Positions 1 through 46,573 of a stretch of DNA of 46,573 bases are shown here, one piece after another; within the stretch, counting starts at the first letter, position 1, and every line of letters starts with the position of its first letter. The position numbers were made by a program, and so were the translations under genes. The notes under the pieces are model-generated. The model worked only from the letters and a program-made list of their open reading frames with translations. It was not told the origin of the DNA and did not search any database. Location of the stretch: assembly GCA_031271325.1 (NCBI GenBank), contig JAISVY010000166.1:1-46573 (forward strand). Reading direction: 5' to 3'. This DNA is from Oscillospiraceae bacterium (GTDB lineage Bacteria > Bacillota > Clostridia > Oscillospirales > UBA929).

Positions 1-119
1 TACCTCTAAAAACCCCCGCTCCGGCTTGCGATGCCGCGCCATAGGCGCCTGTTCGCAAGCGCTGCGCTCGTTTTCTTTCGGCTTCGCCGAATGAAAACAT
101 GGGTTTTTAGAGCGACTCA
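1..119 (+). repeat. Family-1 interspersed palindromic element, copy A (touches the window edge)
   Basis: Closing arms CTCTAAAAACC (4-14) and GGGTTTTTAGAG (101-112) enclose two hairpins: GCTTGCGA...TCGCAAGC and GTTTTCTTTCGG-CTTCG-CCGAATGAAAAC. By eye it differs at one base from the reverse complement of 13381-13499. Related copies start at 11090, 42351 and 46296. Confidence 0.85.
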
Positions 120-152
120 ATAATAAAGCGTCCCCGGAAACGGGGGCGCTTT
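118..152 (-). terminator. Rho-independent terminator downstream of the SLH-protein gene
   Basis: 12-bp stem AAAGCGTCCCCG (125-136) / CGGGGGCGCTTT (141-152) with a GAAA loop. On the minus strand it is followed by ATTATTG. It lies 17 nt after the stop at 169-171. Confidence 0.55.
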
Positions 153-168
153 GCCGCAATTTTTGATT

Positions 169-1269
169 TCACACCGGTCTTTGCCGCGTCACGGCGGCGA
201 CGGCGCGCTCCGCCGCGCTCCAATCGACCAGCCCTTTCTCAGTCAGGCGGTCGAGGACGCGCCCGCCGTTTTTGTAGCCCGCGAACAGCGCGTAATAGGT
301 CATGTACATCAGCGTGTCGCGGGTATATTCGTCGGCGCTCAGGATGTCCAGCTCCCGGCGCGAATACAGACCCAGCCGCACGGCGTCATCCGTCGCGGTG
401 GCGAACGAAATGTCCGCGCCGTCCGTGTACCCCAGCGCCTTGAGCATCAGGAAACATGTTTGCTTGACCGAAGAGGGGCGGGTGGGTTCGAGCCGGTCGC
501 CGCCCGTGCCGGCGATATAGCCGTTGTTGTAGAGGTAGGCGACGTTGCGGTCTGCCCAAACCGGAACGTCGGTGAACGGGTGCGTCCCGGCATAGGTATC
601 CGACTCTCCGCGCACACCCATCAGCACGAGGAAGATCACCATCATTTCCAGCCGCGACGATTCGCGCTCCAGTTCGTAGGTATCCACGATGCCCATCTTG
701 ACCATCGCCTCGCACAGGTCGGTATACAGCGGTACGTACGGCAGCGTCACGCGGTATCCGCCGCTGAGCATAACGGACGCGTCGGCAGTCGCTTTCAGCG
801 AGGCTTCTTCGTCTAAGCAGAGATACAAATGCCGCTCCGCCAGCGCGCCGGCGGCACCCTGCCCCGCGGTCGCGTCTGCCAGAACGCCGGTTTTGTGTTC
901 CGCGCCGCCCGAGAGCAGCCGCACCGACGCCCCCATACCGACGGTTAGAATCGTCCCTTTAGCCAATTGGATTTTCACCGGGCTTCCGGCGAATAGATTC
1001 ACCCGTGACAGCGCCTTCCGCGCAACCGCGTCCCGCCCGTTGAGCGGAACCGCGGGTATCGTGTCCAGCAGCGCCTGCGCCTGCGCGAACGCTTCCGAGA
1101 ACCGCGCGTCAACGGCGAGCGACGCTTTCTCCCGTATCGAGGGTATGTATAGGTCCTCAATGTATCGCTTCGTCACAAGAGGGTCGTCCGTCATCCCCGG
1201 CGCGGCCGAAGCCCCGGCGGCACACAACAGCGCCGCCGCCAGCAGAACGCAGCCAACCCGCTTCTTCAT
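169..1269 (-). CDS. Secreted S-layer-homology (SLH) domain protein; N-terminal part of unknown function
   Basis: The internal ATG at 1269 gives a signal peptide (MKKRVGCVLLAAALLCAAGASA) and forms an ATGA overlap with the upstream stop. An SLH-like segment reads FTDVPVWADRNVAYLYNNGYIAGTGGDRLEPTRPSSVKQTCFLMLKALGY. The longer ORF start at 1377 would overlap the upstream gene. Confidence 0.75.
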   Translation of the reverse strand: MKKRVGCVLLAAALLCAAGASAAPGMTDDPLVTKRYIEDLYIPSIREKASLAVDARFSEAFAQAQALLDTIPAVPLNGRDAVARKALSRVNLFAGSPVKIQLAKGTILTVGMGASVRLLSGGAEHKTGVLADATAGQGAAGALAERHLYLCLDEEASLKATADASVMLSGGYRVTLPYVPLYTDLCEAMVKMGIVDTYELERESSRLEMMVIFLVLMGVRGESDTYAGTHPFTDVPVWADRNVAYLYNNGYIAGTGGDRLEPTRPSSVKQTCFLMLKALGYTDGADISFATATDDAVRLGLYSRRELDILSADEYTRDTLMYMTYYALFAGYKNGGRVLDRLTEKGLVDWSAAERAVAAVTRQRPV

Positions 1270-2423
1270 CAGCCTTTCAAACGCGCGACGGTTTCCAGCA
1301 CGTATTCGGCGAACTCCTGCCCGGTGCAGCCGGTGTCGCGCCCGGTCACGGTGACGCGGCGTTCTTCGATTGCGCATATATCCAGCGCCCGCTCCAGCAG
1401 ACGGGCTTTTTCGGCTTGCCCGATATGTTCCAGCAGCAGCACCGAAGCCCGCAGCATCGAGGTCGGGTCGGCGTATTGCGCCCTGCCTTCTGTCACCATG
1501 CGCGGGGCAGATCCGTGAATCGCCTCGAACATGGCGTACCGCTTGCCGATGTTGGCCGAACCCGCCGTACCAACGCCGCCTTGCAGTTCCGCCGCTTCGT
1601 CGGTGAGGATGTCGCCGTACAGGTTGGGCAGCACCACGACCGAGAAGTCGCGCCGCCGCTTCTCATCCAGCAGCTTTGCCGTCATGATGTCGATGTACCA
1701 GTCGTCGAACGCGATGTCCGCGTACTCTTTCGCGATATCTTTCGCGATTCCCAAGAACTTACCGTCGGTGGTCTTGATGACGTTGGCTTTGGTCACGGCG
1801 GTTACGCGCCCCCGCCCCGTTTTCTTCGCGTACTCAAACGCCTGGCGGACGATGCGTTCCGTGCCGCCGGAAGTGGTGACGGTGAAGTCGATGGCAAGCT
1901 CCGGCGTGACGTGGATGCCCTGACTGCCGACGGCGTAAGCGCCTTCGGTGTTCTCGCGGAAGAAGACCCAATCGATTCCCTGCTCGGGCACTTTGACGGG
2001 GCGGACGTTCGCGAACAGGTCAAGCTCTTTGCGCATCGCGACGTTGGCCGATTCGATGTTCGGCCACGGGTCGCCCGCGCGGGGCGTGGTGGTGGGACCT
2101 TTGAGGATGATGTGGCAATCTTTCAGTTCGGTCAGCGTATCGTCGGGGATTGCCTTGCCGCACTCCGCCCGCCGCTCGATGGTCAAGCCGGGTATATCGC
2201 GGAACTCCACGGCTTCGCCGCGTAACAGCTCTTCCAAAAGCATCCGCGCCGCGGCGGTGATCGCGGGACCGATGCCGTCGCCGCCGCACACGCCGACGAC
2301 CAGCTTGTCCAGCTTGGAATAATCAACAAAATCGGCCTGCGCCGCCATGTCGCGTACCCGCGCCATTTGCCGCGCCACAAGCTGCGCGAAATGCGCCGAC
2401 GCGGTGTCTAAATACTGCTCCAT
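1269..2423 (-). CDS. Isocitrate/isopropylmalate dehydrogenase family enzyme (most like an isocitrate dehydrogenase)
   Basis: Family motifs NLYGDILTDEAAELQGGVGTAGSANIG and FEAIHGSAPRM are present. ATG 2423 (MEQYLDT) lies 9 nt downstream of GGAGGT (2433-2438). Confidence 0.85.
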   Translation of the reverse strand: MEQYLDTASAHFAQLVARQMARVRDMAAQADFVDYSKLDKLVVGVCGGDGIGPAITAAARMLLEELLRGEAVEFRDIPGLTIERRAECGKAIPDDTLTELKDCHIILKGPTTTPRAGDPWPNIESANVAMRKELDLFANVRPVKVPEQGIDWVFFRENTEGAYAVGSQGIHVTPELAIDFTVTTSGGTERIVRQAFEYAKKTGRGRVTAVTKANVIKTTDGKFLGIAKDIAKEYADIAFDDWYIDIMTAKLLDEKRRRDFSVVVLPNLYGDILTDEAAELQGGVGTAGSANIGKRYAMFEAIHGSAPRMVTEGRAQYADPTSMLRASVLLLEHIGQAEKARLLERALDICAIEERRVTVTGRDTGCTGQEFAEYVLETVARLKG

Positions 2424-2430
2424 ATGGTTG

Positions 2431-2925
2431 TTACCTCCGGTATATCGCATATTTCAGGTTGGCTTTTTGCAGGATCACGGTCAGCGGAACCCCCAGCCCG
2501 AAGCAAACCGCCGTCTGCCCCAGCGCGACCGAGCCGATGTTGAGCGGCAGGGATACCCATGTGGCGTCGGGGGTGTAGAGGAAGGTGATCATCGCGCCGA
2601 TTGCCAGCGCGTTGACGATCACCGGCGGCAGCGCCGCGAGCCAGCGATTGCCGCACCGCGCCGTCAGGAACGCCGCGAGCAGCGTCGCGAGCGAACCGAT
2701 GATGATGTCGGGCGCGCCATACCGCGAGAAGGTATTGCTCAGCAGGCAGCCGATAAACAGCCCCGGAATGCTTTCGGGGAAGAGGAAAGGCAGCAGCGTC
2801 AGCGCCTCGGCGGCGCGGAACTGCACAGGTCCGAACGAATACCCGATGTTCAGCATTACCAGCGCGATATACAACGCGGCGACGACCCCCGCAAATACTG
2901 TCTTGCGAACTATGTTCCTTGTCAT
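2431..2925 (-). CDS. queT: QueT-family queuosine-precursor transporter (ECF-type S component)
   Basis: 164 aa, polytopic. The N-terminal pattern VVAALYIALVMLNIGYSFGPVQFRAAEALTLLPF matches the QueT signature (..AALY..L....ISYG.YQFRISE..) as I remember it. The stop overlaps the RBS of the downstream gene. Confidence 0.8.
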   Translation of the reverse strand: MTRNIVRKTVFAGVVAALYIALVMLNIGYSFGPVQFRAAEALTLLPFLFPESIPGLFIGCLLSNTFSRYGAPDIIIGSLATLLAAFLTARCGNRWLAALPPVIVNALAIGAMITFLYTPDATWVSLPLNIGSVALGQTAVCFGLGVPLTVILQKANLKYAIYRR

Positions 2926-3133
2926 GATCCAAACCTTCCTGACACGTTATACTGCTTGACGGGTAAAACGCTTATCGGATTTGCGAGGATTTTCGTCGTC
3001 TCGCAAGGCGGAGGACGACGACGGGCTGGCACCCGCCTAGGACGACAACGCAACGGGGCGCAAAAAGACCGCAAGGACGGTGGGTTGCTTGCCCGTCAAG
3101 CAGTATAATAACCCCGCTCCGGTAAACCCGGCA
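2926..3133 (-). promoter_or_regulatory. Long structured 5' leader of queT; candidate preQ1-type riboswitch (class not determinable by eye)
   Basis: The leader is about 207 nt, between the predicted promoter and the ATG. A 16-nt perfect long-range pairing joins TATACTGCTTGACGGG (3107-3092 on the minus strand) to CCCGTCAAGCAGTATA (2963-2948) and ends about 12 nt before the GGAAGG RBS. Inside it there are overlapping alternative helices, CGTCGTC/GACGACG and TTGCGAG/CTCGCAA, which looks pseudoknot-like. Confidence 0.4.
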
Positions 3134-3139
3134 GGTTTT

Positions 3140-3168
3140 AGTATAGCACAGTCTTTTTATTTTGACAA
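3140..3168 (-). promoter_or_regulatory. Sigma-A-type promoter for queT
   Basis: Minus strand: TTGTCA (3168-3163), 17 nt, TATACT (3145-3140), preceded by TGc (extended -10). Confidence 0.55.
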
Positions 3169-3241
3169 GATTTCGCGTAAAAAACAACGCAGAAGCCAGT
3201 GCGCGGAACGATGGCACCGCCCTGTCCCCCGCATGGGCGGC

Positions 3242-3907
3242 TCACGAACCGCCCGACGCGGCCGGCGGCTCGGACGGGGAAGGGGAGGGCGACGGGGAAG
3301 GAGAAGGAGCGGGTAAGAGCGAGGGAGGGAGTCTGCCGACGGTATCGGCTCCCGCGTCGCCGACAAGCCCGCTTCCCTCCGGTACTGGCGCTTCGGCGTC
3401 CGGTTCTTCCGGCGCAGCCCCGTCGGCGGCGGGTGAAGTTCTTTGCGCCGCTTCCGGCGCTTCCGGCGCTTCGGGCGCTTCGGGCGCTGCCGCCTCCGGC
3501 GCTTCGTCGGCAAGCTCGTTTCTCGCCGCTTCGTCGCCGGCGGCGTAATACGGTTGTCCGTACCCTGTATTGCCCGTTCCGTCGCCTGTTGTTTCGGGGG
3601 CTGCTATATTTTGCGAGATGATCAGCACGGCGGCAAGACAGGCCGCGACTCCCAGCAGACTCGCGGCGACCCGCCGCCTGCGGGGCGGTTCCTGCCCCAG
3701 CCCGTATCGGTATACCGTGCCGGGAACAAACGTTTCCGGCGGCGGCGTTTCAAGGTCTTTCATGCCGGCTTGCATAGCGGTGAAATCCGAAACCAGTGTC
3801 CGGCAGGACGGGCATTCTTCCATATGCGCGCGTACACGGGCGGCTTCGTCTTCGGTCAGCTCTCCGTCTACATATGCGCTCAACGTTTCTATATCGCAGC
3901 AACCCAA
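3242..3907 (-). CDS. Anti-sigma factor (zf-HC2 type) with one TM segment and a Pro/Ala/Ser-rich low-complexity extracytoplasmic tail
   Basis: The N-terminus LSAYVDGELTEDEAARVRAHMEECPSCR is the zinc-binding anti-sigma motif. TM segment: VAASLLGVAACLAAVLIISQ. TTG start at 3907 lies 9 nt after GGAGG and 2 nt after the sigma-factor stop. Confidence 0.85.
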   Translation of the reverse strand: MGCCDIETLSAYVDGELTEDEAARVRAHMEECPSCRTLVSDFTAMQAGMKDLETPPPETFVPGTVYRYGLGQEPPRRRRVAASLLGVAACLAAVLIISQNIAAPETTGDGTGNTGYGQPYYAAGDEAARNELADEAPEAAAPEAPEAPEAPEAAQRTSPAADGAAPEEPDAEAPVPEGSGLVGDAGADTVGRLPPSLLPAPSPSPSPSPSPSEPPAASGGS

Positions 3908-3909
3908 GA

Positions 3910-4455
3910 CTATCCGCCTCCTTTCCTATGTTTAGACGTTCGATCCGGCGAAACGTTCCCGCTTTTGATGAGAATCTCACGCAAGGCAAGCCGGGCGCGC
4001 GCCAGGCGGCTCTTCACCGTTCCCTCTTCCAGAGATGTCACTTCCCCGATTTCTTTATATGATAATCCCGCCGATTCGCGCAGCAGAAGGATATGGCGGC
4101 TTTCCGGCGGCAGCTTCGCCAACGCCTCGTCCAGCGCGCGGGACAGTTCTTTTTCATCCAACGCCAGTTCCGGCTGATAGCGGCCGTCGGGCAGGGTCAG
4201 TTCTTGGTCATACAACGGGAGAACCTCCCGGTCACGGGTCTTTTTCCGCGCGAAATCGGTGCAGGCGTTGACCGTCAAACGATACAGCCATGTGGAGGGC
4301 GCGGCGTCGCCGCGGAAGCTGTCCATCCCGCGCCACGCCTTGATAAATACTTCCTGAGAAATGTCAAACGCGTCTTCGGGCGAACGGCAGCTTCGCAGGC
4401 AAATGTTGTACACCGCCTTTTCATGCCGCTTTACAAATTCGGTAAAGTCATCCAC
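3910..4455 (-). CDS. ECF (sigma-70 family, group 4) RNA polymerase sigma factor
   Basis: Region 2 (DISQEVFIKAWRGMDSFRGDAAPSTWLYRLTVNACTDFARKK) and region 4 (LPPESRHILLLRESAGLSYKEIGEVTSLEEGTVKSRLARAR) are present. GTG start at 4455 overlaps the dus stop. Confidence 0.9.
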   Translation of the reverse strand: MDDFTEFVKRHEKAVYNICLRSCRSPEDAFDISQEVFIKAWRGMDSFRGDAAPSTWLYRLTVNACTDFARKKTRDREVLPLYDQELTLPDGRYQPELALDEKELSRALDEALAKLPPESRHILLLRESAGLSYKEIGEVTSLEEGTVKSRLARARLALREILIKSGNVSPDRTSKHRKGGG

Positions 4456-5404
4456 TCCGGGTCCCCCTCTCCTCCGTTTCGCGCGTAATCCGGCACAGCA
4501 GCCGGGTAAAGTCCGTCTCCGCGGAGACGGACGAAACCTCGCGCCGGTAGCTCGCGGCGTACGGCAACCCCCGTATGTACCACGCCAGATGGCGGCGCAT
4601 CTCCAGACACGCCGTTTTTTCCCCCTTGTCTTCGGTCAGCAGGGCGAAGTGGCGTCTTATGGTTTCCGCCCGGCGCGTCATATCCGCTTCCTCGCCGGTG
4701 AAGACGAACGGGTCGCCCATCGCGGCGCGGCCGATCATCCCTATGGATGCGCCGGTGAGAGCCAGACACCGCTTTACGTCATGCAGGGAGAAAATGTCTC
4801 CGTTCGCGCACACCGGAACCGAAACGGCGCGAACCACCGCGGCGATACCCTGCCAGTCGGCGCGTCCCGAATAGCCCTGCCGCGCCGTGCGCCCGTGGAC
4901 GCAAAACCCCGCCGCGCCTTCCTGTTCCAAACGCTTTGCCAGCTCGGCGGCGTTGACGCTTCCGCCATCCCAGCCCAAACGCATCTTGACCGTCACCGGA
5001 ACGGGCACGGCGTTCGCGACGGCGCGGACGACCGCCGCAGCCGTATCGGGCGAACGCATCAGGGCGCAGCCGTCGCCGTTTTTGACGATCTTGGGCGTAG
5101 GGCAGCCCATGTTGATGTCCAGCACGTCCGCGCCGGAGATTTCGAGCGCCCGCAGCGCCCCCTCGGCCATACACGCGGGGTCGGAGCCGAATATCTGCGC
5201 GGCGGCGGGGTGCTCTTCCTCACCCAACCGCAGCAGCCGGAGAGATTTTTGATCTTGATAGCACAGCGCTTTCGCCGAAACCATCTCGGTGACGGTATAC
5301 ACCGCCGCCGTTTCGCGGCAAACGGTTCGGAACGCCCAATCGGTCACGCCCGCCATCGGCGCAAGCGCCGCCACGGCGTTAATACTCACATTTTGCAGCT
5401 TCAT
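4448..5404 (-). CDS. dusB: tRNA-dihydrouridine synthase
   Basis: 318 aa. The N-terminus APMAGVTDWAFRTVCRE, the DINMGCP motif and a TIM-barrel flavoenzyme pattern are typical of Dus proteins. Confidence 0.9.
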   Translation of the reverse strand: MKLQNVSINAVAALAPMAGVTDWAFRTVCRETAAVYTVTEMVSAKALCYQDQKSLRLLRLGEEEHPAAAQIFGSDPACMAEGALRALEISGADVLDINMGCPTPKIVKNGDGCALMRSPDTAAAVVRAVANAVPVPVTVKMRLGWDGGSVNAAELAKRLEQEGAAGFCVHGRTARQGYSGRADWQGIAAVVRAVSVPVCANGDIFSLHDVKRCLALTGASIGMIGRAAMGDPFVFTGEEADMTRRAETIRRHFALLTEDKGEKTACLEMRRHLAWYIRGLPYAASYRREVSSVSAETDFTRLLCRITRETEERGTRSG

Positions 5405-5465
5405 GAGGTTATTTTACCATAAAGCGCCGCACTCCGCAATAAAAACCGAAGCCGCGTATGATAAT

Positions 5466-5494
5466 TTGCATTTTTTTCATCGGTGCGGTATACT
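5466..5494 (+). promoter_or_regulatory. Sigma-A-type promoter for the AIM24-family gene
   Basis: TTGCAT (5466-5471), 17 nt, TATACT (5489-5494), about 55 nt upstream of ATG 5549. Confidence 0.5.
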
Positions 5495-5548
5495 GATAAT
5501 CAGCGGAAATGATTCCTCAATCTCCATTCAAGAAAGGATACGGTCATC

Positions 5549-6238
5549 ATGAATTACAAGATCACACAGAGTACGGCGTTTCCTTTAGCCGAAATCACGC
5601 TTTCACGCGGGGAGGAAATCCAAATCGAGCGCGGTTGCATGGCATACCATACGGGCGGCGTGGAACTGGAAGGAAAAATGAACAGCAGCGGCGGCGGCTT
5701 CGGCGGTTTCATCAAGGCGGTCGGGCGTTCCGTAACCAGCGGCGAGAGCTTTTTTATCACAAAGGCAAGGGGTTTGAACGACGGCGCAAAGATTGCGATC
5801 GCGCCCGCCGTGCCGGGAATGATCCGCGAACTGAAACTGGGCGCGGAGCAGTGGCGCATCCGAGACGCGGCGTTTCTCGCGGGCGATGCAGACTGCACAT
5901 ACGAAATGAGGCGTCAGTCGTTCGGCAAGGCGCTGTTCGGCGGCACGGGCGGCTTCTTTATCATGGAGACGAGCGGCACAGGGAGTATGCTGATCAATAG
6001 CTACGGCGACATAATAGAGGAGCAGGTAAACGGTTCTCTCGTGGTGGATAACGCTCATGTCGTCGCTTGGAGCGCGTCGCTTCAATACGACATCAAGGTT
6101 GCCTCCGGCATATTCGGCTTCAAATCCGGCGAAGGTCTTGTCAACGAATTCCACGGCAGCGGTACGGTGCTGATCCAAACGCGGAACATCCAGTCGCTCG
6201 CCCAAGCGCTGAAACCGTTTTTCCCGCAGGGAAATTAA
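5549..6238 (+). CDS. AIM24 / TIGR00266-family protein (unknown function)
   Basis: 229 aa. The sequence MNYKI..FPLAEITLSRGEEIQIERGCMAYHTGGVELEGKM...GESFFITKA...VVDNAHVVAWS...GSGTVLIQT follows the typical pattern of this family. Confidence 0.75.
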   Translation: MNYKITQSTAFPLAEITLSRGEEIQIERGCMAYHTGGVELEGKMNSSGGGFGGFIKAVGRSVTSGESFFITKARGLNDGAKIAIAPAVPGMIRELKLGAEQWRIRDAAFLAGDADCTYEMRRQSFGKALFGGTGGFFIMETSGTGSMLINSYGDIIEEQVNGSLVVDNAHVVAWSASLQYDIKVASGIFGFKSGEGLVNEFHGSGTVLIQTRNIQSLAQALKPFFPQGN

Positions 6239-6260
6239 CATCTTTCCCGCAAGGAGATTA

Positions 6261-6425
6261 CACGATAAACGCATGAATGTCCCTGTTGCACAGACGAAAT
6301 GTAGGGGCGGCCGTCCCCGACCGCCCGTAACCCCGGAAAATCCTGCAGCCGCGGGCGACCGAGGACGGCCGCCCCTACATGAGGATGCCGCTTTTTATGC
6401 GTTTTGTCCATTCATGCGCTTGTCG
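6261..6425 (+). mobile_element. Family-2 MITE-like palindromic element, copy 1
   Basis: The termini CACGATAAACGCATGAATG... and ...CATTCATGCGCTTGTCG are mutual inverted repeats. The central imperfect palindrome is TGTAGGGGCGGCCGTCCCCGACCGCCCG ... CGGGCGACCGAGGACGGCCGCCCCTACA. Flanking direct repeats are described in the findings. Confidence 0.8.
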
Positions 6426-6448
6426 CCGCAGGGGAATTAACATCTTTC

Positions 6449-6477
6449 TTGACAGCGGGCGGTTGAAGTGGTACACT
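6449..6477 (+). promoter_or_regulatory. Sigma-A-type promoter for the MATE transporter gene
   Basis: TTGACA (6449-6454), 17 nt, TACACT (6472-6477), with TGg (extended -10) directly upstream of the -10. Confidence 0.6.
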
Positions 6478-6514
6478 TCCTCTTGTGCGCCGCACAGGAA
6501 AGAAGGAGAATTCC

Positions 6515-7930
6515 ATGCCCAAACAGAACGCGAAAGGGCTTACCGATATGACCGCGGGCAGTCCGCTCGGCCATATCGTCCGCTTTTCGATTCCGCTGTT
6601 GATCGGCAATTTGTTCCAGCAGTTTTACAATATGGCCGACAGCATCATCGTCGGCAATTTTATGGAAGAACGCGACGCCGCACAGGCGGCTGTCAACACC
6701 GGTATGCCGGTGATCTTCCTGATCGTCGCGCTGTTCGCGGGGCTTGGCATGGGCGCGACGATTATCCTATCGCAGAATTACGGCGCGAAGCAAATGGACG
6801 CGGTGCGCAAGACCATCCGCACGGTCTATACCCTCGTGCTGACCATCAGCGTTCCGTTGACGATTCTGGGTATTGCGGTTACACCGTCACTGATGCGGCT
6901 GCTCGGCGTACCGGACAACGCGGCGGATTCCGGCACGATGGATATGGCGGTTACGTACGTACGGATCATCTTTATCGGGCTGATCGGTTCGCTCGGCTAC
7001 AACATCAACGCGGGTATTTTGCAGGGGCTTGGCGACAGCAAAACACCGCTGCGGTTTTTGATCGTGTCTACCGTGATCAACGTCGTGCTCGACCTGCTTT
7101 TTGTGGCTGTGTTCGGCTGGGGCGTGGCGGGCGTAGCCATCGCGACGATTATCGCGCAGGCGTTCTCTTGGCTCTACGGGATTTGGTATATTCACAAAAA
7201 GTACCCGGAATTGGAGCTGTCACTGCTGAAACTCGGCGTCAATAAGCCGATATTGTCAAAGATGCTCAGGCTCAGCTTGCCCTCGGCGCTGCAGCAGTCG
7301 CTCTTCTCGATCGGTTCGCTGTTTATGCAGCGGCTCGTGAATCAAGGCGGCGAACCGTTTATGGCCGGGTTCGGCAACGCAACCCGGATCGACGCGTTTG
7401 TCTTCCTGCCCGTATTCAGCTTCTTCGCCGCGCTGACCACGTTTACCGGGCAGAATATGGGGAGAAAAGAGATCGGGCGCGTCAAGCAGGGCTTAAAGGT
7501 CACCCTGATCGTTTCTCTTGCGGTATACACCGTGATCGCCGTCGTGACGGTTGTGTTCGGGCGGTTTTTGCTCGCCTTGTTCAACCAGACCGACATCGTC
7601 ATCGCTTATGGGATGAATTACATCTATGCCGTGATTCCGTTCAGCTTTATCATCATCGTCCAGTTTATGCTGGTGGCGGTGATGCGCGGCGCGGGGCAGG
7701 TGATGGTGCCGCTGCTGACCACCATCATCGGTTTTATCGCGATTCGCGTACCCGCCGCGTATCTTTTAGAGCACTTTTTTGGGAAAGAGAAGATGTTTTA
7801 CTCCTACGCGATCGGCTGGGTCGTCAGCCTGATCGCGGCGTCGATCATCTTCGCCACCGGGCGGTGGCAGCGCAAATCCCTCGTCATGCACGATCTCGGC
7901 GAGGGGGATGCCCCGGATATAGCGCTGTAG
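6515..7930 (+). CDS. MATE-family efflux transporter
   Basis: About 12 TM segments. The N-terminus GSPLGHIVRFSIPLLIGNLFQQFYNMADSIIVGNF is the canonical MATE start. ATG 6515 lies 7 nt after GAAGGAG; the ORF-track start at 6485 has no RBS. Confidence 0.9.
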   Translation: MPKQNAKGLTDMTAGSPLGHIVRFSIPLLIGNLFQQFYNMADSIIVGNFMEERDAAQAAVNTGMPVIFLIVALFAGLGMGATIILSQNYGAKQMDAVRKTIRTVYTLVLTISVPLTILGIAVTPSLMRLLGVPDNAADSGTMDMAVTYVRIIFIGLIGSLGYNINAGILQGLGDSKTPLRFLIVSTVINVVLDLLFVAVFGWGVAGVAIATIIAQAFSWLYGIWYIHKKYPELELSLLKLGVNKPILSKMLRLSLPSALQQSLFSIGSLFMQRLVNQGGEPFMAGFGNATRIDAFVFLPVFSFFAALTTFTGQNMGRKEIGRVKQGLKVTLIVSLAVYTVIAVVTVVFGRFLLALFNQTDIVIAYGMNYIYAVIPFSFIIIVQFMLVAVMRGAGQVMVPLLTTIIGFIAIRVPAAYLLEHFFGKEKMFYSYAIGWVVSLIAASIIFATGRWQRKSLVMHDLGEGDAPDIAL

Positions 7931-7972
7931 AGAGAACCGCCTTCAACCGGTTCTGCCGGGGTGTCTGTTGGG

Positions 7973-8139
7973 CACGACAAACGCATGAACGGACGAAATG
8001 CACAAGAAGCGGCATTCACATGTAGGGGCGACCGTCCTCGGTCGCCCGCGGCTGCGGGATTTTCCGGGGTTACGGGCGGTCGGGGACGACCGCCCCTACA
8101 TTTCGTATGTGCAACACGGACATTCATGCGTTTGGCGTG
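7973..8139 (-). mobile_element. Family-2 MITE-like palindromic element, copy 2
   Basis: Its reverse complement aligns end to end with copy 1. Termini are CACGACAAACGCATGAACGG / CATTCATGCGTTTGGCGTG. It is flanked by TGTCTGTTGGG (7962-7972) and TGTCCGTTGGG (8140-8150). It lies between the convergent MATE and YihY genes. Confidence 0.85.
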
Positions 8140-8164
8140 TGTCCGTTGGGCACCCCGGTTTACT

Positions 8165-8923
8165 TTATAACGCTCCCAGTTCCGCGCCCAAAATAATCAC
8201 GATGCAAATCAAAAACACCCAGACGGATAGCCCCATAAACGCGCCGATCGCGCCGTACAGCGCGCCGTACCGCGCGAAACGCCGCATATAAAACTCGAAC
8301 CCCCACGAGATGATCAGCCAAGCGACCGTCACGAACGCCGACGTTACGGCGGTTCTGCGCGGTTTCGCCGAAGTGCCGGGCGTAAGCGTATAGAGAGCGA
8401 ACAGCAGTAAGAAGATCGCTCCGGCCACCGACAACAGCATTAAGCTCCGGTTAACGGCCAGCAGCGCGAGCGTGAGCGCCAGCACCGCCAAAAATCCCAG
8501 CGTAAACGCCACCGCGAGCCCTCTCGCCTTGACGTATTTCCACAAATCGTCCTTCGCGCCTTTCGACACGGTCAGTTCCGGCTTGCCGCGTTCCCCGTAA
8601 GCCTGTTTCACCCCGTTCATCAGCGCCCATACGCCCGAAGACGCCGCCCAAACAGCGGTGACGATAAACACCGGGCTTGCCCCGGCAATCGGGCTTTTGA
8701 TGTCGGCGAATACCTGCAGCAGCGCGGCGGGCACAAACCCCTGCAACACGTCAAGCCCCCGCCCCGTGTAAGACAGCGCCCATCCGGCGAGCATCATCAG
8801 AGGGAAGAGGGAGAGCAGGAAAAAAAACGCCGTCTTGGCCGCAACCCCGACCGCGTCGTCCCGCCGCGCGTGACGAAAAAACCGCGCGGTTTTACGCCAA
8901 CACTCTTTTAGGACGCCTGTCAC
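8165..8923 (-). CDS. YihY/BrkB-family membrane protein
   Basis: Polytopic, with family-like segments TAFFFLLSLFPLMMLA and FMGLSVWVFLICIVIILGAELGA at the C-terminus. I prefer GTG 8923 (GTGA overlap with the prmA stop) over the ORF start at 9046, which would overlap prmA by 126 nt. The start remains uncertain. Confidence 0.7.
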   Translation of the reverse strand: MTGVLKECWRKTARFFRHARRDDAVGVAAKTAFFFLLSLFPLMMLAGWALSYTGRGLDVLQGFVPAALLQVFADIKSPIAGASPVFIVTAVWAASSGVWALMNGVKQAYGERGKPELTVSKGAKDDLWKYVKARGLAVAFTLGFLAVLALTLALLAVNRSLMLLSVAGAIFLLLFALYTLTPGTSAKPRRTAVTSAFVTVAWLIISWGFEFYMRRFARYGALYGAIGAFMGLSVWVFLICIVIILGAELGAL

Positions 8924-9819
8924 TTTGTAAACACCGCCGCCGTCCAACCGTCGCGGAACTCCCTGTCCAGCAGGGTAAACCCCGCCGCTTCGGCGGCGTC
9001 CCGCACCTCGTTGTAACGATGCTCTATCACGCCGGAGACGATCCACACGCCGCCCGGCGCGAGATACGCCGGCACCAGCGGCGTGAGCGGGAGGATTACG
9101 TCGGCTATGATGTTGGTAAACACAACATCGTAATCCGTGCCGATTCCGGGGATACCTTCATCGCTCAGCAAATCCCCGGCAAACGAGGTATAAGCGGATT
9201 CCAGCCCGTTCAGGAGGGCGTTTTCCCGCGCCGTCTCCGCCGCGAGCGGGTCGATGTCGACCCCCACAGCGCGGGCGGCTCCGAGCGAAAGGGCGCACAG
9301 TCCCAAAATGCCGCTGCCGCAGCCTATATCCAGTATGCGCTTCCCGGAGGCATCCATCCCATCCAGAATCTCCAGGCACAACCGGGTTGAGACGTGCAGC
9401 CCGGTGCCGAAGCTCATACCGGGATTGTTGAGGAAAACGGCGCGCCCTTCGGGATTCTCCGCCGGAAGCCACGCGGGCTGGATCAACAGCCTGCTCCCCA
9501 CCGGCGTGGGGCGGTAATGCTGCTTCCAGGCGTTCGCCCAGTCTTCCTCGTCGCGTTCCCGTACGGTCAGTTCCGGGCATAGGCTTTGCAGCTTGCCCAT
9601 CCCTTCCCGGTCGCCGGGCGGCAGATAGATTTTTACGGCGCAGGCGTTCCTGCCCGGCAAGTCTTCATCCCATATCTCCCACACGGGACGCGCCCTGTCA
9701 AATTCCCGGGGGTCGATGACCTCAAAACTCTCAAATCCTTCCCCTACCAGACGCGCCGTCAGCTTGTCCAGCGTATCCGGCGTTGCGGGGAGGGTCGCTT
9801 CCAGCCAGCGGCGCGTCAT
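8920..9819 (-). CDS. prmA: Ribosomal protein L11 methyltransferase
   Basis: SAM-binding motif ILDIGCGSGILGL and the PrmA-like segments FGTGLHVSTRLCLE and VFTNIIADVILPL are present. ATG 9819 forms an ATGA overlap with the upstream stop. Confidence 0.9.
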   Translation of the reverse strand: MTRRWLEATLPATPDTLDKLTARLVGEGFESFEVIDPREFDRARPVWEIWDEDLPGRNACAVKIYLPPGDREGMGKLQSLCPELTVRERDEEDWANAWKQHYRPTPVGSRLLIQPAWLPAENPEGRAVFLNNPGMSFGTGLHVSTRLCLEILDGMDASGKRILDIGCGSGILGLCALSLGAARAVGVDIDPLAAETARENALLNGLESAYTSFAGDLLSDEGIPGIGTDYDVVFTNIIADVILPLTPLVPAYLAPGGVWIVSGVIEHRYNEVRDAAEAAGFTLLDREFRDGWTAAVFTK

Positions 9820-11063
9820 CCGAGCAGGCTCCGGTAACACGCTTCGGTGTCCGTTTTTCCGACGGCCGACAGGCTCACCTGCTTGAAGTCGAACACCCGC
9901 TCGGCGATCTCCGTGACTTCGTCGCGCGTCACCGCGTCAATCCGCTTGATGACCTCGTCCGGTTCCAGCGCGTCGCCTAAAAACAGCGTGGAATCCCCGA
10001 TCGAACTGGAGCGGTGGACGGTCGATTCGAGCGCCATGAGGATGTTGGCCTTTTGCTGTTCGCGCGCGCGGCTCATTTCCGGCTCTGTGGGACCTTCCGC
10101 GACAAACGTCTCGACGACGTTTCGCGTCAGCTCCAGCGCCTGTTTCTCGGTGTCGCGCCCCAGCGCGAGATACACGCCCGCGACACCGGTATCGCGGTGT
10201 CCCGCGGTGTAGGAGTATACCGAATAACACAACCCGTTCTGTTCGCGCACCGTCTGATAAAGCCGCGAGGACATGCCGTGCCCCAAAACCGACATCGCTA
10301 TGCGGTATGCGTACATATGCTCCCGCCCGATCGGCAGCCCGGGGAACCCCAAACAAAGATGGTTCTGCTCAATCGGTTTTTCGCAGAGATGAAACGCCGG
10401 TTTGTAGAAGCAGGGAACCGCCGGCGAGGGTTCGGACGCGGGGATCTCCGAGAGCAGCGCCTCTATCTGCGCGAGGTCGGACGGCGCGTAGTGCCCGGCG
10501 AGTGAGACGATGATGCCGCCCGGGCAGTAATTGCGGTTTTTATACGCGAGCAGCCCGGCGGCGTCGATCCCTTCCAGGGACTCCTTCGTACCGAGCACCG
10601 ACATGCCGAGCGGCATCCCCGCATAGACCGAAGCGTACAGGTTTTGGTACACCAAATCCTCCGGCTGGTCTTCATACATCGCGATCTCCTCGATGATCAC
10701 GCCGCGTTCCAGCTCCCAATCCTCTTTGTGGAAACGGGGATGGAAGAACATGTCACTCAGAAGGTCAATCGCGGCCGGCAGATGGCTGTCGAGCGCGTGC
10801 GCGTAGAAACAGGTGCTCTCTTTGGTGGTGTATGCGTTGATCTGACCGCCGATGGCGTCCATTTCGGCGGCCAGCTCGGCGGCGGTGCGTGTCTCGGTAC
10901 CTTTGAACACCATATGCTCAATCGCGTGAGACGCGCCGGCCATCCCTTCCGGCTCGTAGCGGGAACCGTGCCCCACCCAAAACGCCACGGCGGCGCTGCG
11001 TACGTGCTCCATATACTCGTGGACGAGCCGCGCCCCGTTGGGCAGCGTTTTCGTCTGTATCAT
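9816..11063 (-). CDS. M16-family (insulinase/pitrilysin-like) zinc peptidase
   Basis: The inverted zinc motif HAIEHMVFKG (HxxEH) is near the N-terminus. 415 aa. AAGGGGG RBS lies upstream of ATG 11063. Confidence 0.9.
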   Translation of the reverse strand: MIQTKTLPNGARLVHEYMEHVRSAAVAFWVGHGSRYEPEGMAGASHAIEHMVFKGTETRTAAELAAEMDAIGGQINAYTTKESTCFYAHALDSHLPAAIDLLSDMFFHPRFHKEDWELERGVIIEEIAMYEDQPEDLVYQNLYASVYAGMPLGMSVLGTKESLEGIDAAGLLAYKNRNYCPGGIIVSLAGHYAPSDLAQIEALLSEIPASEPSPAVPCFYKPAFHLCEKPIEQNHLCLGFPGLPIGREHMYAYRIAMSVLGHGMSSRLYQTVREQNGLCYSVYSYTAGHRDTGVAGVYLALGRDTEKQALELTRNVVETFVAEGPTEPEMSRAREQQKANILMALESTVHRSSSIGDSTLFLGDALEPDEVIKRIDAVTRDEVTEIAERVFDFKQVSLSAVGKTDTEACYRSLLG

Positions 11064-11089
11064 ATTGTTTCCCCCTTATAGTCAATAGG

Positions 11090-11199
11090 GTCACTCTAAA
11101 AACCTCCCGCTCCGGCTTGCGATGCCGCGCCAGAGGCACCTGTTCGCAAGCGCTCCGCTCGTTCGCCTGGCGGCGAACACGAGGTTTTTAGAGCTTCTC
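11090..11199 (+). repeat. Family-1 interspersed palindromic element, copy B
   Basis: GTCACTCTAAAAACCTC ... GAGGTTTTTAGAGCTTCTC encloses the hairpins GCTTGCGA..TCGCAAGC and GTTCGCC-TGGC-GGCGAAC. It is flanked by TCAATAG on both sides (11082-11088 and 11198-11204). It ends 26 nt upstream of the M16 peptidase start codon. Confidence 0.85.
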
Positions 11200-11256
11200 A
11201 ATAGCATGACCTCGCCGCTCATACTCCATTCCTAAGGTTGCAGACAAAGCTGTTTT

Positions 11257-11319
11257 GCTCCGAGCGAAGCGGGTTCACGCTTCGGTTTCAAGCCGGAGCA
11301 AGAGGTTTTTTAGAGTGCC
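11257..11319 (-). repeat. Family-1 element, diverged partial copy (B2)
   Basis: The minus strand reads GGCACTCTAAAAAACCTCTTGCTCCGGCTTG..., matching the left arm of the family. An internal hairpin CGAAGCG/CGCTTCG is present, and no second closing arm is seen. Confidence 0.5.
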
Positions 11320-11418
11320 ACAAGGGAGGAAAGCTGGAGCAAAATCGCAATTTTGTGAAGTTTTTTGAACTTGTTGGGCAAAACGGCGCATGGCTGCACG
11401 ACTGTGTCTTCAATCTGA

Positions 11419-11450
11419 CCGCCGGGCTGTTTTTGCCCGGCGGCTTTTAT
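11419..11450 (+). terminator. Orphan rho-independent terminator-like hairpin in the leader region upstream of the 11573 binding-protein gene
   Basis: CCGCCGGGC (11419-11427), TGTTTTT loop, GCCCGGCGG (11435-11443), then CTTTTAT. No credible CDS precedes it on the plus strand. Confidence 0.45.
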
Positions 11451-11572
11451 GGATTCGCCTCAGACGAACCCAATTTTAAGAAATGAATCGAAAATTTATG
11501 AAATTGCGCGCTTGCCGGAAGCAAGCTATGATGAAAGTACCAAAACGCAAAATACTTGTAGGAGGCATATTT

Positions 11573-13333
11573 ATGAAAAAGGCAACATCCCTGTTCCTCG
11601 CAGTCCTGCTGCTGGCATCTCTTTTTGCCGGATGCTCCAGCGGTTCCCCGACCGATCCGGCGGCGTCTCCGGGCGGTACCGAGCAACCCCCCGATACCGA
11701 TACGGGCGATTCCGGCAACCCTGCCGGTTCTGAAACAGACGCGGAATCTGAGTTTGACATCTGGGGTAAGCACGCCGAACCCGTTAAAGTCACCATCGGG
11801 CGCAGCGGCTCGGAACAAGCGTGGCCTGCCGGGGATTCGATTGACGACAACCAATACACCCGCTGGGTGAAGGAAACACTGAACATCGAAGTGGAAACTG
11901 CGTGGTATGTCATGCAGGATTACGATCAAAAGGTAAATTTGGCTATGATCGGGGACGATTTGCCCGACATTATGCTCTTGAACAACCGTGTGCAGCTCAA
12001 TCAATTGATGGAATCGGGGATGGTAGCCGATCTGACTGATGTCTACGGCAAATACGCAAGCCCGCTGCTGCGCTCGGTAGCCGATTCCTACGGCGGCGAG
12101 GAAGCCGCATTGAAAAGCGTGACGGTCGGAGGCAGATACATGGCGATGCCCGACTTCAACCCCGGTTATCAGTACGCGCTTACATGGATCCGTCAGGACT
12201 GGTTGGAAAAAGCCGGGCTGGGAGATCCCCAAACGCTTGACGACGTGCTTGCAGCCGCGAAGACATTCGTGGAAATGGATCTGGCAGGCAACGGAAACAC
12301 GGTTGGCATTGAGCTGAACAATGCTATGGACGAGCGTGTTATGGCGGGTGCGTACAACAACCCGGGAACGCTTGATCCGCTCTTTGCCTATTACAACGCG
12401 TATCCGCAAAACTGGTACAAGGACGGCTCCGGTCAGTATGTTTACGGCTCGGTCACACCGCAAGCCAAAGAAGCGCTGGGCGTTGTGGCGCAGATGTATC
12501 AGGACGGGATCATTGACAAGGAGTTTGCAACGAAGGACTATCTGACCTCTATCGCCTCAGGCAACTGCGGCATCCTGTTTGGTCCTTGGTGGATCGGCGG
12601 CTGGCCGCTGAAGGACGCCAAAAACAATTTCCCTGAATCCGAATGGAAGCCTTATGCCTGCGCGCTGTCCCCCGAAGGCTCCTATAATGTTTACAGCCCA
12701 GACGCCAACAGCTGGTGGATGGTCGTCCGAAAGGACTATGAGCACCCCGAAGTGGCAATCCAGCTTTTGAATCTTCTGGCTGACGTACAGTGTCTCATGA
12801 GCGATCCTGCTGTGGATGCCTTTGAATCGGTGATCCCGTTAAATATTCGTGACGCGTATAAAGATGTCGCGGGCTTGGGTTGGGGAGACTGGCCGATCAA
12901 CCTGACTGTCCGTCAGTCGGATCAGATCATCACAGAGGCAAAGAAGAACAAAGCGCAGGTGGCGCAGATCGAAGCCGGCGACACCTCTGGAATGTCCGAG
13001 AACGAAGTGCTTGAGGCTCAACGTATCATCGGCTACCGCGACGGCACAGATACGAGCGCTGATGCGTGGAACGCGCTTGTGAGCTATATGGGTAAGCAAA
13101 TCATGCTGGACTTCAACCCGGTGCTGAAGATTCTCCCCGATCAGTTCTACCCCGGCGTTACCCCGACGATGGAGCTAAAATGGAGCAATCTCCGCACACT
13201 GGAGCGCACCGCGTATCTCCAAATTGTGATGGGAGAGAAACCGCTGGATTACTTTGACACGTTTGTTACCGAATGGTTTTCTCAAGGCGGTCAGGAGATC
13301 ACAGACGAGGTCAACGAACTGGGAAACCGCTGA
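11573..13333 (+). CDS. Extracellular solute-binding lipoprotein (large LplA-like sugar ABC binding protein), orphan
   Basis: ATG 11573 lies after AGGAGG. Lipobox signal: MKKATSLFLAVLLLASLFAGC. A Pro/Thr/Asp-rich linker is followed by an SBP-like body of about 586 aa in total. No permease genes are adjacent on this strand. Confidence 0.85.
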   Translation: MKKATSLFLAVLLLASLFAGCSSGSPTDPAASPGGTEQPPDTDTGDSGNPAGSETDAESEFDIWGKHAEPVKVTIGRSGSEQAWPAGDSIDDNQYTRWVKETLNIEVETAWYVMQDYDQKVNLAMIGDDLPDIMLLNNRVQLNQLMESGMVADLTDVYGKYASPLLRSVADSYGGEEAALKSVTVGGRYMAMPDFNPGYQYALTWIRQDWLEKAGLGDPQTLDDVLAAAKTFVEMDLAGNGNTVGIELNNAMDERVMAGAYNNPGTLDPLFAYYNAYPQNWYKDGSGQYVYGSVTPQAKEALGVVAQMYQDGIIDKEFATKDYLTSIASGNCGILFGPWWIGGWPLKDAKNNFPESEWKPYACALSPEGSYNVYSPDANSWWMVVRKDYEHPEVAIQLLNLLADVQCLMSDPAVDAFESVIPLNIRDAYKDVAGLGWGDWPINLTVRQSDQIITEAKKNKAQVAQIEAGDTSGMSENEVLEAQRIIGYRDGTDTSADAWNALVSYMGKQIMLDFNPVLKILPDQFYPGVTPTMELKWSNLRTLERTAYLQIVMGEKPLDYFDTFVTEWFSQGGQEITDEVNELGNR

Positions 13334-13345
13334 TTTGAAGGACAC

Positions 13346-13381
13346 ATATATAACTGGGGCATCAAAACCCCAGTTATATAT
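13346..13381. terminator. Perfect 14-bp hairpin between convergent genes (possible bidirectional terminator)
   Basis: ATATATAACTGGGG (13346-13359), 8-nt loop, CCCCAGTTATATAT (13368-13381). It begins 13 nt after the stop at 13333. There is no clean T-run. Confidence 0.5.
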
Positions 13382-13499
13382 GAGTCGCTCTAAAAACCCA
13401 TGTTTTCATTCGGCGAAGCCGAACGAAAACGAGCGCAGCGCTTGCGAACAGGCGCCTATGGCGCGGCATCGCAAGCCGGAGCGGGGGTTTTTAGAGGTA
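13381..13499 (-). repeat. Family-1 interspersed palindromic element, copy C (near-exact inverted twin of copy A)
   Basis: It is the reverse complement of 1-119 apart from a single base in the second hairpin (GAACGAAAAC versus GAAAGAAAAC). Confidence 0.9.
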
Positions 13500-13529
13500 C
13501 CTGATTGTTAATTCTTTATAGGCGAACGC

Positions 13530-14381
13530 CTATACCGTTTCCAGCTTGGAAGTGTCGATCACGACACCGGAACCGATTTGGTTGATTGTGAACTTCATGC
13601 TCATGTCCATCGTAATGTCTTCTATACTTTCGGCGCTGACCGCCACCGCCATTTGGATGCCGACGGAAACCGGGTCGCCGTTTTCCGCGGTGACCACCTC
13701 GATTGTCATATCTTCCATCGTTATGTCGCCGATATCGCCAAGGAGCGCCATCTCTTCGCCCGCGGCTTCCATGATATAGCCGGTCATTTTCGTGCCGTCG
13801 ATCACGAAGGTGGTCTTTTTGCCCTCGGGTACGTCCGCCGTTTCAAACGACTTGATCGCGTCTATGCCGAATTCGGGCATGTTGACGGTACTTCCCATTT
13901 GCTGTTCGAACGCGGACGCGTCAAGCTCCGTTTCAACGCCGTCTACCGCGTAGTACATCTTCTCGCCGTCGTAGAGCATCTCGATCGTGTTTGAACCGTA
14001 GTCCGATTCGGTGTTTATCACCGAGGAAAACTTCGTTTTTCCGTCTTCCACGATCGTTTTGATGTTGCCGTTTGAATTCACGGCGATGTTTTGATCGAGC
14101 ATCGACATATTCATCCGCATGTCCATGTCCATATCAATCTGCACGTCTTCGCCGCCGGGCGCTGCGGTGATCTGGCTCATCGCGTTTGCGTAGTTCGCGT
14201 AGGCGAGAGTTTTTGTGTCTTCTTCCGGCGTCGCCGCCGTGCTTGGCGTATCCGCCGGTGTCACAGACGCCGCGTCCGGCGTACCCGGAGTATCCGGCGT
14301 AACCGCTGTGTTCTGCGCGGCACACGCCGACATCAGAAGCACCAAGCCAAGCGCCAGAACCGGCAGGGTTTTGCTTTTCAT
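13530..14381 (-). CDS. Lipoprotein of unknown function (Met/Asp-rich)
   Basis: ATG 14381 lies after GAGGGGAAG. Lipobox: MKSKTLPVLALGLVLLMSAC. A Pro/Thr linker follows. Met-rich stretches include DMDMDMRMNMSML and DITMDMSMKF. Confidence 0.75.
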   Translation of the reverse strand: MKSKTLPVLALGLVLLMSACAAQNTAVTPDTPGTPDAASVTPADTPSTAATPEEDTKTLAYANYANAMSQITAAPGGEDVQIDMDMDMRMNMSMLDQNIAVNSNGNIKTIVEDGKTKFSSVINTESDYGSNTIEMLYDGEKMYYAVDGVETELDASAFEQQMGSTVNMPEFGIDAIKSFETADVPEGKKTTFVIDGTKMTGYIMEAAGEEMALLGDIGDITMEDMTIEVVTAENGDPVSVGIQMAVAVSAESIEDITMDMSMKFTINQIGSGVVIDTSKLETV

Positions 14382-14458
14382 AACTTCCCCTCTTTCTTCC
14401 CTTTTCATCTATTATAAGCTGGGCATATTAAATTGTCAAGCGCGATGTCCTGTAGGTT

Positions 14459-14614
14459 CACGACAAACGCATGAACGGACAAAATGCACAAAAAGCGGTA
14501 TCCTCATGTAGGGGCGACCGTCTTCGGTCGCCCGCGGCTGCGGGATTTTTCGGGGTTACGGGCGGTCGGGGACGACCGCCCCTGTGCGACACGGACATTC
14601 ATGCGTTTGCCGTG
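14459..14614 (-). mobile_element. Family-2 MITE-like palindromic element, copy 3
   Basis: Same orientation and termini as copy 2 (CACGACAAACGCATGAACGG / CATTCATGCGTTTGCCGTG), with an 11-nt internal deletion relative to copy 2. It is flanked by CCTGTAGG (14449-14456 and 14615-14622). Confidence 0.85.
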
Positions 14615-14630
14615 CCTGTAGGGGTATGTT

Positions 14631-14669
14631 GAAAATTCCCCGTTTTGCGCGGTGCGCAAAACGGGGAAT
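14631..14669 (-). terminator. Rho-independent terminator ending the 10-gene transport operon
   Basis: 16-bp perfect stem ATTCCCCGTTTTGCGC (14635-14650) / GCGCAAAACGGGGAAT (14654-14669). On the minus strand it is followed by TTTTC. It lies 48 nt after the stop at 14717. Confidence 0.75.
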
Positions 14670-14716
14670 CGGGCTGCTTACCGCTGTTCCTTTTGTTACA
14701 GGCGGGAAAGCGGCGT

Positions 14717-16168
14717 TTAGTTAAATGCGTTGTTGATGTAGTCTTGGACGATGTTTTTCCATTTTTCGGTGAATTGGGTCGGGGTTTCGGAGCCGTTCAT
14801 GATGCCGCCGATGTAGAAGCCGTTGCCGTTTTCATCGGTCATAGCGAGGTCGTTCCACATGTCGTACTGCGCCTTTTCGCACATCTTTTTCGCGTATTCC
14901 CAGCCGCGGGTATCCGGGCCAAACAGGTCTTCCATCCAGGTCCAGTCATCGCGAAGCGACGTATCGCCGGCAAACCAGTTGGTGAAGTCGTAATAGACTC
15001 TGAAGACGATTTCGGGGTCGGGGGTTCCGACCGGGATCATCATGACGTTGCCGTTGAGGTTAACGGTTGCGCTCACGCCGCCCTGTGCTTCGGCGGTGGG
15101 ACCGGTCGGCCACGGTACGCTTCTGATGTCATAGGGGCAGTCTTCGGATTGGGAGACGCCGTAGTTTTGGGCAAGCCACGGGATGAAGATGAAGAACGCG
15201 AGATCGTTGTTGCTCCAGTCTCCGTTTTCCCAGAAGATTCCGCCTTCATCGCTCCACGCTTTGGCGACTTGGGAGATGTTGTACATGTCGTCAATGAAGT
15301 CAAAAACTTCTCTGGTGGGCGCGGAGGTAATTTCTTCGGTTTCGCCCAGAGCGATATGCGCGTTGTTGGAGATGAGAAGGTTTTCAAGGAAACGCACGTG
15401 ACCGCCGCTCCAGCCGTAGGTCGGGGTGCCGGTGGTCGTGTCGGTGCAAGCCTTCATGATGTCCATCCACGCCTGCCATGTCCATTCGCCCGCGTCGTAG
15501 AGATCCTGCGGGTTGGGCTGACCTTTGGCTTGCAGGATGTCATAGTTGAAGCCCAGCATATACATAGCGTTGGGGTTGATGGTGGGGGTTACGGAGAAGA
15601 TATAGTCTTTGTCCATGCCGCCGATGTTGATCGGGGTGAACACGTTTTTCGCTTCATCGTTGTTGAGGATGTCGTACGCGGGATCTGTCGCGTAGTCGGA
15701 GATGGGGATTGCGTAGCCGCTGGTGATCGGCATGATCATAAACTGCGTGTCGAGCGTGTAGATATCGACATCGGGAGTTCCCGCCTTCAGCGAGGTGTTG
15801 AGCGATTCCCTCGCGCCGTCAAAGGTCATGTTGACATAGTTGAAGGTGACGTTGTAGCGTTCCTCAATGGCGCGCATGTTGTCCAGCCGCATCTGACCTA
15901 CCATGGGATCGGCTTCGTCTTCGGGCATTTCGAGGGTGTTGGAGTCATACTCGCTGTCCCACCACTGCCCGATATAGATGTCGCGGGTGTTATTGTAGCG
16001 CAGGGAACTGCTGCTGTCGCCGCCGCTGCTGTCACCCGGATCGGTATTGCCCCCGGGTTCGTTGCTGCTATTGTCGTCGGTTGTGGCGCTGTTTCCGCCG
16101 CAAGCGGCGAGCAGTGTCAGCAGCATGAGCGCCGCGAGCGCGAGCGCAAAGATCTTTGAAAATTTCAC
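14717..16168 (-). CDS. Extracellular solute-binding lipoprotein (sugar-type ABC binding protein)
   Basis: GTG 16168 lies 7 nt after AGGAGG and gives VKFSKIFALALAALMLLTLLAAC (lipobox). A Ser/Asp/Gly linker is followed by an SBP-like body rich in W/Y/D/N. Confidence 0.8.
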   Translation of the reverse strand: MKFSKIFALALAALMLLTLLAACGGNSATTDDNSSNEPGGNTDPGDSSGGDSSSSLRYNNTRDIYIGQWWDSEYDSNTLEMPEDEADPMVGQMRLDNMRAIEERYNVTFNYVNMTFDGARESLNTSLKAGTPDVDIYTLDTQFMIMPITSGYAIPISDYATDPAYDILNNDEAKNVFTPINIGGMDKDYIFSVTPTINPNAMYMLGFNYDILQAKGQPNPQDLYDAGEWTWQAWMDIMKACTDTTTGTPTYGWSGGHVRFLENLLISNNAHIALGETEEITSAPTREVFDFIDDMYNISQVAKAWSDEGGIFWENGDWSNNDLAFFIFIPWLAQNYGVSQSEDCPYDIRSVPWPTGPTAEAQGGVSATVNLNGNVMMIPVGTPDPEIVFRVYYDFTNWFAGDTSLRDDWTWMEDLFGPDTRGWEYAKKMCEKAQYDMWNDLAMTDENGNGFYIGGIMNGSETPTQFTEKWKNIVQDYINNAFN

Positions 16169-16191
16169 TGTTTTGCCTCCTTTAACTATCA

Positions 16192-17985
16192 TTATTCCGC
16201 CGCCGCGTCGTCAGCGCTGAGGTTGAAGTTCGGTGTGTAGAGAACGACTTTAAACAGATCCATGTCTTTGTTGCGGTTTTGGATCCAGAAGGCGTTCAAA
16301 TTCGTATAGATGTCCTCTGCCGTACCGCCTTTGTCAATCCAGCCCTGTATCAGCGCTTCGGCGGAAATCATGTCGATACCGATCAGCGGGTCGCTGAATC
16401 CCAGCGGGTCGTTGATGGCGTCGCCGCCGCCGAATATCTCTTTGACCGATTTGTCTTCAGTCGCGTAACGCTGGACGCAGAACTGCGCGCCTTCTTCGGA
16501 GAGATAATACGCGATGATATACGCGCCGGGTACGAGCCATTCCGGCTCGAATTCGCCGACCGAGTCCGCTCCGGTTTCAGGAACGACGGTGGTATTCACG
16601 CGGAAGTTCAGTTGCCATGCGCCGACCGATTTGAACGGGGTATATTCGTCGGGGCTGATCGAGTTGTAAGGCGTTAGGTCGATATACCCGTCGTGTCCCG
16701 CGACATACGGTTTATAGCCCAGCTCCGCGGTGCGCTGACCGACCGAGAATTTGTTGACGGTCAGGTCTACGCCCCAGTCGCCGATATTCACGCAGTTGAC
16801 CCAGTCGAACGTTTCCGCGCCGGATGCCGCGACGATATCTTCATAGCGGTACTGCGCGATGTTTCCGGAGAGGTTTGTTGTGTACGGCGAAACCTTAACC
16901 CAGTTGTTTAACGCCGTTACGGACTCCGGAACTTCCGTGCCCTCCGCTCCCCAACTCTGGAAGATCAGCTCGGGCGCTTTTTCGCTCTTGTAGTATACGG
17001 TAAACACGGCTCCGGGCTGGATCACGCTGAGGTCGAGATCAAGCACCTTGCCCGCCTGCCCCCAGTTTGCGGAGGTTCCGGTAGCGCCGTCCTGCAGGAA
17101 GTCAATGGAAGCCTCTTCTTCGAGCGCGTAGAGCATTGTTCTGTCCGCGTCGCCGAATCCCTGCGGGGGAACGAAGGAGACGGTGGTGTCGGGTACCATC
17201 GGGTTACCCGCTTCGTCTTTGAACAGGATGTAATCAATGATTACGTTGTTAATGGGGCGGTCAACCGGCGGTTCCTCGGTGAACTCGGTGCCTTCTTCCG
17301 CCGCCAGTGCCTTTCTGTCGTTATAGGAGGTTGTGGCGGTCGTATTGGCGTCTTTGATCGCGTCGTAGGTCTTCGTGATGATCGCGATGTTTTTCTGACC
17401 CGGCTCAAAGAATTTGGTCAGCTCGGCGACGGTGGTTCTGGGGTTATTACGCTCGACGGCGACGCCCCACAGATACGCGGTTTCTGTCAGGTCCGCGCCC
17501 GTCCATGTGAGGATGTTGCCGGACATGGCGTAGAATCCGTCTCCGTTCGGGTTATCGGCGTAGATACGGGCTTCGATCGAGCGGATGTCGGCGACCTTAT
17601 CGCCAAACATGCTGGACACGTCAATGCCCAAATACGGCTGGCCGTTTTCCACCACATTGATTTTCAAGGCTTTCGCGCCATTGAAGTCAATGATCTCCAG
17701 CTCGGACGGGTCAGCGCCGCCCGGCGTCAGGTTGATGGCCATATAGCCCATGTTGCCGTCTGAGAAGTCGATGGCGCCTTCCGGCACGGGACCGATCTCG
17801 TTGACGACCGGGCTGGGATCCCACGACTGGTCACCACTCTCGGAGGGTACGGTATCCGCCGGAGTGGGGGAGTCGGCGGCTACGTCCGGCGTCGGGGAGG
17901 CGGCCTGTTCGCTGGCGCAAGCCGCAAACGCCATAAACATAAGCAAGGCAGCCAGGAGAATCGCGAAATGCTTTGTCTTCATCAT
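16192..17985 (-). CDS. 597-aa lipoprotein of unknown function, beta-rich with CBM-like segments
   Basis: Lipobox: MMKTKHFAILLAALLMFMAFAAC. A Pro/Ser/Thr linker follows. I recognised no catalytic motif. The start could also be the second ATG at 17982. Confidence 0.75.
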   Translation of the reverse strand: MMKTKHFAILLAALLMFMAFAACASEQAASPTPDVAADSPTPADTVPSESGDQSWDPSPVVNEIGPVPEGAIDFSDGNMGYMAINLTPGGADPSELEIIDFNGAKALKINVVENGQPYLGIDVSSMFGDKVADIRSIEARIYADNPNGDGFYAMSGNILTWTGADLTETAYLWGVAVERNNPRTTVAELTKFFEPGQKNIAIITKTYDAIKDANTTATTSYNDRKALAAEEGTEFTEEPPVDRPINNVIIDYILFKDEAGNPMVPDTTVSFVPPQGFGDADRTMLYALEEEASIDFLQDGATGTSANWGQAGKVLDLDLSVIQPGAVFTVYYKSEKAPELIFQSWGAEGTEVPESVTALNNWVKVSPYTTNLSGNIAQYRYEDIVAASGAETFDWVNCVNIGDWGVDLTVNKFSVGQRTAELGYKPYVAGHDGYIDLTPYNSISPDEYTPFKSVGAWQLNFRVNTTVVPETGADSVGEFEPEWLVPGAYIIAYYLSEEGAQFCVQRYATEDKSVKEIFGGGDAINDPLGFSDPLIGIDMISAEALIQGWIDKGGTAEDIYTNLNAFWIQNRNKDMDLFKVVLYTPNFNLSADDAAAE

Positions 17986-18030
17986 TTTCCCTCTTTCATA
18001 GAAATTGATTTGGCGCGCTGAAGAGAATTG

Positions 18031-19023
18031 CTATCCTACAATGCCTGAACGCTCCACCCCCTCGATAAACCGTCGTTGCAGAAATACATAGATGATGACC
18101 ATCGGTAAGATCATCAGCACTATACCTGCGTAGACATACAGTTGCTGTATATTCGGATCGACCACGCGGTCGCGGTTCGCGATGGTCGCGCCCAGCGTAT
18201 TCAGGCGCTTGCTCAGTACGATGTTGTCGCTTACGTTAAACGCGTTGGCGTAGAACAGATCGTTGTATTGCCACACCAAAGAGAACAGCGTTACCGTGAT
18301 GATCGAAGGAATGGCGTTGGGAATCATCACGCGCAAAAAGGTGAAGAACGTGCCGCCGCCGTCTACGAACGACGCTTCCTCGATTTCCTTCGGCAGCCCG
18401 CGGAAGAACTGATTGAAGATGTAGATATACAGACCGGAGCGCAAACCGGTACCGAAGATCGACAGCAGGTACAGCGGCACCGGTGTGGACAGCAGGTTCA
18501 CCTTTTCCCCGCCGAACAGGCTGAACAGCCACAGCGGGTCGAAATTGCGGAAGGTCATATACAGCGGCAGCATGATGGTGTGCGCCGGAAGAACGATCAT
18601 GACAATCACGCAGCCGAACAGCAGCCTCTTAAACGGGAAGTTGAAACGGGCGAACCCGTAGCCGACCATTGAGCAGATCGCGAGCTGGACAACCGTCAAA
18701 GAAACCACATAGAGCAGGTTGTTGCCCATGACGCGGAAATAATCCAGCCGCGTAATCGCCAGCTGATAACGCTCCAGCGTCGGCGTTTGCGGGATGAGGT
18801 AGACAAGCGGGCTGTACTGGTCTTCGTTGGAGAAGAACGAACTGACCACGATTCCGATCAGAGGCGAAATGATGACGTAGGCGATACCCACAATCAGTAT
18901 AAGCCGGAAAATAGACATGATGAACTTCTTGGTGGAGCGGACGATTCTGTTTCTTTCGTTGTGGAGTTGGGTGTCGCTCTTGGCTTTGACCCACAGGGAT
19001 CTCCCTTTATGGATGATATTCAA
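18031..19023 (-). CDS. Carbohydrate ABC transporter permease (MalG/LplC-like)
   Basis: EAA-loop motif EASFVDGGGTFFTFLRVMIPNAIPS and about 6 TM segments. TTG 19023 lies 8 nt after AAGGGGGG. Confidence 0.85.
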   Translation of the reverse strand: MNIIHKGRSLWVKAKSDTQLHNERNRIVRSTKKFIMSIFRLILIVGIAYVIISPLIGIVVSSFFSNEDQYSPLVYLIPQTPTLERYQLAITRLDYFRVMGNNLLYVVSLTVVQLAICSMVGYGFARFNFPFKRLLFGCVIVMIVLPAHTIMLPLYMTFRNFDPLWLFSLFGGEKVNLLSTPVPLYLLSIFGTGLRSGLYIYIFNQFFRGLPKEIEEASFVDGGGTFFTFLRVMIPNAIPSIITVTLFSLVWQYNDLFYANAFNVSDNIVLSKRLNTLGATIANRDRVVDPNIQQLYVYAGIVLMILPMVIIYVFLQRRFIEGVERSGIVG

Positions 19024-19037
19024 TGGTTCCGCCCCCC

Positions 19038-19970
19038 TTAATTCTGATAGAATGTGCGCTTAGAGACCCACAAACCGGCAATCAGCAGGATGCCGCAGAC
19101 AGAGAGCATGCTCACGAGGCTAAATACGGAGCCGAGCGAGTAGTTGTTGTCGTTGAATGTGGTTCGGTACGCCAAATCCAGCACCTGGCTGGTAATGAAC
19201 GAGTCTACGACCGTATAAACCATGTTCGTCACCAAAAGCGGCGACACCATCGGGAAGGTTACCTTCCAGAACGTCTCGTAGGGCGTCGCGCCTTCAATCT
19301 TCGCCACCTCGTAGAGCGAGGGAGAAATCGACTGCAGCGCCGCGAGGAAGATGATGATCTGCACCCCCGAGGAGGTGACAATCGTGCTGATCCGGCTGAC
19401 CGCTCCGGCGATGTAGTCCAGAATGGTCTGCGGGATCGCGTCTCCCAGCAGTCCTAAGTAGAAGTCTATGTTAAACCCGCCGCTTCCGCCGACCGCGTCC
19501 ATCACGACGGTGGAAACCGGACTGTTGCCTCCGATGATGGTACCCTGCGCGGTCGAGAGCGCCGTCGCGATTGAGGGCGAGTTCAGCAGCACCGGCAGGA
19601 AGAAGATTGCGCGCGCGACCGTTCTGCCTTTGAACTTTTGATTCAGCATCAACGCCATAAACAGCGAGAAGAAGAGAATCAGCGGCACGTCGATGATCAT
19701 GTTGCCGAGCGACTGCGTCAGGATCTGCCGGAAACTCGGATGCACGGAAAACGCTTCGTTGAAATACCTAAGCCCGGCAAAACCGGTAAACTGAAATCCT
19801 GTTTCCGTGTCGATTGAATTGCTGAGCGCGAAGCGAACGGTCATGCCGATGCTGAAAACATAGAAGATTATAAACCCGATCACAAACGGCGATATAAACA
19901 TCAGACCGCTGATCGAACGCCTTTGCACCAGCGTCAGTCCGCGCCGCTTCATTTTAACGGTGGTAGTCAT
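19038..19970 (-). CDS. Sugar ABC transporter permease (MalF/LplB-like)
   Basis: EAA-loop motif EVAKIEGATPYETFWKVTFPMVSPL and 6 TM segments. ATG 19970 overlaps the upstream stop (ATGA). Confidence 0.85.
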   Translation of the reverse strand: MTTTVKMKRRGLTLVQRRSISGLMFISPFVIGFIIFYVFSIGMTVRFALSNSIDTETGFQFTGFAGLRYFNEAFSVHPSFRQILTQSLGNMIIDVPLILFFSLFMALMLNQKFKGRTVARAIFFLPVLLNSPSIATALSTAQGTIIGGNSPVSTVVMDAVGGSGGFNIDFYLGLLGDAIPQTILDYIAGAVSRISTIVTSSGVQIIIFLAALQSISPSLYEVAKIEGATPYETFWKVTFPMVSPLLVTNMVYTVVDSFITSQVLDLAYRTTFNDNNYSLGSVFSLVSMLSVCGILLIAGLWVSKRTFYQN

Positions 19971-22555
19971 GCCGCGACCCCCTCTCTCACGGCATATCCT
20001 CTCGCGGGAACGGTTATGCCTTCATATGTCAGATCGCTGACGGTTCTGTTGACGATGATCTGCACGCCGTTGTCATAGGTGACGCACCGTAAGCCGTCCG
20101 GCGTAACCTCATGGGTTACCATCAGGCTGCCGCTGACCTTGGAGAGGACGGGATTGACCGTGTTGTAGAGGTTCACCGCCGTGTCTGTCCAGTTTTGATA
20201 GTAGGTGCTGTTGAAACGGTTCAGACCGGTGTACTTCATCTCGCTGGCTTCCTCATAGGTCAGGGTGAAGTGCGGCGAGGCTCCGTATTCCAGAAGCTGG
20301 AGTATGATACCGTCTTGGTCGTTGATGTCGCTTCGGTTGACGGCGTACCCGGCGTACGGGATGTATCCGTGCACCACCATTTGGTAGAAGGGAACCTCTT
20401 CATCGACGATGTAGCTTTCGTTGTGCGCGAGGGGGACGTTGATGATGTCGTCCGCGCCTTTGAACGCGTAAACGTTGCCGCCGGATACCATGATGTCTTT
20501 TCCTATGCCGTTGAGTCTCTCAAGCTGCGCTTCCACGATAGAGAGGGCGGATTCCCGGTCGATAAATTCGGTGCGCTTCCGGTCGGAGGTGAGCGTGTTG
20601 CCCAGATCCCGGAGCGAAACGCCGGTGATGTCATACCGCTCGATGTTTTTCACGAATGAGTCGATATAGCGCGGTAAAAACTTGGGAGACATCAGGTCGT
20701 ATACCGTTTCGACATACCCGAACGACCACGCGGCCTCATAGGAGAGCGGGTCAACCTGCCCCCACACGCCGACATAGCCGCCGCCGTAATACCGCGACGA
20801 TTCCTGCTGCCAATTGTAGTCTTTGCTGCGGAACCGCACTTCTTGGAAAACCACGTCGGCGTAGAGCTTGCCGCCCTGCGCTTCCAGCCGCGACGACAGT
20901 TCCTCCAGCTCGGCTTCGCTTCCGAGCTGCTTGATAAGCTTGATTTTGTGGGTAACGTCGTGATAATAACCCCTGTTGTGCCAGCCCTGATAATTGATGA
21001 CCTGATTTTGGATGCCCGCGTCGTTGAACAGACTGACGATCTCGCCGGCCTGCTCATAGGTCGTCATCGGGAGCATCCCCTCGTAGGGAACCGCCGCGAT
21101 GAACTTCGTGCCCATCGCCGCGCCGATCAGGTCGAGGTATAACGGCACGTCGCCGCCGCTTTCCTTTTCGGCAAGGACGCCTTCGCTCTCCAACTTCTCG
21201 CGATAGTAACGCGCCATACCGGAGTAGCCGTCGTATTCCTCGGTCAGGAACTTATAACGCACCGTGAGGTTTGCTTTGTATATGTTTTTCTCCACCATCG
21301 GCAAGTCTGCTTCCAGCCCGGTTGTGCCGAACATCGCGAGCGAAGCGCTGCCGCGTACGATGAAGATGGGGTAAACGGTATTGTAGCTGTTGGCCTTTCC
21401 GGCGATCCCGGCCGTCACCTGCGCGAACGACTGACCTTCTTCGATCACGGCAAAGACGCGCGAGTTTTGCTTTTGGATGCCGAACACCGGGAAACGCGCC
21501 ATTTCGGTGTTGCCAAAAACCATGTAGTCGTCGGACAGCATATCCTGTTCGTAGACATCCTGCCGGTAATCCTCCGCGCCGGTCTTGCCGTTGTTGAAGC
21601 GGATTAACGACCCCGCGCCGTTGGGCACCAGCATATACCCTTCTTCTTCACTGCCGCCCGCGTTGAAGTTGCGGAGCATATGGATTTTATCGACCATCGC
21701 GCCGCCGTTTTCCGTGATTTGGTCTGTCGGCACCTGAACGTCCAGCGTGTCGCCGTCCAGACGGTATTCCAGCGATACGCCGAAACTGACCGGCAGAGTG
21801 CCCTCGACCCCGGCTTCCGACATCATGACTTGCAGCTCTTCATCGGTGTAACCCGCCGCTGTCAGCGCTTCGGTCAGTCTGCGGATATTCGCCGCGCCGC
21901 GGGCGCCTTCGCGCAGCTCCAGGAACCCGTCCGGCGCCGCGGGTGATTCGATATAACGCGCTTCAAAGTTTGCGCGTTCTCTCTCGTCGGGGATTCTCGG
22001 CAATATCTCCGCCATCCGCTCCACGCCGAGGTAAATCGGAACCAGCCCCGTGGGAAGCGTCAGGTCGCCGATGCTGTAGTTGACGCGAACGCCGTTTTGG
22101 ATGCTCTCGTTGGTAAACTGTCCGCCCGCGATCGCGTATCTATAGGAGTTATAGGAACCGGGCGTACGCCTCGCCGTGAAGAAGTCTACCGTGATCGGAG
22201 ACTTGAGCAGTTCGTTGTTCAGTCCGGTCGCGAGCGGGTCGTCGTCGGGATTGGGCGGACAGACATAGGCGATCTCCCCGCTGCGTTTGTCGTAGACCGC
22301 CGCGTTGGTCGTCTCGGGGTTGAAGTACAGCTCTAAGAATTCGTTTTCGGCCGCGAGCACCATATCCGGCACGTTGCCGCCGGCACCCAGCTCTTTGAAC
22401 GGGGTGCCCTCTTCAAAGTTGCCGCCGCGCTCCTGGATATATTGCTTGTAGCCGTCGTACATCCGGAAATGCAGGTGCAGATAGAGCTGATACCCGCCGA
22501 AGATCAGTACGGCGGCACCCAGGAGAATCAGAAGCAGTTTTTTACCCAGTCTCAT
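19967..22555 (-). CDS. 862-aa N-terminally membrane-anchored extracytoplasmic protein of unknown function (resembles what databases label DUF5696; unverified)
   Basis: ATG 22555 lies after GGGGGGAG. There is a single N-terminal TM segment, KKLLLILLGAAVLIFGGYQLYL. I recognised no known catalytic motif. The C-terminal half alternates strand-like and helix-like segments (VINYQGWHNRGYYHD, LYADVVFQEV, ITGVSLRDLG, FYQMVVHGYIPY). Confidence 0.8.
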   Translation of the reverse strand: MRLGKKLLLILLGAAVLIFGGYQLYLHLHFRMYDGYKQYIQERGGNFEEGTPFKELGAGGNVPDMVLAAENEFLELYFNPETTNAAVYDKRSGEIAYVCPPNPDDDPLATGLNNELLKSPITVDFFTARRTPGSYNSYRYAIAGGQFTNESIQNGVRVNYSIGDLTLPTGLVPIYLGVERMAEILPRIPDERERANFEARYIESPAAPDGFLELREGARGAANIRRLTEALTAAGYTDEELQVMMSEAGVEGTLPVSFGVSLEYRLDGDTLDVQVPTDQITENGGAMVDKIHMLRNFNAGGSEEEGYMLVPNGAGSLIRFNNGKTGAEDYRQDVYEQDMLSDDYMVFGNTEMARFPVFGIQKQNSRVFAVIEEGQSFAQVTAGIAGKANSYNTVYPIFIVRGSASLAMFGTTGLEADLPMVEKNIYKANLTVRYKFLTEEYDGYSGMARYYREKLESEGVLAEKESGGDVPLYLDLIGAAMGTKFIAAVPYEGMLPMTTYEQAGEIVSLFNDAGIQNQVINYQGWHNRGYYHDVTHKIKLIKQLGSEAELEELSSRLEAQGGKLYADVVFQEVRFRSKDYNWQQESSRYYGGGYVGVWGQVDPLSYEAAWSFGYVETVYDLMSPKFLPRYIDSFVKNIERYDITGVSLRDLGNTLTSDRKRTEFIDRESALSIVEAQLERLNGIGKDIMVSGGNVYAFKGADDIINVPLAHNESYIVDEEVPFYQMVVHGYIPYAGYAVNRSDINDQDGIILQLLEYGASPHFTLTYEEASEMKYTGLNRFNSTYYQNWTDTAVNLYNTVNPVLSKVSGSLMVTHEVTPDGLRCVTYDNGVQIIVNRTVSDLTYEGITVPARGYAVREGVAA

Positions 22556-22566
22556 GATTCTCCCCC

Positions 22567-23199
22567 CTACGATCGGAGCGTCAGCTCTGAATATATGCCG
22601 CGGAACATTCCGGTCACTTGGTTCAGCATATCAAAGAGCAGAACCGCGAGGAAAATAACAATCAGCATGGCGACAATCGTAATGATCAGAGTAACGATGG
22701 TCTTCAGCATCGTGTAGTTGTGGATCGTCATGATGCCGAGCAGAATCAGGATCCCCGACCAGGCGAAGCCGAAACCGAGGATGATGTTGTAGAAGATCTC
22801 CTCGTTTTCGCCCAGCACGTTGGAGACGATAATCGCGGGGATATAGGTGATGATCAGCGGCATCAGCGCATATCCGGCGACGGTGAGAATATCTTTGAAA
22901 CGCCCTTCGCCTTCGCTCAGGCAGGTGACCGACCAGTTGCCGATGCTGAACAGCACGAACAGCAGCAAGATTCTTGTCAGGTCGTCGATTCCGTTGACGG
23001 TGCGCGGGTCGGTCAGGTTGACGATGAACCCCGCGAAGATGCGGTTCATGGTGAAGCAGATGCTGAACACCAGAAGGGTGATCAGGGCGAGGGGAACGCT
23101 GCCCTTCTCACGGTGGCGGATCTCGTAGAAGCTGTCGATCGGGTTGGTCAGCACGCGCCGGTAGTAGTAAAAGATTTCTTTGTTGAAAAACTTACTCAT
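22567..23199 (-). CDS. YIP1-family integral membrane protein
   Basis: 210 aa. The N-terminus MSKFFNKEIFYYYRRVLTNPIDSFYEIRHREKGSVPLALITLLV is followed by about 5 TM segments, the typical bacterial Yip1-domain layout. ATG 23199 overlaps the upstream gene by 8 nt. Confidence 0.75.
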   Translation of the reverse strand: MSKFFNKEIFYYYRRVLTNPIDSFYEIRHREKGSVPLALITLLVFSICFTMNRIFAGFIVNLTDPRTVNGIDDLTRILLLFVLFSIGNWSVTCLSEGEGRFKDILTVAGYALMPLIITYIPAIIVSNVLGENEEIFYNIILGFGFAWSGILILLGIMTIHNYTMLKTIVTLIITIVAMLIVIFLAVLLFDMLNQVTGMFRGIYSELTLRS

Positions 23200-24667
23200 C
23201 GGAAACCATATCCCCCTTCCCGGCACCTCTGCGCCGGATTAAGCGCCATATATACAGTGCCACCAGCAGAATCGCGAAACCCGTCAGGATGTTGCCGAGG
23301 TTCTCTTTGAGGATGTCGTTCCGGTAGCGCTTGAACGCGATGGAGTAGTAGGTGCGGTTCATGCCGAGCTTCAGGTGCCGCATCGCCTCTTTGTTGTTGC
23401 CCTCGGTGAGGTAGGCTTTCCCGATGCCGACGTTGGCCAGTTCGAGGTTTTCGTTGAGTTTCAGCACCTCGCGCCATTTTTCGACCGCCTGTTTTTCGTC
23501 GCCGTCATAGCGCAGCCCGACCGCTTCGTTGATCAGTCGGCCGTAATCGGTCTCCTTAAACGCCATAACTTCCTGCCGGTCGGTGTCGAGAACCAAGATT
23601 CTGTCTCCGATGTAAGCGATCGAGGACGGCTGGCGGAATGTTCCCTCTTGTGTGCCAAGCCCTCCGAAGATATAGAGCAGGTTTCCCTCGTCGTCATAGG
23701 TGAATATGCGCCCGCGCCGTCTGTCCAGCATCGAGTAGATGCCCTTGTCGCGCACGACGATGTCTACGATGTAGGAGGGACCGCCGTAATCCAGCGTATT
23801 CGGCGCCGGGTAGGTATCGCCGCCGAGGTTGCCGTTTTCGCCCTTTTGGATGACGTCCTCACCTTTGGGGTTGAGCCGGAACGCTGCCTGCGTGCCGTTC
23901 GGATCAATGCAGGAGGCGTAGATGAACCCTTCTTTGTCCACAGAAACGCCCGTGAACTCGGTCGGGATGAAGAGCGTCGAGCCGCTTAACTGTTCCTGAG
24001 AGGAGAACAGCCGCCAAAACCGCTGCCACAGGGAGACGGTTACCGGGATTGTGCCGTAGAACCCGGTGAAGTCGCCCGTCTCGTTGAATACCATGATGCC
24101 TTGGAACATACTCTGCCCGATGACGTATACGCGGTCGGCGTAATCGACGCCCAGTTCCAAGGGGATAAAGACATAATCGTCCGCGAGCATTTCGGATACC
24201 GGGTTTTGGATGATCCTGACCAGCTCGCCCTCTTCCAGCACCACGATGCGGTGATTATCGGAGTCGGCTATGTAGAGCTGCCCTTTTTCGGATACCGTAA
24301 CGCCCCACGGTTTGTTGAACGTGTCGTCGAACGCCGCCCCGTCTTCCCCGGTGTTTGCAAAGCCTGTGATGACCTCGGCCTCGGTCATCTCCGGGTTCAT
24401 AACGACGATGCGGTTGTTGCCCGTATCGGCCACGTAGACCCTGCCGTCCGGTCCGACGCAAATGCCCCGGGGCAGACTGAACGCCCCGACACCCAGATTC
24501 ACGCCGGAGACGTTGCCGTCCGGGATATACGGCGAAGGCGTGAACTCGAGGTATTGGCGGTAGTTGAAGATGTACGAATCGTACGGCACATCGACGGCGG
24601 CGAAGACGGGAAGCGTACAGAACGCCGCCAGCGCGAGCACCAAGGGTAAAATCCGCTTCAAAATCAT
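23192..24667 (-). CDS. Secreted six-blade NHL-repeat beta-propeller protein with TPR-like segment and C-terminal TM anchor
   Basis: ATG 24667 lies after AAGGGGGG. Signal peptide: MILKRILPLVLALAAFCTLPVFA. NHL-type blades: GRVYVADTGNNRIVVMN, GQLYIADSDNHRIVVLE, DRVYVIGQSMFQGIMVFN, GFIYASCIDPNG, GIYSMLDRRRGRIFTYD, DRILVLDTDRQEVMAFK. Tail: KAYLTEGNNKEAMRHLKLG, then the TM segment ILTGFAILLVALYIWRLI. The 705-aa ORF-track version is an upstream read-through into the permease gene. Confidence 0.85.
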   Translation of the reverse strand: MILKRILPLVLALAAFCTLPVFAAVDVPYDSYIFNYRQYLEFTPSPYIPDGNVSGVNLGVGAFSLPRGICVGPDGRVYVADTGNNRIVVMNPEMTEAEVITGFANTGEDGAAFDDTFNKPWGVTVSEKGQLYIADSDNHRIVVLEEGELVRIIQNPVSEMLADDYVFIPLELGVDYADRVYVIGQSMFQGIMVFNETGDFTGFYGTIPVTVSLWQRFWRLFSSQEQLSGSTLFIPTEFTGVSVDKEGFIYASCIDPNGTQAAFRLNPKGEDVIQKGENGNLGGDTYPAPNTLDYGGPSYIVDIVVRDKGIYSMLDRRRGRIFTYDDEGNLLYIFGGLGTQEGTFRQPSSIAYIGDRILVLDTDRQEVMAFKETDYGRLINEAVGLRYDGDEKQAVEKWREVLKLNENLELANVGIGKAYLTEGNNKEAMRHLKLGMNRTYYSIAFKRYRNDILKENLGNILTGFAILLVALYIWRLIRRRGAGKGDMVSDE

Positions 24668-24675
24668 AACCCCCC

Positions 24676-25587
24676 TTAGTCTTTCATGCCGGAGGTGGTC
24701 ATCGTCTCTAAGATGCTGGACTGGCATATGAGGAAGAAGGTGATCGGAATAGCCGCCAGCACCAACGCGACGGCGGCGGAAGCGCCGGCGCGGGCGGCGC
24801 CGCCCGCCGTGATCTGCTGCATGGCGTATTGCAGCGGCTTCAGTTCTTCGTTGCGCAGGAACAGATAGCCGGTGTTGCTCCACATCGTCTGGAACTGGAA
24901 GATCGCGAGCGTGAGCCACGCGGGTTTGACGTTCGGCATGATGATCTTCCAAAATACGCGGATTTCGCCCGCGCCGTCCATCCGGGCGGACTCGATCAGC
25001 GAATCGGGGATCTGCTCCATAAACTGCTTCATCAGGTACAGCCCCAGCCCGTAGCCCCACGCGGGCAGGATCAGCGCCCAGTAGGTATTGTTGATGTGCA
25101 GGTAGCTGACGATGACATAGTTCGGAATCATCGTGACCTGATAGGTAAACATGATCGAGAAGATAACCAGCGTAAACAGCAGTTTTTTGCCGGGGAATTT
25201 GTGCTTTGCCAGCGGATACGCCGCGAACGACGCCACGATCACGTGCCCGACGGTGCCGCACCCGGTGATGATCACCGTGTTGAAGATATAGCGCGAGAAA
25301 GGCACCCATGAGTCGCTCATCAGGATAAACAGGTCGGAGAAGTTCTCAAAGGTGGGGTTGCGCACAAATATCGCGGGGGGGAACTGGAAGATTTCGTCCA
25401 GCGGTTTTAAGGAGTTGTTGATGATCATCACCAGCGGCATGACCATAAATACGCCGCACAGCCCCATAAAGAGGAACAGCATCACGTTGCCCGCCCGCGA
25501 ACGGTTGAGCTTGCGCTTGCGGCGGAATAGGCGTTCACGCAGCGTCTCCTTCTCGGAGAAGACCGGTCTGGCTTTACTCTTAACCAT
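24676..25587 (-). CDS. Carbohydrate ABC transporter permease (MalG-like)
   Basis: EAA-loop motif ESARMDGAGEIRVFWKIIMPNVKPA and 6 TM segments. Confidence 0.9.
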   Translation of the reverse strand: MVKSKARPVFSEKETLRERLFRRKRKLNRSRAGNVMLFLFMGLCGVFMVMPLVMIINNSLKPLDEIFQFPPAIFVRNPTFENFSDLFILMSDSWVPFSRYIFNTVIITGCGTVGHVIVASFAAYPLAKHKFPGKKLLFTLVIFSIMFTYQVTMIPNYVIVSYLHINNTYWALILPAWGYGLGLYLMKQFMEQIPDSLIESARMDGAGEIRVFWKIIMPNVKPAWLTLAIFQFQTMWSNTGYLFLRNEELKPLQYAMQQITAGGAARAGASAAVALVLAAIPITFFLICQSSILETMTTSGMKD

Positions 25588-25591
25588 CTGA

Positions 25592-26509
25592 CTACTCGCC
25601 CACCCTTCTCAGGAACCGCTGCACGAGCCTGTTGGTTCCCACCATCATGATAAACAGCACGGTGGCAATCGCCGACGCGTACCCCATCTCAAAACGCACG
25701 CCGCCGTAGTCGGAAAGGTGCGTGACGATTGTCGCTCCGGCATACCCGACCGAGGGGTTGCCGGCCAGCTGCAATGAGATGTCCGCCACGGCGAACGCCC
25801 CGGTAATCTGCATGACAGCGCCGAACATCAGCTGAGGGCGCATCGCGGGGAGGGTTACGAACCAAAGCTCCTGCCAGCGGTTCTTAATGCCGTCGATCGC
25901 GGCCGCCTCGTAGAGCGACTTGTCGATTGTTTGCAGACCCGCGATGAACGCGAGGAAGCCTGTGCCGAGGCTCAGCCAGAGCTGTACGACGATCAGCACC
26001 GGCATGATGTACTGCGCCGTCCGCATCCAGAGGATCGGTTCCTGTATGAAGTCGTATTGCAGCAAGAAGCCGTTCAGGTAACCGTAACGGTCGCCGGTGA
26101 GGATGATGTTCCAGATCAGGTACGCCTGCCCCGATATGGACGGCGCGTAGAAGATCAGCGTGAGGAAGGCGCGCAGCTTGCCTTTGAATTCGTTGATAAT
26201 CCACGCGAACAGCAGGCAGAGGATATAGCTGATCGGCCCGGTGATGACGGCGAAGATCAGCGTGTTTTTCAGCGCGAGGACAAAGATGTCGTCTTCCAGC
26301 AGCAGTTTGAGGTAGTTTGACCACCCGATCCACTGCGGGGCTTCCAGCATGTTAAAATAGGTCAGGGAGATGAACATCGACGCGATGACCGGCAAGATCG
26401 TAAAGAGCGTGAAGAGCAGGAAATACGGCGCAATCATAATATAGGAGATGCGGTTTTTGGCCATCAGCGTCCCGACAAAGGGCTTTTGAAGGTCTTTCTG
26501 CTTCGTCAA
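25592..26509 (-). CDS. Sugar ABC transporter permease (MalF-like)
   Basis: EAA-loop motif EAAAIDGIKNRWQELWFVTLPAMRP and 6 TM segments. TTG 26509 lies 8 nt after AGGGGG and 1 nt after the upstream stop. Confidence 0.85.
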   Translation of the reverse strand: MTKQKDLQKPFVGTLMAKNRISYIMIAPYFLLFTLFTILPVIASMFISLTYFNMLEAPQWIGWSNYLKLLLEDDIFVLALKNTLIFAVITGPISYILCLLFAWIINEFKGKLRAFLTLIFYAPSISGQAYLIWNIILTGDRYGYLNGFLLQYDFIQEPILWMRTAQYIMPVLIVVQLWLSLGTGFLAFIAGLQTIDKSLYEAAAIDGIKNRWQELWFVTLPAMRPQLMFGAVMQITGAFAVADISLQLAGNPSVGYAGATIVTHLSDYGGVRFEMGYASAIATVLFIMMVGTNRLVQRFLRRVGE

Positions 26510-26510
26510 G

Positions 26511-29492
26511 TTATTCGCCCCCTATCCCGTCTTCGTAAAGAGTCAACCCGAACTCTTCCCGTTTGAAGTCGATTTCGTCGTTGATCAGGATGACTTTGTC
26601 GGTCAGCGCCTCGCGCGGGAACTCAAAGACCGTTTCAGCCGACCCGATCACCGAGCTGCCGGTGACGACCGCGTAAAACGCGTTGTTGACGTTGCGGTAG
26701 CTGAAGTAGCCGCCCGGCACCTGCGGGATGCCCTTGACCGAATCGAATTGCCTGTTCAGCGCCTGATAGTCGGCAACCGGCCACGGCAGCTGCGCGAACG
26801 CTTCGATGTTGGCCGACGGGTGGCGCGCCGCCGCGCCCATCAGGCTTTCCATCTCGCGCCCGAACAGCGTCTGCGTTTCGGCGTCTGTCCACCATTTGAT
26901 GAATTCCCAGGAATTTTCGGGGGTATTGTCGGATTTCATGATGATACAGCCCGAACCGAAGCTGCCGACCGAACGGTCGAGGGAGCCGTCTTCCTGAACC
27001 GTCGCGGGCACGGGCGCAAAGCCCCACAGACCCTTGATGTCGGGAGCCGAAACTTGGAGCGTGTTATAGAAGGAGAAGTCGTTGATGATCAGCGGCGTCT
27101 CGCCGGTGCGGAAGCGTTCCTCGACGCTGGTGTCTTTGTCGAGTTTGTAGTCGGTGTAGAACTCGGTATACTTTTTGAAGGCGTTGATGGCCTGATCGCT
27201 GTCGAGCGCGGAGCGGGTGGCGTCTTCGTTATAGTACTCCCCGCCGTTTTGGTAGAGAATCATCGAGAAGATCTGCTCGGTCGGCAGCATTCCCAGCTCC
27301 ATCATGTTGTTGGCGAGCACGGCCAGCGTGGTTTTCATTTCGTCCCACGTGTTGGGGACTTCGAGGTTCAGCTCTTTCATGATGTCCTTGCGGTAGAACA
27401 TCATCGGGAAGGTCTGGGTTTCCGGCAGGGCGTAAACCGCGCCGTCGTAGGTGAACGCCTCCATTACGCTCGGACGGAACCGCGTCAGCACCTCGTCCAA
27501 GTCTTCAAACTGCGTAAGATCCTGCACGGCGTTGCGCAGCCCGTAGTTCATGGGGAGGTCGTTCGCGACCTGTATCGCGACGTCCGGTCCCTGCCCCGCA
27601 AGCGTCGCCTGCAAAAGCGTGCCCATATCGACCAGCATCGCGTTGACGCCGATGCCGGTTTCGCGGGTGAACGTTTCGTCGATCAGGTTTTTGATGACGT
27701 TGGCCTGGTCGCGCCCCGAGCCGATCCAGAGGGTGACCGATTCCGTGTCTTCTTCCTCGGAGATGTTGCCGATTTGGTTGTAGTCGATCACGAACGAATA
27801 GAAGAGGCGGGAGATTTCGTACCAAATGCCGGCAAAGATGTTGTCGTTCGGCGCGCTCATGTTCTTGCCGGGCGCGTGGAAGGTGATCGTATCCACCCGC
27901 AGGGGTTGATCGATGGCCTGCGTGAGCCACGTGCCGCAGGCGCGGATGTTGATGCGGAACGAGGCGACCGTTTTGGAGAATCTTTCCTGGTTTTCGATCA
28001 GCTCGTTGAGCTGGATGATCATCGTTTTCAGGACGCGCTCACGGTCGCTGCGCTTGCCCGCGATTCTCTGAAGCTCGTCGATCGACCATTGCAGGCTGTC
28101 CCGCACGGCGACCAGTTCGCCTTTGAGTTCGGGCAGACTGTACGCCACCTGATAGTCGCGGTTCCGGTCAGGCCTCACGCCGGTCAGGCGGATGACTTTC
28201 CGGTAGATACGGTTCAGCTCGAACACCGCTTCGCGCACCACGCTGATGATCTCGGAGAAACTGCCGAGCACCGCTTCCATACGGACGGTGTGCCGTCCCG
28301 CTTCCAAGAAAATCTTGTAGGGGTCGCCTTCTTTTTGCGTGAGCTTTTCCATCGTCCAGTTCTGGCGGTAGATAAAACCGTATTCCGAAAACTCCGCGAA
28401 CGGCACTTTGCCGTCGATGTAGATTTTGCGCGACACGTAAATACCGCGCGAAAAATTCTGCAGCACATGGGCGGATATTTCGTACAGACCGCTCTCCGGC
28501 GCGTCGAATTCCCATTCGATCCAGTGACCCGCAATCCGCCACGACTGCCCGCCGATTGTGTTGTTCAGCAGCAGTTTCGCGCTGGAGGGGCTGACTGTGG
28601 GCGAGGACTGGTCTTGGTCGGGATAGAGCATCTGAGAGGAGGTCTTGACCGCGTTCTGCCCCTGAACCGTTACGAGCGCTTCGGACGACACGTCTTTGGC
28701 TCCGGCGGCTTCCCACCCGGCCAGCACTTCGGCGTAGGAGAGGAGCGGCTCGGTGTTTTGAAACGTGAACTTACGGAGCAGCATCGGTTCGCGCATCGAC
28801 ATGAGGGTCAGCACGTGCTCGCCCTCGGTGAGGTACAGCGAGAGGTTGTCGGTGATGTATCCGTCGCTGTCATAGAGCAGAGATTCCGTCCACTCGGGGA
28901 TCTCGATCATCTTGGGCTTGAGGTCGTTGCCCTGGTTGTCCTTCGGCCAGACCGGCGCGCTCTGTCCGGCTTCCCGGGCTTCTTCGGCGACCGTGTTTGT
29001 CCACTGCCGCTCGAACTCCACCGTAGACAGCTCGCGGAAGGGCAGAACGCCGTCCAGGAATAACGAGCGCTGAATCTCGGAGCTTTTGCCCTCCACCGGG
29101 AAGTAGAGCAGAGAGAGGTCGTACAGCCCCGCCTCCGGAACGGTGAACGTGTACTCAATGACCGCGTCTTCCTCGGTCAGTACGCTGTCGCCTGTTTGCC
29201 CCTCGTAATCGGCGTAGATTTCCGGCTCCGCTTCCGCGCCGCCTTCTTCGTACCGCGCGTAACCCGCCGCGTCGATTTCGATCACGCCGGACGGCCGGTT
29301 TTGCGGCTGCCGGTCTATGTAATCGCGGTAGGTGGGGATGGATTCGTCGACGGAGTAACCCTCTAAGATGTCCTCGTACTCCAGGCGCGTCTTTTCCCCC
29401 GCCGTATAACCATACGCGAGTGACGACGACCCCAGCAGGACGAACGCTGTGAAAACAGCCAGCGTTTGTAACACGCGCCGTTTCCGAGTCAT
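26511..29492 (-). CDS. 993-aa extracellular protein: signal/anchor, two CBM6/35-like modules, a helical segment and a C-terminal ABC solute-binding domain
   Basis: ATG 29492 lies after AAGAGGGGG. The N-terminal hydrophobic segment LQTLAVFTAFVLLGSSSLAYG has no lipobox Cys. Duplicated modules lie at about aa 70-245 and 275-415. The SBP-like part begins near aa 585 (TLWIGSGRDQANVIKNLIDETF...GPDVAIQV...). Confidence 0.85.
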   Translation of the reverse strand: MTRKRRVLQTLAVFTAFVLLGSSSLAYGYTAGEKTRLEYEDILEGYSVDESIPTYRDYIDRQPQNRPSGVIEIDAAGYARYEEGGAEAEPEIYADYEGQTGDSVLTEEDAVIEYTFTVPEAGLYDLSLLYFPVEGKSSEIQRSLFLDGVLPFRELSTVEFERQWTNTVAEEAREAGQSAPVWPKDNQGNDLKPKMIEIPEWTESLLYDSDGYITDNLSLYLTEGEHVLTLMSMREPMLLRKFTFQNTEPLLSYAEVLAGWEAAGAKDVSSEALVTVQGQNAVKTSSQMLYPDQDQSSPTVSPSSAKLLLNNTIGGQSWRIAGHWIEWEFDAPESGLYEISAHVLQNFSRGIYVSRKIYIDGKVPFAEFSEYGFIYRQNWTMEKLTQKEGDPYKIFLEAGRHTVRMEAVLGSFSEIISVVREAVFELNRIYRKVIRLTGVRPDRNRDYQVAYSLPELKGELVAVRDSLQWSIDELQRIAGKRSDRERVLKTMIIQLNELIENQERFSKTVASFRINIRACGTWLTQAIDQPLRVDTITFHAPGKNMSAPNDNIFAGIWYEISRLFYSFVIDYNQIGNISEEEDTESVTLWIGSGRDQANVIKNLIDETFTRETGIGVNAMLVDMGTLLQATLAGQGPDVAIQVANDLPMNYGLRNAVQDLTQFEDLDEVLTRFRPSVMEAFTYDGAVYALPETQTFPMMFYRKDIMKELNLEVPNTWDEMKTTLAVLANNMMELGMLPTEQIFSMILYQNGGEYYNEDATRSALDSDQAINAFKKYTEFYTDYKLDKDTSVEERFRTGETPLIINDFSFYNTLQVSAPDIKGLWGFAPVPATVQEDGSLDRSVGSFGSGCIIMKSDNTPENSWEFIKWWTDAETQTLFGREMESLMGAAARHPSANIEAFAQLPWPVADYQALNRQFDSVKGIPQVPGGYFSYRNVNNAFYAVVTGSSVIGSAETVFEFPREALTDKVILINDEIDFKREEFGLTLYEDGIGGE

Positions 29493-29578
29493 TCGATAGC
29501 CCCCTCTTAGTAAGCTCAGTGCCGCTACGAAGCGGAAAATTCAGCACAATGCCGATACCCGCACAAGGCGTGTCATTA

Positions 29579-29607
29579 ATTTTAATATATTTTTAACAAA
29601 AAGTCAA
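29579..29607 (-). promoter_or_regulatory. Sigma-A-type promoter of the 10-gene transport operon
   Basis: Minus strand: TTGACT (29607-29602), 17 nt, TAAAAT (29584-29579), in a locally AT-rich stretch. The leader is about 80 nt, with a small hairpin CCGCTTCGTAGCGG. Confidence 0.6.
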
Positions 29608-29680
29608 TAGTGATTCGGTTGTCCGTTTAGAACTTTTTTAGGGGATTCTTTTCTGCCGCTATGTGTTTAACAGGTTCTGT

Positions 29681-29709
29681 TTGCGCGGCCGGGCGGGTTG
29701 TGGTATAAT
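29681..29709 (+). promoter_or_regulatory. Sigma-A-type promoter of the NMT1-like ABC importer operon
   Basis: TTGCGC (29681-29686), 17 nt, TATAAT (29704-29709), with TGg (extended -10). The leader is only about 45 nt. Confidence 0.6.
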
Positions 29710-29757
29710 CACGGCGGCACCGCGAAGCGGGGATTTATACAGGGAGGTATGTTCAAA

Positions 29758-30702
29758 ATGCACAAACGGTTTGTTTTCATTCTCATTCCCCTTCTCTTCT
29801 TATGCTCCTGCGGCTCTCCCTCACCGTCCGAGGCGAAAGCGCCCGTGCGCGTCGGCGCGTTGAAGGGCGCGACGACAATCGGCATGGTAAAATACATCGA
29901 GGATGCGGCGGAAAGCGCGGCGTTCAGCGTCGTCACCGCCGACGAGATCGTGCCGATGATCGTAAAGGGCGAATTGGATATGGCGGCGATTCCGGTCAAT
30001 CTGGCGGCGACGCTGTACCAAAAGACGGGCGGCGCGGTGCGGGTGCTCGCCATCAACACGCTGGGGCTGACCTATATCGTCGAAACCGGCGGCGAGATTC
30101 AAACCGTCGAAGACCTGCGCGGCAAAACGGTGTTCGCGACCGGCAAGAGCAATACGCCGGAGTATACGCTGCGCCGCATTCTGCGGGAATACGGTCTTGA
30201 CCCGGAGACCGACCTGACGCTGGAGTTTAAGAACGAACCGGCCGAAGTTGTGGCGCACCTGAAACTGAACGGCGGCGTCGCGATGCTGCCGCAGCCGTTT
30301 GTCACCACGGCGGGCGATACCGTGCCGGGGCTGCGCGAGGCGATTGACCTCACCGAGGAGTGGGGGAAGCTGGACGGCGCGGGGACGCTGGTGATCGGCG
30401 TGCTGATTGCCCGGACGGAGTTTTTGGAGCGCGAGGCGGACGTCGGGGCGGCGCTGGACGCGTGCCGCGCCTCAGTCGGCTGGGTTACGGACAACCCGGC
30501 GGAGGCCGCCCCGCTGGTGGAGAAAGCGGGGATCGCCCCGGCGAGCGTCGCGGAGCGCGCCATCCCGAAATGCCACCTCACCTTTATCGAAGGGGCGGAG
30601 ATGAGAGAAACCCTCTCCGCGTTCCTCAAAGTGATGTTTGACGACGCGCCCGAATCGGTCGGGGGGGCGCTGCCCGGCGACGATTTTTACTATGTTCCGT
30701 AA
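29758..30702 (+). CDS. ABC transporter substrate-binding lipoprotein, NMT1/THI5-like (NitT/TauT family)
   Basis: ATG 29758 lies 10 nt after GGGAGG. Lipobox: MHKRFVFILIPLLFLCSC. The body VRVGALKGATTIGMVK...LRGKTVFATGKSNTPEYTLRRIL is typical of this periplasmic-binding fold. Confidence 0.8.
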   Translation: MHKRFVFILIPLLFLCSCGSPSPSEAKAPVRVGALKGATTIGMVKYIEDAAESAAFSVVTADEIVPMIVKGELDMAAIPVNLAATLYQKTGGAVRVLAINTLGLTYIVETGGEIQTVEDLRGKTVFATGKSNTPEYTLRRILREYGLDPETDLTLEFKNEPAEVVAHLKLNGGVAMLPQPFVTTAGDTVPGLREAIDLTEEWGKLDGAGTLVIGVLIARTEFLEREADVGAALDACRASVGWVTDNPAEAAPLVEKAGIAPASVAERAIPKCHLTFIEGAEMRETLSAFLKVMFDDAPESVGGALPGDDFYYVP

Positions 30703-31453
30703 CAGGCGTCTGTGGATCCCGCTCTGCGCCCTCTTCTGGCTCTGCGTATGGCAGCTGGCGAGTATGCGGATCGGGGAGGAGATTTTACTTGTGTCGCCGC
30801 TCGCCGCCGCCGCGCGGCTCTGGGAGATGCTGCGCGAACCGTCTTTTTGGAGCACGGCGGGGTTCTCTATGGCGCGGATCATGGGCGGGTTTCTTCTGTC
30901 GCTCGCCGCGGGCTCGGCTCTGGCCGCGCTGGCGTACCGGTTCGGAGCGGTCTATGTCCTGCTCGCGCCGCTGATCAGCGCGGTGAAATCGGTGCCGGTT
31001 GCGTCCTACACCATTCTATGCCTGATTTTCCTCAGCACCCGCAGCCTGTCGCTGATCATCACCTTTTTGATGACCCTCCCTGTCGTCTACGAGGCTTTGC
31101 TGGAGGGGCTGCGCCAAACCGACGCGAAGTTGCTGGAAATGGCTTCTGTGTTCCGTATCGCGCCGCTTCACAGGCTTCGGTATATCTATATTCCGCAGAC
31201 CCTGCCCTACCTCGTCTCGGTAATCGGCGTGGGGGTCGGCATCGCGTGGAAATCCGGCGTCGCCGCCGAGGTGATCGGTCTGCCGCAGGGCGCGATCGGT
31301 TCCCGCCTGTACGAGGCGAAGATCACGCTGGACATGCGGAACCTGTTCGCGTGGACGATCGCCGTCATGCTGCTCTGTTACTTTTTAGAGAAGCTGATCC
31401 GCTTTCTCATCCGCCGCGCGGCGCGGGCGCTGGAAAGGGGGCGGGCGCTGTGA
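30692..31453 (+). CDS. ABC transporter permease (NitT/TauT family)
   Basis: ATG 30692 (MFRNRRLWIPLCALFWL) overlaps the SBP stop by 11 nt. About 6 TM segments. EAA-like loop: LEMASVFRIAPLHRLRYIYIPQTLPYL. Confidence 0.85.
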   Translation: MFRNRRLWIPLCALFWLCVWQLASMRIGEEILLVSPLAAAARLWEMLREPSFWSTAGFSMARIMGGFLLSLAAGSALAALAYRFGAVYVLLAPLISAVKSVPVASYTILCLIFLSTRSLSLIITFLMTLPVVYEALLEGLRQTDAKLLEMASVFRIAPLHRLRYIYIPQTLPYLVSVIGVGVGIAWKSGVAAEVIGLPQGAIGSRLYEAKITLDMRNLFAWTIAVMLLCYFLEKLIRFLIRRAARALERGRAL

Positions 31454-32034
31454 GTGACATTGTTTTGCAAAGTATCGGCAAATCGTTCGGCGGCAAGCGG
31501 GTGCTGGACAAGCTCTCGCACACCTTCGCCGCGGGGGGCGTTCACGGGCTGACCGGACCGTCCGGCTCCGGCAAGACGACGCTTTTAAATATCCTGCTCG
31601 GGCTGACCGCCCCGGATACCGGGGCTGTTTCCGGGGTCAACACCGCCGCCGTCAGCGCCGTTTTTCAGGAAGACCGTTTGTGCGAACGCGCTTCGGTCGG
31701 CGCGAATATCCGCATCGCCGCGCCGCGCGCGCGCGAAAAAAACGCCCTGCGTTCTCTCATCGAAGAGATGGGGCTGGACGAAAAAACGCCCGTACACGAG
31801 CTGTCTGGCGGGATGAAGCGCCGCGCCGCCCTGCTTCGCGCGATCGCGGCTCCTTCGGAACTGATTGTGATGGACGAACCGTTTACCGGGCTGGACGAAG
31901 CGGTCAAGCAAACCGCCGCCGCCGCCATCCGCCGCAGTTTGGGCGGGCGGACGCTGATCGTCGTGACGCACAGCGAAAGCGACCTCACCCTGCTGGGCGG
32001 GTCGGTATCGTTAACTCTGCCGCTGTTGGGGTGA
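31450..32034 (+). CDS. ABC transporter ATP-binding protein (compact, 194 aa)
   Basis: GTG 31450 overlaps the permease stop (GTGA). Walker A is GPSGSGKTT, the signature is LSGGMKRR, Walker B is LIVMDEP and the H-loop is VTHSE. The 440-aa ORF-track version is an out-of-frame run through the permease gene. Confidence 0.85.
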   Translation: MSDIVLQSIGKSFGGKRVLDKLSHTFAAGGVHGLTGPSGSGKTTLLNILLGLTAPDTGAVSGVNTAAVSAVFQEDRLCERASVGANIRIAAPRAREKNALRSLIEEMGLDEKTPVHELSGGMKRRAALLRAIAAPSELIVMDEPFTGLDEAVKQTAAAAIRRSLGGRTLIVVTHSESDLTLLGGSVSLTLPLLG

Positions 32035-32044
32035 GAGCGTCAAT

Positions 32045-32872
32045 TCAGTCCCTCGAATAAACCGAGGTTTTTTTCAGCACCGCCTCGAACAGCAGTCCCT
32101 CGCGCGGGTCGGTTCCCCGGCGGACGGTTTCGGCGGCGCATTCGCCGGTAAACCGCGCGGCGGCTTCCGCCGCCGCGCCGAGCGCCGCGCCGTGCAGCAC
32201 CTCGGCGAGCAGATAGGAGGCAAACAGATCGCCCGCGCCGGGATAGCCCGCTCCCGTCCGGGGGTGCCGGAACAGACCGGCTGCGCCCCGCTCCGCCCAG
32301 CCGACGGCGATCTCGCCTTCGCGGAACGACGCGCCGGTCAGAACAACCGAACGCCCGCCGCCGGAGAGAGCGCGCAGCCACTGCTCCAGTTCACCCTCGT
32401 CTGCCGGGGCGCTGCCGGCGGGTTTGCCCAGCAGCAGCGCGGCTTCGGTGACGTTGGGGGTGATCAGGTTCGCGCCGTCCGCGAGGGTTTTCATGGCTTC
32501 GGTCAGAGGTTTATCAATCGTTCGATACAACCGCCCGTTGTCGCCCATCGCCGGGTCGACGACGCGCAGCGCGTCCGGGTACGCGTCGTGTGCCCGCCCG
32601 ACCAGCGCCGCTTGCGCCGTGTTCGCGAGATACCCGCTGTAGATCGCGTCAAACCGCGTATCCAGCGTTTTCAGCTGCTCAAGATTCCCCGCCGCGTATT
32701 CGGACAGATCGGTCATCGTAACGCCCGGGTAATTCGTCGGCGCGGGGAACAAGGCGGACGGCAGCGGGCAGCATTGCACGCCCCGCGCCGACAGCACCGA
32801 AACCGCCGCGCTCAGCGAGCAGCGCCCGAAAACGCAGAGATCGTGTATGGCGAGCAGCCGCGGAACCCGCAT
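32045..32872 (-). CDS. pdxK: Pyridoxal/pyridoxamine kinase family protein
   Basis: ATG 32872 lies after GAGGGGG. The pattern LLAIHDLCVFGRCS..., DAIYSGYL, VDPAMGDNG, ITPNVTEA, GAGDLF parallels the PdxK/PdxY ribokinase-fold motifs. Confidence 0.75.
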   Translation of the reverse strand: MRVPRLLAIHDLCVFGRCSLSAAVSVLSARGVQCCPLPSALFPAPTNYPGVTMTDLSEYAAGNLEQLKTLDTRFDAIYSGYLANTAQAALVGRAHDAYPDALRVVDPAMGDNGRLYRTIDKPLTEAMKTLADGANLITPNVTEAALLLGKPAGSAPADEGELEQWLRALSGGGRSVVLTGASFREGEIAVGWAERGAAGLFRHPRTGAGYPGAGDLFASYLLAEVLHGAALGAAAEAAARFTGECAAETVRRGTDPREGLLFEAVLKKTSVYSRD

Positions 32873-32893
32873 AAAAATCCCCCTCATTTTTCG

Positions 32894-32922
32894 TTGCCAG
32901 AAGATAATTTTCATGTTATACT
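32894..32922 (+). promoter_or_regulatory. Sigma-A-type promoter for zapA-U32-maf
   Basis: TTGCCA (32894-32899), 17 nt, TATACT (32917-32922), with TGt (extended -10). Confidence 0.6.
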
Positions 32923-32948
32923 ATACAGTAAATAGGACAAGCGGTCAA
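32920..32948 (-). promoter_or_regulatory. Sigma-A-type promoter for the pyridoxal-kinase gene (face-to-face overlap with the zapA promoter)
   Basis: Minus strand: TTGACC (32948-32943), 17 nt, TATAGT (32925-32920). Its -10 overlaps the -10 of the plus-strand promoter. Confidence 0.55.
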
Positions 32949-32976
32949 GTTAACCGGAGAGCGAGAGGTGCGCCTG

Positions 32977-33291
32977 ATGAAAAGCAAGATTTCCATAACC
33001 GTGGCGGGGCATGATTTCACGTTGGTTTCGGAGGAATCGGAGGCGTATGTGCGCGGCATCGCGGCAGAAGTGGATAAAGACATCCAAAACGTCATGGGTG
33101 AAGTGCATCTGTCGATGAGCGACGCTTCCGTGCTGGCAGCCCTCAACGCGGCCGACCGCGCCAAAAAGGCGCTGGAATCGGCCGACCACCTGCGCGTGCA
33201 GGTCAAGACATACCTCGACGAAACGCAAAAGTTAAAAAGCGAGCTGGCCGAAGCCCGCCGCGAAATCAGCAGGTTAAAAAAACAGATTTAG
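32977..33291 (+). CDS. zapA: Cell division protein ZapA
   Basis: MKSKISITVAGHDFTLVSEESEAYVRGIAAEVDKDI... is followed by a C-terminal coiled coil (KSELAEARREISRLKKQ). ATG 32977 lies 8 nt after GAGAGG. Confidence 0.85.
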   Translation: MKSKISITVAGHDFTLVSEESEAYVRGIAAEVDKDIQNVMGEVHLSMSDASVLAALNAADRAKKALESADHLRVQVKTYLDETQKLKSELAEARREISRLKKQI

Positions 33292-33298
33292 AGGTGCT

Positions 33299-35314
33299 AT
33301 GAAACTGGTTGTCTCCGCCGGGACGTACGATGCGGCTGTCTCGGCGATCCAAAACGGCGCGGATGAGGTTCTGCTCGCGCCCGCCATCCCGGCGGAAGCG
33401 CTGACAGAGCTGTTTCCGTATGCGCGCTCGCGCGGCACGGCGCTGACGCTGGATTTTACCCGTTCCTGCGCCGACGCCGAGTTAAACCGCCGCGCCGCGC
33501 TGCTGCAAACGCTGTATCCACTGGGATTGTACGGCGTTGCGGCGGGCGACGCGGGGCTTTTACATATGGCGAGAAGCGCCGCGCCCGGGTGTTCGATCAT
33601 CTGGGGAGCGCCCTGCCACAACGCGGACGACATCCATTACGCCGCTTCGCAGGGGTGTTCCCGCGCCGTGCTGTCGCCGTTTCTGCCCTCGGAGACGATC
33701 CTGTCGCTGCAAAAGACCTCGCAAATCCAGCTCGCGGTGTGGGTGCTCTGCCCTCTCTGCCCGTGCGGCGACCCCAACACCTGCCTGCTCGGCAAAGAAC
33801 ACGGCTTGCAGTCCTGCGCCTATGTCTGCCGGAGCACCGTCTTTGCCGGAGACGACGGGAAAGCGCTGCTCAAAACACGCGATTTCTGCCTGCTGGGGCA
33901 TATGCGGGAGCTTCCCCGCCTCACCGCCCAAATGCTTGTGCCCGATCCTTCGCCGGAGGCCGTGGGGTTCTTCACCCGCGTCGCCCGCTCCGCCGCGAAC
34001 GGTGAATATTACGAAGAACGCTCCGTACACGGCGCTTTTGCCGCGCTTGGGCGCGAAGCGCCGACCGACGCGCCCTATACCAGCGTCGGCGATATTTTTA
34101 CCCGCGACGTCCAGCCTCTGACCCGCAACGAACGGTTTTGGGAAACCGAACGGCACGAAGCGCGCGAAGCCCGTATTCCCGTGCGTTTCCTCGCCCTTGC
34201 CGCCGACGGGGAACCGTTCCGTCTGGCGGTGGACGACTATCAAAAACACACATTGTTTGTGGAAGGAAGCGTTCCGGCGCGTGACGCCGCCGCTCCCACA
34301 AGCGGCGAAGAACTCAACGCGGTATGGCACGAAACGCCCGCCCCGTATGTCTGTAAGGACGCGCGGACTCAAATCGGCGGCGGTCTGCGCATCGCGGCGG
34401 GCGAAGCGCCGCGCTTGCGCGAACGGGCGCTGGAACAATTGGGCGAACAGCGTTCGGCTCTGCCGGATCACCCCCCGGGGCACTATACCCCGGAAGCCCG
34501 TCTGCTCCCCCGTGCCGACAAACCCTGTGTCACCGTCAAAGTCGCGAAGATCGCGCAGGTGACACCCGAGCTGCTCCGCCTGCCGCCCGAACGCCTCTAC
34601 GTGCCGCTGGGCGAAGCCTCCGGCGACCCGTTGCGCGCCGAGGATTTGGTACGAAGCGAAACCGTGCCGGTCGCGGTATTTCCGCGCATCATTCAGGAAA
34701 ACGAGCGGAACGAAGTCGGCGCGAGGCTCAAGCGCCTGCACGACATCGGCTTCCGCGAAGCGCTTACATACAGCCCGGGGCAGGCCGTTCTGGCGCTTCG
34801 CCACAGCTTTACGCCCCGCGCCGACTGGAACGCCGCGAACGCCCAGACGCTCCGCCACGCGAAAACAATAGGCGTGATCTCCTGTACGCTCGCTCCGTGG
34901 ATGACGCTGGAGGAGATCCGGGCGCTGAACCACGTGGCTGACACCGAGATGATTGTATACGGCAGGCTGCCGCTTCTGCTCACGCGGCAGTGCCTGATCC
35001 GCAAGCGAAGCGGTGTGTGTTCCTGCGACAACATGAACAACGAGCTGTCCGACGGCAAGGGCGGTCTTCTGCCGCTGGTGCGCGAGAGCGGGCACGGTAC
35101 GCTGGTGTACGACAGTCATAAACTCTGGCTGGAACCGTATAAGAAGCAGTGGCGGCACATCGGCCTGTGGGCGGTGCGGCTGGACTTCACCACCGAAAAC
35201 GCGAAAGAGTGCGTACAGATCGCGAATGCCTACCTCGGGCGCGGCGACTACGAACCGCACACCACCACCACAGGGTTTTACGCGCCCGGCGAGCACAGAC
35301 GCAGATGGCTGTAG
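33299..35314 (+). CDS. U32-family protein (peptidase U32 / Fe-S hydroxylase-like family)
   Basis: The N-terminus MKLVVSAGTYDAAVSAIQNGADEVLL resembles the canonical U32 start. Cys-rich stretches CPLCPCGDPNTC...CAYVC and LTRQCLIRKRSGVCSC are present. 671 aa. Confidence 0.75.
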   Translation: MKLVVSAGTYDAAVSAIQNGADEVLLAPAIPAEALTELFPYARSRGTALTLDFTRSCADAELNRRAALLQTLYPLGLYGVAAGDAGLLHMARSAAPGCSIIWGAPCHNADDIHYAASQGCSRAVLSPFLPSETILSLQKTSQIQLAVWVLCPLCPCGDPNTCLLGKEHGLQSCAYVCRSTVFAGDDGKALLKTRDFCLLGHMRELPRLTAQMLVPDPSPEAVGFFTRVARSAANGEYYEERSVHGAFAALGREAPTDAPYTSVGDIFTRDVQPLTRNERFWETERHEAREARIPVRFLALAADGEPFRLAVDDYQKHTLFVEGSVPARDAAAPTSGEELNAVWHETPAPYVCKDARTQIGGGLRIAAGEAPRLRERALEQLGEQRSALPDHPPGHYTPEARLLPRADKPCVTVKVAKIAQVTPELLRLPPERLYVPLGEASGDPLRAEDLVRSETVPVAVFPRIIQENERNEVGARLKRLHDIGFREALTYSPGQAVLALRHSFTPRADWNAANAQTLRHAKTIGVISCTLAPWMTLEEIRALNHVADTEMIVYGRLPLLLTRQCLIRKRSGVCSCDNMNNELSDGKGGLLPLVRESGHGTLVYDSHKLWLEPYKKQWRHIGLWAVRLDFTTENAKECVQIANAYLGRGDYEPHTTTTGFYAPGEHRRRWL

Positions 35315-35871
35315 TTGTCTTGGCTTCGGCTTCGCCCCGCCGGGCGGAGTTGCTGCGCCGGATCGGGCTGGCGTACGAAGTGGTTTTGCCGCAGGTGGAC
35401 GAAACGTGTGACCTTCCGGCGGAAGAAGCCGTCGCGGCGCTCTCCCGGCGCAAAGCGGAGGACGCGGCCGCCCGCCGCCCCGGCGCGGTTGTGATCGCGG
35501 CGGACACGCTGGTGGTATGCGGCGGCTCTGTTTTGGGTAAACCCAACGATGAGGAAGACGCGTTCCGTATGCTGCGCTCCCTTTCGGGGACGGCGCATAC
35601 CGTCTTTACGGGCGTTACCGCGATGCGGGGCGGGGACGCGATTACCCGCGTGGATTCTGCCGCCGTGCGAATCCGCAGCCTGACCGGCGCGCAGATACGC
35701 GCCTACATCGCGACCGGCGAGCCGATGGATAAAGCGGGCGCTTACGGAATCCAGGAGCGCGGCGCGGCGCTGGTCGAGCGCGTCGAAGGCGACTTCTACA
35801 CGGTGATGGGCTTGCCGGTCTGCCTGCTCGCGCAAATGCTGGAGCGGTTTGGGATAGATATACTGCTGTAA
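35305..35871 (+). CDS. maf: Maf-family nucleoside triphosphate pyrophosphatase (septum formation protein Maf)
   Basis: LASASPRRAELLRRIG, ADTLVV, GKP, AGAYGIQE and DFYTVMGLP are the Maf signature segments. ATG 35305 overlaps the end of the U32 gene. Confidence 0.9.
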   Translation: MAVVVLASASPRRAELLRRIGLAYEVVLPQVDETCDLPAEEAVAALSRRKAEDAAARRPGAVVIAADTLVVCGGSVLGKPNDEEDAFRMLRSLSGTAHTVFTGVTAMRGGDAITRVDSAAVRIRSLTGAQIRAYIATGEPMDKAGAYGIQERGAALVERVEGDFYTVMGLPVCLLAQMLERFGIDILL

Positions 35872-35944
35872 GAACCTGTTCCCATAGGTTAGAAAGCACC
35901 GTATCGGCGGCTTCGCCCCCCCTTCCTGCATAGAGTGACCCGAG

Positions 35945-35953
35945 TGATATAAT
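35945..35953 (+). promoter_or_regulatory. Extended -10 promoter element upstream of mreC
   Basis: TGATATAAT (TGn + TATAAT) lies 28 nt upstream of ATG 35981. No good -35 is seen. Confidence 0.4.
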
Positions 35954-35980
35954 CGGGAGTTTTTTAAGGGGTTGCCCAAG

Positions 35981-36823
35981 ATGAAATGGATCGCAAAACA
36001 TAAAGCCGCCTTCGTCGTGATCCTCGCCGTCTTGTTCGTGCTGTCTATGGCGGTGGCTTCCTTCTTCACCAAAGGGCGCACCTCCCCCGTTTCCGGCGCG
36101 ATCAACACGGTCTTCCGCCCGCTGCACACGCTGATCGGGTCGGTTTCCGACTACTTTCAAAACCGTTCGGACGCGGTCGCGCAATATGAGGATCTCCTGG
36201 CGAAATACGAAAGTTTGCGCGTGTATGTGGCGAATATGGAAGACGAAAAGCGCCTCGCCGACGAGCTGGCGGACGAGAACGACCGGCTGCGTATTCTGCT
36301 GGGGCTGAACCTGCGCGACCGCGGCTTCGCGTTCGAGACCGCGCTGGTCACCGATCGCAACCCCTCGGCGTGGGAGCGGCTGTACACGCTGAGCAAGGGC
36401 AGCGAGGCGGGGTTCGAGCCGGGACAGTGTGTACTGACCGCCGAAGGGTATCTCGCCGGGATGGTTACCGAGGTCGGAAACGGCTGGGCTACCGTCTCGC
36501 AGGTGATCGACACGGTCTTCTCCGCCGGGGCCAAGGTGGAGCGCACCGGGCAGACGGCTGTCGCCGAAGGCGAATGGACGCTGATGCGCGAAGGTCACCT
36601 GAGGCTGACATATCTGCCGCTGGGCAGCGACATCCAATACGGCGACTTGGTGATGACGTCGGGGCAGGGCGGCGTGGTGCCGCCCGGCATTCCGCTCGGC
36701 AGGGTCGTCGGGGTGCAGACGGAACCGTCCGGGCAGGCGGAGTACGCCGCGCTGACCCCCGAAGCCGATCTGGACGCGCTGACGCAGGTGTTTATCGTGC
36801 TGGATTACCATGATGAGAAATAA
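35981..36823 (+). CDS. mreC: Rod shape-determining protein MreC
   Basis: An N-terminal TM segment is followed by a coiled coil (YEDLLAKYESLRVYVANMEDEKRLADELADENDRLRILLGL), then the beta-rich domain with GDLVMTSGQGGVVPPGIPLGRV. Confidence 0.9.
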   Translation: MKWIAKHKAAFVVILAVLFVLSMAVASFFTKGRTSPVSGAINTVFRPLHTLIGSVSDYFQNRSDAVAQYEDLLAKYESLRVYVANMEDEKRLADELADENDRLRILLGLNLRDRGFAFETALVTDRNPSAWERLYTLSKGSEAGFEPGQCVLTAEGYLAGMVTEVGNGWATVSQVIDTVFSAGAKVERTGQTAVAEGEWTLMREGHLRLTYLPLGSDIQYGDLVMTSGQGGVVPPGIPLGRVVGVQTEPSGQAEYAALTPEADLDALTQVFIVLDYHDEK

Positions 36824-36904
36824 GGGTATCTATCGGGGGACATACCGTGTCTCCGCGCGTTACCCGCGCCGGACAAAACCGGCGCGCAACAAACGCTCCC
36901 GCTT

Positions 36905-37408
36905 ATGACGATTCAACGCCTCTTAAAAGGGATATGCTTCGGCGTATTGACCGTGCTGGCGGCGGTGCTGCAAACGGAAGCGCTGACGCGGGTTCCGGCG
37001 GTTCCGAACGCGCTTGTCTCGGTGCCCGCCGTGGTCGCGCTGGCGATCTTTACCGGACCGGTCGGCGGAGGCGCCGCCGGTTTGATTTGCGGGCTGCTCT
37101 GCGACGCGATGACGCCGACGGTGGAGGCGCTGTTCGCGCTGACGCTGATGACCGCAGGCATTGTCACCGGGCTGCTGTGCGTGCGGATTTTGCAGAAGAC
37201 ATTCTGGTCGGCGCTGCTGATCACCTCGGTGAGCGCCGTTTTGATCGAGTTTTTGCTGTTTTTGATCTTCTATCTGATCCCCGGCAGAACAATATGGGCG
37301 GCGTTCCTAACGGTGGGACTGCCGGAGGCGCTGGCGGGTATCGTGTGCCTGCTGCCGCTTTATCCGCTGTTCCGGGGGGTTTCGCGGTTATTTACAGAGG
37401 AGGGCTGA
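36905..37408 (+). CDS. mreD: Rod shape-determining protein MreD
   Basis: 167-aa polytopic protein directly after mreC and before PBP2, with 5 hydrophobic segments. The call rests mainly on position and topology. Confidence 0.7.
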   Translation: MTIQRLLKGICFGVLTVLAAVLQTEALTRVPAVPNALVSVPAVVALAIFTGPVGGGAAGLICGLLCDAMTPTVEALFALTLMTAGIVTGLLCVRILQKTFWSALLITSVSAVLIEFLLFLIFYLIPGRTIWAAFLTVGLPEALAGIVCLLPLYPLFRGVSRLFTEEG

Positions 37409-37411
37409 ACG

Positions 37412-39517
37412 TTGGGGGGCTATAAATTAACCTTCCGCCTGATCGCGATGACGGTTTTGGTCGTCGCGCTCGCGTTCATCATGGGGCTGCGGCTCGCAAG
37501 CCTGCAGTTTTCGGAGGGCGCCGCCCCCGAACCGGAGAGCTTGCGCACCGTGTCCCGAAGCGTGTCTGTCCCGGCGACGCGCGGCGAAATCTTTGACCGC
37601 TACGGGCGGGCGCTCGTCACGAATAAACTGGCCTACAACGTCAGCGTTGACCGCGCGGCGCTCTTTCGCGGCGGGCTGCAGGCGGAGGTTATTTCGCGGC
37701 TCATCCGCGCCGCCGACGTTAGCGGTGTGGCGTATGAACAGACGCTGCTGCCGGTGACGCTGCCGCCCTTTGCGTATACCGAAATGACCCCCGATCAGAA
37801 AGAGTATCTCGATCATTACCGCCTGAAAAAAGACTGGCCGGACGGGCTTTCCGCCACAGAGCTGATGGACAGGCTCTTCGACGAATACGGCATGACCGGC
37901 GAAACGAAAGGCGCTTCCGGCTTGCTCAACGGGCTATCCGTATATCAGGCGCGGCTCGTCGCCGGGGTTCTGTACGAGATCGACCTGCGCTATCAGGCGG
38001 GGCTTGTCGTGCGGGACGAAGCATCCGGCGAGGTCACCAAGCCTTATCTCCGCGTACCCGCCTATACGTTCGCGTCTGACGTGCCGATGGAGCTGATCGC
38101 GATCATCTCGGAAAACCGTTTCGCGGGGATCAACGTCGTCCCGGTCACGGCGCGGGAGATTCACACCGACGCCGCCGGCCCGATTCTGGGGCGCATCGGT
38201 CCGATACAGGACGCGGAGGCGTACGAAGGGTACCGGCTGGACGAGCTGGTCGGTATCGAGGGTGTGGAGAAAGCGTTTGAGCCGTGGCTGCGCGGCATCG
38301 CCGGGGTTCGGGCGGAAACCGTGACCCCGGAAGGGCGGGTGGTGGAAGCGGTTCAGACCGCCGCTCCCGAAGCGGGAAAAAATGTGTTCCTGACCATCGA
38401 CATCCGCTTTCAGGAGGAGCTGGAATGGCTGTTGGCCAAAGGCGTTCAAAATCTCGTGGAAACCGGGGAACCGTTGAGAGGACAGGAAGCCGAAGCCGCC
38501 GCCGCCGCCGTGATCAACCCGAACACCGGTGAGGTGCTCGCCGCCGCGAACTACCCGACCTACAGCGCCCGCACCTTTATGGAAGACTTTGCGGCGCTCC
38601 GCGACGACCCGCTGAAGCCGCTCTACAACCGCGCCATCAACGGCACGTACGCACCCGGCTCCACCTTTAAGATGGTGACGGCGGCGGCGGCGATGGAAAA
38701 CGGCACGGTTACGCCCTCCTCCACCGTCTTCGACCGGGTGAAATACACCTTTTACCCGTTCCCGCAGCCGAGCTGCACCGGTTCCCACGGGCACGTGAAC
38801 GTGTGCGACGCGCTCAAGGTTTCCTGCAACTATTACTTCTTTGAAACCGGGCGGATCACCGGCATCAGCGAGATCACCAACTGGGCGAACCGCTTCGGGC
38901 TGGGCGTACCCACCGGCGTGGAACTGGAGGACACGAGCCGGGATACGCTGGGCTGGGTCGCGAACCCGCAGACGGCGGAAGCGCTGAACACCGAATGGTG
39001 GGACGGCAATACCCTCTCCGCCGCGATCGGGCAGGAAAACAACCAGTTTACGCCGGTTCAGCTGGCCAACTACGCCGCCACAATCGCGAATGGCGGCACG
39101 CGCTACAAAGCGCACCTGCTCAAAGAAGTGCTCAGCTACGACTACACCTACGAGTACCACGTTTCAAAGCCGGAAGCGGCGCTGACGCTCGGCATGCAGC
39201 CGCAGAACATCGCGGCGCTTCAGGAGGGCATGAGCGCCGTTACCCAATACGGCGGCACCGCTTACGGCGTGTTCCGCGATTTTGAGATTCCCGTGGCGGG
39301 CAAGACCGGTTCGGCGCAGGTGGGCGGCAGACCGAACAACGGCGTGTTTGTCGCGTACGCGCCCGCCGACAAACCGCAGATCGCGGTTGCCGTCGTGGTG
39401 GAAAAGGGCGGCGCCGGCTCGACGATCGCGCCGATTGCGCGCGACATCATCGACCTGTATTTCCGCTTACAGGCGGATATGCGAAACAACCCCGCCGAAG
39501 GCGGGTTGCTGAAGTAG
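37412..39517 (+). CDS. mrdA: Penicillin-binding protein 2 (elongation-specific transpeptidase)
   Basis: N-terminal TM anchor, with the motifs STFK (GSTFKMVTAAAA), SCN (KVSCNYYF) and KTGS (AGKTGSAQ). TTG 37412 lies 7 nt after GAGGAGGG. Confidence 0.9.
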   Translation: MGGYKLTFRLIAMTVLVVALAFIMGLRLASLQFSEGAAPEPESLRTVSRSVSVPATRGEIFDRYGRALVTNKLAYNVSVDRAALFRGGLQAEVISRLIRAADVSGVAYEQTLLPVTLPPFAYTEMTPDQKEYLDHYRLKKDWPDGLSATELMDRLFDEYGMTGETKGASGLLNGLSVYQARLVAGVLYEIDLRYQAGLVVRDEASGEVTKPYLRVPAYTFASDVPMELIAIISENRFAGINVVPVTAREIHTDAAGPILGRIGPIQDAEAYEGYRLDELVGIEGVEKAFEPWLRGIAGVRAETVTPEGRVVEAVQTAAPEAGKNVFLTIDIRFQEELEWLLAKGVQNLVETGEPLRGQEAEAAAAAVINPNTGEVLAAANYPTYSARTFMEDFAALRDDPLKPLYNRAINGTYAPGSTFKMVTAAAAMENGTVTPSSTVFDRVKYTFYPFPQPSCTGSHGHVNVCDALKVSCNYYFFETGRITGISEITNWANRFGLGVPTGVELEDTSRDTLGWVANPQTAEALNTEWWDGNTLSAAIGQENNQFTPVQLANYAATIANGGTRYKAHLLKEVLSYDYTYEYHVSKPEAALTLGMQPQNIAALQEGMSAVTQYGGTAYGVFRDFEIPVAGKTGSAQVGGRPNNGVFVAYAPADKPQIAVAVVVEKGGAGSTIAPIARDIIDLYFRLQADMRNNPAEGGLLK

Positions 39518-39522
39518 GGGCG

Positions 39523-39760
39523 GGATTCATCCCGCCCGCGTGTTATCCGCCTTTGGATTCATCCCGCCCGTGTGTCATCCCCTTTTGGGTATCCGTCCGT
39601 GTGTCATCCCCTTTTGGGTATCCGCCCGCAGGTCATCCCCTTTTGGGTATCCGCCCGCGTGTTATCCGCCTTTGGATTCATCCCGCCCGCAGGTCATCCC
39701 GCCTGTGGGTATCCGCCCGCGGGTCGTCCCGCCTGTGGGGATACAACCTCGCAGGTGCAT
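39523..39760. repeat. Degenerate tandem array, 7-8 units of 29-33 bp
   Basis: Unit boundaries are 39523, 39555, 39587, 39616, 39645, 39674, 39707 and 39737. Consensus: GG(G)TATCC/GGATTCATCC-CGCCCG-YRKGT-YATCC(C)(G)CC-TTT(T). Each unit carries two ATCC-core half sites. Confidence 0.85.
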
Positions 39761-39772
39761 AGTTCGCGCGTT

Positions 39773-39802
39773 CGCGGGCGACCGGGGACGGTCGCCCCTA
39801 CA
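39773..39802 (+). repeat. Solo half of the family-2 element
   Basis: CGCGGGCGACCGGGGACGGTCGCCCCTACA matches the right half of the central palindrome of copy 1 with 2 mismatches. It forms a 9-bp GC hairpin on its own (GGGCGACCG-GGGA-CGGTCGCCC) between the convergent PBP2 and UDG genes. Confidence 0.7.
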
Positions 39803-39827
39803 GAAATGGTTTAGAACCTGTTCTTAC

Positions 39828-40418
39828 TCAGTCCGGCAGGGTATATTCGCACACCTCGCGCATTTTTTCCTCGAGGCGTTTTAAGTCGGCGAAGGTATCC
39901 GGCTTGTTGCGCGGGTCGCGCAGCAGAAACGCGGGGTGGTACAGCGCCATCATGCGGTAGCCGCCTTTGTCGAACCATTGCCCGTGCTCGCTTGTGATCT
40001 TGAAATCCGGCTTGATAATCCGCATCGCGGCGACGCGCCCGAGGCAGACAATGATTTTTGGGCGGATCAGCTTGGTCTGTTCCCGCAGCCACGGGATACA
40101 CGCGTCCTGCTCCATATTGAGCGGATCGCGGTTGCCCGGCGGACGGCACTTGACGATGTTCGCGATGTAGAGTTTGCTCCGGTGCAGCCCTACCGACGCC
40201 AGCATCACATCCAGCAGCCGCCCGGCGCGTCCGACAAACGGCTCCCCGCGCATGTCTTCCTCCTGCCCGGGTCCCTCGCCGATGATCAGCACCTCGCTCT
40301 TCGGGTCGCCGACGCCGAAGACCACCTGTGTGCGTCCTTCGGCCAGCGCACAGCGGTCGCAGGCAAGGCAGGACGCTTTCAACGCTTCCCAGCGCTCAAG
40401 TGTTTCGGTCAACCTCAC
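39828..40418 (-). CDS. Uracil-DNA glycosylase, family 4
   Basis: [46 protein letters not shown] and [10 protein letters not shown] are family-4 UDG motifs. The start is uncertain: GTG 40418 lies 4 nt after AAGGAG, and the alternatives are TTG 40412 and ATG 40466. All three overlap the end of hisE. Confidence 0.8.
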
Positions 40419-40728
40419 GCCGCTCCTTCTTGTTCCCGATTTTTTGACTGCGCAGAGCCAGCTCATCGCGAACCGCGCTCCACGGCACGCCTTGTTGACA
40501 AAGCAGCACCAGCAGATGGTAAATCACGTCGGAGACTTCGCCGATCAGCGGCGCAGGGTCTCCGTTTTTCGCGGCAATGATCGTCTCGGCGCACTCCTCG
40601 CCCACCTTTTTGCAGATCTTGTCCAGCCCTTGCTCAAAGAGATAGTTGGTATACGAACCGGGCATCGGTTCGTTCTTACGGCTATCTATCGTTAGATATA
40701 GTTGTTCCAGACTGTCCAACCCTCTCAA
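40396..40728 (-). CDS. hisE: Phosphoribosyl-ATP pyrophosphatase
   Basis: [32 protein letters not shown]...[13 protein letters not shown] is the HisE (MazG-like) signature. The start is either TTG 40728 (TTGA overlap) or TTG 40719 (better spacing from GGGAGG). Confidence 0.85.
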
Positions 40729-41762
40729 CCTCCCAACGGAATGTCGTTAAAATAGCAGTTGCTGCGCCCGGTATGGCAAGTCGGTCCATGCGGATTGCAG
40801 CGAATCAGCAGCGAATTGTGGTAGCAGTCGGCGGACATAGACACAACGTCTAGGAAGTTCCCCGAAGTTTCCCCCTTGACCCACAGTGTCTGGCGGGTGC
40901 GCGAGAAGAAGGTCACCCGCTTTGTTTGCAGCGTCAGGCGAAGCGATTCGGGCGACATGTAGCCCATCATCAGCACCTCGTTTGTGCTTTGGTGCTGGAT
41001 GATCGCGGGCAGCAGCGGCGCGCGGTCGAACAGCTGCCCGTAACGGGCTTCAAAGATCGCGCCGGCAAGGGGAAGGTCGCCGGTGTAGACGGCTTTCCCG
41101 GCAATGGCGGCTCCGGCTCCGAGCTGCCTCAGCGCGCGCACGTCTTCAACCGTTGTAACGCCGCCGCTCGCAACCAAAAACAGCTCCGGAACGGCTTCCC
41201 GCAGCGCTGTCAGCCGCGCGAACGACGGTCCCGCGAGCGCTCCGTCGGCGGCGATGTCGGTGTAGATGACGGTCTGCACCCCCCAAGACGCCACCTCACG
41301 CGCAAACTCCCGCTCGTCCCGCCCGGAGTCTTTTGTCCAACCGTGGGCGCGTACTCTGCCGTCCTTCGCGTCGATGCCGACGGCGATCCGCTCACCGCCG
41401 TAGCGTTTTACCGCGTCTTTTACAAAGTCCGGGCCGGTCAGCGCCGCCGAACCGATTACGAAGCGCCATACGCCGAGTTGATCCGCTTCCTCCAAATCTT
41501 CTATCCGCCGCAAACCGCCGCCCAGCTCGACTTTAGCCGGTTTCGCGGCCTGCGCAATCGCGCTGACCAGCGCGGCGTTTCTGCGCACCCCGTCTTTCGC
41601 GCCGTCGAGGTCTACGACATGGAGCACGTTTGCGCCCGCGTCCCGAAAGCTCTCCGCCACGGCGACGGGGTCGGGCGCGACGGTGTGGACAGTGCCGAAG
41701 TCTCCCCGCAGCAGGCGGACGCATTGCCCGTCTTTCAGGTCAACGGAGGGATAGAGTTCCAT
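40725..41762 (-). CDS. hisA-hisI: Fusion protein: ProFAR isomerase (HisA) N-terminal domain plus phosphoribosyl-AMP cyclohydrolase (HisI) C-terminal domain
   Basis: ATG 41762 (ATGA overlap with the hisB stop) gives MELYPSVDLKDGQCVRLLRGDF... (HisA), running to about aa 232 (..IAGKAVYTGDLPL). The HisI part follows: LLPAIIQHQSTNEVLMMGYMSPESL...TLWVKGETSGNFL...ADCYHNSLLIRCNPHGPTCHTGRSNCYF. Confidence 0.85.
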   Translation of the reverse strand: MELYPSVDLKDGQCVRLLRGDFGTVHTVAPDPVAVAESFRDAGANVLHVVDLDGAKDGVRRNAALVSAIAQAAKPAKVELGGGLRRIEDLEEADQLGVWRFVIGSAALTGPDFVKDAVKRYGGERIAVGIDAKDGRVRAHGWTKDSGRDEREFAREVASWGVQTVIYTDIAADGALAGPSFARLTALREAVPELFLVASGGVTTVEDVRALRQLGAGAAIAGKAVYTGDLPLAGAIFEARYGQLFDRAPLLPAIIQHQSTNEVLMMGYMSPESLRLTLQTKRVTFFSRTRQTLWVKGETSGNFLDVVSMSADCYHNSLLIRCNPHGPTCHTGRSNCYFNDIPLGG

Positions 41763-42322
41763 CAAAGCACCCCTTTTGTCGAAGCGACGCCGGCGGCGTC
41801 GCGGGGCGCGCAGGCATGCCGCAAGGCGACGCCGCAAGCCTTATACAGCGCTTCCGTCATGTGATGCGCGTTTTCACCGGTGACACGCAGATGAAGCGCA
41901 ACGCTGGCGTTATGGCAGAAAGCGCGGAAAAACTCTTTGCTCAGCGAGGCGTCATACCCGCCCAGCATCACGTCGGGAACCGGCGCGTCAAACTGCAGAA
42001 AAGCGCGCCCGCCAACGTCAACGGCGGCAAACCCCAGCGACTCATCCATCGGGATGCAGGCGTGCCCGAAGCGCTCGATGCCCGCCCCGCCGCCCAGGGC
42101 TTCCCGGAAGGCTTGCCCCAGAACGATGCCGACGTCCTCGACCGTATGGTGACCGTCTACGGTCAAGTCTCCCTCGGCGCGGACGTTCAACCCGAACCCC
42201 GCGTGAAAGGCAAGCGCCGTCAGCATATGGTCAAAAAATCCGATCCCCGTCTCAACATGAATCCCGCCGCCCGTGAGCGCGATCTCCACGGTTACCGACG
42301 TTTCTTTGGTGGTTCTGGTCAC
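41762..42322 (-). CDS. hisB: Imidazoleglycerol-phosphate dehydratase
   Basis: GTG 42322 lies 7 nt after AAGGAGG and gives (M)TRTTKETSVTVEIAL.... The motifs GIGFFDHML and DGHHTVEDVGIVLG are present. The ORF-track start at 42364 lies inside a repeat fragment. Confidence 0.85.
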   Translation of the reverse strand: MTRTTKETSVTVEIALTGGGIHVETGIGFFDHMLTALAFHAGFGLNVRAEGDLTVDGHHTVEDVGIVLGQAFREALGGGAGIERFGHACIPMDESLGFAAVDVGGRAFLQFDAPVPDVMLGGYDASLSKEFFRAFCHNASVALHLRVTGENAHHMTEALYKACGVALRHACAPRDAAGVASTKGVL

Positions 42323-42350
42323 ACAGACCCCTCCTTGCTTACGTATATGG

Positions 42351-42412
42351 CTGCTTACTCGCAAGCGCTCCGCTCGTTCGCCTGACGGCGAACATGAGGT
42401 TTTTAGAGCTTC
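42351..42412 (+). repeat. Family-1 element, right-half fragment (copy D) in the hisC-hisB spacer
   Basis: CTGCTTACTCGCAAGCGCTCCGCTCGTTCGCCTGACGGCGAACATGAGGTTTTTAGAGCTTCT aligns with the right halves of copies B and E. The hairpin GTTCGCC-TGAC-GGCGAAC is retained. The fragment abuts the hisC stop codon at 42413. Confidence 0.8.
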
Positions 42413-43447
42413 TTATACAAACTGCAACGCTTCCATCAGCGCGGTGATTTCGTTGCCTGTTCCGGCGGTGATACGCAGACCGCCGTTGATCAGGCGGACG
42501 GCGATGCCTTTCGCCCGCAGGGCGGCATGGCAGCCGGCGGCGTCGGGCAGATCGAGCAGGACAAAGTTCGCGGCGGTGTCGGTGACGGTGACACCGTCCC
42601 GGAACCGTGCCCATTCGCTGAGGCGGGCGTAGAGCTTGTCTTTTTGGGCGCGGATGCGGTTTGTGTTCTTTAGAAGCAACTCCGGATGGCGCAGCACCGC
42701 CGCGCCGATCGCCTGCGTGACCGAGCTGACGTTGTACGGCGACTTCACCGAGCGCAGAATGTCCGCCAGCTCCGCTCCGGCGAACACGAACCCCAGCCGG
42801 ATTCCCGCGAGCGCCAAATTTTTGGAACAGGTCTTTAAGACGATCAGGTTGTTATAACGTTCGATATAGGGAAGAACGGAGGACTCCTCCCAGAAATCCA
42901 TGTAGGCTTCGTCCAGCAGGACGGGGCATGTGAGCGTTTCCACCATTTGCACAACCTGCGGCAATGGCAGAACCTGCCCGGTCGGGTTGCACGGATTGGA
43001 GAGGATGACCGCGTCCGCGCCGCGCCCGGCCTGTATCAGTTCTTCTGCGCCGGGAACGCCCGGCGTGCGGGGTACGCCGACACATTCGATTTCGTACAGC
43101 GCGGCGTAAAACCGGTACATCGAAAAGTCCGGGTCGCAAACCAGCAGTTTGCCCCCGCGCGGCAGCAACGCGCTCAGCGCGACGGAGATCAGTTCGTCGG
43201 AACCGTTGCCCGCGACGGCGCTTCCCTCCGGCGCGTCCCAAAACGCCTCGGCCAGAGCGCATACCTCCGCCGCCGCCGGGTCGGGGTAACGGTGCAGCGG
43301 CGTATTGCGCACAACCTCCGCGATTTCGTTCATCAGCTTGTCCGGCAGAGGGTAGCAGCTCTCATTGCCGTCCAGCCGGACAGGGATGGTTTCCGTCATC
43401 GGGGGGTACGGCTTGAAGTCTTTCAGCTTTTCCGGCAGATTCATCAT
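42413..43447 (-). CDS. hisC: Histidinol-phosphate aminotransferase
   Basis: 344 aa with a class-II aminotransferase pattern (YPDP, NGSDELI, NPCNPTG, LKTCSKNLALAGIRLGF with the PLP lysine) in a his operon context. Confidence 0.9.
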   Translation of the reverse strand: MMNLPEKLKDFKPYPPMTETIPVRLDGNESCYPLPDKLMNEIAEVVRNTPLHRYPDPAAAEVCALAEAFWDAPEGSAVAGNGSDELISVALSALLPRGGKLLVCDPDFSMYRFYAALYEIECVGVPRTPGVPGAEELIQAGRGADAVILSNPCNPTGQVLPLPQVVQMVETLTCPVLLDEAYMDFWEESSVLPYIERYNNLIVLKTCSKNLALAGIRLGFVFAGAELADILRSVKSPYNVSSVTQAIGAAVLRHPELLLKNTNRIRAQKDKLYARLSEWARFRDGVTVTDTAANFVLLDLPDAAGCHAALRAKGIAVRLINGGLRITAGTGNEITALMEALQFV

Positions 43448-44715
43448 TCGCGCACCTCCGCGCTTCTCGCGTGACCCTCCAGCCCTTCGGCGCGGGCAAG
43501 GCGGGCTATGCTCTCTTTGACCGGCAGGAACGCGTCTTTGCTGTATTGAATCACGCTGACGCGCTTGAGAAACGTTTCGACCGAAACGGCGGAGAAGTAC
43601 CGCGAACCGCCCTCGGTGGGCAGCACGTGGCTGGGTCCCGCCCAGTAGTCGCCCAACGCCTCGGGGGAATACCGCCCCAGAAATACCGCGCCCGCGTTTT
43701 GTACGCCGTCCAGCCAGCGTTCCGGATTCTCCGCAAGGATCTCCAAATGCTCCGGCGCGACGCGGTTCACCACGGCCAGCGCCTCCTCCTTAGAGGAAGC
43801 GACGACCGCCGCGCCGTAACTCCGCAGGGCGGCTTCGGCCTCGGCACGGCGGGGAAGGGCGGCGATCTGCCGCGTAATCTCCGCGCATACCGCTTGCGCG
43901 AGGGCTTCGCCGGTCGTCACGAGCACCGCGCCGGAACGCGCTCCGTGTTCGGCCTGGCTGAGCAGGTCGGCCGCCACCCAAACGGGGTTCGCCGAGCCGT
44001 CGGCCAGCACCAGAATGTCACTCGGTCCCGCCGTGGAGTCAATGCCGCAAAACCCGAACAGCTGGCGCTTGGCTTCGGTGACGAAGGCGTTGCCCGGTCC
44101 CGCGACGACATCGCACCGGGGAATCATCCCGAGCCCCAGCGCCATAGAGGCGACGGCGGCAACACCGTTCAGCGAGAAGACGCGCCCGACCCCGGCGACG
44201 GCGGCGGCGGCCAGAACCTCCGGCTTGAGCTGCCCGCCCGGCGGCGTACAGAGGATAACCTCCTTCACGCCGGCGGCACGGGCCGGGATCGCCGTCATCA
44301 GCACGGTGGACGGATAGGCGGACGTGCCGCCGGGTATGTACAGCCCCGCACGTTCCGCCGGGCGGATGGCAAAGCCGACCGTCCCGCCGTCGGGGTTTGT
44401 CCACTGCCCGCCTTGGGGCAGCAATTTCGTTTGGTAGTCCTCGATGTTCCTTGCGGCGCGGCGCAGATTCTCCAGCAGCACGGGGTCACTCTCCGACAGC
44501 GCGGCGTCCAGCTCGGCGCGGGGGATTTCGCGCGGCAGCGCGCCGTCGCGCTCAAGCGACAACTCGTTCACGGCTTCAACCCCGCGCCCGAAGATGCCGT
44601 CTAAATGGGTGCGTACCTCGGCGCGCACCTCGGCGGCGTCCTGCCGCGCCCTTTGCCCGATGGCGGCGAACAGGGTTTCCATTTCGGCGGAGTTCGCCTT
44701 AACAATCGGAAGCAT
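43444..44715 (-). CDS. hisD: Histidinol dehydrogenase
   Basis: 423 aa. The segments AGPSDILVLAD, LSQAEHG and APEHLEI are typical of HisD. ATG 44715 lies 9 nt after AGGAGG. Confidence 0.9.
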   Translation of the reverse strand: MLPIVKANSAEMETLFAAIGQRARQDAAEVRAEVRTHLDGIFGRGVEAVNELSLERDGALPREIPRAELDAALSESDPVLLENLRRAARNIEDYQTKLLPQGGQWTNPDGGTVGFAIRPAERAGLYIPGGTSAYPSTVLMTAIPARAAGVKEVILCTPPGGQLKPEVLAAAAVAGVGRVFSLNGVAAVASMALGLGMIPRCDVVAGPGNAFVTEAKRQLFGFCGIDSTAGPSDILVLADGSANPVWVAADLLSQAEHGARSGAVLVTTGEALAQAVCAEITRQIAALPRRAEAEAALRSYGAAVVASSKEEALAVVNRVAPEHLEILAENPERWLDGVQNAGAVFLGRYSPEALGDYWAGPSHVLPTEGGSRYFSAVSVETFLKRVSVIQYSKDAFLPVKESIARLARAEGLEGHARSAEVRE

Positions 44716-45364
44716 CGGCCATGACCTCCTTTAAGTCTTTGATCAATAGGTCGATTTCTGCCCGCCGCAGCTTGTATGCCGCCACATTGACAATCAGCCG
44801 CGCCGACAGCGGGTACAGCTCCCGCAGTATCACAAGCCCGTTTTCGCGCAGTGTGTCGCCCGATTCCACAATATCCACGATCGCGTCGGCCAAACCAAGC
44901 AGCGGCGCGAGTTCGCAGGAACCTTCTATACGGATGATTTCGGCGTCGATTCCCAGCGCGGCCAGCGCGCGGCGGGCAATCGCCGGGAATTTGGTCGCGA
45001 CGCGCCTGTGTTCCGCCCCCTCGAAAAAGGCGGAGCCTTCCGGCGCGGCCAGCGCGAACCGGCATACGCCCAGCTTCAAGTCCAGCAGCTCGTAAAACGG
45101 ACCGCCCTGTTCCATGATGGTATCCTTACCCGCGACGGCGATGTCGCAAACCCCTCGCGAGAGGTAGGTGATCACGTCCGGCGCTTTGGCAAGCACCGCT
45201 TCCAGCGGCACGCGTTCCGGGTGCGGCAGGGTATGCACAAGCCGCCGCCCGGGCGCTTCGAGCGCCGCGCAATCATACCCGGCGCGCGTCAGCAGCGCCC
45301 GGCACTGTTTTTCCAGCCGCCCTTTGGCAAGGGCGAAGCGTAACGGCGTGTTCAAAATTTTCAC
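44699..45364 (-). CDS. hisG: ATP phosphoribosyltransferase, short (HisZ-dependent) form
   Basis: 221 aa: LRFALAKGRLEKQ..., DVITYLSRGVCDIAVAGKDT, VATKFPAIARR, GSCELAPLLGLADAIVDIVESGDTLRENGL. GTG 45364 overlaps the hisZ stop. Confidence 0.9.
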   Translation of the reverse strand: MKILNTPLRFALAKGRLEKQCRALLTRAGYDCAALEAPGRRLVHTLPHPERVPLEAVLAKAPDVITYLSRGVCDIAVAGKDTIMEQGGPFYELLDLKLGVCRFALAAPEGSAFFEGAEHRRVATKFPAIARRALAALGIDAEIIRIEGSCELAPLLGLADAIVDIVESGDTLRENGLVILRELYPLSARLIVNVAAYKLRRAEIDLLIKDLKEVMADASDC

Positions 45365-46263
45365 TCCATATGCACCGCGAAGCCGACGGCCGGGGCGGGG
45401 CGTCCGAGCAGTCCCAGCAGGGTGTCGTACCGCCCGCCGGTCAGCACGGCACCGGCCGCGCCGCCGACATAACCGCGGAAAAAAATGCCTGTGTAATACC
45501 CGATGGCGGGCGCGAGACCGAAATCCACCGTCGCAAGCCCCGGCGGGAGCGCGCCGAGCAGCGCCCGCAGTTCGCCGAGCGGCTTCGCGAGCGGCAGGCG
45601 CACCGTCCTCTCCGCTTCATCGACCGCTTCGGCTCCGCCCGACAGGCGCAGCAGCGCCAAAAGTTCGCGCGCCTCCGGCAGTTCGTCGCCCAGCGCGGAG
45701 AAATTTTTACGCTCAATCAGCGACAGGATATATTCCGCCCGTTCGCTGTCCAACCCTAAAGCGCCGAACATCGCTTGCAGGATCCCGGCATGGTTGACCT
45801 CTATATGCGGCTCCCTTTGGAAGGCGAGCGATACCGCGTCGCGCGCCAGCAGCAGAACCTCGGCGTCCTCCGCCGCGCCGATGACCTCCACCCCAGCCTG
45901 CGGCAGTTCCGCGCAACCGCCGCCGGAAGCGCGGAAAACCGGCTGCGTATACCAGAGCTTGATCGGCGCGGTTTCGTTTTGCAGACGCGCCGCGGCGAGA
46001 CGGGCAATCGGGGCGGTGTTGTCGGGGCGCAGGACGCAAATCCGCCCCGCGCGGTCGATAACCTTGACCATTGTTTCCTCGGAGAAGGGCGAACCGGTGC
46101 GGGTGAACAGCTCGTAGTGCTCCAGCACGGGTGTGGAAACCTCGCGGAACCCTTTGCTCTCGAATAAGCCGCCCAGCTCTTTCTCACGGCTCCGCCGCTG
46201 GGCGCATTCGCCGAACAGCCGGTCGCGCATCCCTTCCGGCACACGGATCATCGTCTCGCGCAC
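45361..46263 (-). CDS. hisZ: ATP phosphoribosyltransferase regulatory subunit (HisRS-like)
   Basis: The sequence P(E/D)GMRDRLF...FESKGFREVSTPVLEHYELF...YTQPVFR...GYYTGIFFRGY resembles the HisRS catalytic core without an anticodon domain. It lies directly upstream of short hisG. GTG 46263 follows GAAGGGGGG; ATG 46251 is an alternative. Confidence 0.85.
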   Translation of the reverse strand: MRETMIRVPEGMRDRLFGECAQRRSREKELGGLFESKGFREVSTPVLEHYELFTRTGSPFSEETMVKVIDRAGRICVLRPDNTAPIARLAAARLQNETAPIKLWYTQPVFRASGGGCAELPQAGVEVIGAAEDAEVLLLARDAVSLAFQREPHIEVNHAGILQAMFGALGLDSERAEYILSLIERKNFSALGDELPEARELLALLRLSGGAEAVDEAERTVRLPLAKPLGELRALLGALPPGLATVDFGLAPAIGYYTGIFFRGYVGGAAGAVLTGGRYDTLLGLLGRPAPAVGFAVHME

Positions 46264-46295
46264 ACCCCGCGCCCCCCTTCAACATTGACAGTAGT

Positions 46296-46405
46296 GTCAC
46301 TCTAAAAACTTCCCGCTCCGGCTTGCGACACCTCGCCAGAGGCGACTGCTCGCAAGCGCTGCGCTCGTTCGCCTGGCGGCGAACATGAGGTTTTTAGAGC
46401 TTCTC
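46296..46405 (+). repeat. Family-1 interspersed palindromic element, copy E (inside the his operon leader)
   Basis: GTCACTCTAAAAACTTC ... GAGGTTTTTAGAGCTTCTC with the same two-hairpin interior as copy B. It ends 32 nt upstream of the hisZ start. Confidence 0.85.
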
Positions 46406-46413
46406 GTTTTCCT

Positions 46414-46442
46414 ATTTTACATGGAAAATAGAGATTTGTCAA
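46414..46442 (-). promoter_or_regulatory. Consensus-like sigma-A promoter of the his operon
   Basis: Minus strand: TTGACA (46442-46437), 17 nt, TAAAAT (46419-46414). The predicted start near 46407 is within about 2 nt of the edge of repeat copy E. The spacer contains the inverted repeat CTATTTT-N6-AAAATAG. Confidence 0.6.
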
Positions 46443-46521
46443 ATTCGGGCGCGACCGGGGACACGCCAAACAAACATCGAAATGTCCAGCGAAAAAATAT
46501 GTGGATTTTTCGGACGGTCTA

Positions 46522-46530
46522 TGCTACAAT
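46522..46530 (+). promoter_or_regulatory. Extended -10 element facing out of the window
   Basis: TGCTACAAT (TGn + TACAAT) in an AT-rich stretch. The downstream gene is not in the window. Confidence 0.3.
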
Positions 46531-46573
46531 AGATGTGCTTTATTGTTTTTTCTGCTAAGGACGAAAAAAGCGG

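Follow-up and report, generated by a model that had tools for sequence, protein, structure and literature searches.

The window analysed here, a stretch of DNA of 46,573 nucleotides, carries several copies of a foldable repeat of about 110 nt, and the question raised by this locus is whether the repeat is mobile DNA or a functional RNA. An earlier sequence-only reading kept both options, a 'REP/MITE-like mobile hairpin module' and a transcribed structured RNA that tends to sit in 5′ leaders. The window corresponds to contig C162 of a 1.9-Mb genome (G000), which was assembled from a termite-gut metagenome in 191 contigs and has a G+C content of 58.6%. The locus was present in one public DNA run, a termite-gut metagenome, and in no RNA run.

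Copies, fold and subfamilies of the element

The four full copies (A, B, C and E) and the two fragments (D and F) described in the sequence-only reading were all present in the window, with slightly redrawn boundaries:

1-119, plus strand: copy A, subfamily 3, cut by the start of the window; ends GGTAC-CTCTAAAAACCC .. GGGTTTTTAGAG-CGACT, hairpin 2 with a longer stem of 13 bp
11082-11088: left flanking repeat of copy B, TCAATAG, of which the inner CAATA is the duplicated target
11089-11199, plus strand: copy B, subfamily 1, full length, covariance model score 136.5 bits; left end GGTCA followed by the 13-bp inverted repeat CTCTAAAAACCTC, hairpin 1 GCTTGCGA..TCGCAAGC with apical stem, hairpin 2 GTTCGCC-TGGC-GGCGAAC, right end GAGGTTTTTAGAG followed by CTTCT(C)
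11198-11204: right flanking repeat of copy B, TCAATAG, overlapping the last two bases of the element
11271-11320, minus strand: fragment F, left end of a long-form copy (TGGCACTCTAAAAAACCTC..GGCTTGAAACCGAAGCGTGAACCC)
13383-13502, minus strand: copy C, subfamily 3, 97% complementary to copy A
42358-42414, plus strand: copy D, right half of a subfamily-1 element, in the hisC-hisB spacer
46295-46405, plus strand: copy E, subfamily 1, without flank duplication

A repeat search recovered the same relations, with 1-126 and 13374-13499 as complementary arms (97%) and 11078-11199 and 46284-46405 as direct copies (89% identical), whose right half recurs at 42358-42413. The full copies fold as had been proposed, with an outer stem of 12-13 bp enclosing hairpin 1 (base GCTTGCGA/TCGCAAGC, apical stem of 5 bp) and hairpin 2. 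Their minimum free energies range from -49 to -61 kcal/mol (z of -4.5 to -7.3 against shuffled controls), and the opposite strand folds about equally well. The differences in stems and loops listed earlier for copies A to E were correct, and so were TCAATAG on both sides of copy B, the lack of a flank repeat at copy E, and the spacing of copies B, D and E from minus-strand start codons, which is about 25-33 nt. Copy C lies between convergent genes, and its hairpin 2 with the following T-run has a terminator-like score. A separate perfect hairpin at 13351-13378 (ATAACTGGGGCATCAAAACCCCAGTTAT), directly adjoining copy C between the convergent genes, probably terminates the upstream gene.

Two further observations concern the window itself. 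Positions 3349-3657 of contig C156 repeat window positions 10900-11204 (the start of the gene at 9816-11063 plus copy B) near-exactly and diverge from the window sequence beyond copy B, which reflects either strain variation or a fork in the assembly at this repeat. Between genes at 39532-39730 there is a tandem array of about six 29-nt units (CCGCCCGTGTGTCATCCCCTTTTGGGTAT-like).

Copies throughout the genome belong to three subfamilies built on one core, each with a perfect 13-bp terminal inverted repeat (CTCTAAAAACCTC, TGTTGAAAATTGC and CTCTAAAAACCC, respectively):

Subfamily 1 (copies B, D and E): G(G/T)GTCA-CTCTAAAAACCTC ... GAGGTTTTTAGAG-CTTCT, in another notation G(G/T)GTCA-CTCTAAAAACC .. 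GGTTTTTAGAG-CTTCT
Subfamily 2: GGGCA-TGTTGAAAATTGC ... GCAATTTTCAACA-CTTCG
Subfamily 3 (copies A and C): AGGTAC-CTCTAAAAACCC ... GGGTTTTTAGAG-CGACT, with a longer hairpin 2

Identity of the hairpin-1 module between subfamilies is 89-92%, which is the level seen within them, whereas identity of the terminal repeats falls to about 50%, both arms having changed together. The outermost 5-6 nt of both ends are kept across subfamilies, yet they are not inverted repeats of each other, which is unusual for DDE-type ends and counts against reading the element as a MITE.

Besides the modal form of about 110 nt, the genome contains nested shorter and longer forms. A short form of about 55 nt consists of the end repeat and hairpin 2 only and makes a near-perfect palindrome of about 22 bp, and an intermediate form has CCGCTC and lacks hairpin 1. 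Long forms of 150-480 nt have extra modules nested within the upper part of hairpin 1, some of them GTAG-tagged GC-rich palindromes. Long forms of about 220 nt, found at C36:8930-9170, C12:8330-8560, C182:23650-23900 and elsewhere in G000, share a conserved insert of about 110 nt in hairpin 1 (..GCCTCGCAGGGAGACTTGGAACCCGCAGGCATAGCGAGCC..GGGTGAAAGGCGACCGCCCGCGAGGC..), which also occurs outside the element and has no Rfam match. Hairpin 1 as an independent mobile unit was rejected, with only one solo copy found.

Mobility and distribution of the family

The element is abundant in its genome, far beyond chance. The octamer TCTAAAAA occurs 153 times, with about 9 occurrences expected. An iterated nhmmer profile gave 271 matches genome-wide, 105 of them full length, and a covariance model built from 69 copies detected at least 120 copies. 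Taken together the family makes up roughly 1% of this small gut-symbiont genome, and the assembly is broken by the family, many of whose copies are located where contigs end. Gene positions were taken from ORF-based gene calls (1691 genes, 86% coding), and only two to three of the 271 matches, depending on the overlap cutoff, fall inside predicted genes.

Insertion of the element duplicates 5 bp of its target. The two 5-bp flanks match each other within a copy more than between copies in subfamily 1 (n=39) and subfamily 2 (n=26), with 0 of 5000 permutations reaching the observed value in either (p<0.0002), and in subfamily 3 (p=0.009 in the permutation test). The excess is limited to five positions and is absent from the neighbouring positions on either side. 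Duplicated pentamers are AT-rich, with the consensus CAATT in subfamily 1, more varied targets in subfamily 2 (CTTAG, TATAT, ATCTA, GATAT) and CATAT-like targets in subfamily 3. Tandem copies always have ten bases between GAGCTTC and CAC, which places the element ends 5 nt apart. About a fifth of the subfamily-1 copies (7 of 35), copy E included, have no flank duplication, and these count against the MITE reading.

Two natural empty sites were found, in both of which the insert is bracketed by a 5-bp duplication; the comparison is with diverged paralogous repeats and other species and not with isogenic strains, which was likewise counted against the MITE reading. At the first, the copy on contig C53, with TTATT on both sides, interrupts a family X repeat that is intact at C74, C41, C106 and C122. 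At the second, the copy on C101 is flanked by (G/C)AGTT twice, and the paralogous stretch on C36 has GCGTT once. Family X is a third repeat of about 110 nt (..GATTTTGCTCCAGTTTTCCTCACTTGACAACTCGCTTCGCTCGGAGCAAAACGG..) with 12 copies, among them those at C74:7680-7759, C41:3092-3171, C106:78-157 and C122:3996-4075 and one in the window at about 11236-11388 on the minus strand, inside which fragment F sits. Three of the 12 copies, including that of fragment F, are cut by the element at one shared TCACTTG site, which resembles the subfamily-1 target. The Rfam Transposase-2 match on family X is weak and non-significant (E=6.3).

Copy D records a further insertion. The hisC-hisB spacer that holds it is 90 nt long here, and in four relatives of the same genus hisC and hisB overlap or lie at most 8 nt apart. 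The last two bases of copy D supply part of the hisC stop codon (TTA on the plus strand, 42413-42415), thus the insertion re-defined the end of the hisC gene.

The distribution of the family among genomes is patchy. Only four of 30 genomes of the family-level taxon are carriers, with at least 120 copies in G000, 71 in G007, 72 in G020, which belongs to another genus, and four in G002, and most genomes of the same genus have the same genes but not the element. In an exact-pattern scan for the core, using one genome per species from 185,579 species, only two other records matched, 'Clostridiales bacterium UBA929' and 'Oscillospiraceae bacterium isolate Mx356_bin29', which are G007 and G020. The core was also found on eleven metagenome contigs, and no match was found in viral contigs.

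All three end types recur in other carrier genomes. Subfamily-2 copies of G000 and G020 have a median identity of 0.945 (best 0.991), compared with 0.927 within G000. The two subfamily-2 consensus sequences differ only in the apical stem of hairpin 1 and in one loop base, and both apical-stem variants are present in both genomes. Coding DNA of orthologues reaches only 67-75% identity even between members of the genus, therefore the cross-genus likeness of the element indicates either recent horizontal spread or very strong constraint. These near-identical copies in two genera suggest that the spread was horizontal and recent.

On the grounds of the 5-bp duplication, the empty sites, the copy number, the patchy distribution and a hisC-hisB insertion absent in relatives, we conclude that the element is probably non-autonomous mobile DNA, a structured MITE in three subfamilies. 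It has the features by which MITEs are defined structurally, namely terminal inverted repeats, a target duplication, small size, no coding content and many dispersed copies.

Alternative explanations for the fold, the mobiliser and the gene context

The structure-keeping differences between copies pointed out earlier are real. Among 69 copies from G000, 94.4% of the alignment cells were paired compared with 86.5% in column shuffles, 15 of the 36 pairs had changed on both sides, and sliding one partner by 1-3 columns lowered the pairing to 33-49%. For 46 distinct copies from other genomes, aligned by fitting to the covariance model, the values were 96.7% and 19 pairs. In these figures (94-97% of cells paired, 15-19 double-changed pairs) cells count sequences and not events, and much of the count represents a few switches at the level of subfamilies.

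This last property lends some weight to a possible though less likely explanation of the compensation, in which intrastrand template switching or arm-to-arm correction, combined with a few founding master copies, replaces selection on the fold. Double changes are concentrated in subfamily-level switches, such as pair 46/52 (GC in 29 copies, CG in 28) and the outer stem of subfamily 1 compared with that of subfamily 2. Wobble intermediates are balanced as well, with 54 G-U and 51 A-C, which would fit a process at the DNA level. However, hairpin 2 of subfamily 3 has many differing stem sequences, all of them pairing, across two genomes, and at least four pairing combinations occur in the inner portion of the outer stem (CCTC/GAGG, CTCC/GGAG, CCCC/GGGG-type and ATCCCC/GGGAT), both of which speak against this explanation.

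With G-U and A-C intermediates in equal measure, nothing singles out either strand as an RNA. A host RNA function accounts for the pattern no better than would a need at the DNA level, selection among element copies for the ability to transpose, or arm-to-arm correction in palindromes. Of the earlier claim that the fold is under selection at the DNA or the RNA level, the compensation itself stands, but it shows neither the level nor whether host or element benefits.

The MITE reading calls for a transposase acting from elsewhere. No autonomous parent emerged when every left end was combined with every right end at distances of up to 4.5 kb in the 191 contigs of G000; the ORFs between distant ends were ordinary genes (MBL hydrolase, HicB, RlmN, AspRS, TyrRS and a phage-type integrase). 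Nor did an autonomous element with matching ends turn up in the examined loci of other carriers or in viral contigs, the assemblies, that of G000 included, being fragmented. This failure counts against the MITE reading. A multi-copy protein family could not be detected in the G000 assembly either. Several enzyme classes were rejected as mobilisers: DDE_Tnp_1 does not track the carriers and is missing from G000, rve does not track them and occurs in G000 only, Mutator-type transposases are missing from G000 and G020, and reverse transcriptases from G000 and G007. A DDE gene that shares a G020 contig with the element was rejected as well, its ends not matching.

RAYT-like Y1 transposases were the sole transposase class found in all three high-copy genomes, with four matches in G000, six in G007 and seven in G020. 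The two RAYT-like genes of G000 (C130:18671-19180, next to ychF, and C41:1693-2229) lie among housekeeping genes, and there are fragments at C46:13125-13304 and C130:13915-14031. The latter fragment abuts a subfamily-3 element, and in G007 the full-length gene corresponding to the fragment follows the same HD-domain gene. The protein encoded at C130:18671-19180 scores 63 bits to the NCBIfam 'REP-associated tyrosine transposase', below the 80-bit cut-off, and 27 bits to Pfam Y1_Tnp.

These genes raise the possibility of a REPIN-like element that RAYT-like Y1 (HUH) transposases mobilise in the form of folded single-stranded DNA, with the fold as their recognition structure. Within the genus, RAYT-like genes are present in both high-copy carriers and in none of the six genomes without high-copy elements, and the NCBIfam match points in the same direction. 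The near-perfect palindromes of the 55-nt forms, the asymmetric element ends, and a fold kept on both strands with balanced intermediates, as DNA would give, are further points in its favour. Nevertheless, we regard this explanation as unlikely. The family makes a 5-bp target duplication, which is not known for Y1 transposases of the IS200/IS605 or RAYT type. Element ends (G(G/T)GTCA.. and ..CTTCT) lack the GTAG or CGTC tag. No strong covariance model match lies within about 1.5 kb of the RAYT-like genes of G000, G007 and G020, a degenerate 34-bit match about 750 nt downstream of one of them in G000 being the nearest sign of the element, and no palindromes were visible at their flanks.

The occurrence of the enzyme and of the element also diverges outside the high-copy carriers. 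Eight element-free genomes of other genera have strong RAYT-like matches, and a few more have weak or partial ones, whereas G002 carries four element copies without any RAYT. Moreover, G000 contains a more natural partner for RAYT genes. A second repeat family of about 165 nt, at 6260-6425 (plus), 7973-8140 (minus) and 14459-14614 (minus) of the window, with a solo half at 39764-39802, is centred on an 80-nt palindrome with GTAG-tagged GC-rich arms (ATGTAGGGGCGGCCGTCCCCGACCGCCCG ...), the classical REP signature.

A variant that would accommodate the duplication, in which a RAYT-like Y1 enzyme moves a three-way-junction substrate, as a folded strand or cruciform, and leaves 5 bp duplicated, is in our view quite doubtful. 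If it were true, the coordinated changes in the end stems would trace switches from one paralogous enzyme to another.

The remaining alternative is that the element is primarily a functional structured RNA, acting as a cis-acting leader, a 3′-end module or a small RNA, and spread by duplication. Its position was compared with random placement inside each copy's own spacer. Twenty-two copies lie at most 8 nt from a stop codon, where 9.3 were expected (p<0.0005), and 18 lie 20-40 nt upstream of a start codon, where 11 were expected (p about 0.02), the stop-codon abutment being the stronger of the two. Thus the tendency towards 5′ leaders proposed from the window persists genome-wide as a modest enrichment, but stop codons are preferred, and both orientations occur.

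Between co-directional genes of G000, subfamily 1 is antisense in 46 cases and sense in 11 (p=3e-6), and subfamilies 2 (17:12) and 3 (5:5) show no orientation bias. A similar bias of subfamily 1 appears when its copies are oriented by GC skew (66:26); because skew and gene strand are correlated (r=0.80), transcription-linked selection and replication-linked insertion are inseparable. In sense orientation subfamily-1 copies end in a strong stem followed by CUUCUYAAUU, and hairpin 2 of subfamily 3 with its T-run is terminator-like, which makes it plausible that the sense orientation is counter-selected inside operons. Copy E, antisense to the first his gene, lies between a promoter-like site (11 of 12 positions; 46442-46414, minus strand) and the start of that gene at 46263, and would probably be transcribed as antisense leader sequence.

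The comparison with Rfam that had been suggested gave no match at gathering score in the window, and permissive Rfam scans of copy B and of 12 long-form loci gave only chance-level matches. The strongly folded, covarying structure, the antisense orientation of subfamily 1, the modest leader enrichment and the position of copy E would all suit an RNA, yet the target duplications and empty sites, the occurrence beside unrelated genes, in every intergenic class and in either orientation, the lack of orientation bias in two of the subfamilies, wobble intermediates that favour neither strand as RNA, the lack of an Rfam family and the many congeners that keep the same genes without the element make this explanation very unlikely. 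The earlier option of a transcribed structured RNA in 5′ leaders is therefore weak, given the modest enrichment, the missing Rfam match and the balanced intermediates.

Comparison with known repeat families and significance

Of the 'REP/MITE-like mobile hairpin module', the MITE part is retained on the basis of duplication, empty sites, copy number and patchiness, and the REP part is not, the REP features examined being absent. By definition, REPs and REPINs carry a conserved GTAG or CGTC tetranucleotide tag at one end of the palindrome (PMC3733652). The element shares with REP/REPIN-RAYT systems the abundant extragenic palindromes, the palindromic short forms and the RAYT-like genes in every high-copy carrier. 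However, it has no such tag, does not adjoin RAYT genes and makes a target duplication, and thus fails the defining tests of REP/RAYT systems.

The closest system in design is bcr1, one of the Group A interspersed repeats of the Bacillus cereus group. It is short, non-coding and dispersed, is flanked by 5-bp direct repeats and folds into a cruciform-like structure of two independent stem-loops that compensatory changes preserve; its occurrence is not conserved between related strains, and no transposase is known for it (PMC3184786). Both share the 5-bp flanking repeats, the cruciform-like fold with two stem-loops, the compensatory changes and the patchy distribution. Yet bcr1 is about 155 bp long and transcribed, compared with about 110 bp in the element studied here, which, unlike bcr1, has three end types on one core and nested short and long forms. 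The likeness is one of described features. The carriers here are Oscillospiraceae MAGs, and the element would be an analogue from another taxon, apparently without shared sequence, and not a member of that family.

Correia/NEMIS elements of Neisseria and classical MITEs have in common with it the inverted repeats, the target duplication, hundreds of intergenic copies, a stable hairpin if transcribed and positions at gene boundaries. Correia elements have inverted repeats of about 26 bp and duplicate TA, whereas our element has a 13-bp repeat, a 5-bp duplication, outermost 5-6 nt that are unlike at the two ends, and an interior that forms a three-way junction instead of one long hairpin. BOX elements of Streptococcus pneumoniae and BIMEs of enterobacteria are similar in their modular build, with one internal module and varied ends or nesting. 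Their modules are not known to be related in sequence to those described here, nor are these elements known to be bounded by target duplications in such a way.

Under the MITE reading, a transposase supplied in trans would make 5-bp staggered cuts at AT-rich pentamers. Such pentamers would lie mostly at gene boundaries in a genome with 59% G+C, which would explain the accumulation at stop codons and immediately upstream of ribosome-binding sites. The Y-shaped fold may be kept in that only copies with matched arms multiply, or in that hairpin arms correct each other, and host use of an RNA would not be needed to keep it. The 4:1 antisense bias of subfamily 1 could reflect selection against the sense orientation in transcripts or an insertion bias linked to the direction of replication. 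Copies may have spread horizontally together with whatever mobilises them.

This recently active family is new and represents an ordinary kind of selfish DNA; it is probably not a new regulatory RNA. Its presence inside operons, such as hisC-hisB, and in leaders affects annotation, binning and possibly gene expression in uncultured termite-gut bacteria. The three co-varying end types, together with the likeness across genera, make a compact case in which to study how miniature elements switch partners and pass between co-resident species.

Follow-up and report, generated by a model that had tools for sequence, protein, structure and literature searches.

Ten-gene operon with two CUT1-type importer modules and a conserved NHL-Yip1-DUF5696 trio in a gut Oscillospiraceae bacterium

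Operon organization

Ten genes of a gut Oscillospiraceae bacterium were recognized on the minus strand, from 29492 down to 14717 (Table 1). The positions are those of the window, i.e., the whole stretch of 46,573 nucleotides that was analysed. The junctions between the ten ORFs were +1, +4, +8, -8, +11, -4, +14, +45, and +23 nt in order, identical on recomputation to those of a previous sequence-only reading of this DNA. Each gene was preceded by a ribosome-binding sequence, GGAGG or GGGGG, at a distance of 5-12 nt.

The promoter was the sole 10/12 match on the same strand upstream of the operon, and the internal matches were all 9/12, in agreement with the earlier observation that no equal promoter lies inside. 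The terminator had been described with a 16-bp stem, which was extended to 17 bp on re-analysis; its RNA fold was calculated at -44.6 kcal/mol (z = -7.7 against shuffles). Terminator-like matches inside the operon on the minus strand were short, with 5-8 pairs and poor T tails. The ten genes are probably transcribed as a single transcript.

Searching for a cre catabolite-repression box gave chance-level matches only, none of them close to the promoter, and no inverted-repeat operator was found in the operon leader. Rfam scanning of the whole 46.6-kb window returned zero RNA families. The flanking genes of 292 aa and 616 aa were considered as members of the system and were rejected, because no counterpart was present in any related locus.

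Table 1. Genes and transcription signals of the operon
Feature	Position	Strand	Characteristics
Gene 1, 993-aa giant binding protein (SBP)	26511..29492	-	Pfam SBP_bac_1/8 at residues 580-880
Gene 2, MalF/UgpA-like permease, module 1, 305 aa	25592..26509	-	BPD_transp_1; EAA loop EAAAIDG; TTG start
Gene 3, MalG/UgpE-like permease, module 1, 303 aa	24676..25587	-	BPD_transp_1; EAA loop ESARMDG
Gene 4, 491-aa secreted NHL beta-propeller	23192..24667	-	Pfam NHL E 7e-26; helical tail; C-terminal transmembrane anchor 459-477 (hydropathy)
Gene 5, 210-aa Yip1-family membrane protein	22567..23199	-	Pfam Yip1 E about 3e-18 to 4e-18; five hydrophobic segments
Gene 6, 862-aa DUF5696 protein (PF18952)	19967..22555	-	Pfam E 8.7e-189, 629 bits against a cut-off of 25.6; profile 3-612 of 612
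Gene 7, permease, module 2, 310 aa	19038..19970	-	BPD_transp_1; EAA-like loop YEVAKIEGA; start overlaps gene 6 by 4 nt
Gene 8, MalG-like permease, module 2, 330 aa	18031..19023	-	BPD_transp_1; EAA loop EEASFVDGG; TTG start
Gene 9, 597-aa lipoprotein	16192..17985	-	CBM65_1 at 300-412, Pfam E 6e-20; lipobox AFAAC
Gene 10, 483-aa lipoprotein, family-1 SBP of module 2	14717..16168	-	Pfam SBP_bac_1; lipobox LLAAC; GTG start
Promoter, sigma-70-type, TTGACT-17-TAAAAT	29579..29607	-	About 80 nt before the first start codon; 10/12 match
Intrinsic terminator	about 14630..14670	-	17-bp perfect stem, 3-nt loop, then UUUUC

Transporter modules and binding proteins

The MalF/MalG-like permease pairs named in the sequence-only reading were confirmed by BPD_transp_1 in four genes, i.e., genes 2, 3, 7, and 8, of which the best NCBIfam matches were UgpA/UgpE/MalG/GlcT/GlcU. 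A CUT1 importer is recognized by a permease pair with EAA loops and a family-1 SBP; the loops were present in all four permeases and the SBP in genes 1 and 10. The operon holds two complete CUT1-type translocator modules, each with a MalF-like permease, a MalG-like permease, and its own SBP.

The AlphaFold model of the giant SBP (pLDDT 84.6) showed an N-terminal transmembrane or signal helix, two beta-sandwich modules (71-244 and 273-408), a four-helix bundle (412-527), and a MalE-like oligosaccharide-binding domain at about 580-980. The top Foldseek matches were Lmo0181, GacH, CbpB, a sophoro-oligosaccharide binding protein, and CpMnBP1. The SBP domain dominated this search, which did not assign the two N-terminal modules or the helical bundle. 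By sequence, the PDB matches were oligosaccharide SBPs, the best of them a beta-1,2-gluco-oligosaccharide binder. Two CBM6/35-like modules had been read in this protein. The two beta-sandwich modules are supported by the model, but the CBM6/35 label was not recognized by Pfam, in which the N-terminal part gave only a sub-threshold Golvesin_C match. For the SBP of gene 10, no relative was found in the PDB by sequence.

AraNPQ, GanSPQ, and YesOPQ of B. subtilis are CUT1 importers that share the MsmX ATPase. Like the cassette, MsmX-sharing importers combine an EAA-loop permease pair with a family-1 SBP, and their operons carry no ATPase gene. The cassette differs from them by two modules locked together, by three extra proteins, and by one SBP that exceeds twice the usual size and carries a transmembrane anchor, a helical bundle, and two beta-sandwich modules. 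No MalK/MsmX-type ATPase was detected in the operon or the 46.6-kb window, where the sole ABC ATPase (30712-32034) is part of a divergent NMT1-type system. In the flanks of the close loci that were checked, tblastn detected no ABC ATPase, barring an MsmX/MalK-like gene at the edge of one locus (L003). The ATPase for both modules is presumed to be encoded elsewhere, by analogy with MsmX-sharing systems. The earlier explanation of the missing nucleotide-binding domain by a shared MsmX/MsmK-type ATPase fits these searches and the EAA loops of the four permeases.

NHL, Yip1 and CBM65 proteins

The PDB matches of gene 4 were NHL propellers, the PknD sensor domain among them. The propeller and the C-terminal transmembrane segment stood as read before; the tail described as TPR-like is helical, and its TPR match was weak (E 0.003), below the cut-off. 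The reading of gene 5 as a YIP1-family protein with five transmembrane segments agrees with Pfam and with the hydrophobic segments. The start of gene 5 overlaps gene 4 by 8 nt, and NHL was fused with Yip1 into a single protein in L093 and in 8 of the 70 informative distant loci.

According to PMC4887032, which cites Yamada et al. 2012, YknW of Bacillus belongs to this family and modulates the assembly of the YknXYZ ABC transporter. As in the cassette, a small polytopic Yip1-family protein is encoded in an ABC-transporter operon. However, the MacB-type exporter YknYZ has a membrane-fusion protein as its partner, whereas the cassette encodes type-I importers, and the resemblance is an analogy with no orthology beyond the Pfam domain.

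The lipoprotein of gene 9 is the variable position of the cassette. It showed only 24-57% identity among close loci, and its sequence gave nothing beyond chance in the PDB. Elsewhere its position was taken by an F5/8-type-C protein (L091) or an unassigned 425-aa protein (L093), or the gene was absent (L094).

Conservation of the cassette

In total, 168 related loci were recovered. All ten genes were in the same order in 52 of the 54 assessable close relatives. The eight-gene core, i.e., giant SBP, two permeases, NHL, Yip1, DUF5696, and two permeases, was intact in all 43 assessable distant metagenome loci and in L090-L094. In distant loci, the small SBP was encoded either ahead of the giant SBP or after module 2. 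Among clusters formed at 50% identity, the DUF5696 profile matched 5929 with E<=1e-3, of which 3600 reached E<=1e-30. Relatives are encoded by 442 matching stretches of the GTDB species-representative genomes. The eight-gene core is common to thousands of loci of Clostridia, with an order that is invariant across very divergent loci. The proposed test, whether the trio of NHL, Yip1, and DUF5696 is co-conserved with the transporters, was answered in the affirmative, as both permease pairs and the giant SBP accompanied it in each assessable close and distant locus examined.

The median identity of distant loci to the window was 33% for DUF5696, 59-65% for the module-1 permeases, and 42-43% for module 2. 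No other gene of the cassette is as well conserved as gene 2, with 73-93% identity in close loci and a median of 65% in distant loci. A simple importer specific to one substrate does not account for the unusually strong conservation of module 1 from one substrate class to another.

The two modules could be regarded as independent CUT1 importers that flank three unrelated passenger genes without functional coupling, since each has its own SBP and EAA-loop permease pair. This is very improbable. The shared order persists despite divergence to 28-43% identity, starts and stops overlap between genes 4 and 5 and between genes 6 and 7, NHL-Yip1 fusions exist, and, among the 168 loci, DUF5696 lay within the core wherever the locus was long enough to judge. 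Because of this synteny the uncoupled reading is close to refuted, and the modules as mere neighbours were rejected.

In the literature searched, no described system matching the locus was found, and nothing relevant was found on DUF5696/PF18952 or on Yip1 with a sugar ABC transporter, SBP, or glycoside hydrolase. The cassette is widespread, rigidly conserved, and apparently unstudied.

Neighbouring genes and substrate

The Pfam scan agreed with the sequence-only reading that the operon has no ATPase or regulator, and neither a regulator nor a Pfam glycoside hydrolase was detected in the operon or its adjacent genes. This absence is peculiar to the window copy, as the cassettes of relatives adjoin GH26, GH130, GH5, esterases, and LacI. 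A Gram-positive polysaccharide utilisation locus reportedly combines a degrading enzyme, a transporter, and a regulator. Beside the transporter genes of the window the degrading enzyme and regulator are lacking, whereas GH26 was found in 53 of 60 relatives and LacI in 25 loci. In those 53 close loci, a GH26-CBM35 gene lies directly upstream of the cassette, and genes for GH130, GH5, GDSL esterase, melibiase, and 2-epimerase were found downstream. Distant cassettes were flanked by GH10 (14), GH43 (11), GH26 (8), GH130, GH53, GH18, GH5, GH2, and GH30, and also by LacI, AraC, and histidine kinases.

Beta-mannan loci have reportedly been described in Roseburia intestinalis and Faecalibacterium prausnitzii. 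Such loci of gut Firmicutes contain an extracellular GH26 mannanase with CBMs, a CUT1 importer with a lipoprotein SBP, cytoplasmic phosphorylases of GH130, 2-epimerase, acetyl-esterases, alpha-galactosidase, and LacI. These accessory genes recur around the close relatives of the cassette. The GH26, GH130, 2-epimerase, esterases, and regulator of a Roseburia-type locus are all absent from the window and present around orthologous cassettes. To our knowledge, a single transporter is present in the Roseburia and Faecalibacterium loci, which lack DUF5696, Yip1, the NHL protein, the giant SBP, and the CBM65 lipoprotein.

CBM65 is best known as a xyloglucan/beta-glucan binder. As, in addition, no GH26, GH130, or regulator lies nearby in the window, beta-mannan can be assigned to this operon only indirectly. 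The cassette may work as proposed below while this copy takes up another beta-glycan, e.g., fragments of xyloglucan, mixed-linkage glucan, or cellodextrin, which we consider rather unlikely. The lack of GH26 in both the window copy and its closest relative (L009) would suit such a substrate, as would the CBM65 of gene 9, the beta-1,2-gluco-oligosaccharide binder matched by the giant SBP, and the evolution of genes 9 and 10, the fastest of the cassette. However, the counterparts of genes 9 and 10 in the GH26-linked loci L008, L010, and L012 occupy the same position and are orthologues with 39-48% identity. L010 shares its chromosomal neighbour gene with the window and has GH26, and CBM65 lipoproteins were present in all GH26/GH130-linked loci looked at.

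Firmicutes are known to have SBP-like sensors that act with histidine kinase/AraC pairs, and regulators of this kind lie beside some of the loci. Module 1 might be mainly a sensor or trigger that reports extracellular glycan, with module 2 as the real nutrient importer. Its conservation far above module 2 across glycan targets is consistent with this, and the four-helix bundle of the giant SBP is of a kind seen in sensor proteins. The idea is nevertheless improbable, as canonical EAA loops, at which the ATPase would dock, are retained in both permeases of module 1, none of the ten proteins has a signalling domain, and many loci have LacI-type regulators or none nearby.

Fold and candidate active site of the DUF5696 protein

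DUF5696 had been mentioned from similar neighbourhoods in the sequence-only reading, and gene 6 is a DUF5696 protein by Pfam. In its AlphaFold model (pLDDT 87.3, pTM 0.85), an N-terminal transmembrane anchor (predicted N-in) is followed by a beta-sandwich region, a (beta/alpha)8 barrel at about 470-805, and a C-terminal beta-sandwich. Foldseek matched the model to ZgGH129 (5opq; E 7e-32, TM on target 0.68) and NagBb (5wzn/5wzr; E about 2e-23, TM on target 0.72-0.74), and further to GH101 (1e-16), GH36 (1e-13), and GH31; the GH129/GH101 matches ranged from 7e-32 to 1e-15. The fold of DUF5696 is predicted to be that of the GH129/GH101/GH36 retaining alpha-glycosidases. The earlier statement that the operon has no recognizable CAZyme is half true because of these fold matches: it holds at the Pfam level for enzymes, but gene 6 departs from it by fold and gene 9 by its CAZy-listed CBM65.

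The same three domains, i.e., beta-sandwich, (beta/alpha)8 barrel, and beta-sandwich, are found in GH129 and GH101. However, NagBb (alpha-N-acetylgalactosaminidase) and ZgGH129 (3,6-anhydro-D-galactosidase) of GH129 and the endo-alpha-GalNAc-ases of GH101 share only 10-13% identity with DUF5696, which has about 200 extra N-terminal residues and the transmembrane anchor. Neither gene 6 nor the NHL protein was placed by sequence in a characterized glycoside hydrolase family; such a placement would have counted against the first interpretation. The DUF5696 sequence had no match in the PDB by phmmer, and DUF5696 did not match the Pfam models of GH129 (PF11308) and GH101. Only the profile reached NagBb, with E 0.002 over residues 429-581 and NYQGW aligned with HLDGW. 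NagBb-like fragments carry precomputed matches to PF18952 and PF12905.

Residues 410-628 of NagBb were recovered via a frameshifted homologue, and the fragment homologue search gave short fragments only. As hhalign of this catalytic half against the DUF5696 profile was not significant (probability 1.4%), the catalytic residues were mapped by comparing motifs by eye. The motif SLRD650...SD658 resembles AYLD435...GD443 of NagBb, each with a strand-end Asp and a second Asp eight residues on. The xGW strand motif is also common to the two proteins. By eye, SLRD650LG can be aligned with AYLD435VF, in which D435 is the catalytic nucleophile of NagBb. The acid/base Glu of GH129 was not found. NagBb E478 (ILTSSE478E) aligns by eye with G693/N694 (IMVSGGN694), where N694 is 90-96% conserved and no acidic residue lies at that strand end. 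In DUF5696, the invariant D718 and E756 follow downstream instead.

The candidate catalytic carboxylates are D650, D658, D718, and E756, conserved in 65, 71, 74, and 77 of 77 distant-locus sequences, respectively. D650 was invariant in 46 orthologues and present in 85 of 139 sequences (61%) of a broader representative set. The few sequences seen without it (SLTT, IAAL) also carry N for D658. The distance of D650 to D718, 68 residues, agrees with the Asp-Asp spacing of GH36 and GH31.

DUF5696 might instead be a non-catalytic pseudo-glycosidase with a glycan-binding or structural role, the trio being a scaffold or chaperone and hydrolysis being left to separate enzymes such as GH26. The Gly/Asn at the GH129 acid/base position and the frequency of D650 in the broad set speak for this. 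In addition, an endo-enzyme already adjoins the cassette in most loci, and the trio stays invariant while neighbouring CAZymes vary with substrate, which fits a generic role. We doubt this alternative, as the four carboxylates, R667, N694, and H815 are 84-100% conserved across sequences only about 33% identical, D658 is replaced where D650 was seen lost, as expected for an active site, and the D650-D718 distance agrees with the GH36/GH31 spacing. The fold matches, moreover, were all active glycosidases.

Proposed function

We lean towards the operon being a Gram-positive surface platform for the capture, trimming, and import of plant-glycan fragments, tuned in this clade to beta-mannan, with its ATPase encoded elsewhere. 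A cell-surface machine for glycan capture, processing, and import, with the trio belonging to the transporters, had been proposed from the letters alone, and the co-conservation supports it. The gene order, the start/stop overlaps, and one class of gene fusion suggest that the components may be physically associated, and the functions of the trio given here are inferred.

Module 1 uses the membrane-tethered 993-aa SBP and module 2 an ordinary lipoprotein SBP. Under the platform model, and by analogy with YknW, NHL-Yip1 may be a membrane scaffold or assembly factor that keeps the DUF5696 ecto-enzyme and the giant SBP assembled with the two translocators. DUF5696 would be a putative ecto-glycosidase stripping side groups from backbone oligosaccharides before uptake, with D650 as candidate nucleophile and D718 or E756 as candidate acid/base. 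The most plausible substrate in this clade would be the alpha-linked galactose of galacto(gluco)mannan. If, however, DUF5696 belongs generically to cassettes for xylan, mannan, galactan, and chitin, a role as a specific alpha-galactosidase does not readily carry over to it. Substrate specificity may be determined by the CBM65 lipoprotein and the small SBP, and a shared MsmX/MalK-type ATPase would power both modules. The clade substrate would be fragments of beta-mannan, i.e., galacto- or glucomannan. As the GH26 mannanase of nearly all relatives is missing here, the organism probably scavenges oligosaccharides freed by community members or by an unlinked enzyme.

A bolder form of the platform model, which is possible but less likely than not, regards the eight-gene core as a single new membrane supercomplex and the Firmicute counterpart of the Bacteroidota Sus system. 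The Yip1/NHL scaffold would couple two importers to an anchored enzyme of a new glycoside hydrolase family, and decorated oligosaccharides from many plant glycans would be bound, trimmed, and handed over at one site. If so, DUF5696 would found a new CAZy family with the acid/base moved relative to GH129 and GH101. The likeness to Sus-like loci is an analogy only. They too have a conserved core of surface glycan-binding lipoproteins with CBM-like modules, enzyme, and transporter, surrounded by variable CAZymes, but use SusC/SusD TonB-dependent outer-membrane transport, other proteins, and another cell envelope.

In human and livestock guts and, by the names of metagenome-assembled genomes, also in termite guts, much of the fibre is degraded by Lachnospiraceae and Oscillospiraceae. 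Current models of glycan uptake in these families are built on single SBP-dependent ABC importers. The architecture of the cassette is far more elaborate, one core serves for mannan, xylan, galactan, and further glycans, and it holds three protein families to which no part in sugar uptake has been assigned. An understanding of the cassette would give a function to a large DUF, probably as a new glycoside hydrolase family, and a role to bacterial Yip1 and NHL proteins, and would improve the prediction of fibre utilisation from genomes.

Operon structure and encoded proteins

The sequence-only reading had described a ten-gene operon bounded by a promoter and a terminator, and this anatomy was confirmed, since the ORFs, junctions, ribosome-binding sites, promoter and hairpin were all found. 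The ten minus-strand ORFs were joined, in order of transcription, by junctions of +1, +4, +8, -8, +11, -4, +14, +45 and +23 nt. Every one was preceded by a GGAGG/GGGGG ribosome-binding site. No promoter-like site above 9/12 was found within the gene cluster, and one transcript is the simplest reading of this arrangement. The proteins were assigned by Pfam, NCBIfam and hydropathy (Table).

Table. Predicted features of the operon and its surroundings in the window, with median identities between the window proteins and their counterparts at distant loci, i.e., diverged DUF5696 carriers
Feature	Position	Strand	Prediction	Median identity
Operon	29492-14717	-	ten ORFs
Promoter	29607-29579	-	TTGACT-17-TAAAAT, 10/12 consensus match, upstream of operon
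Gene 1, giant solute-binding protein (SBP)		-	N-terminal TM or signal helix; SBP_bac_1/8 domain at about 580-880	41%
Genes 2/3 and 7/8, permeases of modules 1 and 2		-	MalF/UgpA-like and MalG/UgpE-like; EAA coupling loops in 4/4	65% and 59% (module 1); 43% and 42% (module 2)
Gene 4, NHL		-	signal peptide, NHL repeats (E 7e-26), weak TPR-like tail, C-terminal TM anchor	40%
Gene 5, Yip1		-	Yip1 (E 3e-18); five hydrophobic segments	36%
Gene 6, DUF5696		-	DUF5696 (E 9e-189) after single N-terminal TM helix	33%
Gene 9		-	lipoprotein with CBM65_1 (E 6e-20)
Gene 10, small SBP		-	lipoprotein SBP
Terminator		-	downstream of operon; 17-bp perfect hairpin, then UUUUC; -44.6 kcal/mol, z = -7.7
NMT1-type system	30638-32034	+	440-aa ORF from GTG 30712, ABC_tran only at residues 265-391; overlaps 271-aa ORF 30638-31453
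292-aa lipoprotein	13530-14439	-	interval includes the promoter; lipobox LMSAC; rich in Met, Asp and Thr
Promoter of 292-aa lipoprotein gene	14439-14411	-	perfect consensus, TTGACA-17-TATAAT
Orphan 616-aa SBP	11483-13333	+	family 1; convergent to operon, no adjoining permease genes

Gene 1 was modelled with AlphaFold (48-sequence alignment, pLDDT 84.6); along the chain, the model has beta-sandwiches at 71-244 and 273-408, then a bundle of four helices at 412-527 and finally a MalE-like domain. Two modules had been proposed here from the sequence as CBM6/35-like; the model bears out the modules, whereas the CBM6/35 label found no confirmation. The solved structures nearest to the MalE-like domain were oligosaccharide binders, with cycloalternan, acarbose/maltose, cellodextrins, sophoro-oligosaccharides and mannotriose as ligands.

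The operon had also been said to contain no ATPase, regulator or recognisable CAZyme. No regulator, MalK/MsmX ATPase or Pfam glycoside hydrolase (GH) was found anywhere in the window, but the statement on CAZymes must be amended for the CBM65_1 domain of gene 9 and the glycosidase fold of DUF5696.

The neighbours of the operon were unrelated to sugar use. Upstream and divergent lies an NMT1-type SBP with its ABC ATPase. This ATPase probably starts later than GTG 30712, and the permease belonging to this system may be encoded by the overlapping 271-aa ORF. Downstream are the 292-aa lipoprotein, the orphan 616-aa SBP, an M16 peptidase and PrmA; histidine-biosynthesis genes and a PBP lie further out. 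Searches of Pfam, NCBIfam and the PDB gave no relative of the 292-aa lipoprotein, and none of the related loci has a counterpart. The 616-aa SBP was missed by Pfam and resembles the alginate-binding proteins AlgQ1/AlgQ2, 5gub, annotated only as 'Extracellular solute-binding protein family 1', and 5g5y, an ABC-transporter substrate-binding protein. The G+C content was 53-59% at 11000-30000, i.e., the operon and three downstream genes, versus 61-67% in the housekeeping flanks on both sides, which suggests horizontal acquisition of this roughly 19-kb block. At three of the related loci (L009-L011), the upstream neighbour of the window was present and the downstream genes were absent.

Conservation of the cassette

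One GTDB genome per species was searched with a DUF5696 alignment. Relatives were encoded in 442 matching stretches, of which the best 80 loci were kept; with eight from direct look-ups, these gave 88 close loci, which were searched by tblastn with the ten window proteins. Of the 54 loci of this set long enough to judge, 52 had all ten genes in an unchanged order, and in the remaining two only gene 9 was undetected. The hosts were Oscillospiraceae and Lachnospiraceae, e.g., Roseburia, Acetatifactor, Marvinbryantia, Anaerocolumna and Anaerotaenia torta. In one Clostridiales MAG (L045, about 12574-17673), module 2 has its second permease about 4 kb beyond the expected position on the downstream side, which suggests that DNA was inserted into a cassette that is invariant elsewhere.

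An exhaustive profile search put the size of the DUF5696 family, counted in clusters at 50% identity, at 5929 for E≤1e-3 and at 3600 for E≤1e-30. Distant representatives with 26-31% identity to the window protein were still found within the same eight-gene core, i.e., giant SBP, two permeases, NHL, Yip1, DUF5696 and two permeases. Starting from distant members, a metagenome scan added 80 loci, and the complete core was in order in 43/43 of sufficient length. In distant loci, the small SBP either precedes the giant SBP or follows module 2. Gene 9 is the variable slot of the cassette: it holds the CBM65 lipoprotein in the window, an F5/8-type-C protein in L091 and a 425-aa protein without assignment in L093, and is empty in L094. 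Across substrate classes, module 1 was much more conserved than module 2 (Table).

NHL and Yip1 were encoded as a single polypeptide of 685-722 aa in L093 (7812-9980) and in eight metagenome-scan loci (L101, L104, L107, L120, L125, L133, L140 and L165). By the Rosetta-stone argument, these fusions point to NHL and Yip1 acting together.

Fold and candidate active site of DUF5696

The charges flanking the TM helix of gene 6 predict that the domain behind it is extracellular. A plain sequence search against solved structures gave no match. The AlphaFold model (46 sequences, pLDDT 87.3, pTM 0.85) has a (beta/alpha)8 barrel that follows an N-terminal beta region and leads into a beta-sandwich at the C-terminus. 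By Foldseek against the PDB, it matched two GH129 enzymes, i.e., the 3,6-anhydro-D-galactosidase ZgGH129 (E 7e-32) and the alpha-GalNAc-ase NagBb (E 2e-23; TM 0.72-0.74 on target), followed by GH101 endo-alpha-GalNAc-ases (E about 1e-16), GH36 alpha-galactosidases and galactosaminidases (E about 1e-13) and various GH31 enzymes (E about 6e-11 and weaker).

The family profile matched NagBb at E 0.002, with the invariant NYQGW strand aligned to HLDGW of NagBb, and metagenomic NagBb-like fragments had precomputed matches to PF12905 (GH101) and PF18952 alike. From this profile match and these dual fragments, DUF5696 is read as a remote homologue of GH129 and GH101. At locus L089 (1-1846), a NagBb-like GH129 gene is frameshifted into three ORFs; the GH101 and DUF5696 Pfam models overlap, because the middle ORF has precomputed matches to both.

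NagBb residues 410-628 were obtained via a frameshifted homologue. We take D435 as the nucleophile of NagBb and E478 as its acid/base. The residues were mapped by eye because the formal alignment of the catalytic half was not significant. In this mapping, AYLD435VF...GD443 of NagBb resembles SLRD650LG...SD658 of DUF5696, and ILTSSE478E corresponds to IMVSGGN694, where no acid is present. DUF5696 has the fold of GH129 but falls outside that family by sequence and by its acid/base residue.

In a broader set of 139 representatives, D650 was conserved in 61%. Across the 77 distant loci, R667 and E756 were kept in all 77, H815 in 75, N694 and D718 in 74, D658 in 71 and D650 in 65. In the few sequences of these loci whose motifs were seen without D650, N replaces D658. 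This pattern favours the presence of some type of active site. D650 and D718 are separated by 68 residues, a distance that also separates the two catalytic Asp residues of GH36 and GH31. DUF5696 is thus likely to be an enzyme whose acid/base has been relocated and whose GH family is unclassified; a non-catalytic role is less likely.

CAZyme context

In 53/60 close loci, the giant SBP is preceded by a GH26-CBM35 mannanase whose end is no more than 1.2 kb away. Downstream of close cassettes were GH130, GH5, GDSL esterases, melibiase, a GlcNAc-2-epimerase-family gene and LacI. The gene set is that of beta-mannan utilisation. GH26 was absent from the window and its closest relative, L009, and at L010 it lies between the cassette and the same divergent NMT1 neighbour; by this gene content, the window copy appears as a stripped-down member of the mannan clade. 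Small DUF624 (YesL-like) membrane-protein genes bracket the cassette in 51-52 close loci (e.g., L005, 2382-2990 and 17966-18601). They follow the small SBP, separate GH26-CBM35 from the giant SBP, as is often the case, or do both; the window has none.

The flanks of distant cassettes (155 ORFs, Pfam) held GH10 (14), GH43 (11), GH26 (8), GH130 (4), GH53, GH5, GH18 and GH2/mannosidase (3 each), GH30 (2), and GH113, GH95 and GH88 (1 each). GH106 and GH109-like genes occurred at individual loci, and the regulators were of LacI, AraC and histidine-kinase types. Therefore, the core is a generic platform joined to differing enzyme sets.

In close loci, tblastn with the ABC ATPase of the window matched only its own orthologues. 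The sole importer-type ATPase seen beside a cassette was an MsmX/MalK-like gene at the edge of L003.

Proposed mechanism and meaning

A mechanism may be proposed from the components, predicted topology, glycosidase fold, invariant order, fusions and CAZyme context. Polysaccharide or large oligosaccharide would be bound at the surface by the CBM65 lipoprotein together with the giant SBP, through its beta-sandwich modules, and would be trimmed there by membrane-anchored DUF5696. In the mannan clade, DUF5696 would most plausibly strip alpha-galactosyl side groups off galacto(gluco)mannan fragments, because its structural neighbours are all retaining alpha-glycosidases on galacto-configured sugars and a separate melibiase lies within 10 kb in only 5/88 close loci. 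The products would be imported by two CUT1 translocators, both powered by an MsmX-type ATPase encoded elsewhere. NHL-Yip1 may serve as a scaffold in the membrane or as an assembly factor. The analogy is with the Yip1 protein YknW, which is reported to modulate how the ABC transporter YknXYZ is assembled (PMC4887032).

Gram-positive glycan-utilisation loci with SBP-dependent ABC import are already known as a general kind. Our literature search found no description of an architecture in which two importers are tied to a trio of NHL, Yip1 and DUF5696 and to a giant SBP of several modules, and which is re-used across glycans. It is possible, if somewhat unlikely, that the cassette represents an uptake supercomplex of a new type, together with a new GH family. 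The window copy is an ordinary member that lacks the customary enzymes; it is the family, more than this single locus, that is of interest.

Follow-up and report, generated by a model that had tools for sequence, protein, structure and literature searches.

In the SusCD “utilisomes” of Bacteroidota, transport, glycan binding and glycosidase action at the cell surface are brought together in one complex. Gram-positive polysaccharide utilisation loci (PULs), such as the beta-mannan loci of gut Firmicutes, which combine a CUT1 ABC importer with glycoside hydrolases and a regulator, encode sugar-type binding proteins and permease pairs with the ATPase located elsewhere, and shared MsmX-type ATPases are usual for importers of the CUT1 type. 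The YknWXYZ system of Bacillus protects against a toxic peptide by means of a MacB-type exporter, YknYZ, which works with a membrane-fusion protein. A Yip1-family protein, YknW, is encoded together with this ABC transporter and is reported to modulate assembly of YknXYZ (PMC4887032). Among glycosidases, the GH129 family, represented by the alpha-N-acetylgalactosaminidase NagBb of Bifidobacterium bifidum (PDB 5wzn) and the GH129-like 3,6-anhydro-D-galactosidase DagB of Zobellia galactanivorans (5opq), has a characteristic three-domain build (PMC5698469), and a barrel-plus-sandwich fold is found in GH101 endo-alpha-N-acetylgalactosaminidases (EngBF, SpGH101) and in GH36 and GH31 alpha-glycosidases.

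Here we analyzed a 46,573-nt stretch of Oscillospiraceae contig JAISVY010000166.1 (“the window”), in which a previous interpretation made from the letters alone (the sequence-only reading) had singled out three tightly packed genes, encoding an NHL propeller, a Yip1-family protein and an anchored 862-aa protein, as a trio of unknown function. We find that this trio is the invariant centre of a widespread sugar-uptake cluster in gut and soil Firmicutes. Full-text literature searches returned no paper on DUF5696, the family of the 862-aa protein, none on Yip1 in combination with NHL repeats, ABC transporters and glycoside hydrolases, nothing relevant to the cassette on GHL1/GH101/GH129 or on NHL with mannan, and no biochemical or genetic data on cassette members; the cassette is undescribed in the literature found.

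The trio lies at the core of a ten-gene operon

The trio is embedded in a 10-gene, 14.8-kb carbohydrate-uptake operon (29492..14717) on the minus strand, to which every coordinate given here refers. Its features, from 5′ to 3′, are as follows.

29579..29607 (-), promoter-like site TTGACT-17-TAAAAT (consensus scan, 10/12 matches; a pattern match only)
26511..29492 (-), solute-binding protein, 993 aa (Pfam SBP_bac_8 and SBP_bac_1)
25592..26509 (-), ABC importer permease, first of pair A, 305 aa (orthologues 75-93% identical in the same position)
24676..25587 (-), ABC importer permease, second of pair A, 303 aa (position conserved in relatives)
23192..24667 (-), NHL protein, 491 aa (Pfam NHL, AlphaFold and Foldseek)
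22567..23199 (-), Yip1-family polytopic membrane protein, 210 aa (Pfam Yip1)
19967..22555 (-), DUF5696 protein, 862 aa (Pfam PF18952, AlphaFold and Foldseek)
19038..19970 (-), ABC importer permease, first of pair B, 310 aa (Pfam BPD_transp_1)
18031..19023 (-), ABC importer permease, second of pair B, 330 aa (Pfam BPD_transp_1; position conserved)
16192..17985 (-), lipoprotein with a CBM65-like carbohydrate-binding module, 597 aa (Pfam CBM65_1, 72 bits; lipobox FAAC)
14717..16192 (-), lipoprotein solute-binding protein, 491 aa (Pfam SBP_bac_1; lipobox LAAC)

The promoter-like site is located ~90 nt 5′ of the first gene, and the 491-aa lipoprotein binding protein is encoded by the last. Translations and Pfam searches identified no ATPase gene among the open reading frames of the operon (14717-29492). 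The genes adjoining it within the window likewise include no regulator, no ATPase and no further glycoside hydrolase; its neighbours are housekeeping genes, with a penicillin-binding protein gene further off. Of the usual components of a PUL, the window locus has the transporters and, as hydrolase, just the putative enzyme DUF5696, with no regulator close by.

Junctions within the core were resolved to single nucleotides, and the 8-nt NHL/YIP1 overlap, the 11-nt gap with its overlapping ribosome-binding site and the ATGA junction reported previously were all recovered in place. The NHL gene (24667..23192, 491 aa) ends in GAT GAG TAA, with TAA at 23194-23192, and the YIP1 ATG at 23199-23197 produces the 8-nt overlap ATGAGTAA. 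After the YIP1 stop codon (TAG, 22569-22567) come the 11 nt GGGGGAGAATC; the 862-aa gene then starts with ATG at 22555, and its ribosome-binding site, the G-run GGGGGGAG, starts on the final base of the YIP1 stop. At its 3′ end (GCA TGA) the 862-aa gene shares ATGA (19970-19967) with the next permease, which takes its ATG from it; upstream, 8 nt (TAAGGGGGGTTATG) separate the stop of the second pair A permease from the NHL start. In other species, the NHL-to-YIP1 junction is an overlap in 56/67 loci and spans ≤20 nt in 65/67, the DUF5696-to-permease junction is an overlap in 54/76, and the YIP1-to-DUF5696 gap has a median of 13 nt. The tightness of the trio junctions exceeds chance, and translational coupling is conserved across species. 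An alternative YIP1 start at GTG 23226 would give a 219-aa protein, but relatives favour the overlapping ATG. The NCBI record lists the NHL protein at 489 aa, implying a start two codons further downstream.

Gene order around DUF5696 is conserved in Clostridia and Bacilli

Separation of the three genes in other genomes, which would speak against a common unit, is not what is found: in 126 of the 127 loci informative on this point, DUF5696 has NHL and YIP1 immediately upstream, at identities down to 25% (66/66 genome loci, 58/59 metagenome loci of a divergent subfamily and 2/2 plasmids). On the other side, all 144 informative loci have a permease pair immediately after DUF5696 (77/77 genome, 65/65 metagenome and 2/2 plasmid loci). 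The trio proposed from the sequence is an invariant core, but it was drawn too narrowly: the permease pair downstream belongs to the invariant unit as well, and so, nearly always, does a second ABC importer. The whole 10-gene order is kept in every sufficiently long genome locus (80 species), and at every locus examined DUF5696 lies in an NHL-Yip1/ABC importer cassette. This cassette is present in both Clostridia and Bacilli; identity falls to 31% in Butyrivibrio fibrisolvens and to 25% in Paenibacillus cellulosilyticus without loss of the arrangement. Its carriers include gut Lachnospiraceae, Oscillospiraceae, Roseburia, Butyrivibrio and Acetatifactor as well as soil Paenibacillus. Near the trio there is usually a second importer, whose binding protein is ~1000 aa long, on either flank of the core depending on the locus. 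The CBM65-like 597-aa lipoprotein occurs in most close relatives and not in distant ones, and is accessory to the orthologous subgroup.

Contrary to what had been supposed, function is not wholly unknown, given that the genomic context is one of carbohydrate catabolism. Relatives’ loci carry GH26, GH5, GH130, GH43 or GH10 enzymes with LacI, AraC or two-component regulators. Within the orthologous subgroup, flanking genes are those of beta-mannan loci (GH26 with CBM35, GH5, GH130, epimerase, esterases and LacI), and the substrate there is probably a beta-mannan-type hemicellulose. Distant loci carry GH10, GH27/36, GH42, GH1, GH78, GH29, GH127 and GH3 with LacI/AraC regulators; different glycans would be the substrates in those other subgroups, and a dedicated beta-mannan link for the whole DUF5696 family was rejected on account of these different enzyme sets. 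A uniform cassette in loci for many glycans fits poorly with a single narrow enzyme specificity.

DUF5696 is predicted to adopt a GH129/GH101-like fold

The 862-aa protein matched Pfam DUF5696 (PF18952) over residues 240-854 with 629.4 bits (E=9e-189; cut-off 25.6), a family resolved by profile search into 5,937 clusters at 50% identity. Its AlphaFold model (pLDDT 87.6, pTM 0.85) contains one membrane helix at the N-terminus (residues 3-31), in agreement with the single segment claimed before, followed by a beta-sandwich domain, a (beta/alpha)8 barrel and a C-terminal beta-sandwich, as in GH129 and GH101. Therefore, the guess of a TIM barrel in the C-terminal half holds (AlphaFold and Foldseek place the barrel in the GH129/GH101/GH36 type), and the protein is no purely structural repeat. 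Foldseek matched the model best to GH129 structures (5opq, 3e-32, TM 0.70; 5wzn, 7e-25, TM 0.72; target-normalised TM 0.70-0.73 across the GH129 matches), at a sequence identity of 10-12%, and then to GH101, GH36 and GH31 (E=1e-16 to 1e-11, TM 0.29-0.58).

At the sequence level, a DUF5696 profile search reached 5wzn (NagBb) at E=0.0016 over ~150 residues only, and the Pfam DUF5696 model matched NagBb residues 218-380 at 8.9e-13, above its gathering score; the Pfam GH101 model also matched the GH129 fragments recognised by the DUF5696 model, and the motif VP[FL]Y..V.H is common to DUF5696 and GH129. The 862-aa protein gave no match to Pfam Glyco_hydro_129 (PF11308) even at E≤10, catalytic half included, no detectable sequence match to GH101, GH36 or GH31, with catalytic motifs not recognisable, and no match in a single-sequence search of the PDB. 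A protein search seeded with NagBb 218-380 yielded frameshifted fragments only; hhalign of DUF5696 against the best NagBb-like fragment returned 1.8% probability, and a family-wide DUF5696 HMM aligned to the fragments at the VPFY motif alone. Phycocyanin matches, obtained with a profile of the C-terminal 300 residues, were discarded as spurious. Taken together, these profile comparisons suggest a weak but real homology between DUF5696 and GH129 over the first half of the barrel, and, on its modelled fold, DUF5696 is a putative extracellular GH129/GH101-like glycosidase.

Conservation was then considered residue by residue across 142 DUF5696 representatives (25-48% identity), among which polar and aromatic residues of the barrel are conserved. 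D658, D718 and E756 are kept in 93-96% of these sequences, and the set that also includes D338, R667, N694, N740, H729 and W525 in 82-100%. The spacing from D650/D658 to D718 (60-68 residues) resembles the 70 residues between D478 and D548 of GH36 AgaA (numbering taken from PDB entry titles), which we take to be the nucleophile and acid/base of that enzyme. The conserved acidic catalytic pair that had been expected is missing from the positions that are catalytic in GH129 (nucleophile NagBb Asp435/DagB Asp486; acid/base NagBb Glu478). By motif comparison (YLDVF versus SLRD), Asp650 probably falls at or next to the GH129 nucleophile position; because residue 650 is Asp in just 86/142 representatives (61%), it was rejected as a universal nucleophile. 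In a manual alignment (SSEE at +43 versus GGN694 at +44), the acid/base position appears to be occupied by Gly693/Asn694. The NagBb acid/base is not conserved in the GH129-like enzyme DagB either, which is nevertheless active (PMC5698469).

NHL and Yip1 probably form one unit between two sugar importers

The NHL protein matched Pfam NHL with 89.4 bits, and its AlphaFold model (pLDDT 84.5) consists of an N-terminal signal helix, strands over residues 30-372 that fit a six-bladed propeller and a TPR-like helical stretch (374-434), and at the C-terminus a long helix (438-482) that would span the membrane. The model is in line with the six blades, the Sec signal and the C-terminal membrane segment read from the translation. 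Foldseek matched the model to the NHL domains of TRIM71 (TM 0.80), Thin and Brat at E=2e-19 and also to the PknD sensor domain. The NCBI name “gluconolactonase” was rejected for this protein: the SGL match scored 24.1 bits with partial coverage, under the Pfam cut-off of 26.3, and the structural matches are generic, the best of them being non-enzymatic NHL domains. Its partner matched Pfam Yip1 (PF04893) over residues 15-184 of 210 (66.7 bits; cut-off 28.6).

A stoichiometric membrane complex of all three proteins had been proposed from the gene overlaps. For NHL and YIP1 this idea gains real support, because 40 distant loci encode both on one polypeptide (a 719-aa fusion by Pfam in Paenibacillus and a further 39 in metagenome loci); NHL-Yip1 would be one functional unit, most likely a membrane scaffold or assembly factor. 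For DUF5696, the loci examined showed no fusion to Yip1, NHL or a permease, and it is gene adjacency that would place it in such a complex.

The importers on both sides of the trio are of the CUT1 type, combining a sugar-binding protein with two BPD_transp_1 permeases. Pair B was covered by the Pfam scan; pair A (305 and 303 aa) was assigned by orthologues and annotation, since Butyrivibrio and Paenibacillus records annotate the counterpart of the 305-aa protein as a sugar, and that of the 303-aa protein as a carbohydrate, ABC transporter permease. The 993-aa binding protein, whose gene is conserved beside the module in relatives, has a non-lipoprotein signal/anchor and a CUT1-type sugar-binding domain at residues 582-883, and its relatives in the PDB are oligosaccharide-binding proteins, among them Lin1841 (9e-18) and maltodextrin-binding proteins. 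Its N-terminal ~570 aa may comprise carbohydrate-binding-like beta-sandwich domains, judging by weak GH115_C, Golvesin_C and CBM35 matches in this region of its homologues. The 491-aa lipoprotein most likely binds substrate for permease pair B, and its gene position downstream of that pair is conserved in relatives; neither it nor the CBM65 lipoprotein had a PDB match by sequence search. In Paenibacillus, a UgpC-type ATPase gene adjoins the cassette.

Discussion

The reading that best accommodates these results, and that we judge slightly better than an even bet, is that the cassette encodes a cell-surface station for glycan processing and import in which NHL-Yip1 serves as membrane scaffold. 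The long binding protein, with its CBM-like domains, and the lipoprotein binding proteins would capture glycan fragments on the outside of the cytoplasmic membrane, and these fragments would be trimmed or cleaved by the membrane-anchored DUF5696 ectodomain with its predicted retaining-glycosidase (GH129/GH101-type) fold. Products would then enter through the CUT1-type ABC importers on the two sides of the trio, with energy from an MsmX/UgpC-like ATPase presumably encoded elsewhere in the genome, while the NHL propeller, its TPR-like stalk and Yip1 would hold enzyme and importers together. Within this scheme, the analysis shows the order of the genes, their junctions, the fusion of NHL to Yip1, the folds, the topology as predicted and the catabolic setting, and from these we infer the hydrolase activity, its substrate, the catalytic residues and the contact of DUF5696 and the permeases with NHL-Yip1. 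A bolder version, which we offer tentatively and consider doubtful, has NHL-Yip1 bridging both importers and an anchored enzyme of a new GH129/GH101-related family with altered catalytic residues in a hitherto unrecognised supercomplex of the Gram-positive cytoplasmic membrane, the counterpart of the Bacteroidota utilisome; capture, cleavage and uptake of glycans would then be physically coupled, and Yip1 proteins would acquire their first defined role in bacterial nutrient import.

The same genes could instead form an ordinary polysaccharide-utilisation operon of the Gram-positive kind and encode co-expressed but independent parts, with a free-standing surface glycosidase, importers that work alone and a separate NHL-Yip1 that senses or catalyses, for example, lactone or ester cleavage, and no supercomplex. 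The lack of DUF5696 fusions to NHL, Yip1 or a permease in the loci examined agrees with this, as does the variable place of the second importer, to the left or right of the core, a freedom that a rigid complex would not call for; a catalytic NHL protein would match its NCBI gluconolactonase name and weak SGL similarity (24.1 bits), and NHL propellers do include enzymes such as virginiamycin B lyase. The SGL score is, however, under the Pfam cut-off of 26.3 and the best structural matches are non-enzymatic NHL domains, and the near-absolute, fixed-order adjacency over very large sequence distances, with junction overlaps in most species, is stronger than is usual for accessory genes. We consider independent parts unlikely.

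Two further possibilities concern what the cassette does rather than how it is held together. DUF5696 might be a non-catalytic glycosidase relative, an anchored glycan-binding or hand-off protein whose old active-site pocket only binds and which passes oligosaccharides on to the binding proteins; this would suit a single cassette serving loci of many glycan specificities, the missing match to the Pfam GH129 catalytic-region model and the observation that neither GH129 catalytic position is reliably acidic (Asp650 in 61%; Gly693/Asn694 for NagBb Glu478). We find this improbable given that D658, D718, E756 and six more residues are 82-100% conserved, a pattern typical of active sites, that the D650/D658-D718 spacing resembles that in GH36 AgaA, and that DagB is active without the conserved NagBb acid/base (PMC5698469). 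Least credible, and in our view very improbable, is action on the cell’s own envelope polymers, by which a surface glycan would be remodelled, recycled or exported, instead of action on nutrient glycans. All parts do face the outer side of the membrane, and the window operon sits beside housekeeping genes, with a penicillin-binding protein further off and no adjoining regulator or glycoside hydrolase; yet the transporters are sugar-type, binding-protein-dependent importers, and relatives’ loci are flanked by genes for the catabolism of plant and host glycans, together with regulators of the LacI, AraC or two-component type.

Returning to the glycan processing and import station, its interest lies partly in scale, as DUF5696 is a very large family and the groups that carry it play an important part in breaking down dietary fibre and plant biomass. 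Should DUF5696 be active, it would be a candidate for a new glycoside hydrolase family or a GH129 subfamily, and should NHL-Yip1 organise the importers, bacterial Yip1 proteins would gain a function and surface glycan processing would be seen to be coupled to uptake in Gram-positive cells. Whichever reading holds, the strict gene order provides a simple genomic marker for annotating such loci.

Compared with known systems, DUF5696 shares the three-domain build of NagBb and DagB and the barrel-plus-sandwich fold of the GH101, GH36 and GH31 enzymes; relative to GH129 it carries an N-terminal membrane anchor and ~200 extra N-terminal residues, and it resides in the NHL-Yip1/ABC importer cassette at all loci examined. 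The trio resembles YknWXYZ in that a Yip1-family protein is encoded with an ABC transporter, and differs in that the transporters are sugar importers rather than an exporter, that a membrane-fusion protein is absent from the cassette and that its Yip1 is coupled or fused to an NHL propeller. The logic of capture, cleavage and import at the cell surface may be analogous to that of SusCD utilisomes, with unrelated proteins, ABC importers of the cytoplasmic membrane in place of TonB-dependent transport across the outer membrane, and a complex that we infer from the genes. With the Gram-positive PULs the cassette shares sugar-type binding proteins, permease pairs and an ATPase encoded elsewhere, and its relatives also have flanking GH26, GH5, GH130, epimerase, esterase and LacI genes; it is set apart from them by its invariant NHL/Yip1/DUF5696 core bracketed by two importers, by its ~1000-aa binding protein and by its recurrence, unchanged, in loci for many glycans.

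Operon organization and junctions

The genes analysed here form a ten-gene run on the minus strand (29492 to 14717) in which no junction exceeds 45 nt, with a promoter-like site upstream of the first gene:

29492..26511, minus strand: 993-aa binding protein, first gene of the operon
between the 993-aa binding protein and the NHL gene, minus strand: two permeases
24667..23192, minus strand: NHL protein
23199..22567, minus strand: Yip1 protein
22555..19967, minus strand: 862-aa protein (DUF5696)
after the 862-aa gene, minus strand: two further permeases
after the second permease pair, minus strand: CBM65-like lipoprotein
up to 14717, minus strand: 491-aa lipoprotein binding protein, last gene of the operon

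In Pfam, the 862-aa protein falls in DUF5696 (E=9e-189) and the 210-aa protein in Yip1, and the 491-aa product of 24667..23192 matches NHL repeats. The junctions proposed by the sequence-only reading were recovered exactly: the NHL and YIP1 genes overlap by 8 nt (ATGAGTAA), the YIP1 stop (TAG) is followed by 11 nt and the ATG of the 862-aa gene, with a G-rich ribosome-binding site that begins within the stop codon, and the 862-aa gene shares ATGA with the next permease at the place claimed.

Past the last operon gene lies the gene for a 292-aa lipoprotein (13530-14408, minus strand) with an Asp/Met-rich stretch, DMDMDMRMNMSM, for which neither a Pfam family nor a homologue in the related loci was found. 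Because a perfect consensus promoter (TTGACA-17-TATAAT, 14439-14411) precedes it, this gene is probably a separate transcription unit, and 14717 is most likely the end of the operon. Also just past the operon, on the opposite strand (11483-13333, plus strand), is the gene for a 616-aa lipoprotein (lipobox FAGC) that reads like an LplA/YtcQ-type large sugar-binding protein, has no Pfam match at E<=1e-3 and is without permease genes of its own nearby.

Conservation of the cassette

One genome per species was scanned with the DUF5696 alignment, which yielded 442 relatives; the best 80 of these (45-73% identity) were examined, and the ten-gene order was identical in every sufficiently long locus among them. 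A divergent DUF5696 subfamily was drawn from a representative search, in which the family proved very large (5,937 clusters at 50% identity); metagenomes were then scanned for it, with neighbours counted by profiles of the cassette proteins. NHL and Yip1 lay directly upstream of DUF5696 in 66/66 genome loci (all split), 58/59 metagenome loci (39 fused, 19 split) and both plasmids (1 fused, 1 split), and the permease pair lay directly downstream in 77/77, 65/65 and 2/2, respectively. Across species, the NHL gene overlapped YIP1 in 56 of 67 loci and DUF5696 overlapped the permease in 54 of 76. Based on these counts and tight junctions, the trio singled out from sequence (19967-24667) is real and strongly conserved, and that span was drawn too small: the invariant unit comprises NHL-Yip1, DUF5696 and the permease pair, with the second importer almost always present. 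The long binding protein and its own permease pair are found in one of two places: upstream of NHL, or else downstream of the second permease pair.

The sole informative locus with no detectable Yip1 gene, L128 (8683-12394), carries a 417-aa NHL ORF that overlaps a 978-aa DUF5696 ORF by ~470 nt, an arrangement that a frameshift, a deletion or another kind of fusion could explain.

The two plasmid copies, both distant, retain the cassette in Butyrivibrio fibrisolvens (31% identity), adjoining a GH43 gene and a two-component system, and in Paenibacillus cellulosilyticus (25% identity), adjoining a UgpC-type ATPase gene. Its presence on these large plasmids, together with a G+C content of 54-58% in the operon region (12000-30000) versus 60-66% in flanking housekeeping genes, hints at horizontal transfer.

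Predicted structures of the cassette proteins

AlphaFold modelled the 862-aa protein with confidence (pLDDT 87.6, pTM 0.85). The model consists of a single membrane helix at the N-terminus, an N-terminal region rich in beta structure, strand/helix alternation over approximately residues 470-760 and a C-terminal beta-sandwich. Foldseek comparison of this model to the PDB returned the GH129-like anhydrogalactosidase DagB (5opq; E 3e-32, target-normalised TM 0.70) and NagBb, a GH129 alpha-N-acetylgalactosaminidase (5wzn; E 7e-25, target-normalised TM 0.72), followed at lower TM by GH101 (E ~1e-16), GH36 (E ~1e-13) and GH31 (E ~1e-11). In DagB, a TIM barrel stands between a beta-sandwich at the N-terminus and an Ig-like domain at the C-terminus (PMC5698469), the same domain build as DUF5696. 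Profiles also connect the families: a profile of 44 DUF5696 homologues matched NagBb (E=0.0016), and Pfam's DUF5696 model exceeded its gathering score on NagBb residues 218-380 (8.9e-13). Given these structural and sequence relationships, the earlier guess of a TIM-barrel glycosidase-like fold was correct. The Pfam GH129 model found no match in the window's DUF5696 protein, which should not be classed as a GH129 member.

In the NHL model (pLDDT 84.5), a signal helix is followed by strands that fit a six-bladed propeller, then by a stalk of TPR-like helices and a long C-terminal membrane helix. Structurally, its neighbours are NHL domains of a generic kind and the sensor domain of PknD. A gluconolactonase (SGL) identity was rejected, as the SGL score fell under threshold. 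In Paenibacillus cellulosilyticus, NHL and Yip1 form one 719-aa protein. The predicted topology, with propeller and stalk outside, the helix running inward and the start of Yip1 cytoplasmic, fits such an end-to-end fusion.

The long protein has a binding domain similar to oligosaccharide-binding proteins, and its N-terminal half gave only weak hints of carbohydrate-binding-like sandwiches. This 993-aa protein (26511-29492, minus strand) has an N-terminal signal/anchor lacking a lipobox cysteine, whereas the operon's other extracellular proteins are lipoproteins; retention at the surface by NHL-Yip1 is one possibility.

A conserved pocket in DUF5696

We conclude that DUF5696 has a polar pocket that is conserved and holds three or four carboxylates. 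Across 142 family representatives (25-48% identity to the window protein), conservation was measured for D338 (94%), W525 (95%), D650 (61%), D658 (93%), R667 (99%), N694 (91%), D718 (95%), H729 (82%), N740 (100%) and E756 (96%). In a GH129 fragment, the motifs YLDVF, SSEE (43 residues on, equal to the Asp435-Glu478 distance of NagBb) and VPLYNLVYH occur in that order, colinear with SLRD650, GGN694 (44 residues on) and VPFYQMVVH729 of DUF5696. Neither hhalign nor an HMM alignment carried this correspondence of catalytic motifs; we infer from manual motif alignment that Asp650 may lie at or adjoin the GH129 nucleophile position and that Gly693/Asn694 may occupy the acid/base position.

Wild-type NagBb and its quadruple mutant differ in LHLDGW versus LALAGW, and the two residues changed in this motif (His, Asp) correspond in the alignment to N521 and Q523 in the window's DUF5696 (19967-22555, minus strand); their role, possibly metal binding, is probably not common to DUF5696.

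Proposed function and alternatives

On the best-supported reading, the cassette acts as a station for processing and import at the surface. The binding proteins, together with the lipoprotein that carries a CBM, would capture glycan fragments, the membrane-anchored DUF5696 ectodomain would trim them, and two ABC systems, with an ATPase encoded elsewhere, would import them. A rival account, in which DUF5696 is non-catalytic, draws on the apparent loss of the NagBb acid/base; this loss alone does not imply inactivity, because DagB also lacks that residue and is still active through other carboxylates (PMC5698469). With its conserved pocket, putative hydrolase activity of DUF5696 is likely but unproven. 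The parts might also be independent and merely co-expressed. As the fusions show, NHL-Yip1 is one functional unit; adjacency and coupling suggest that DUF5696 and the permeases may bind to it.

The cassette might instead serve the cell's own envelope, and the window operon is neighboured by housekeeping genes. In the orthologous subgroup, the flanks (a GH26+CBM35 lipoprotein, GH5, GH130, an epimerase, GDSL and CE4 esterases, DUF624 and LacI) are typical of beta-mannan use; within the available DNA, these flank genes are absent around the window operon and its closest relative, L001. The divergent subfamily is flanked by GH10, GH27/36, GH130, GH42, GH1, GH78, an apiosidase-like enzyme, GH26, GH29, GH127 and GH3, with LacI and AraC regulators. 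From these differing sets, we conclude that the cassette is a general device within catabolic loci for many glycans.

At L082, the Paenibacillus cellulosilyticus plasmid locus (15880-25103), the genes after the cassette encode four luciferase-like (LLM) flavin-dependent oxidoreductases, one NADPH-dependent oxidoreductase and additional binding proteins instead of glycoside hydrolases, a partner set unusual for a sugar importer.

We found no literature on the conserved assembly, the NHL-Yip1 unit or a DUF5696 enzyme, and the cassette is of solid interest for carbohydrate-enzyme and gut-microbiome specialists. Each part is of a known kind. Within the proposed station, NHL-Yip1 would probably organise transporters and enzyme, on the analogy of YknW, a Yip1 protein for which a modulating role in ABC transporter assembly has been reported (PMC4887032).
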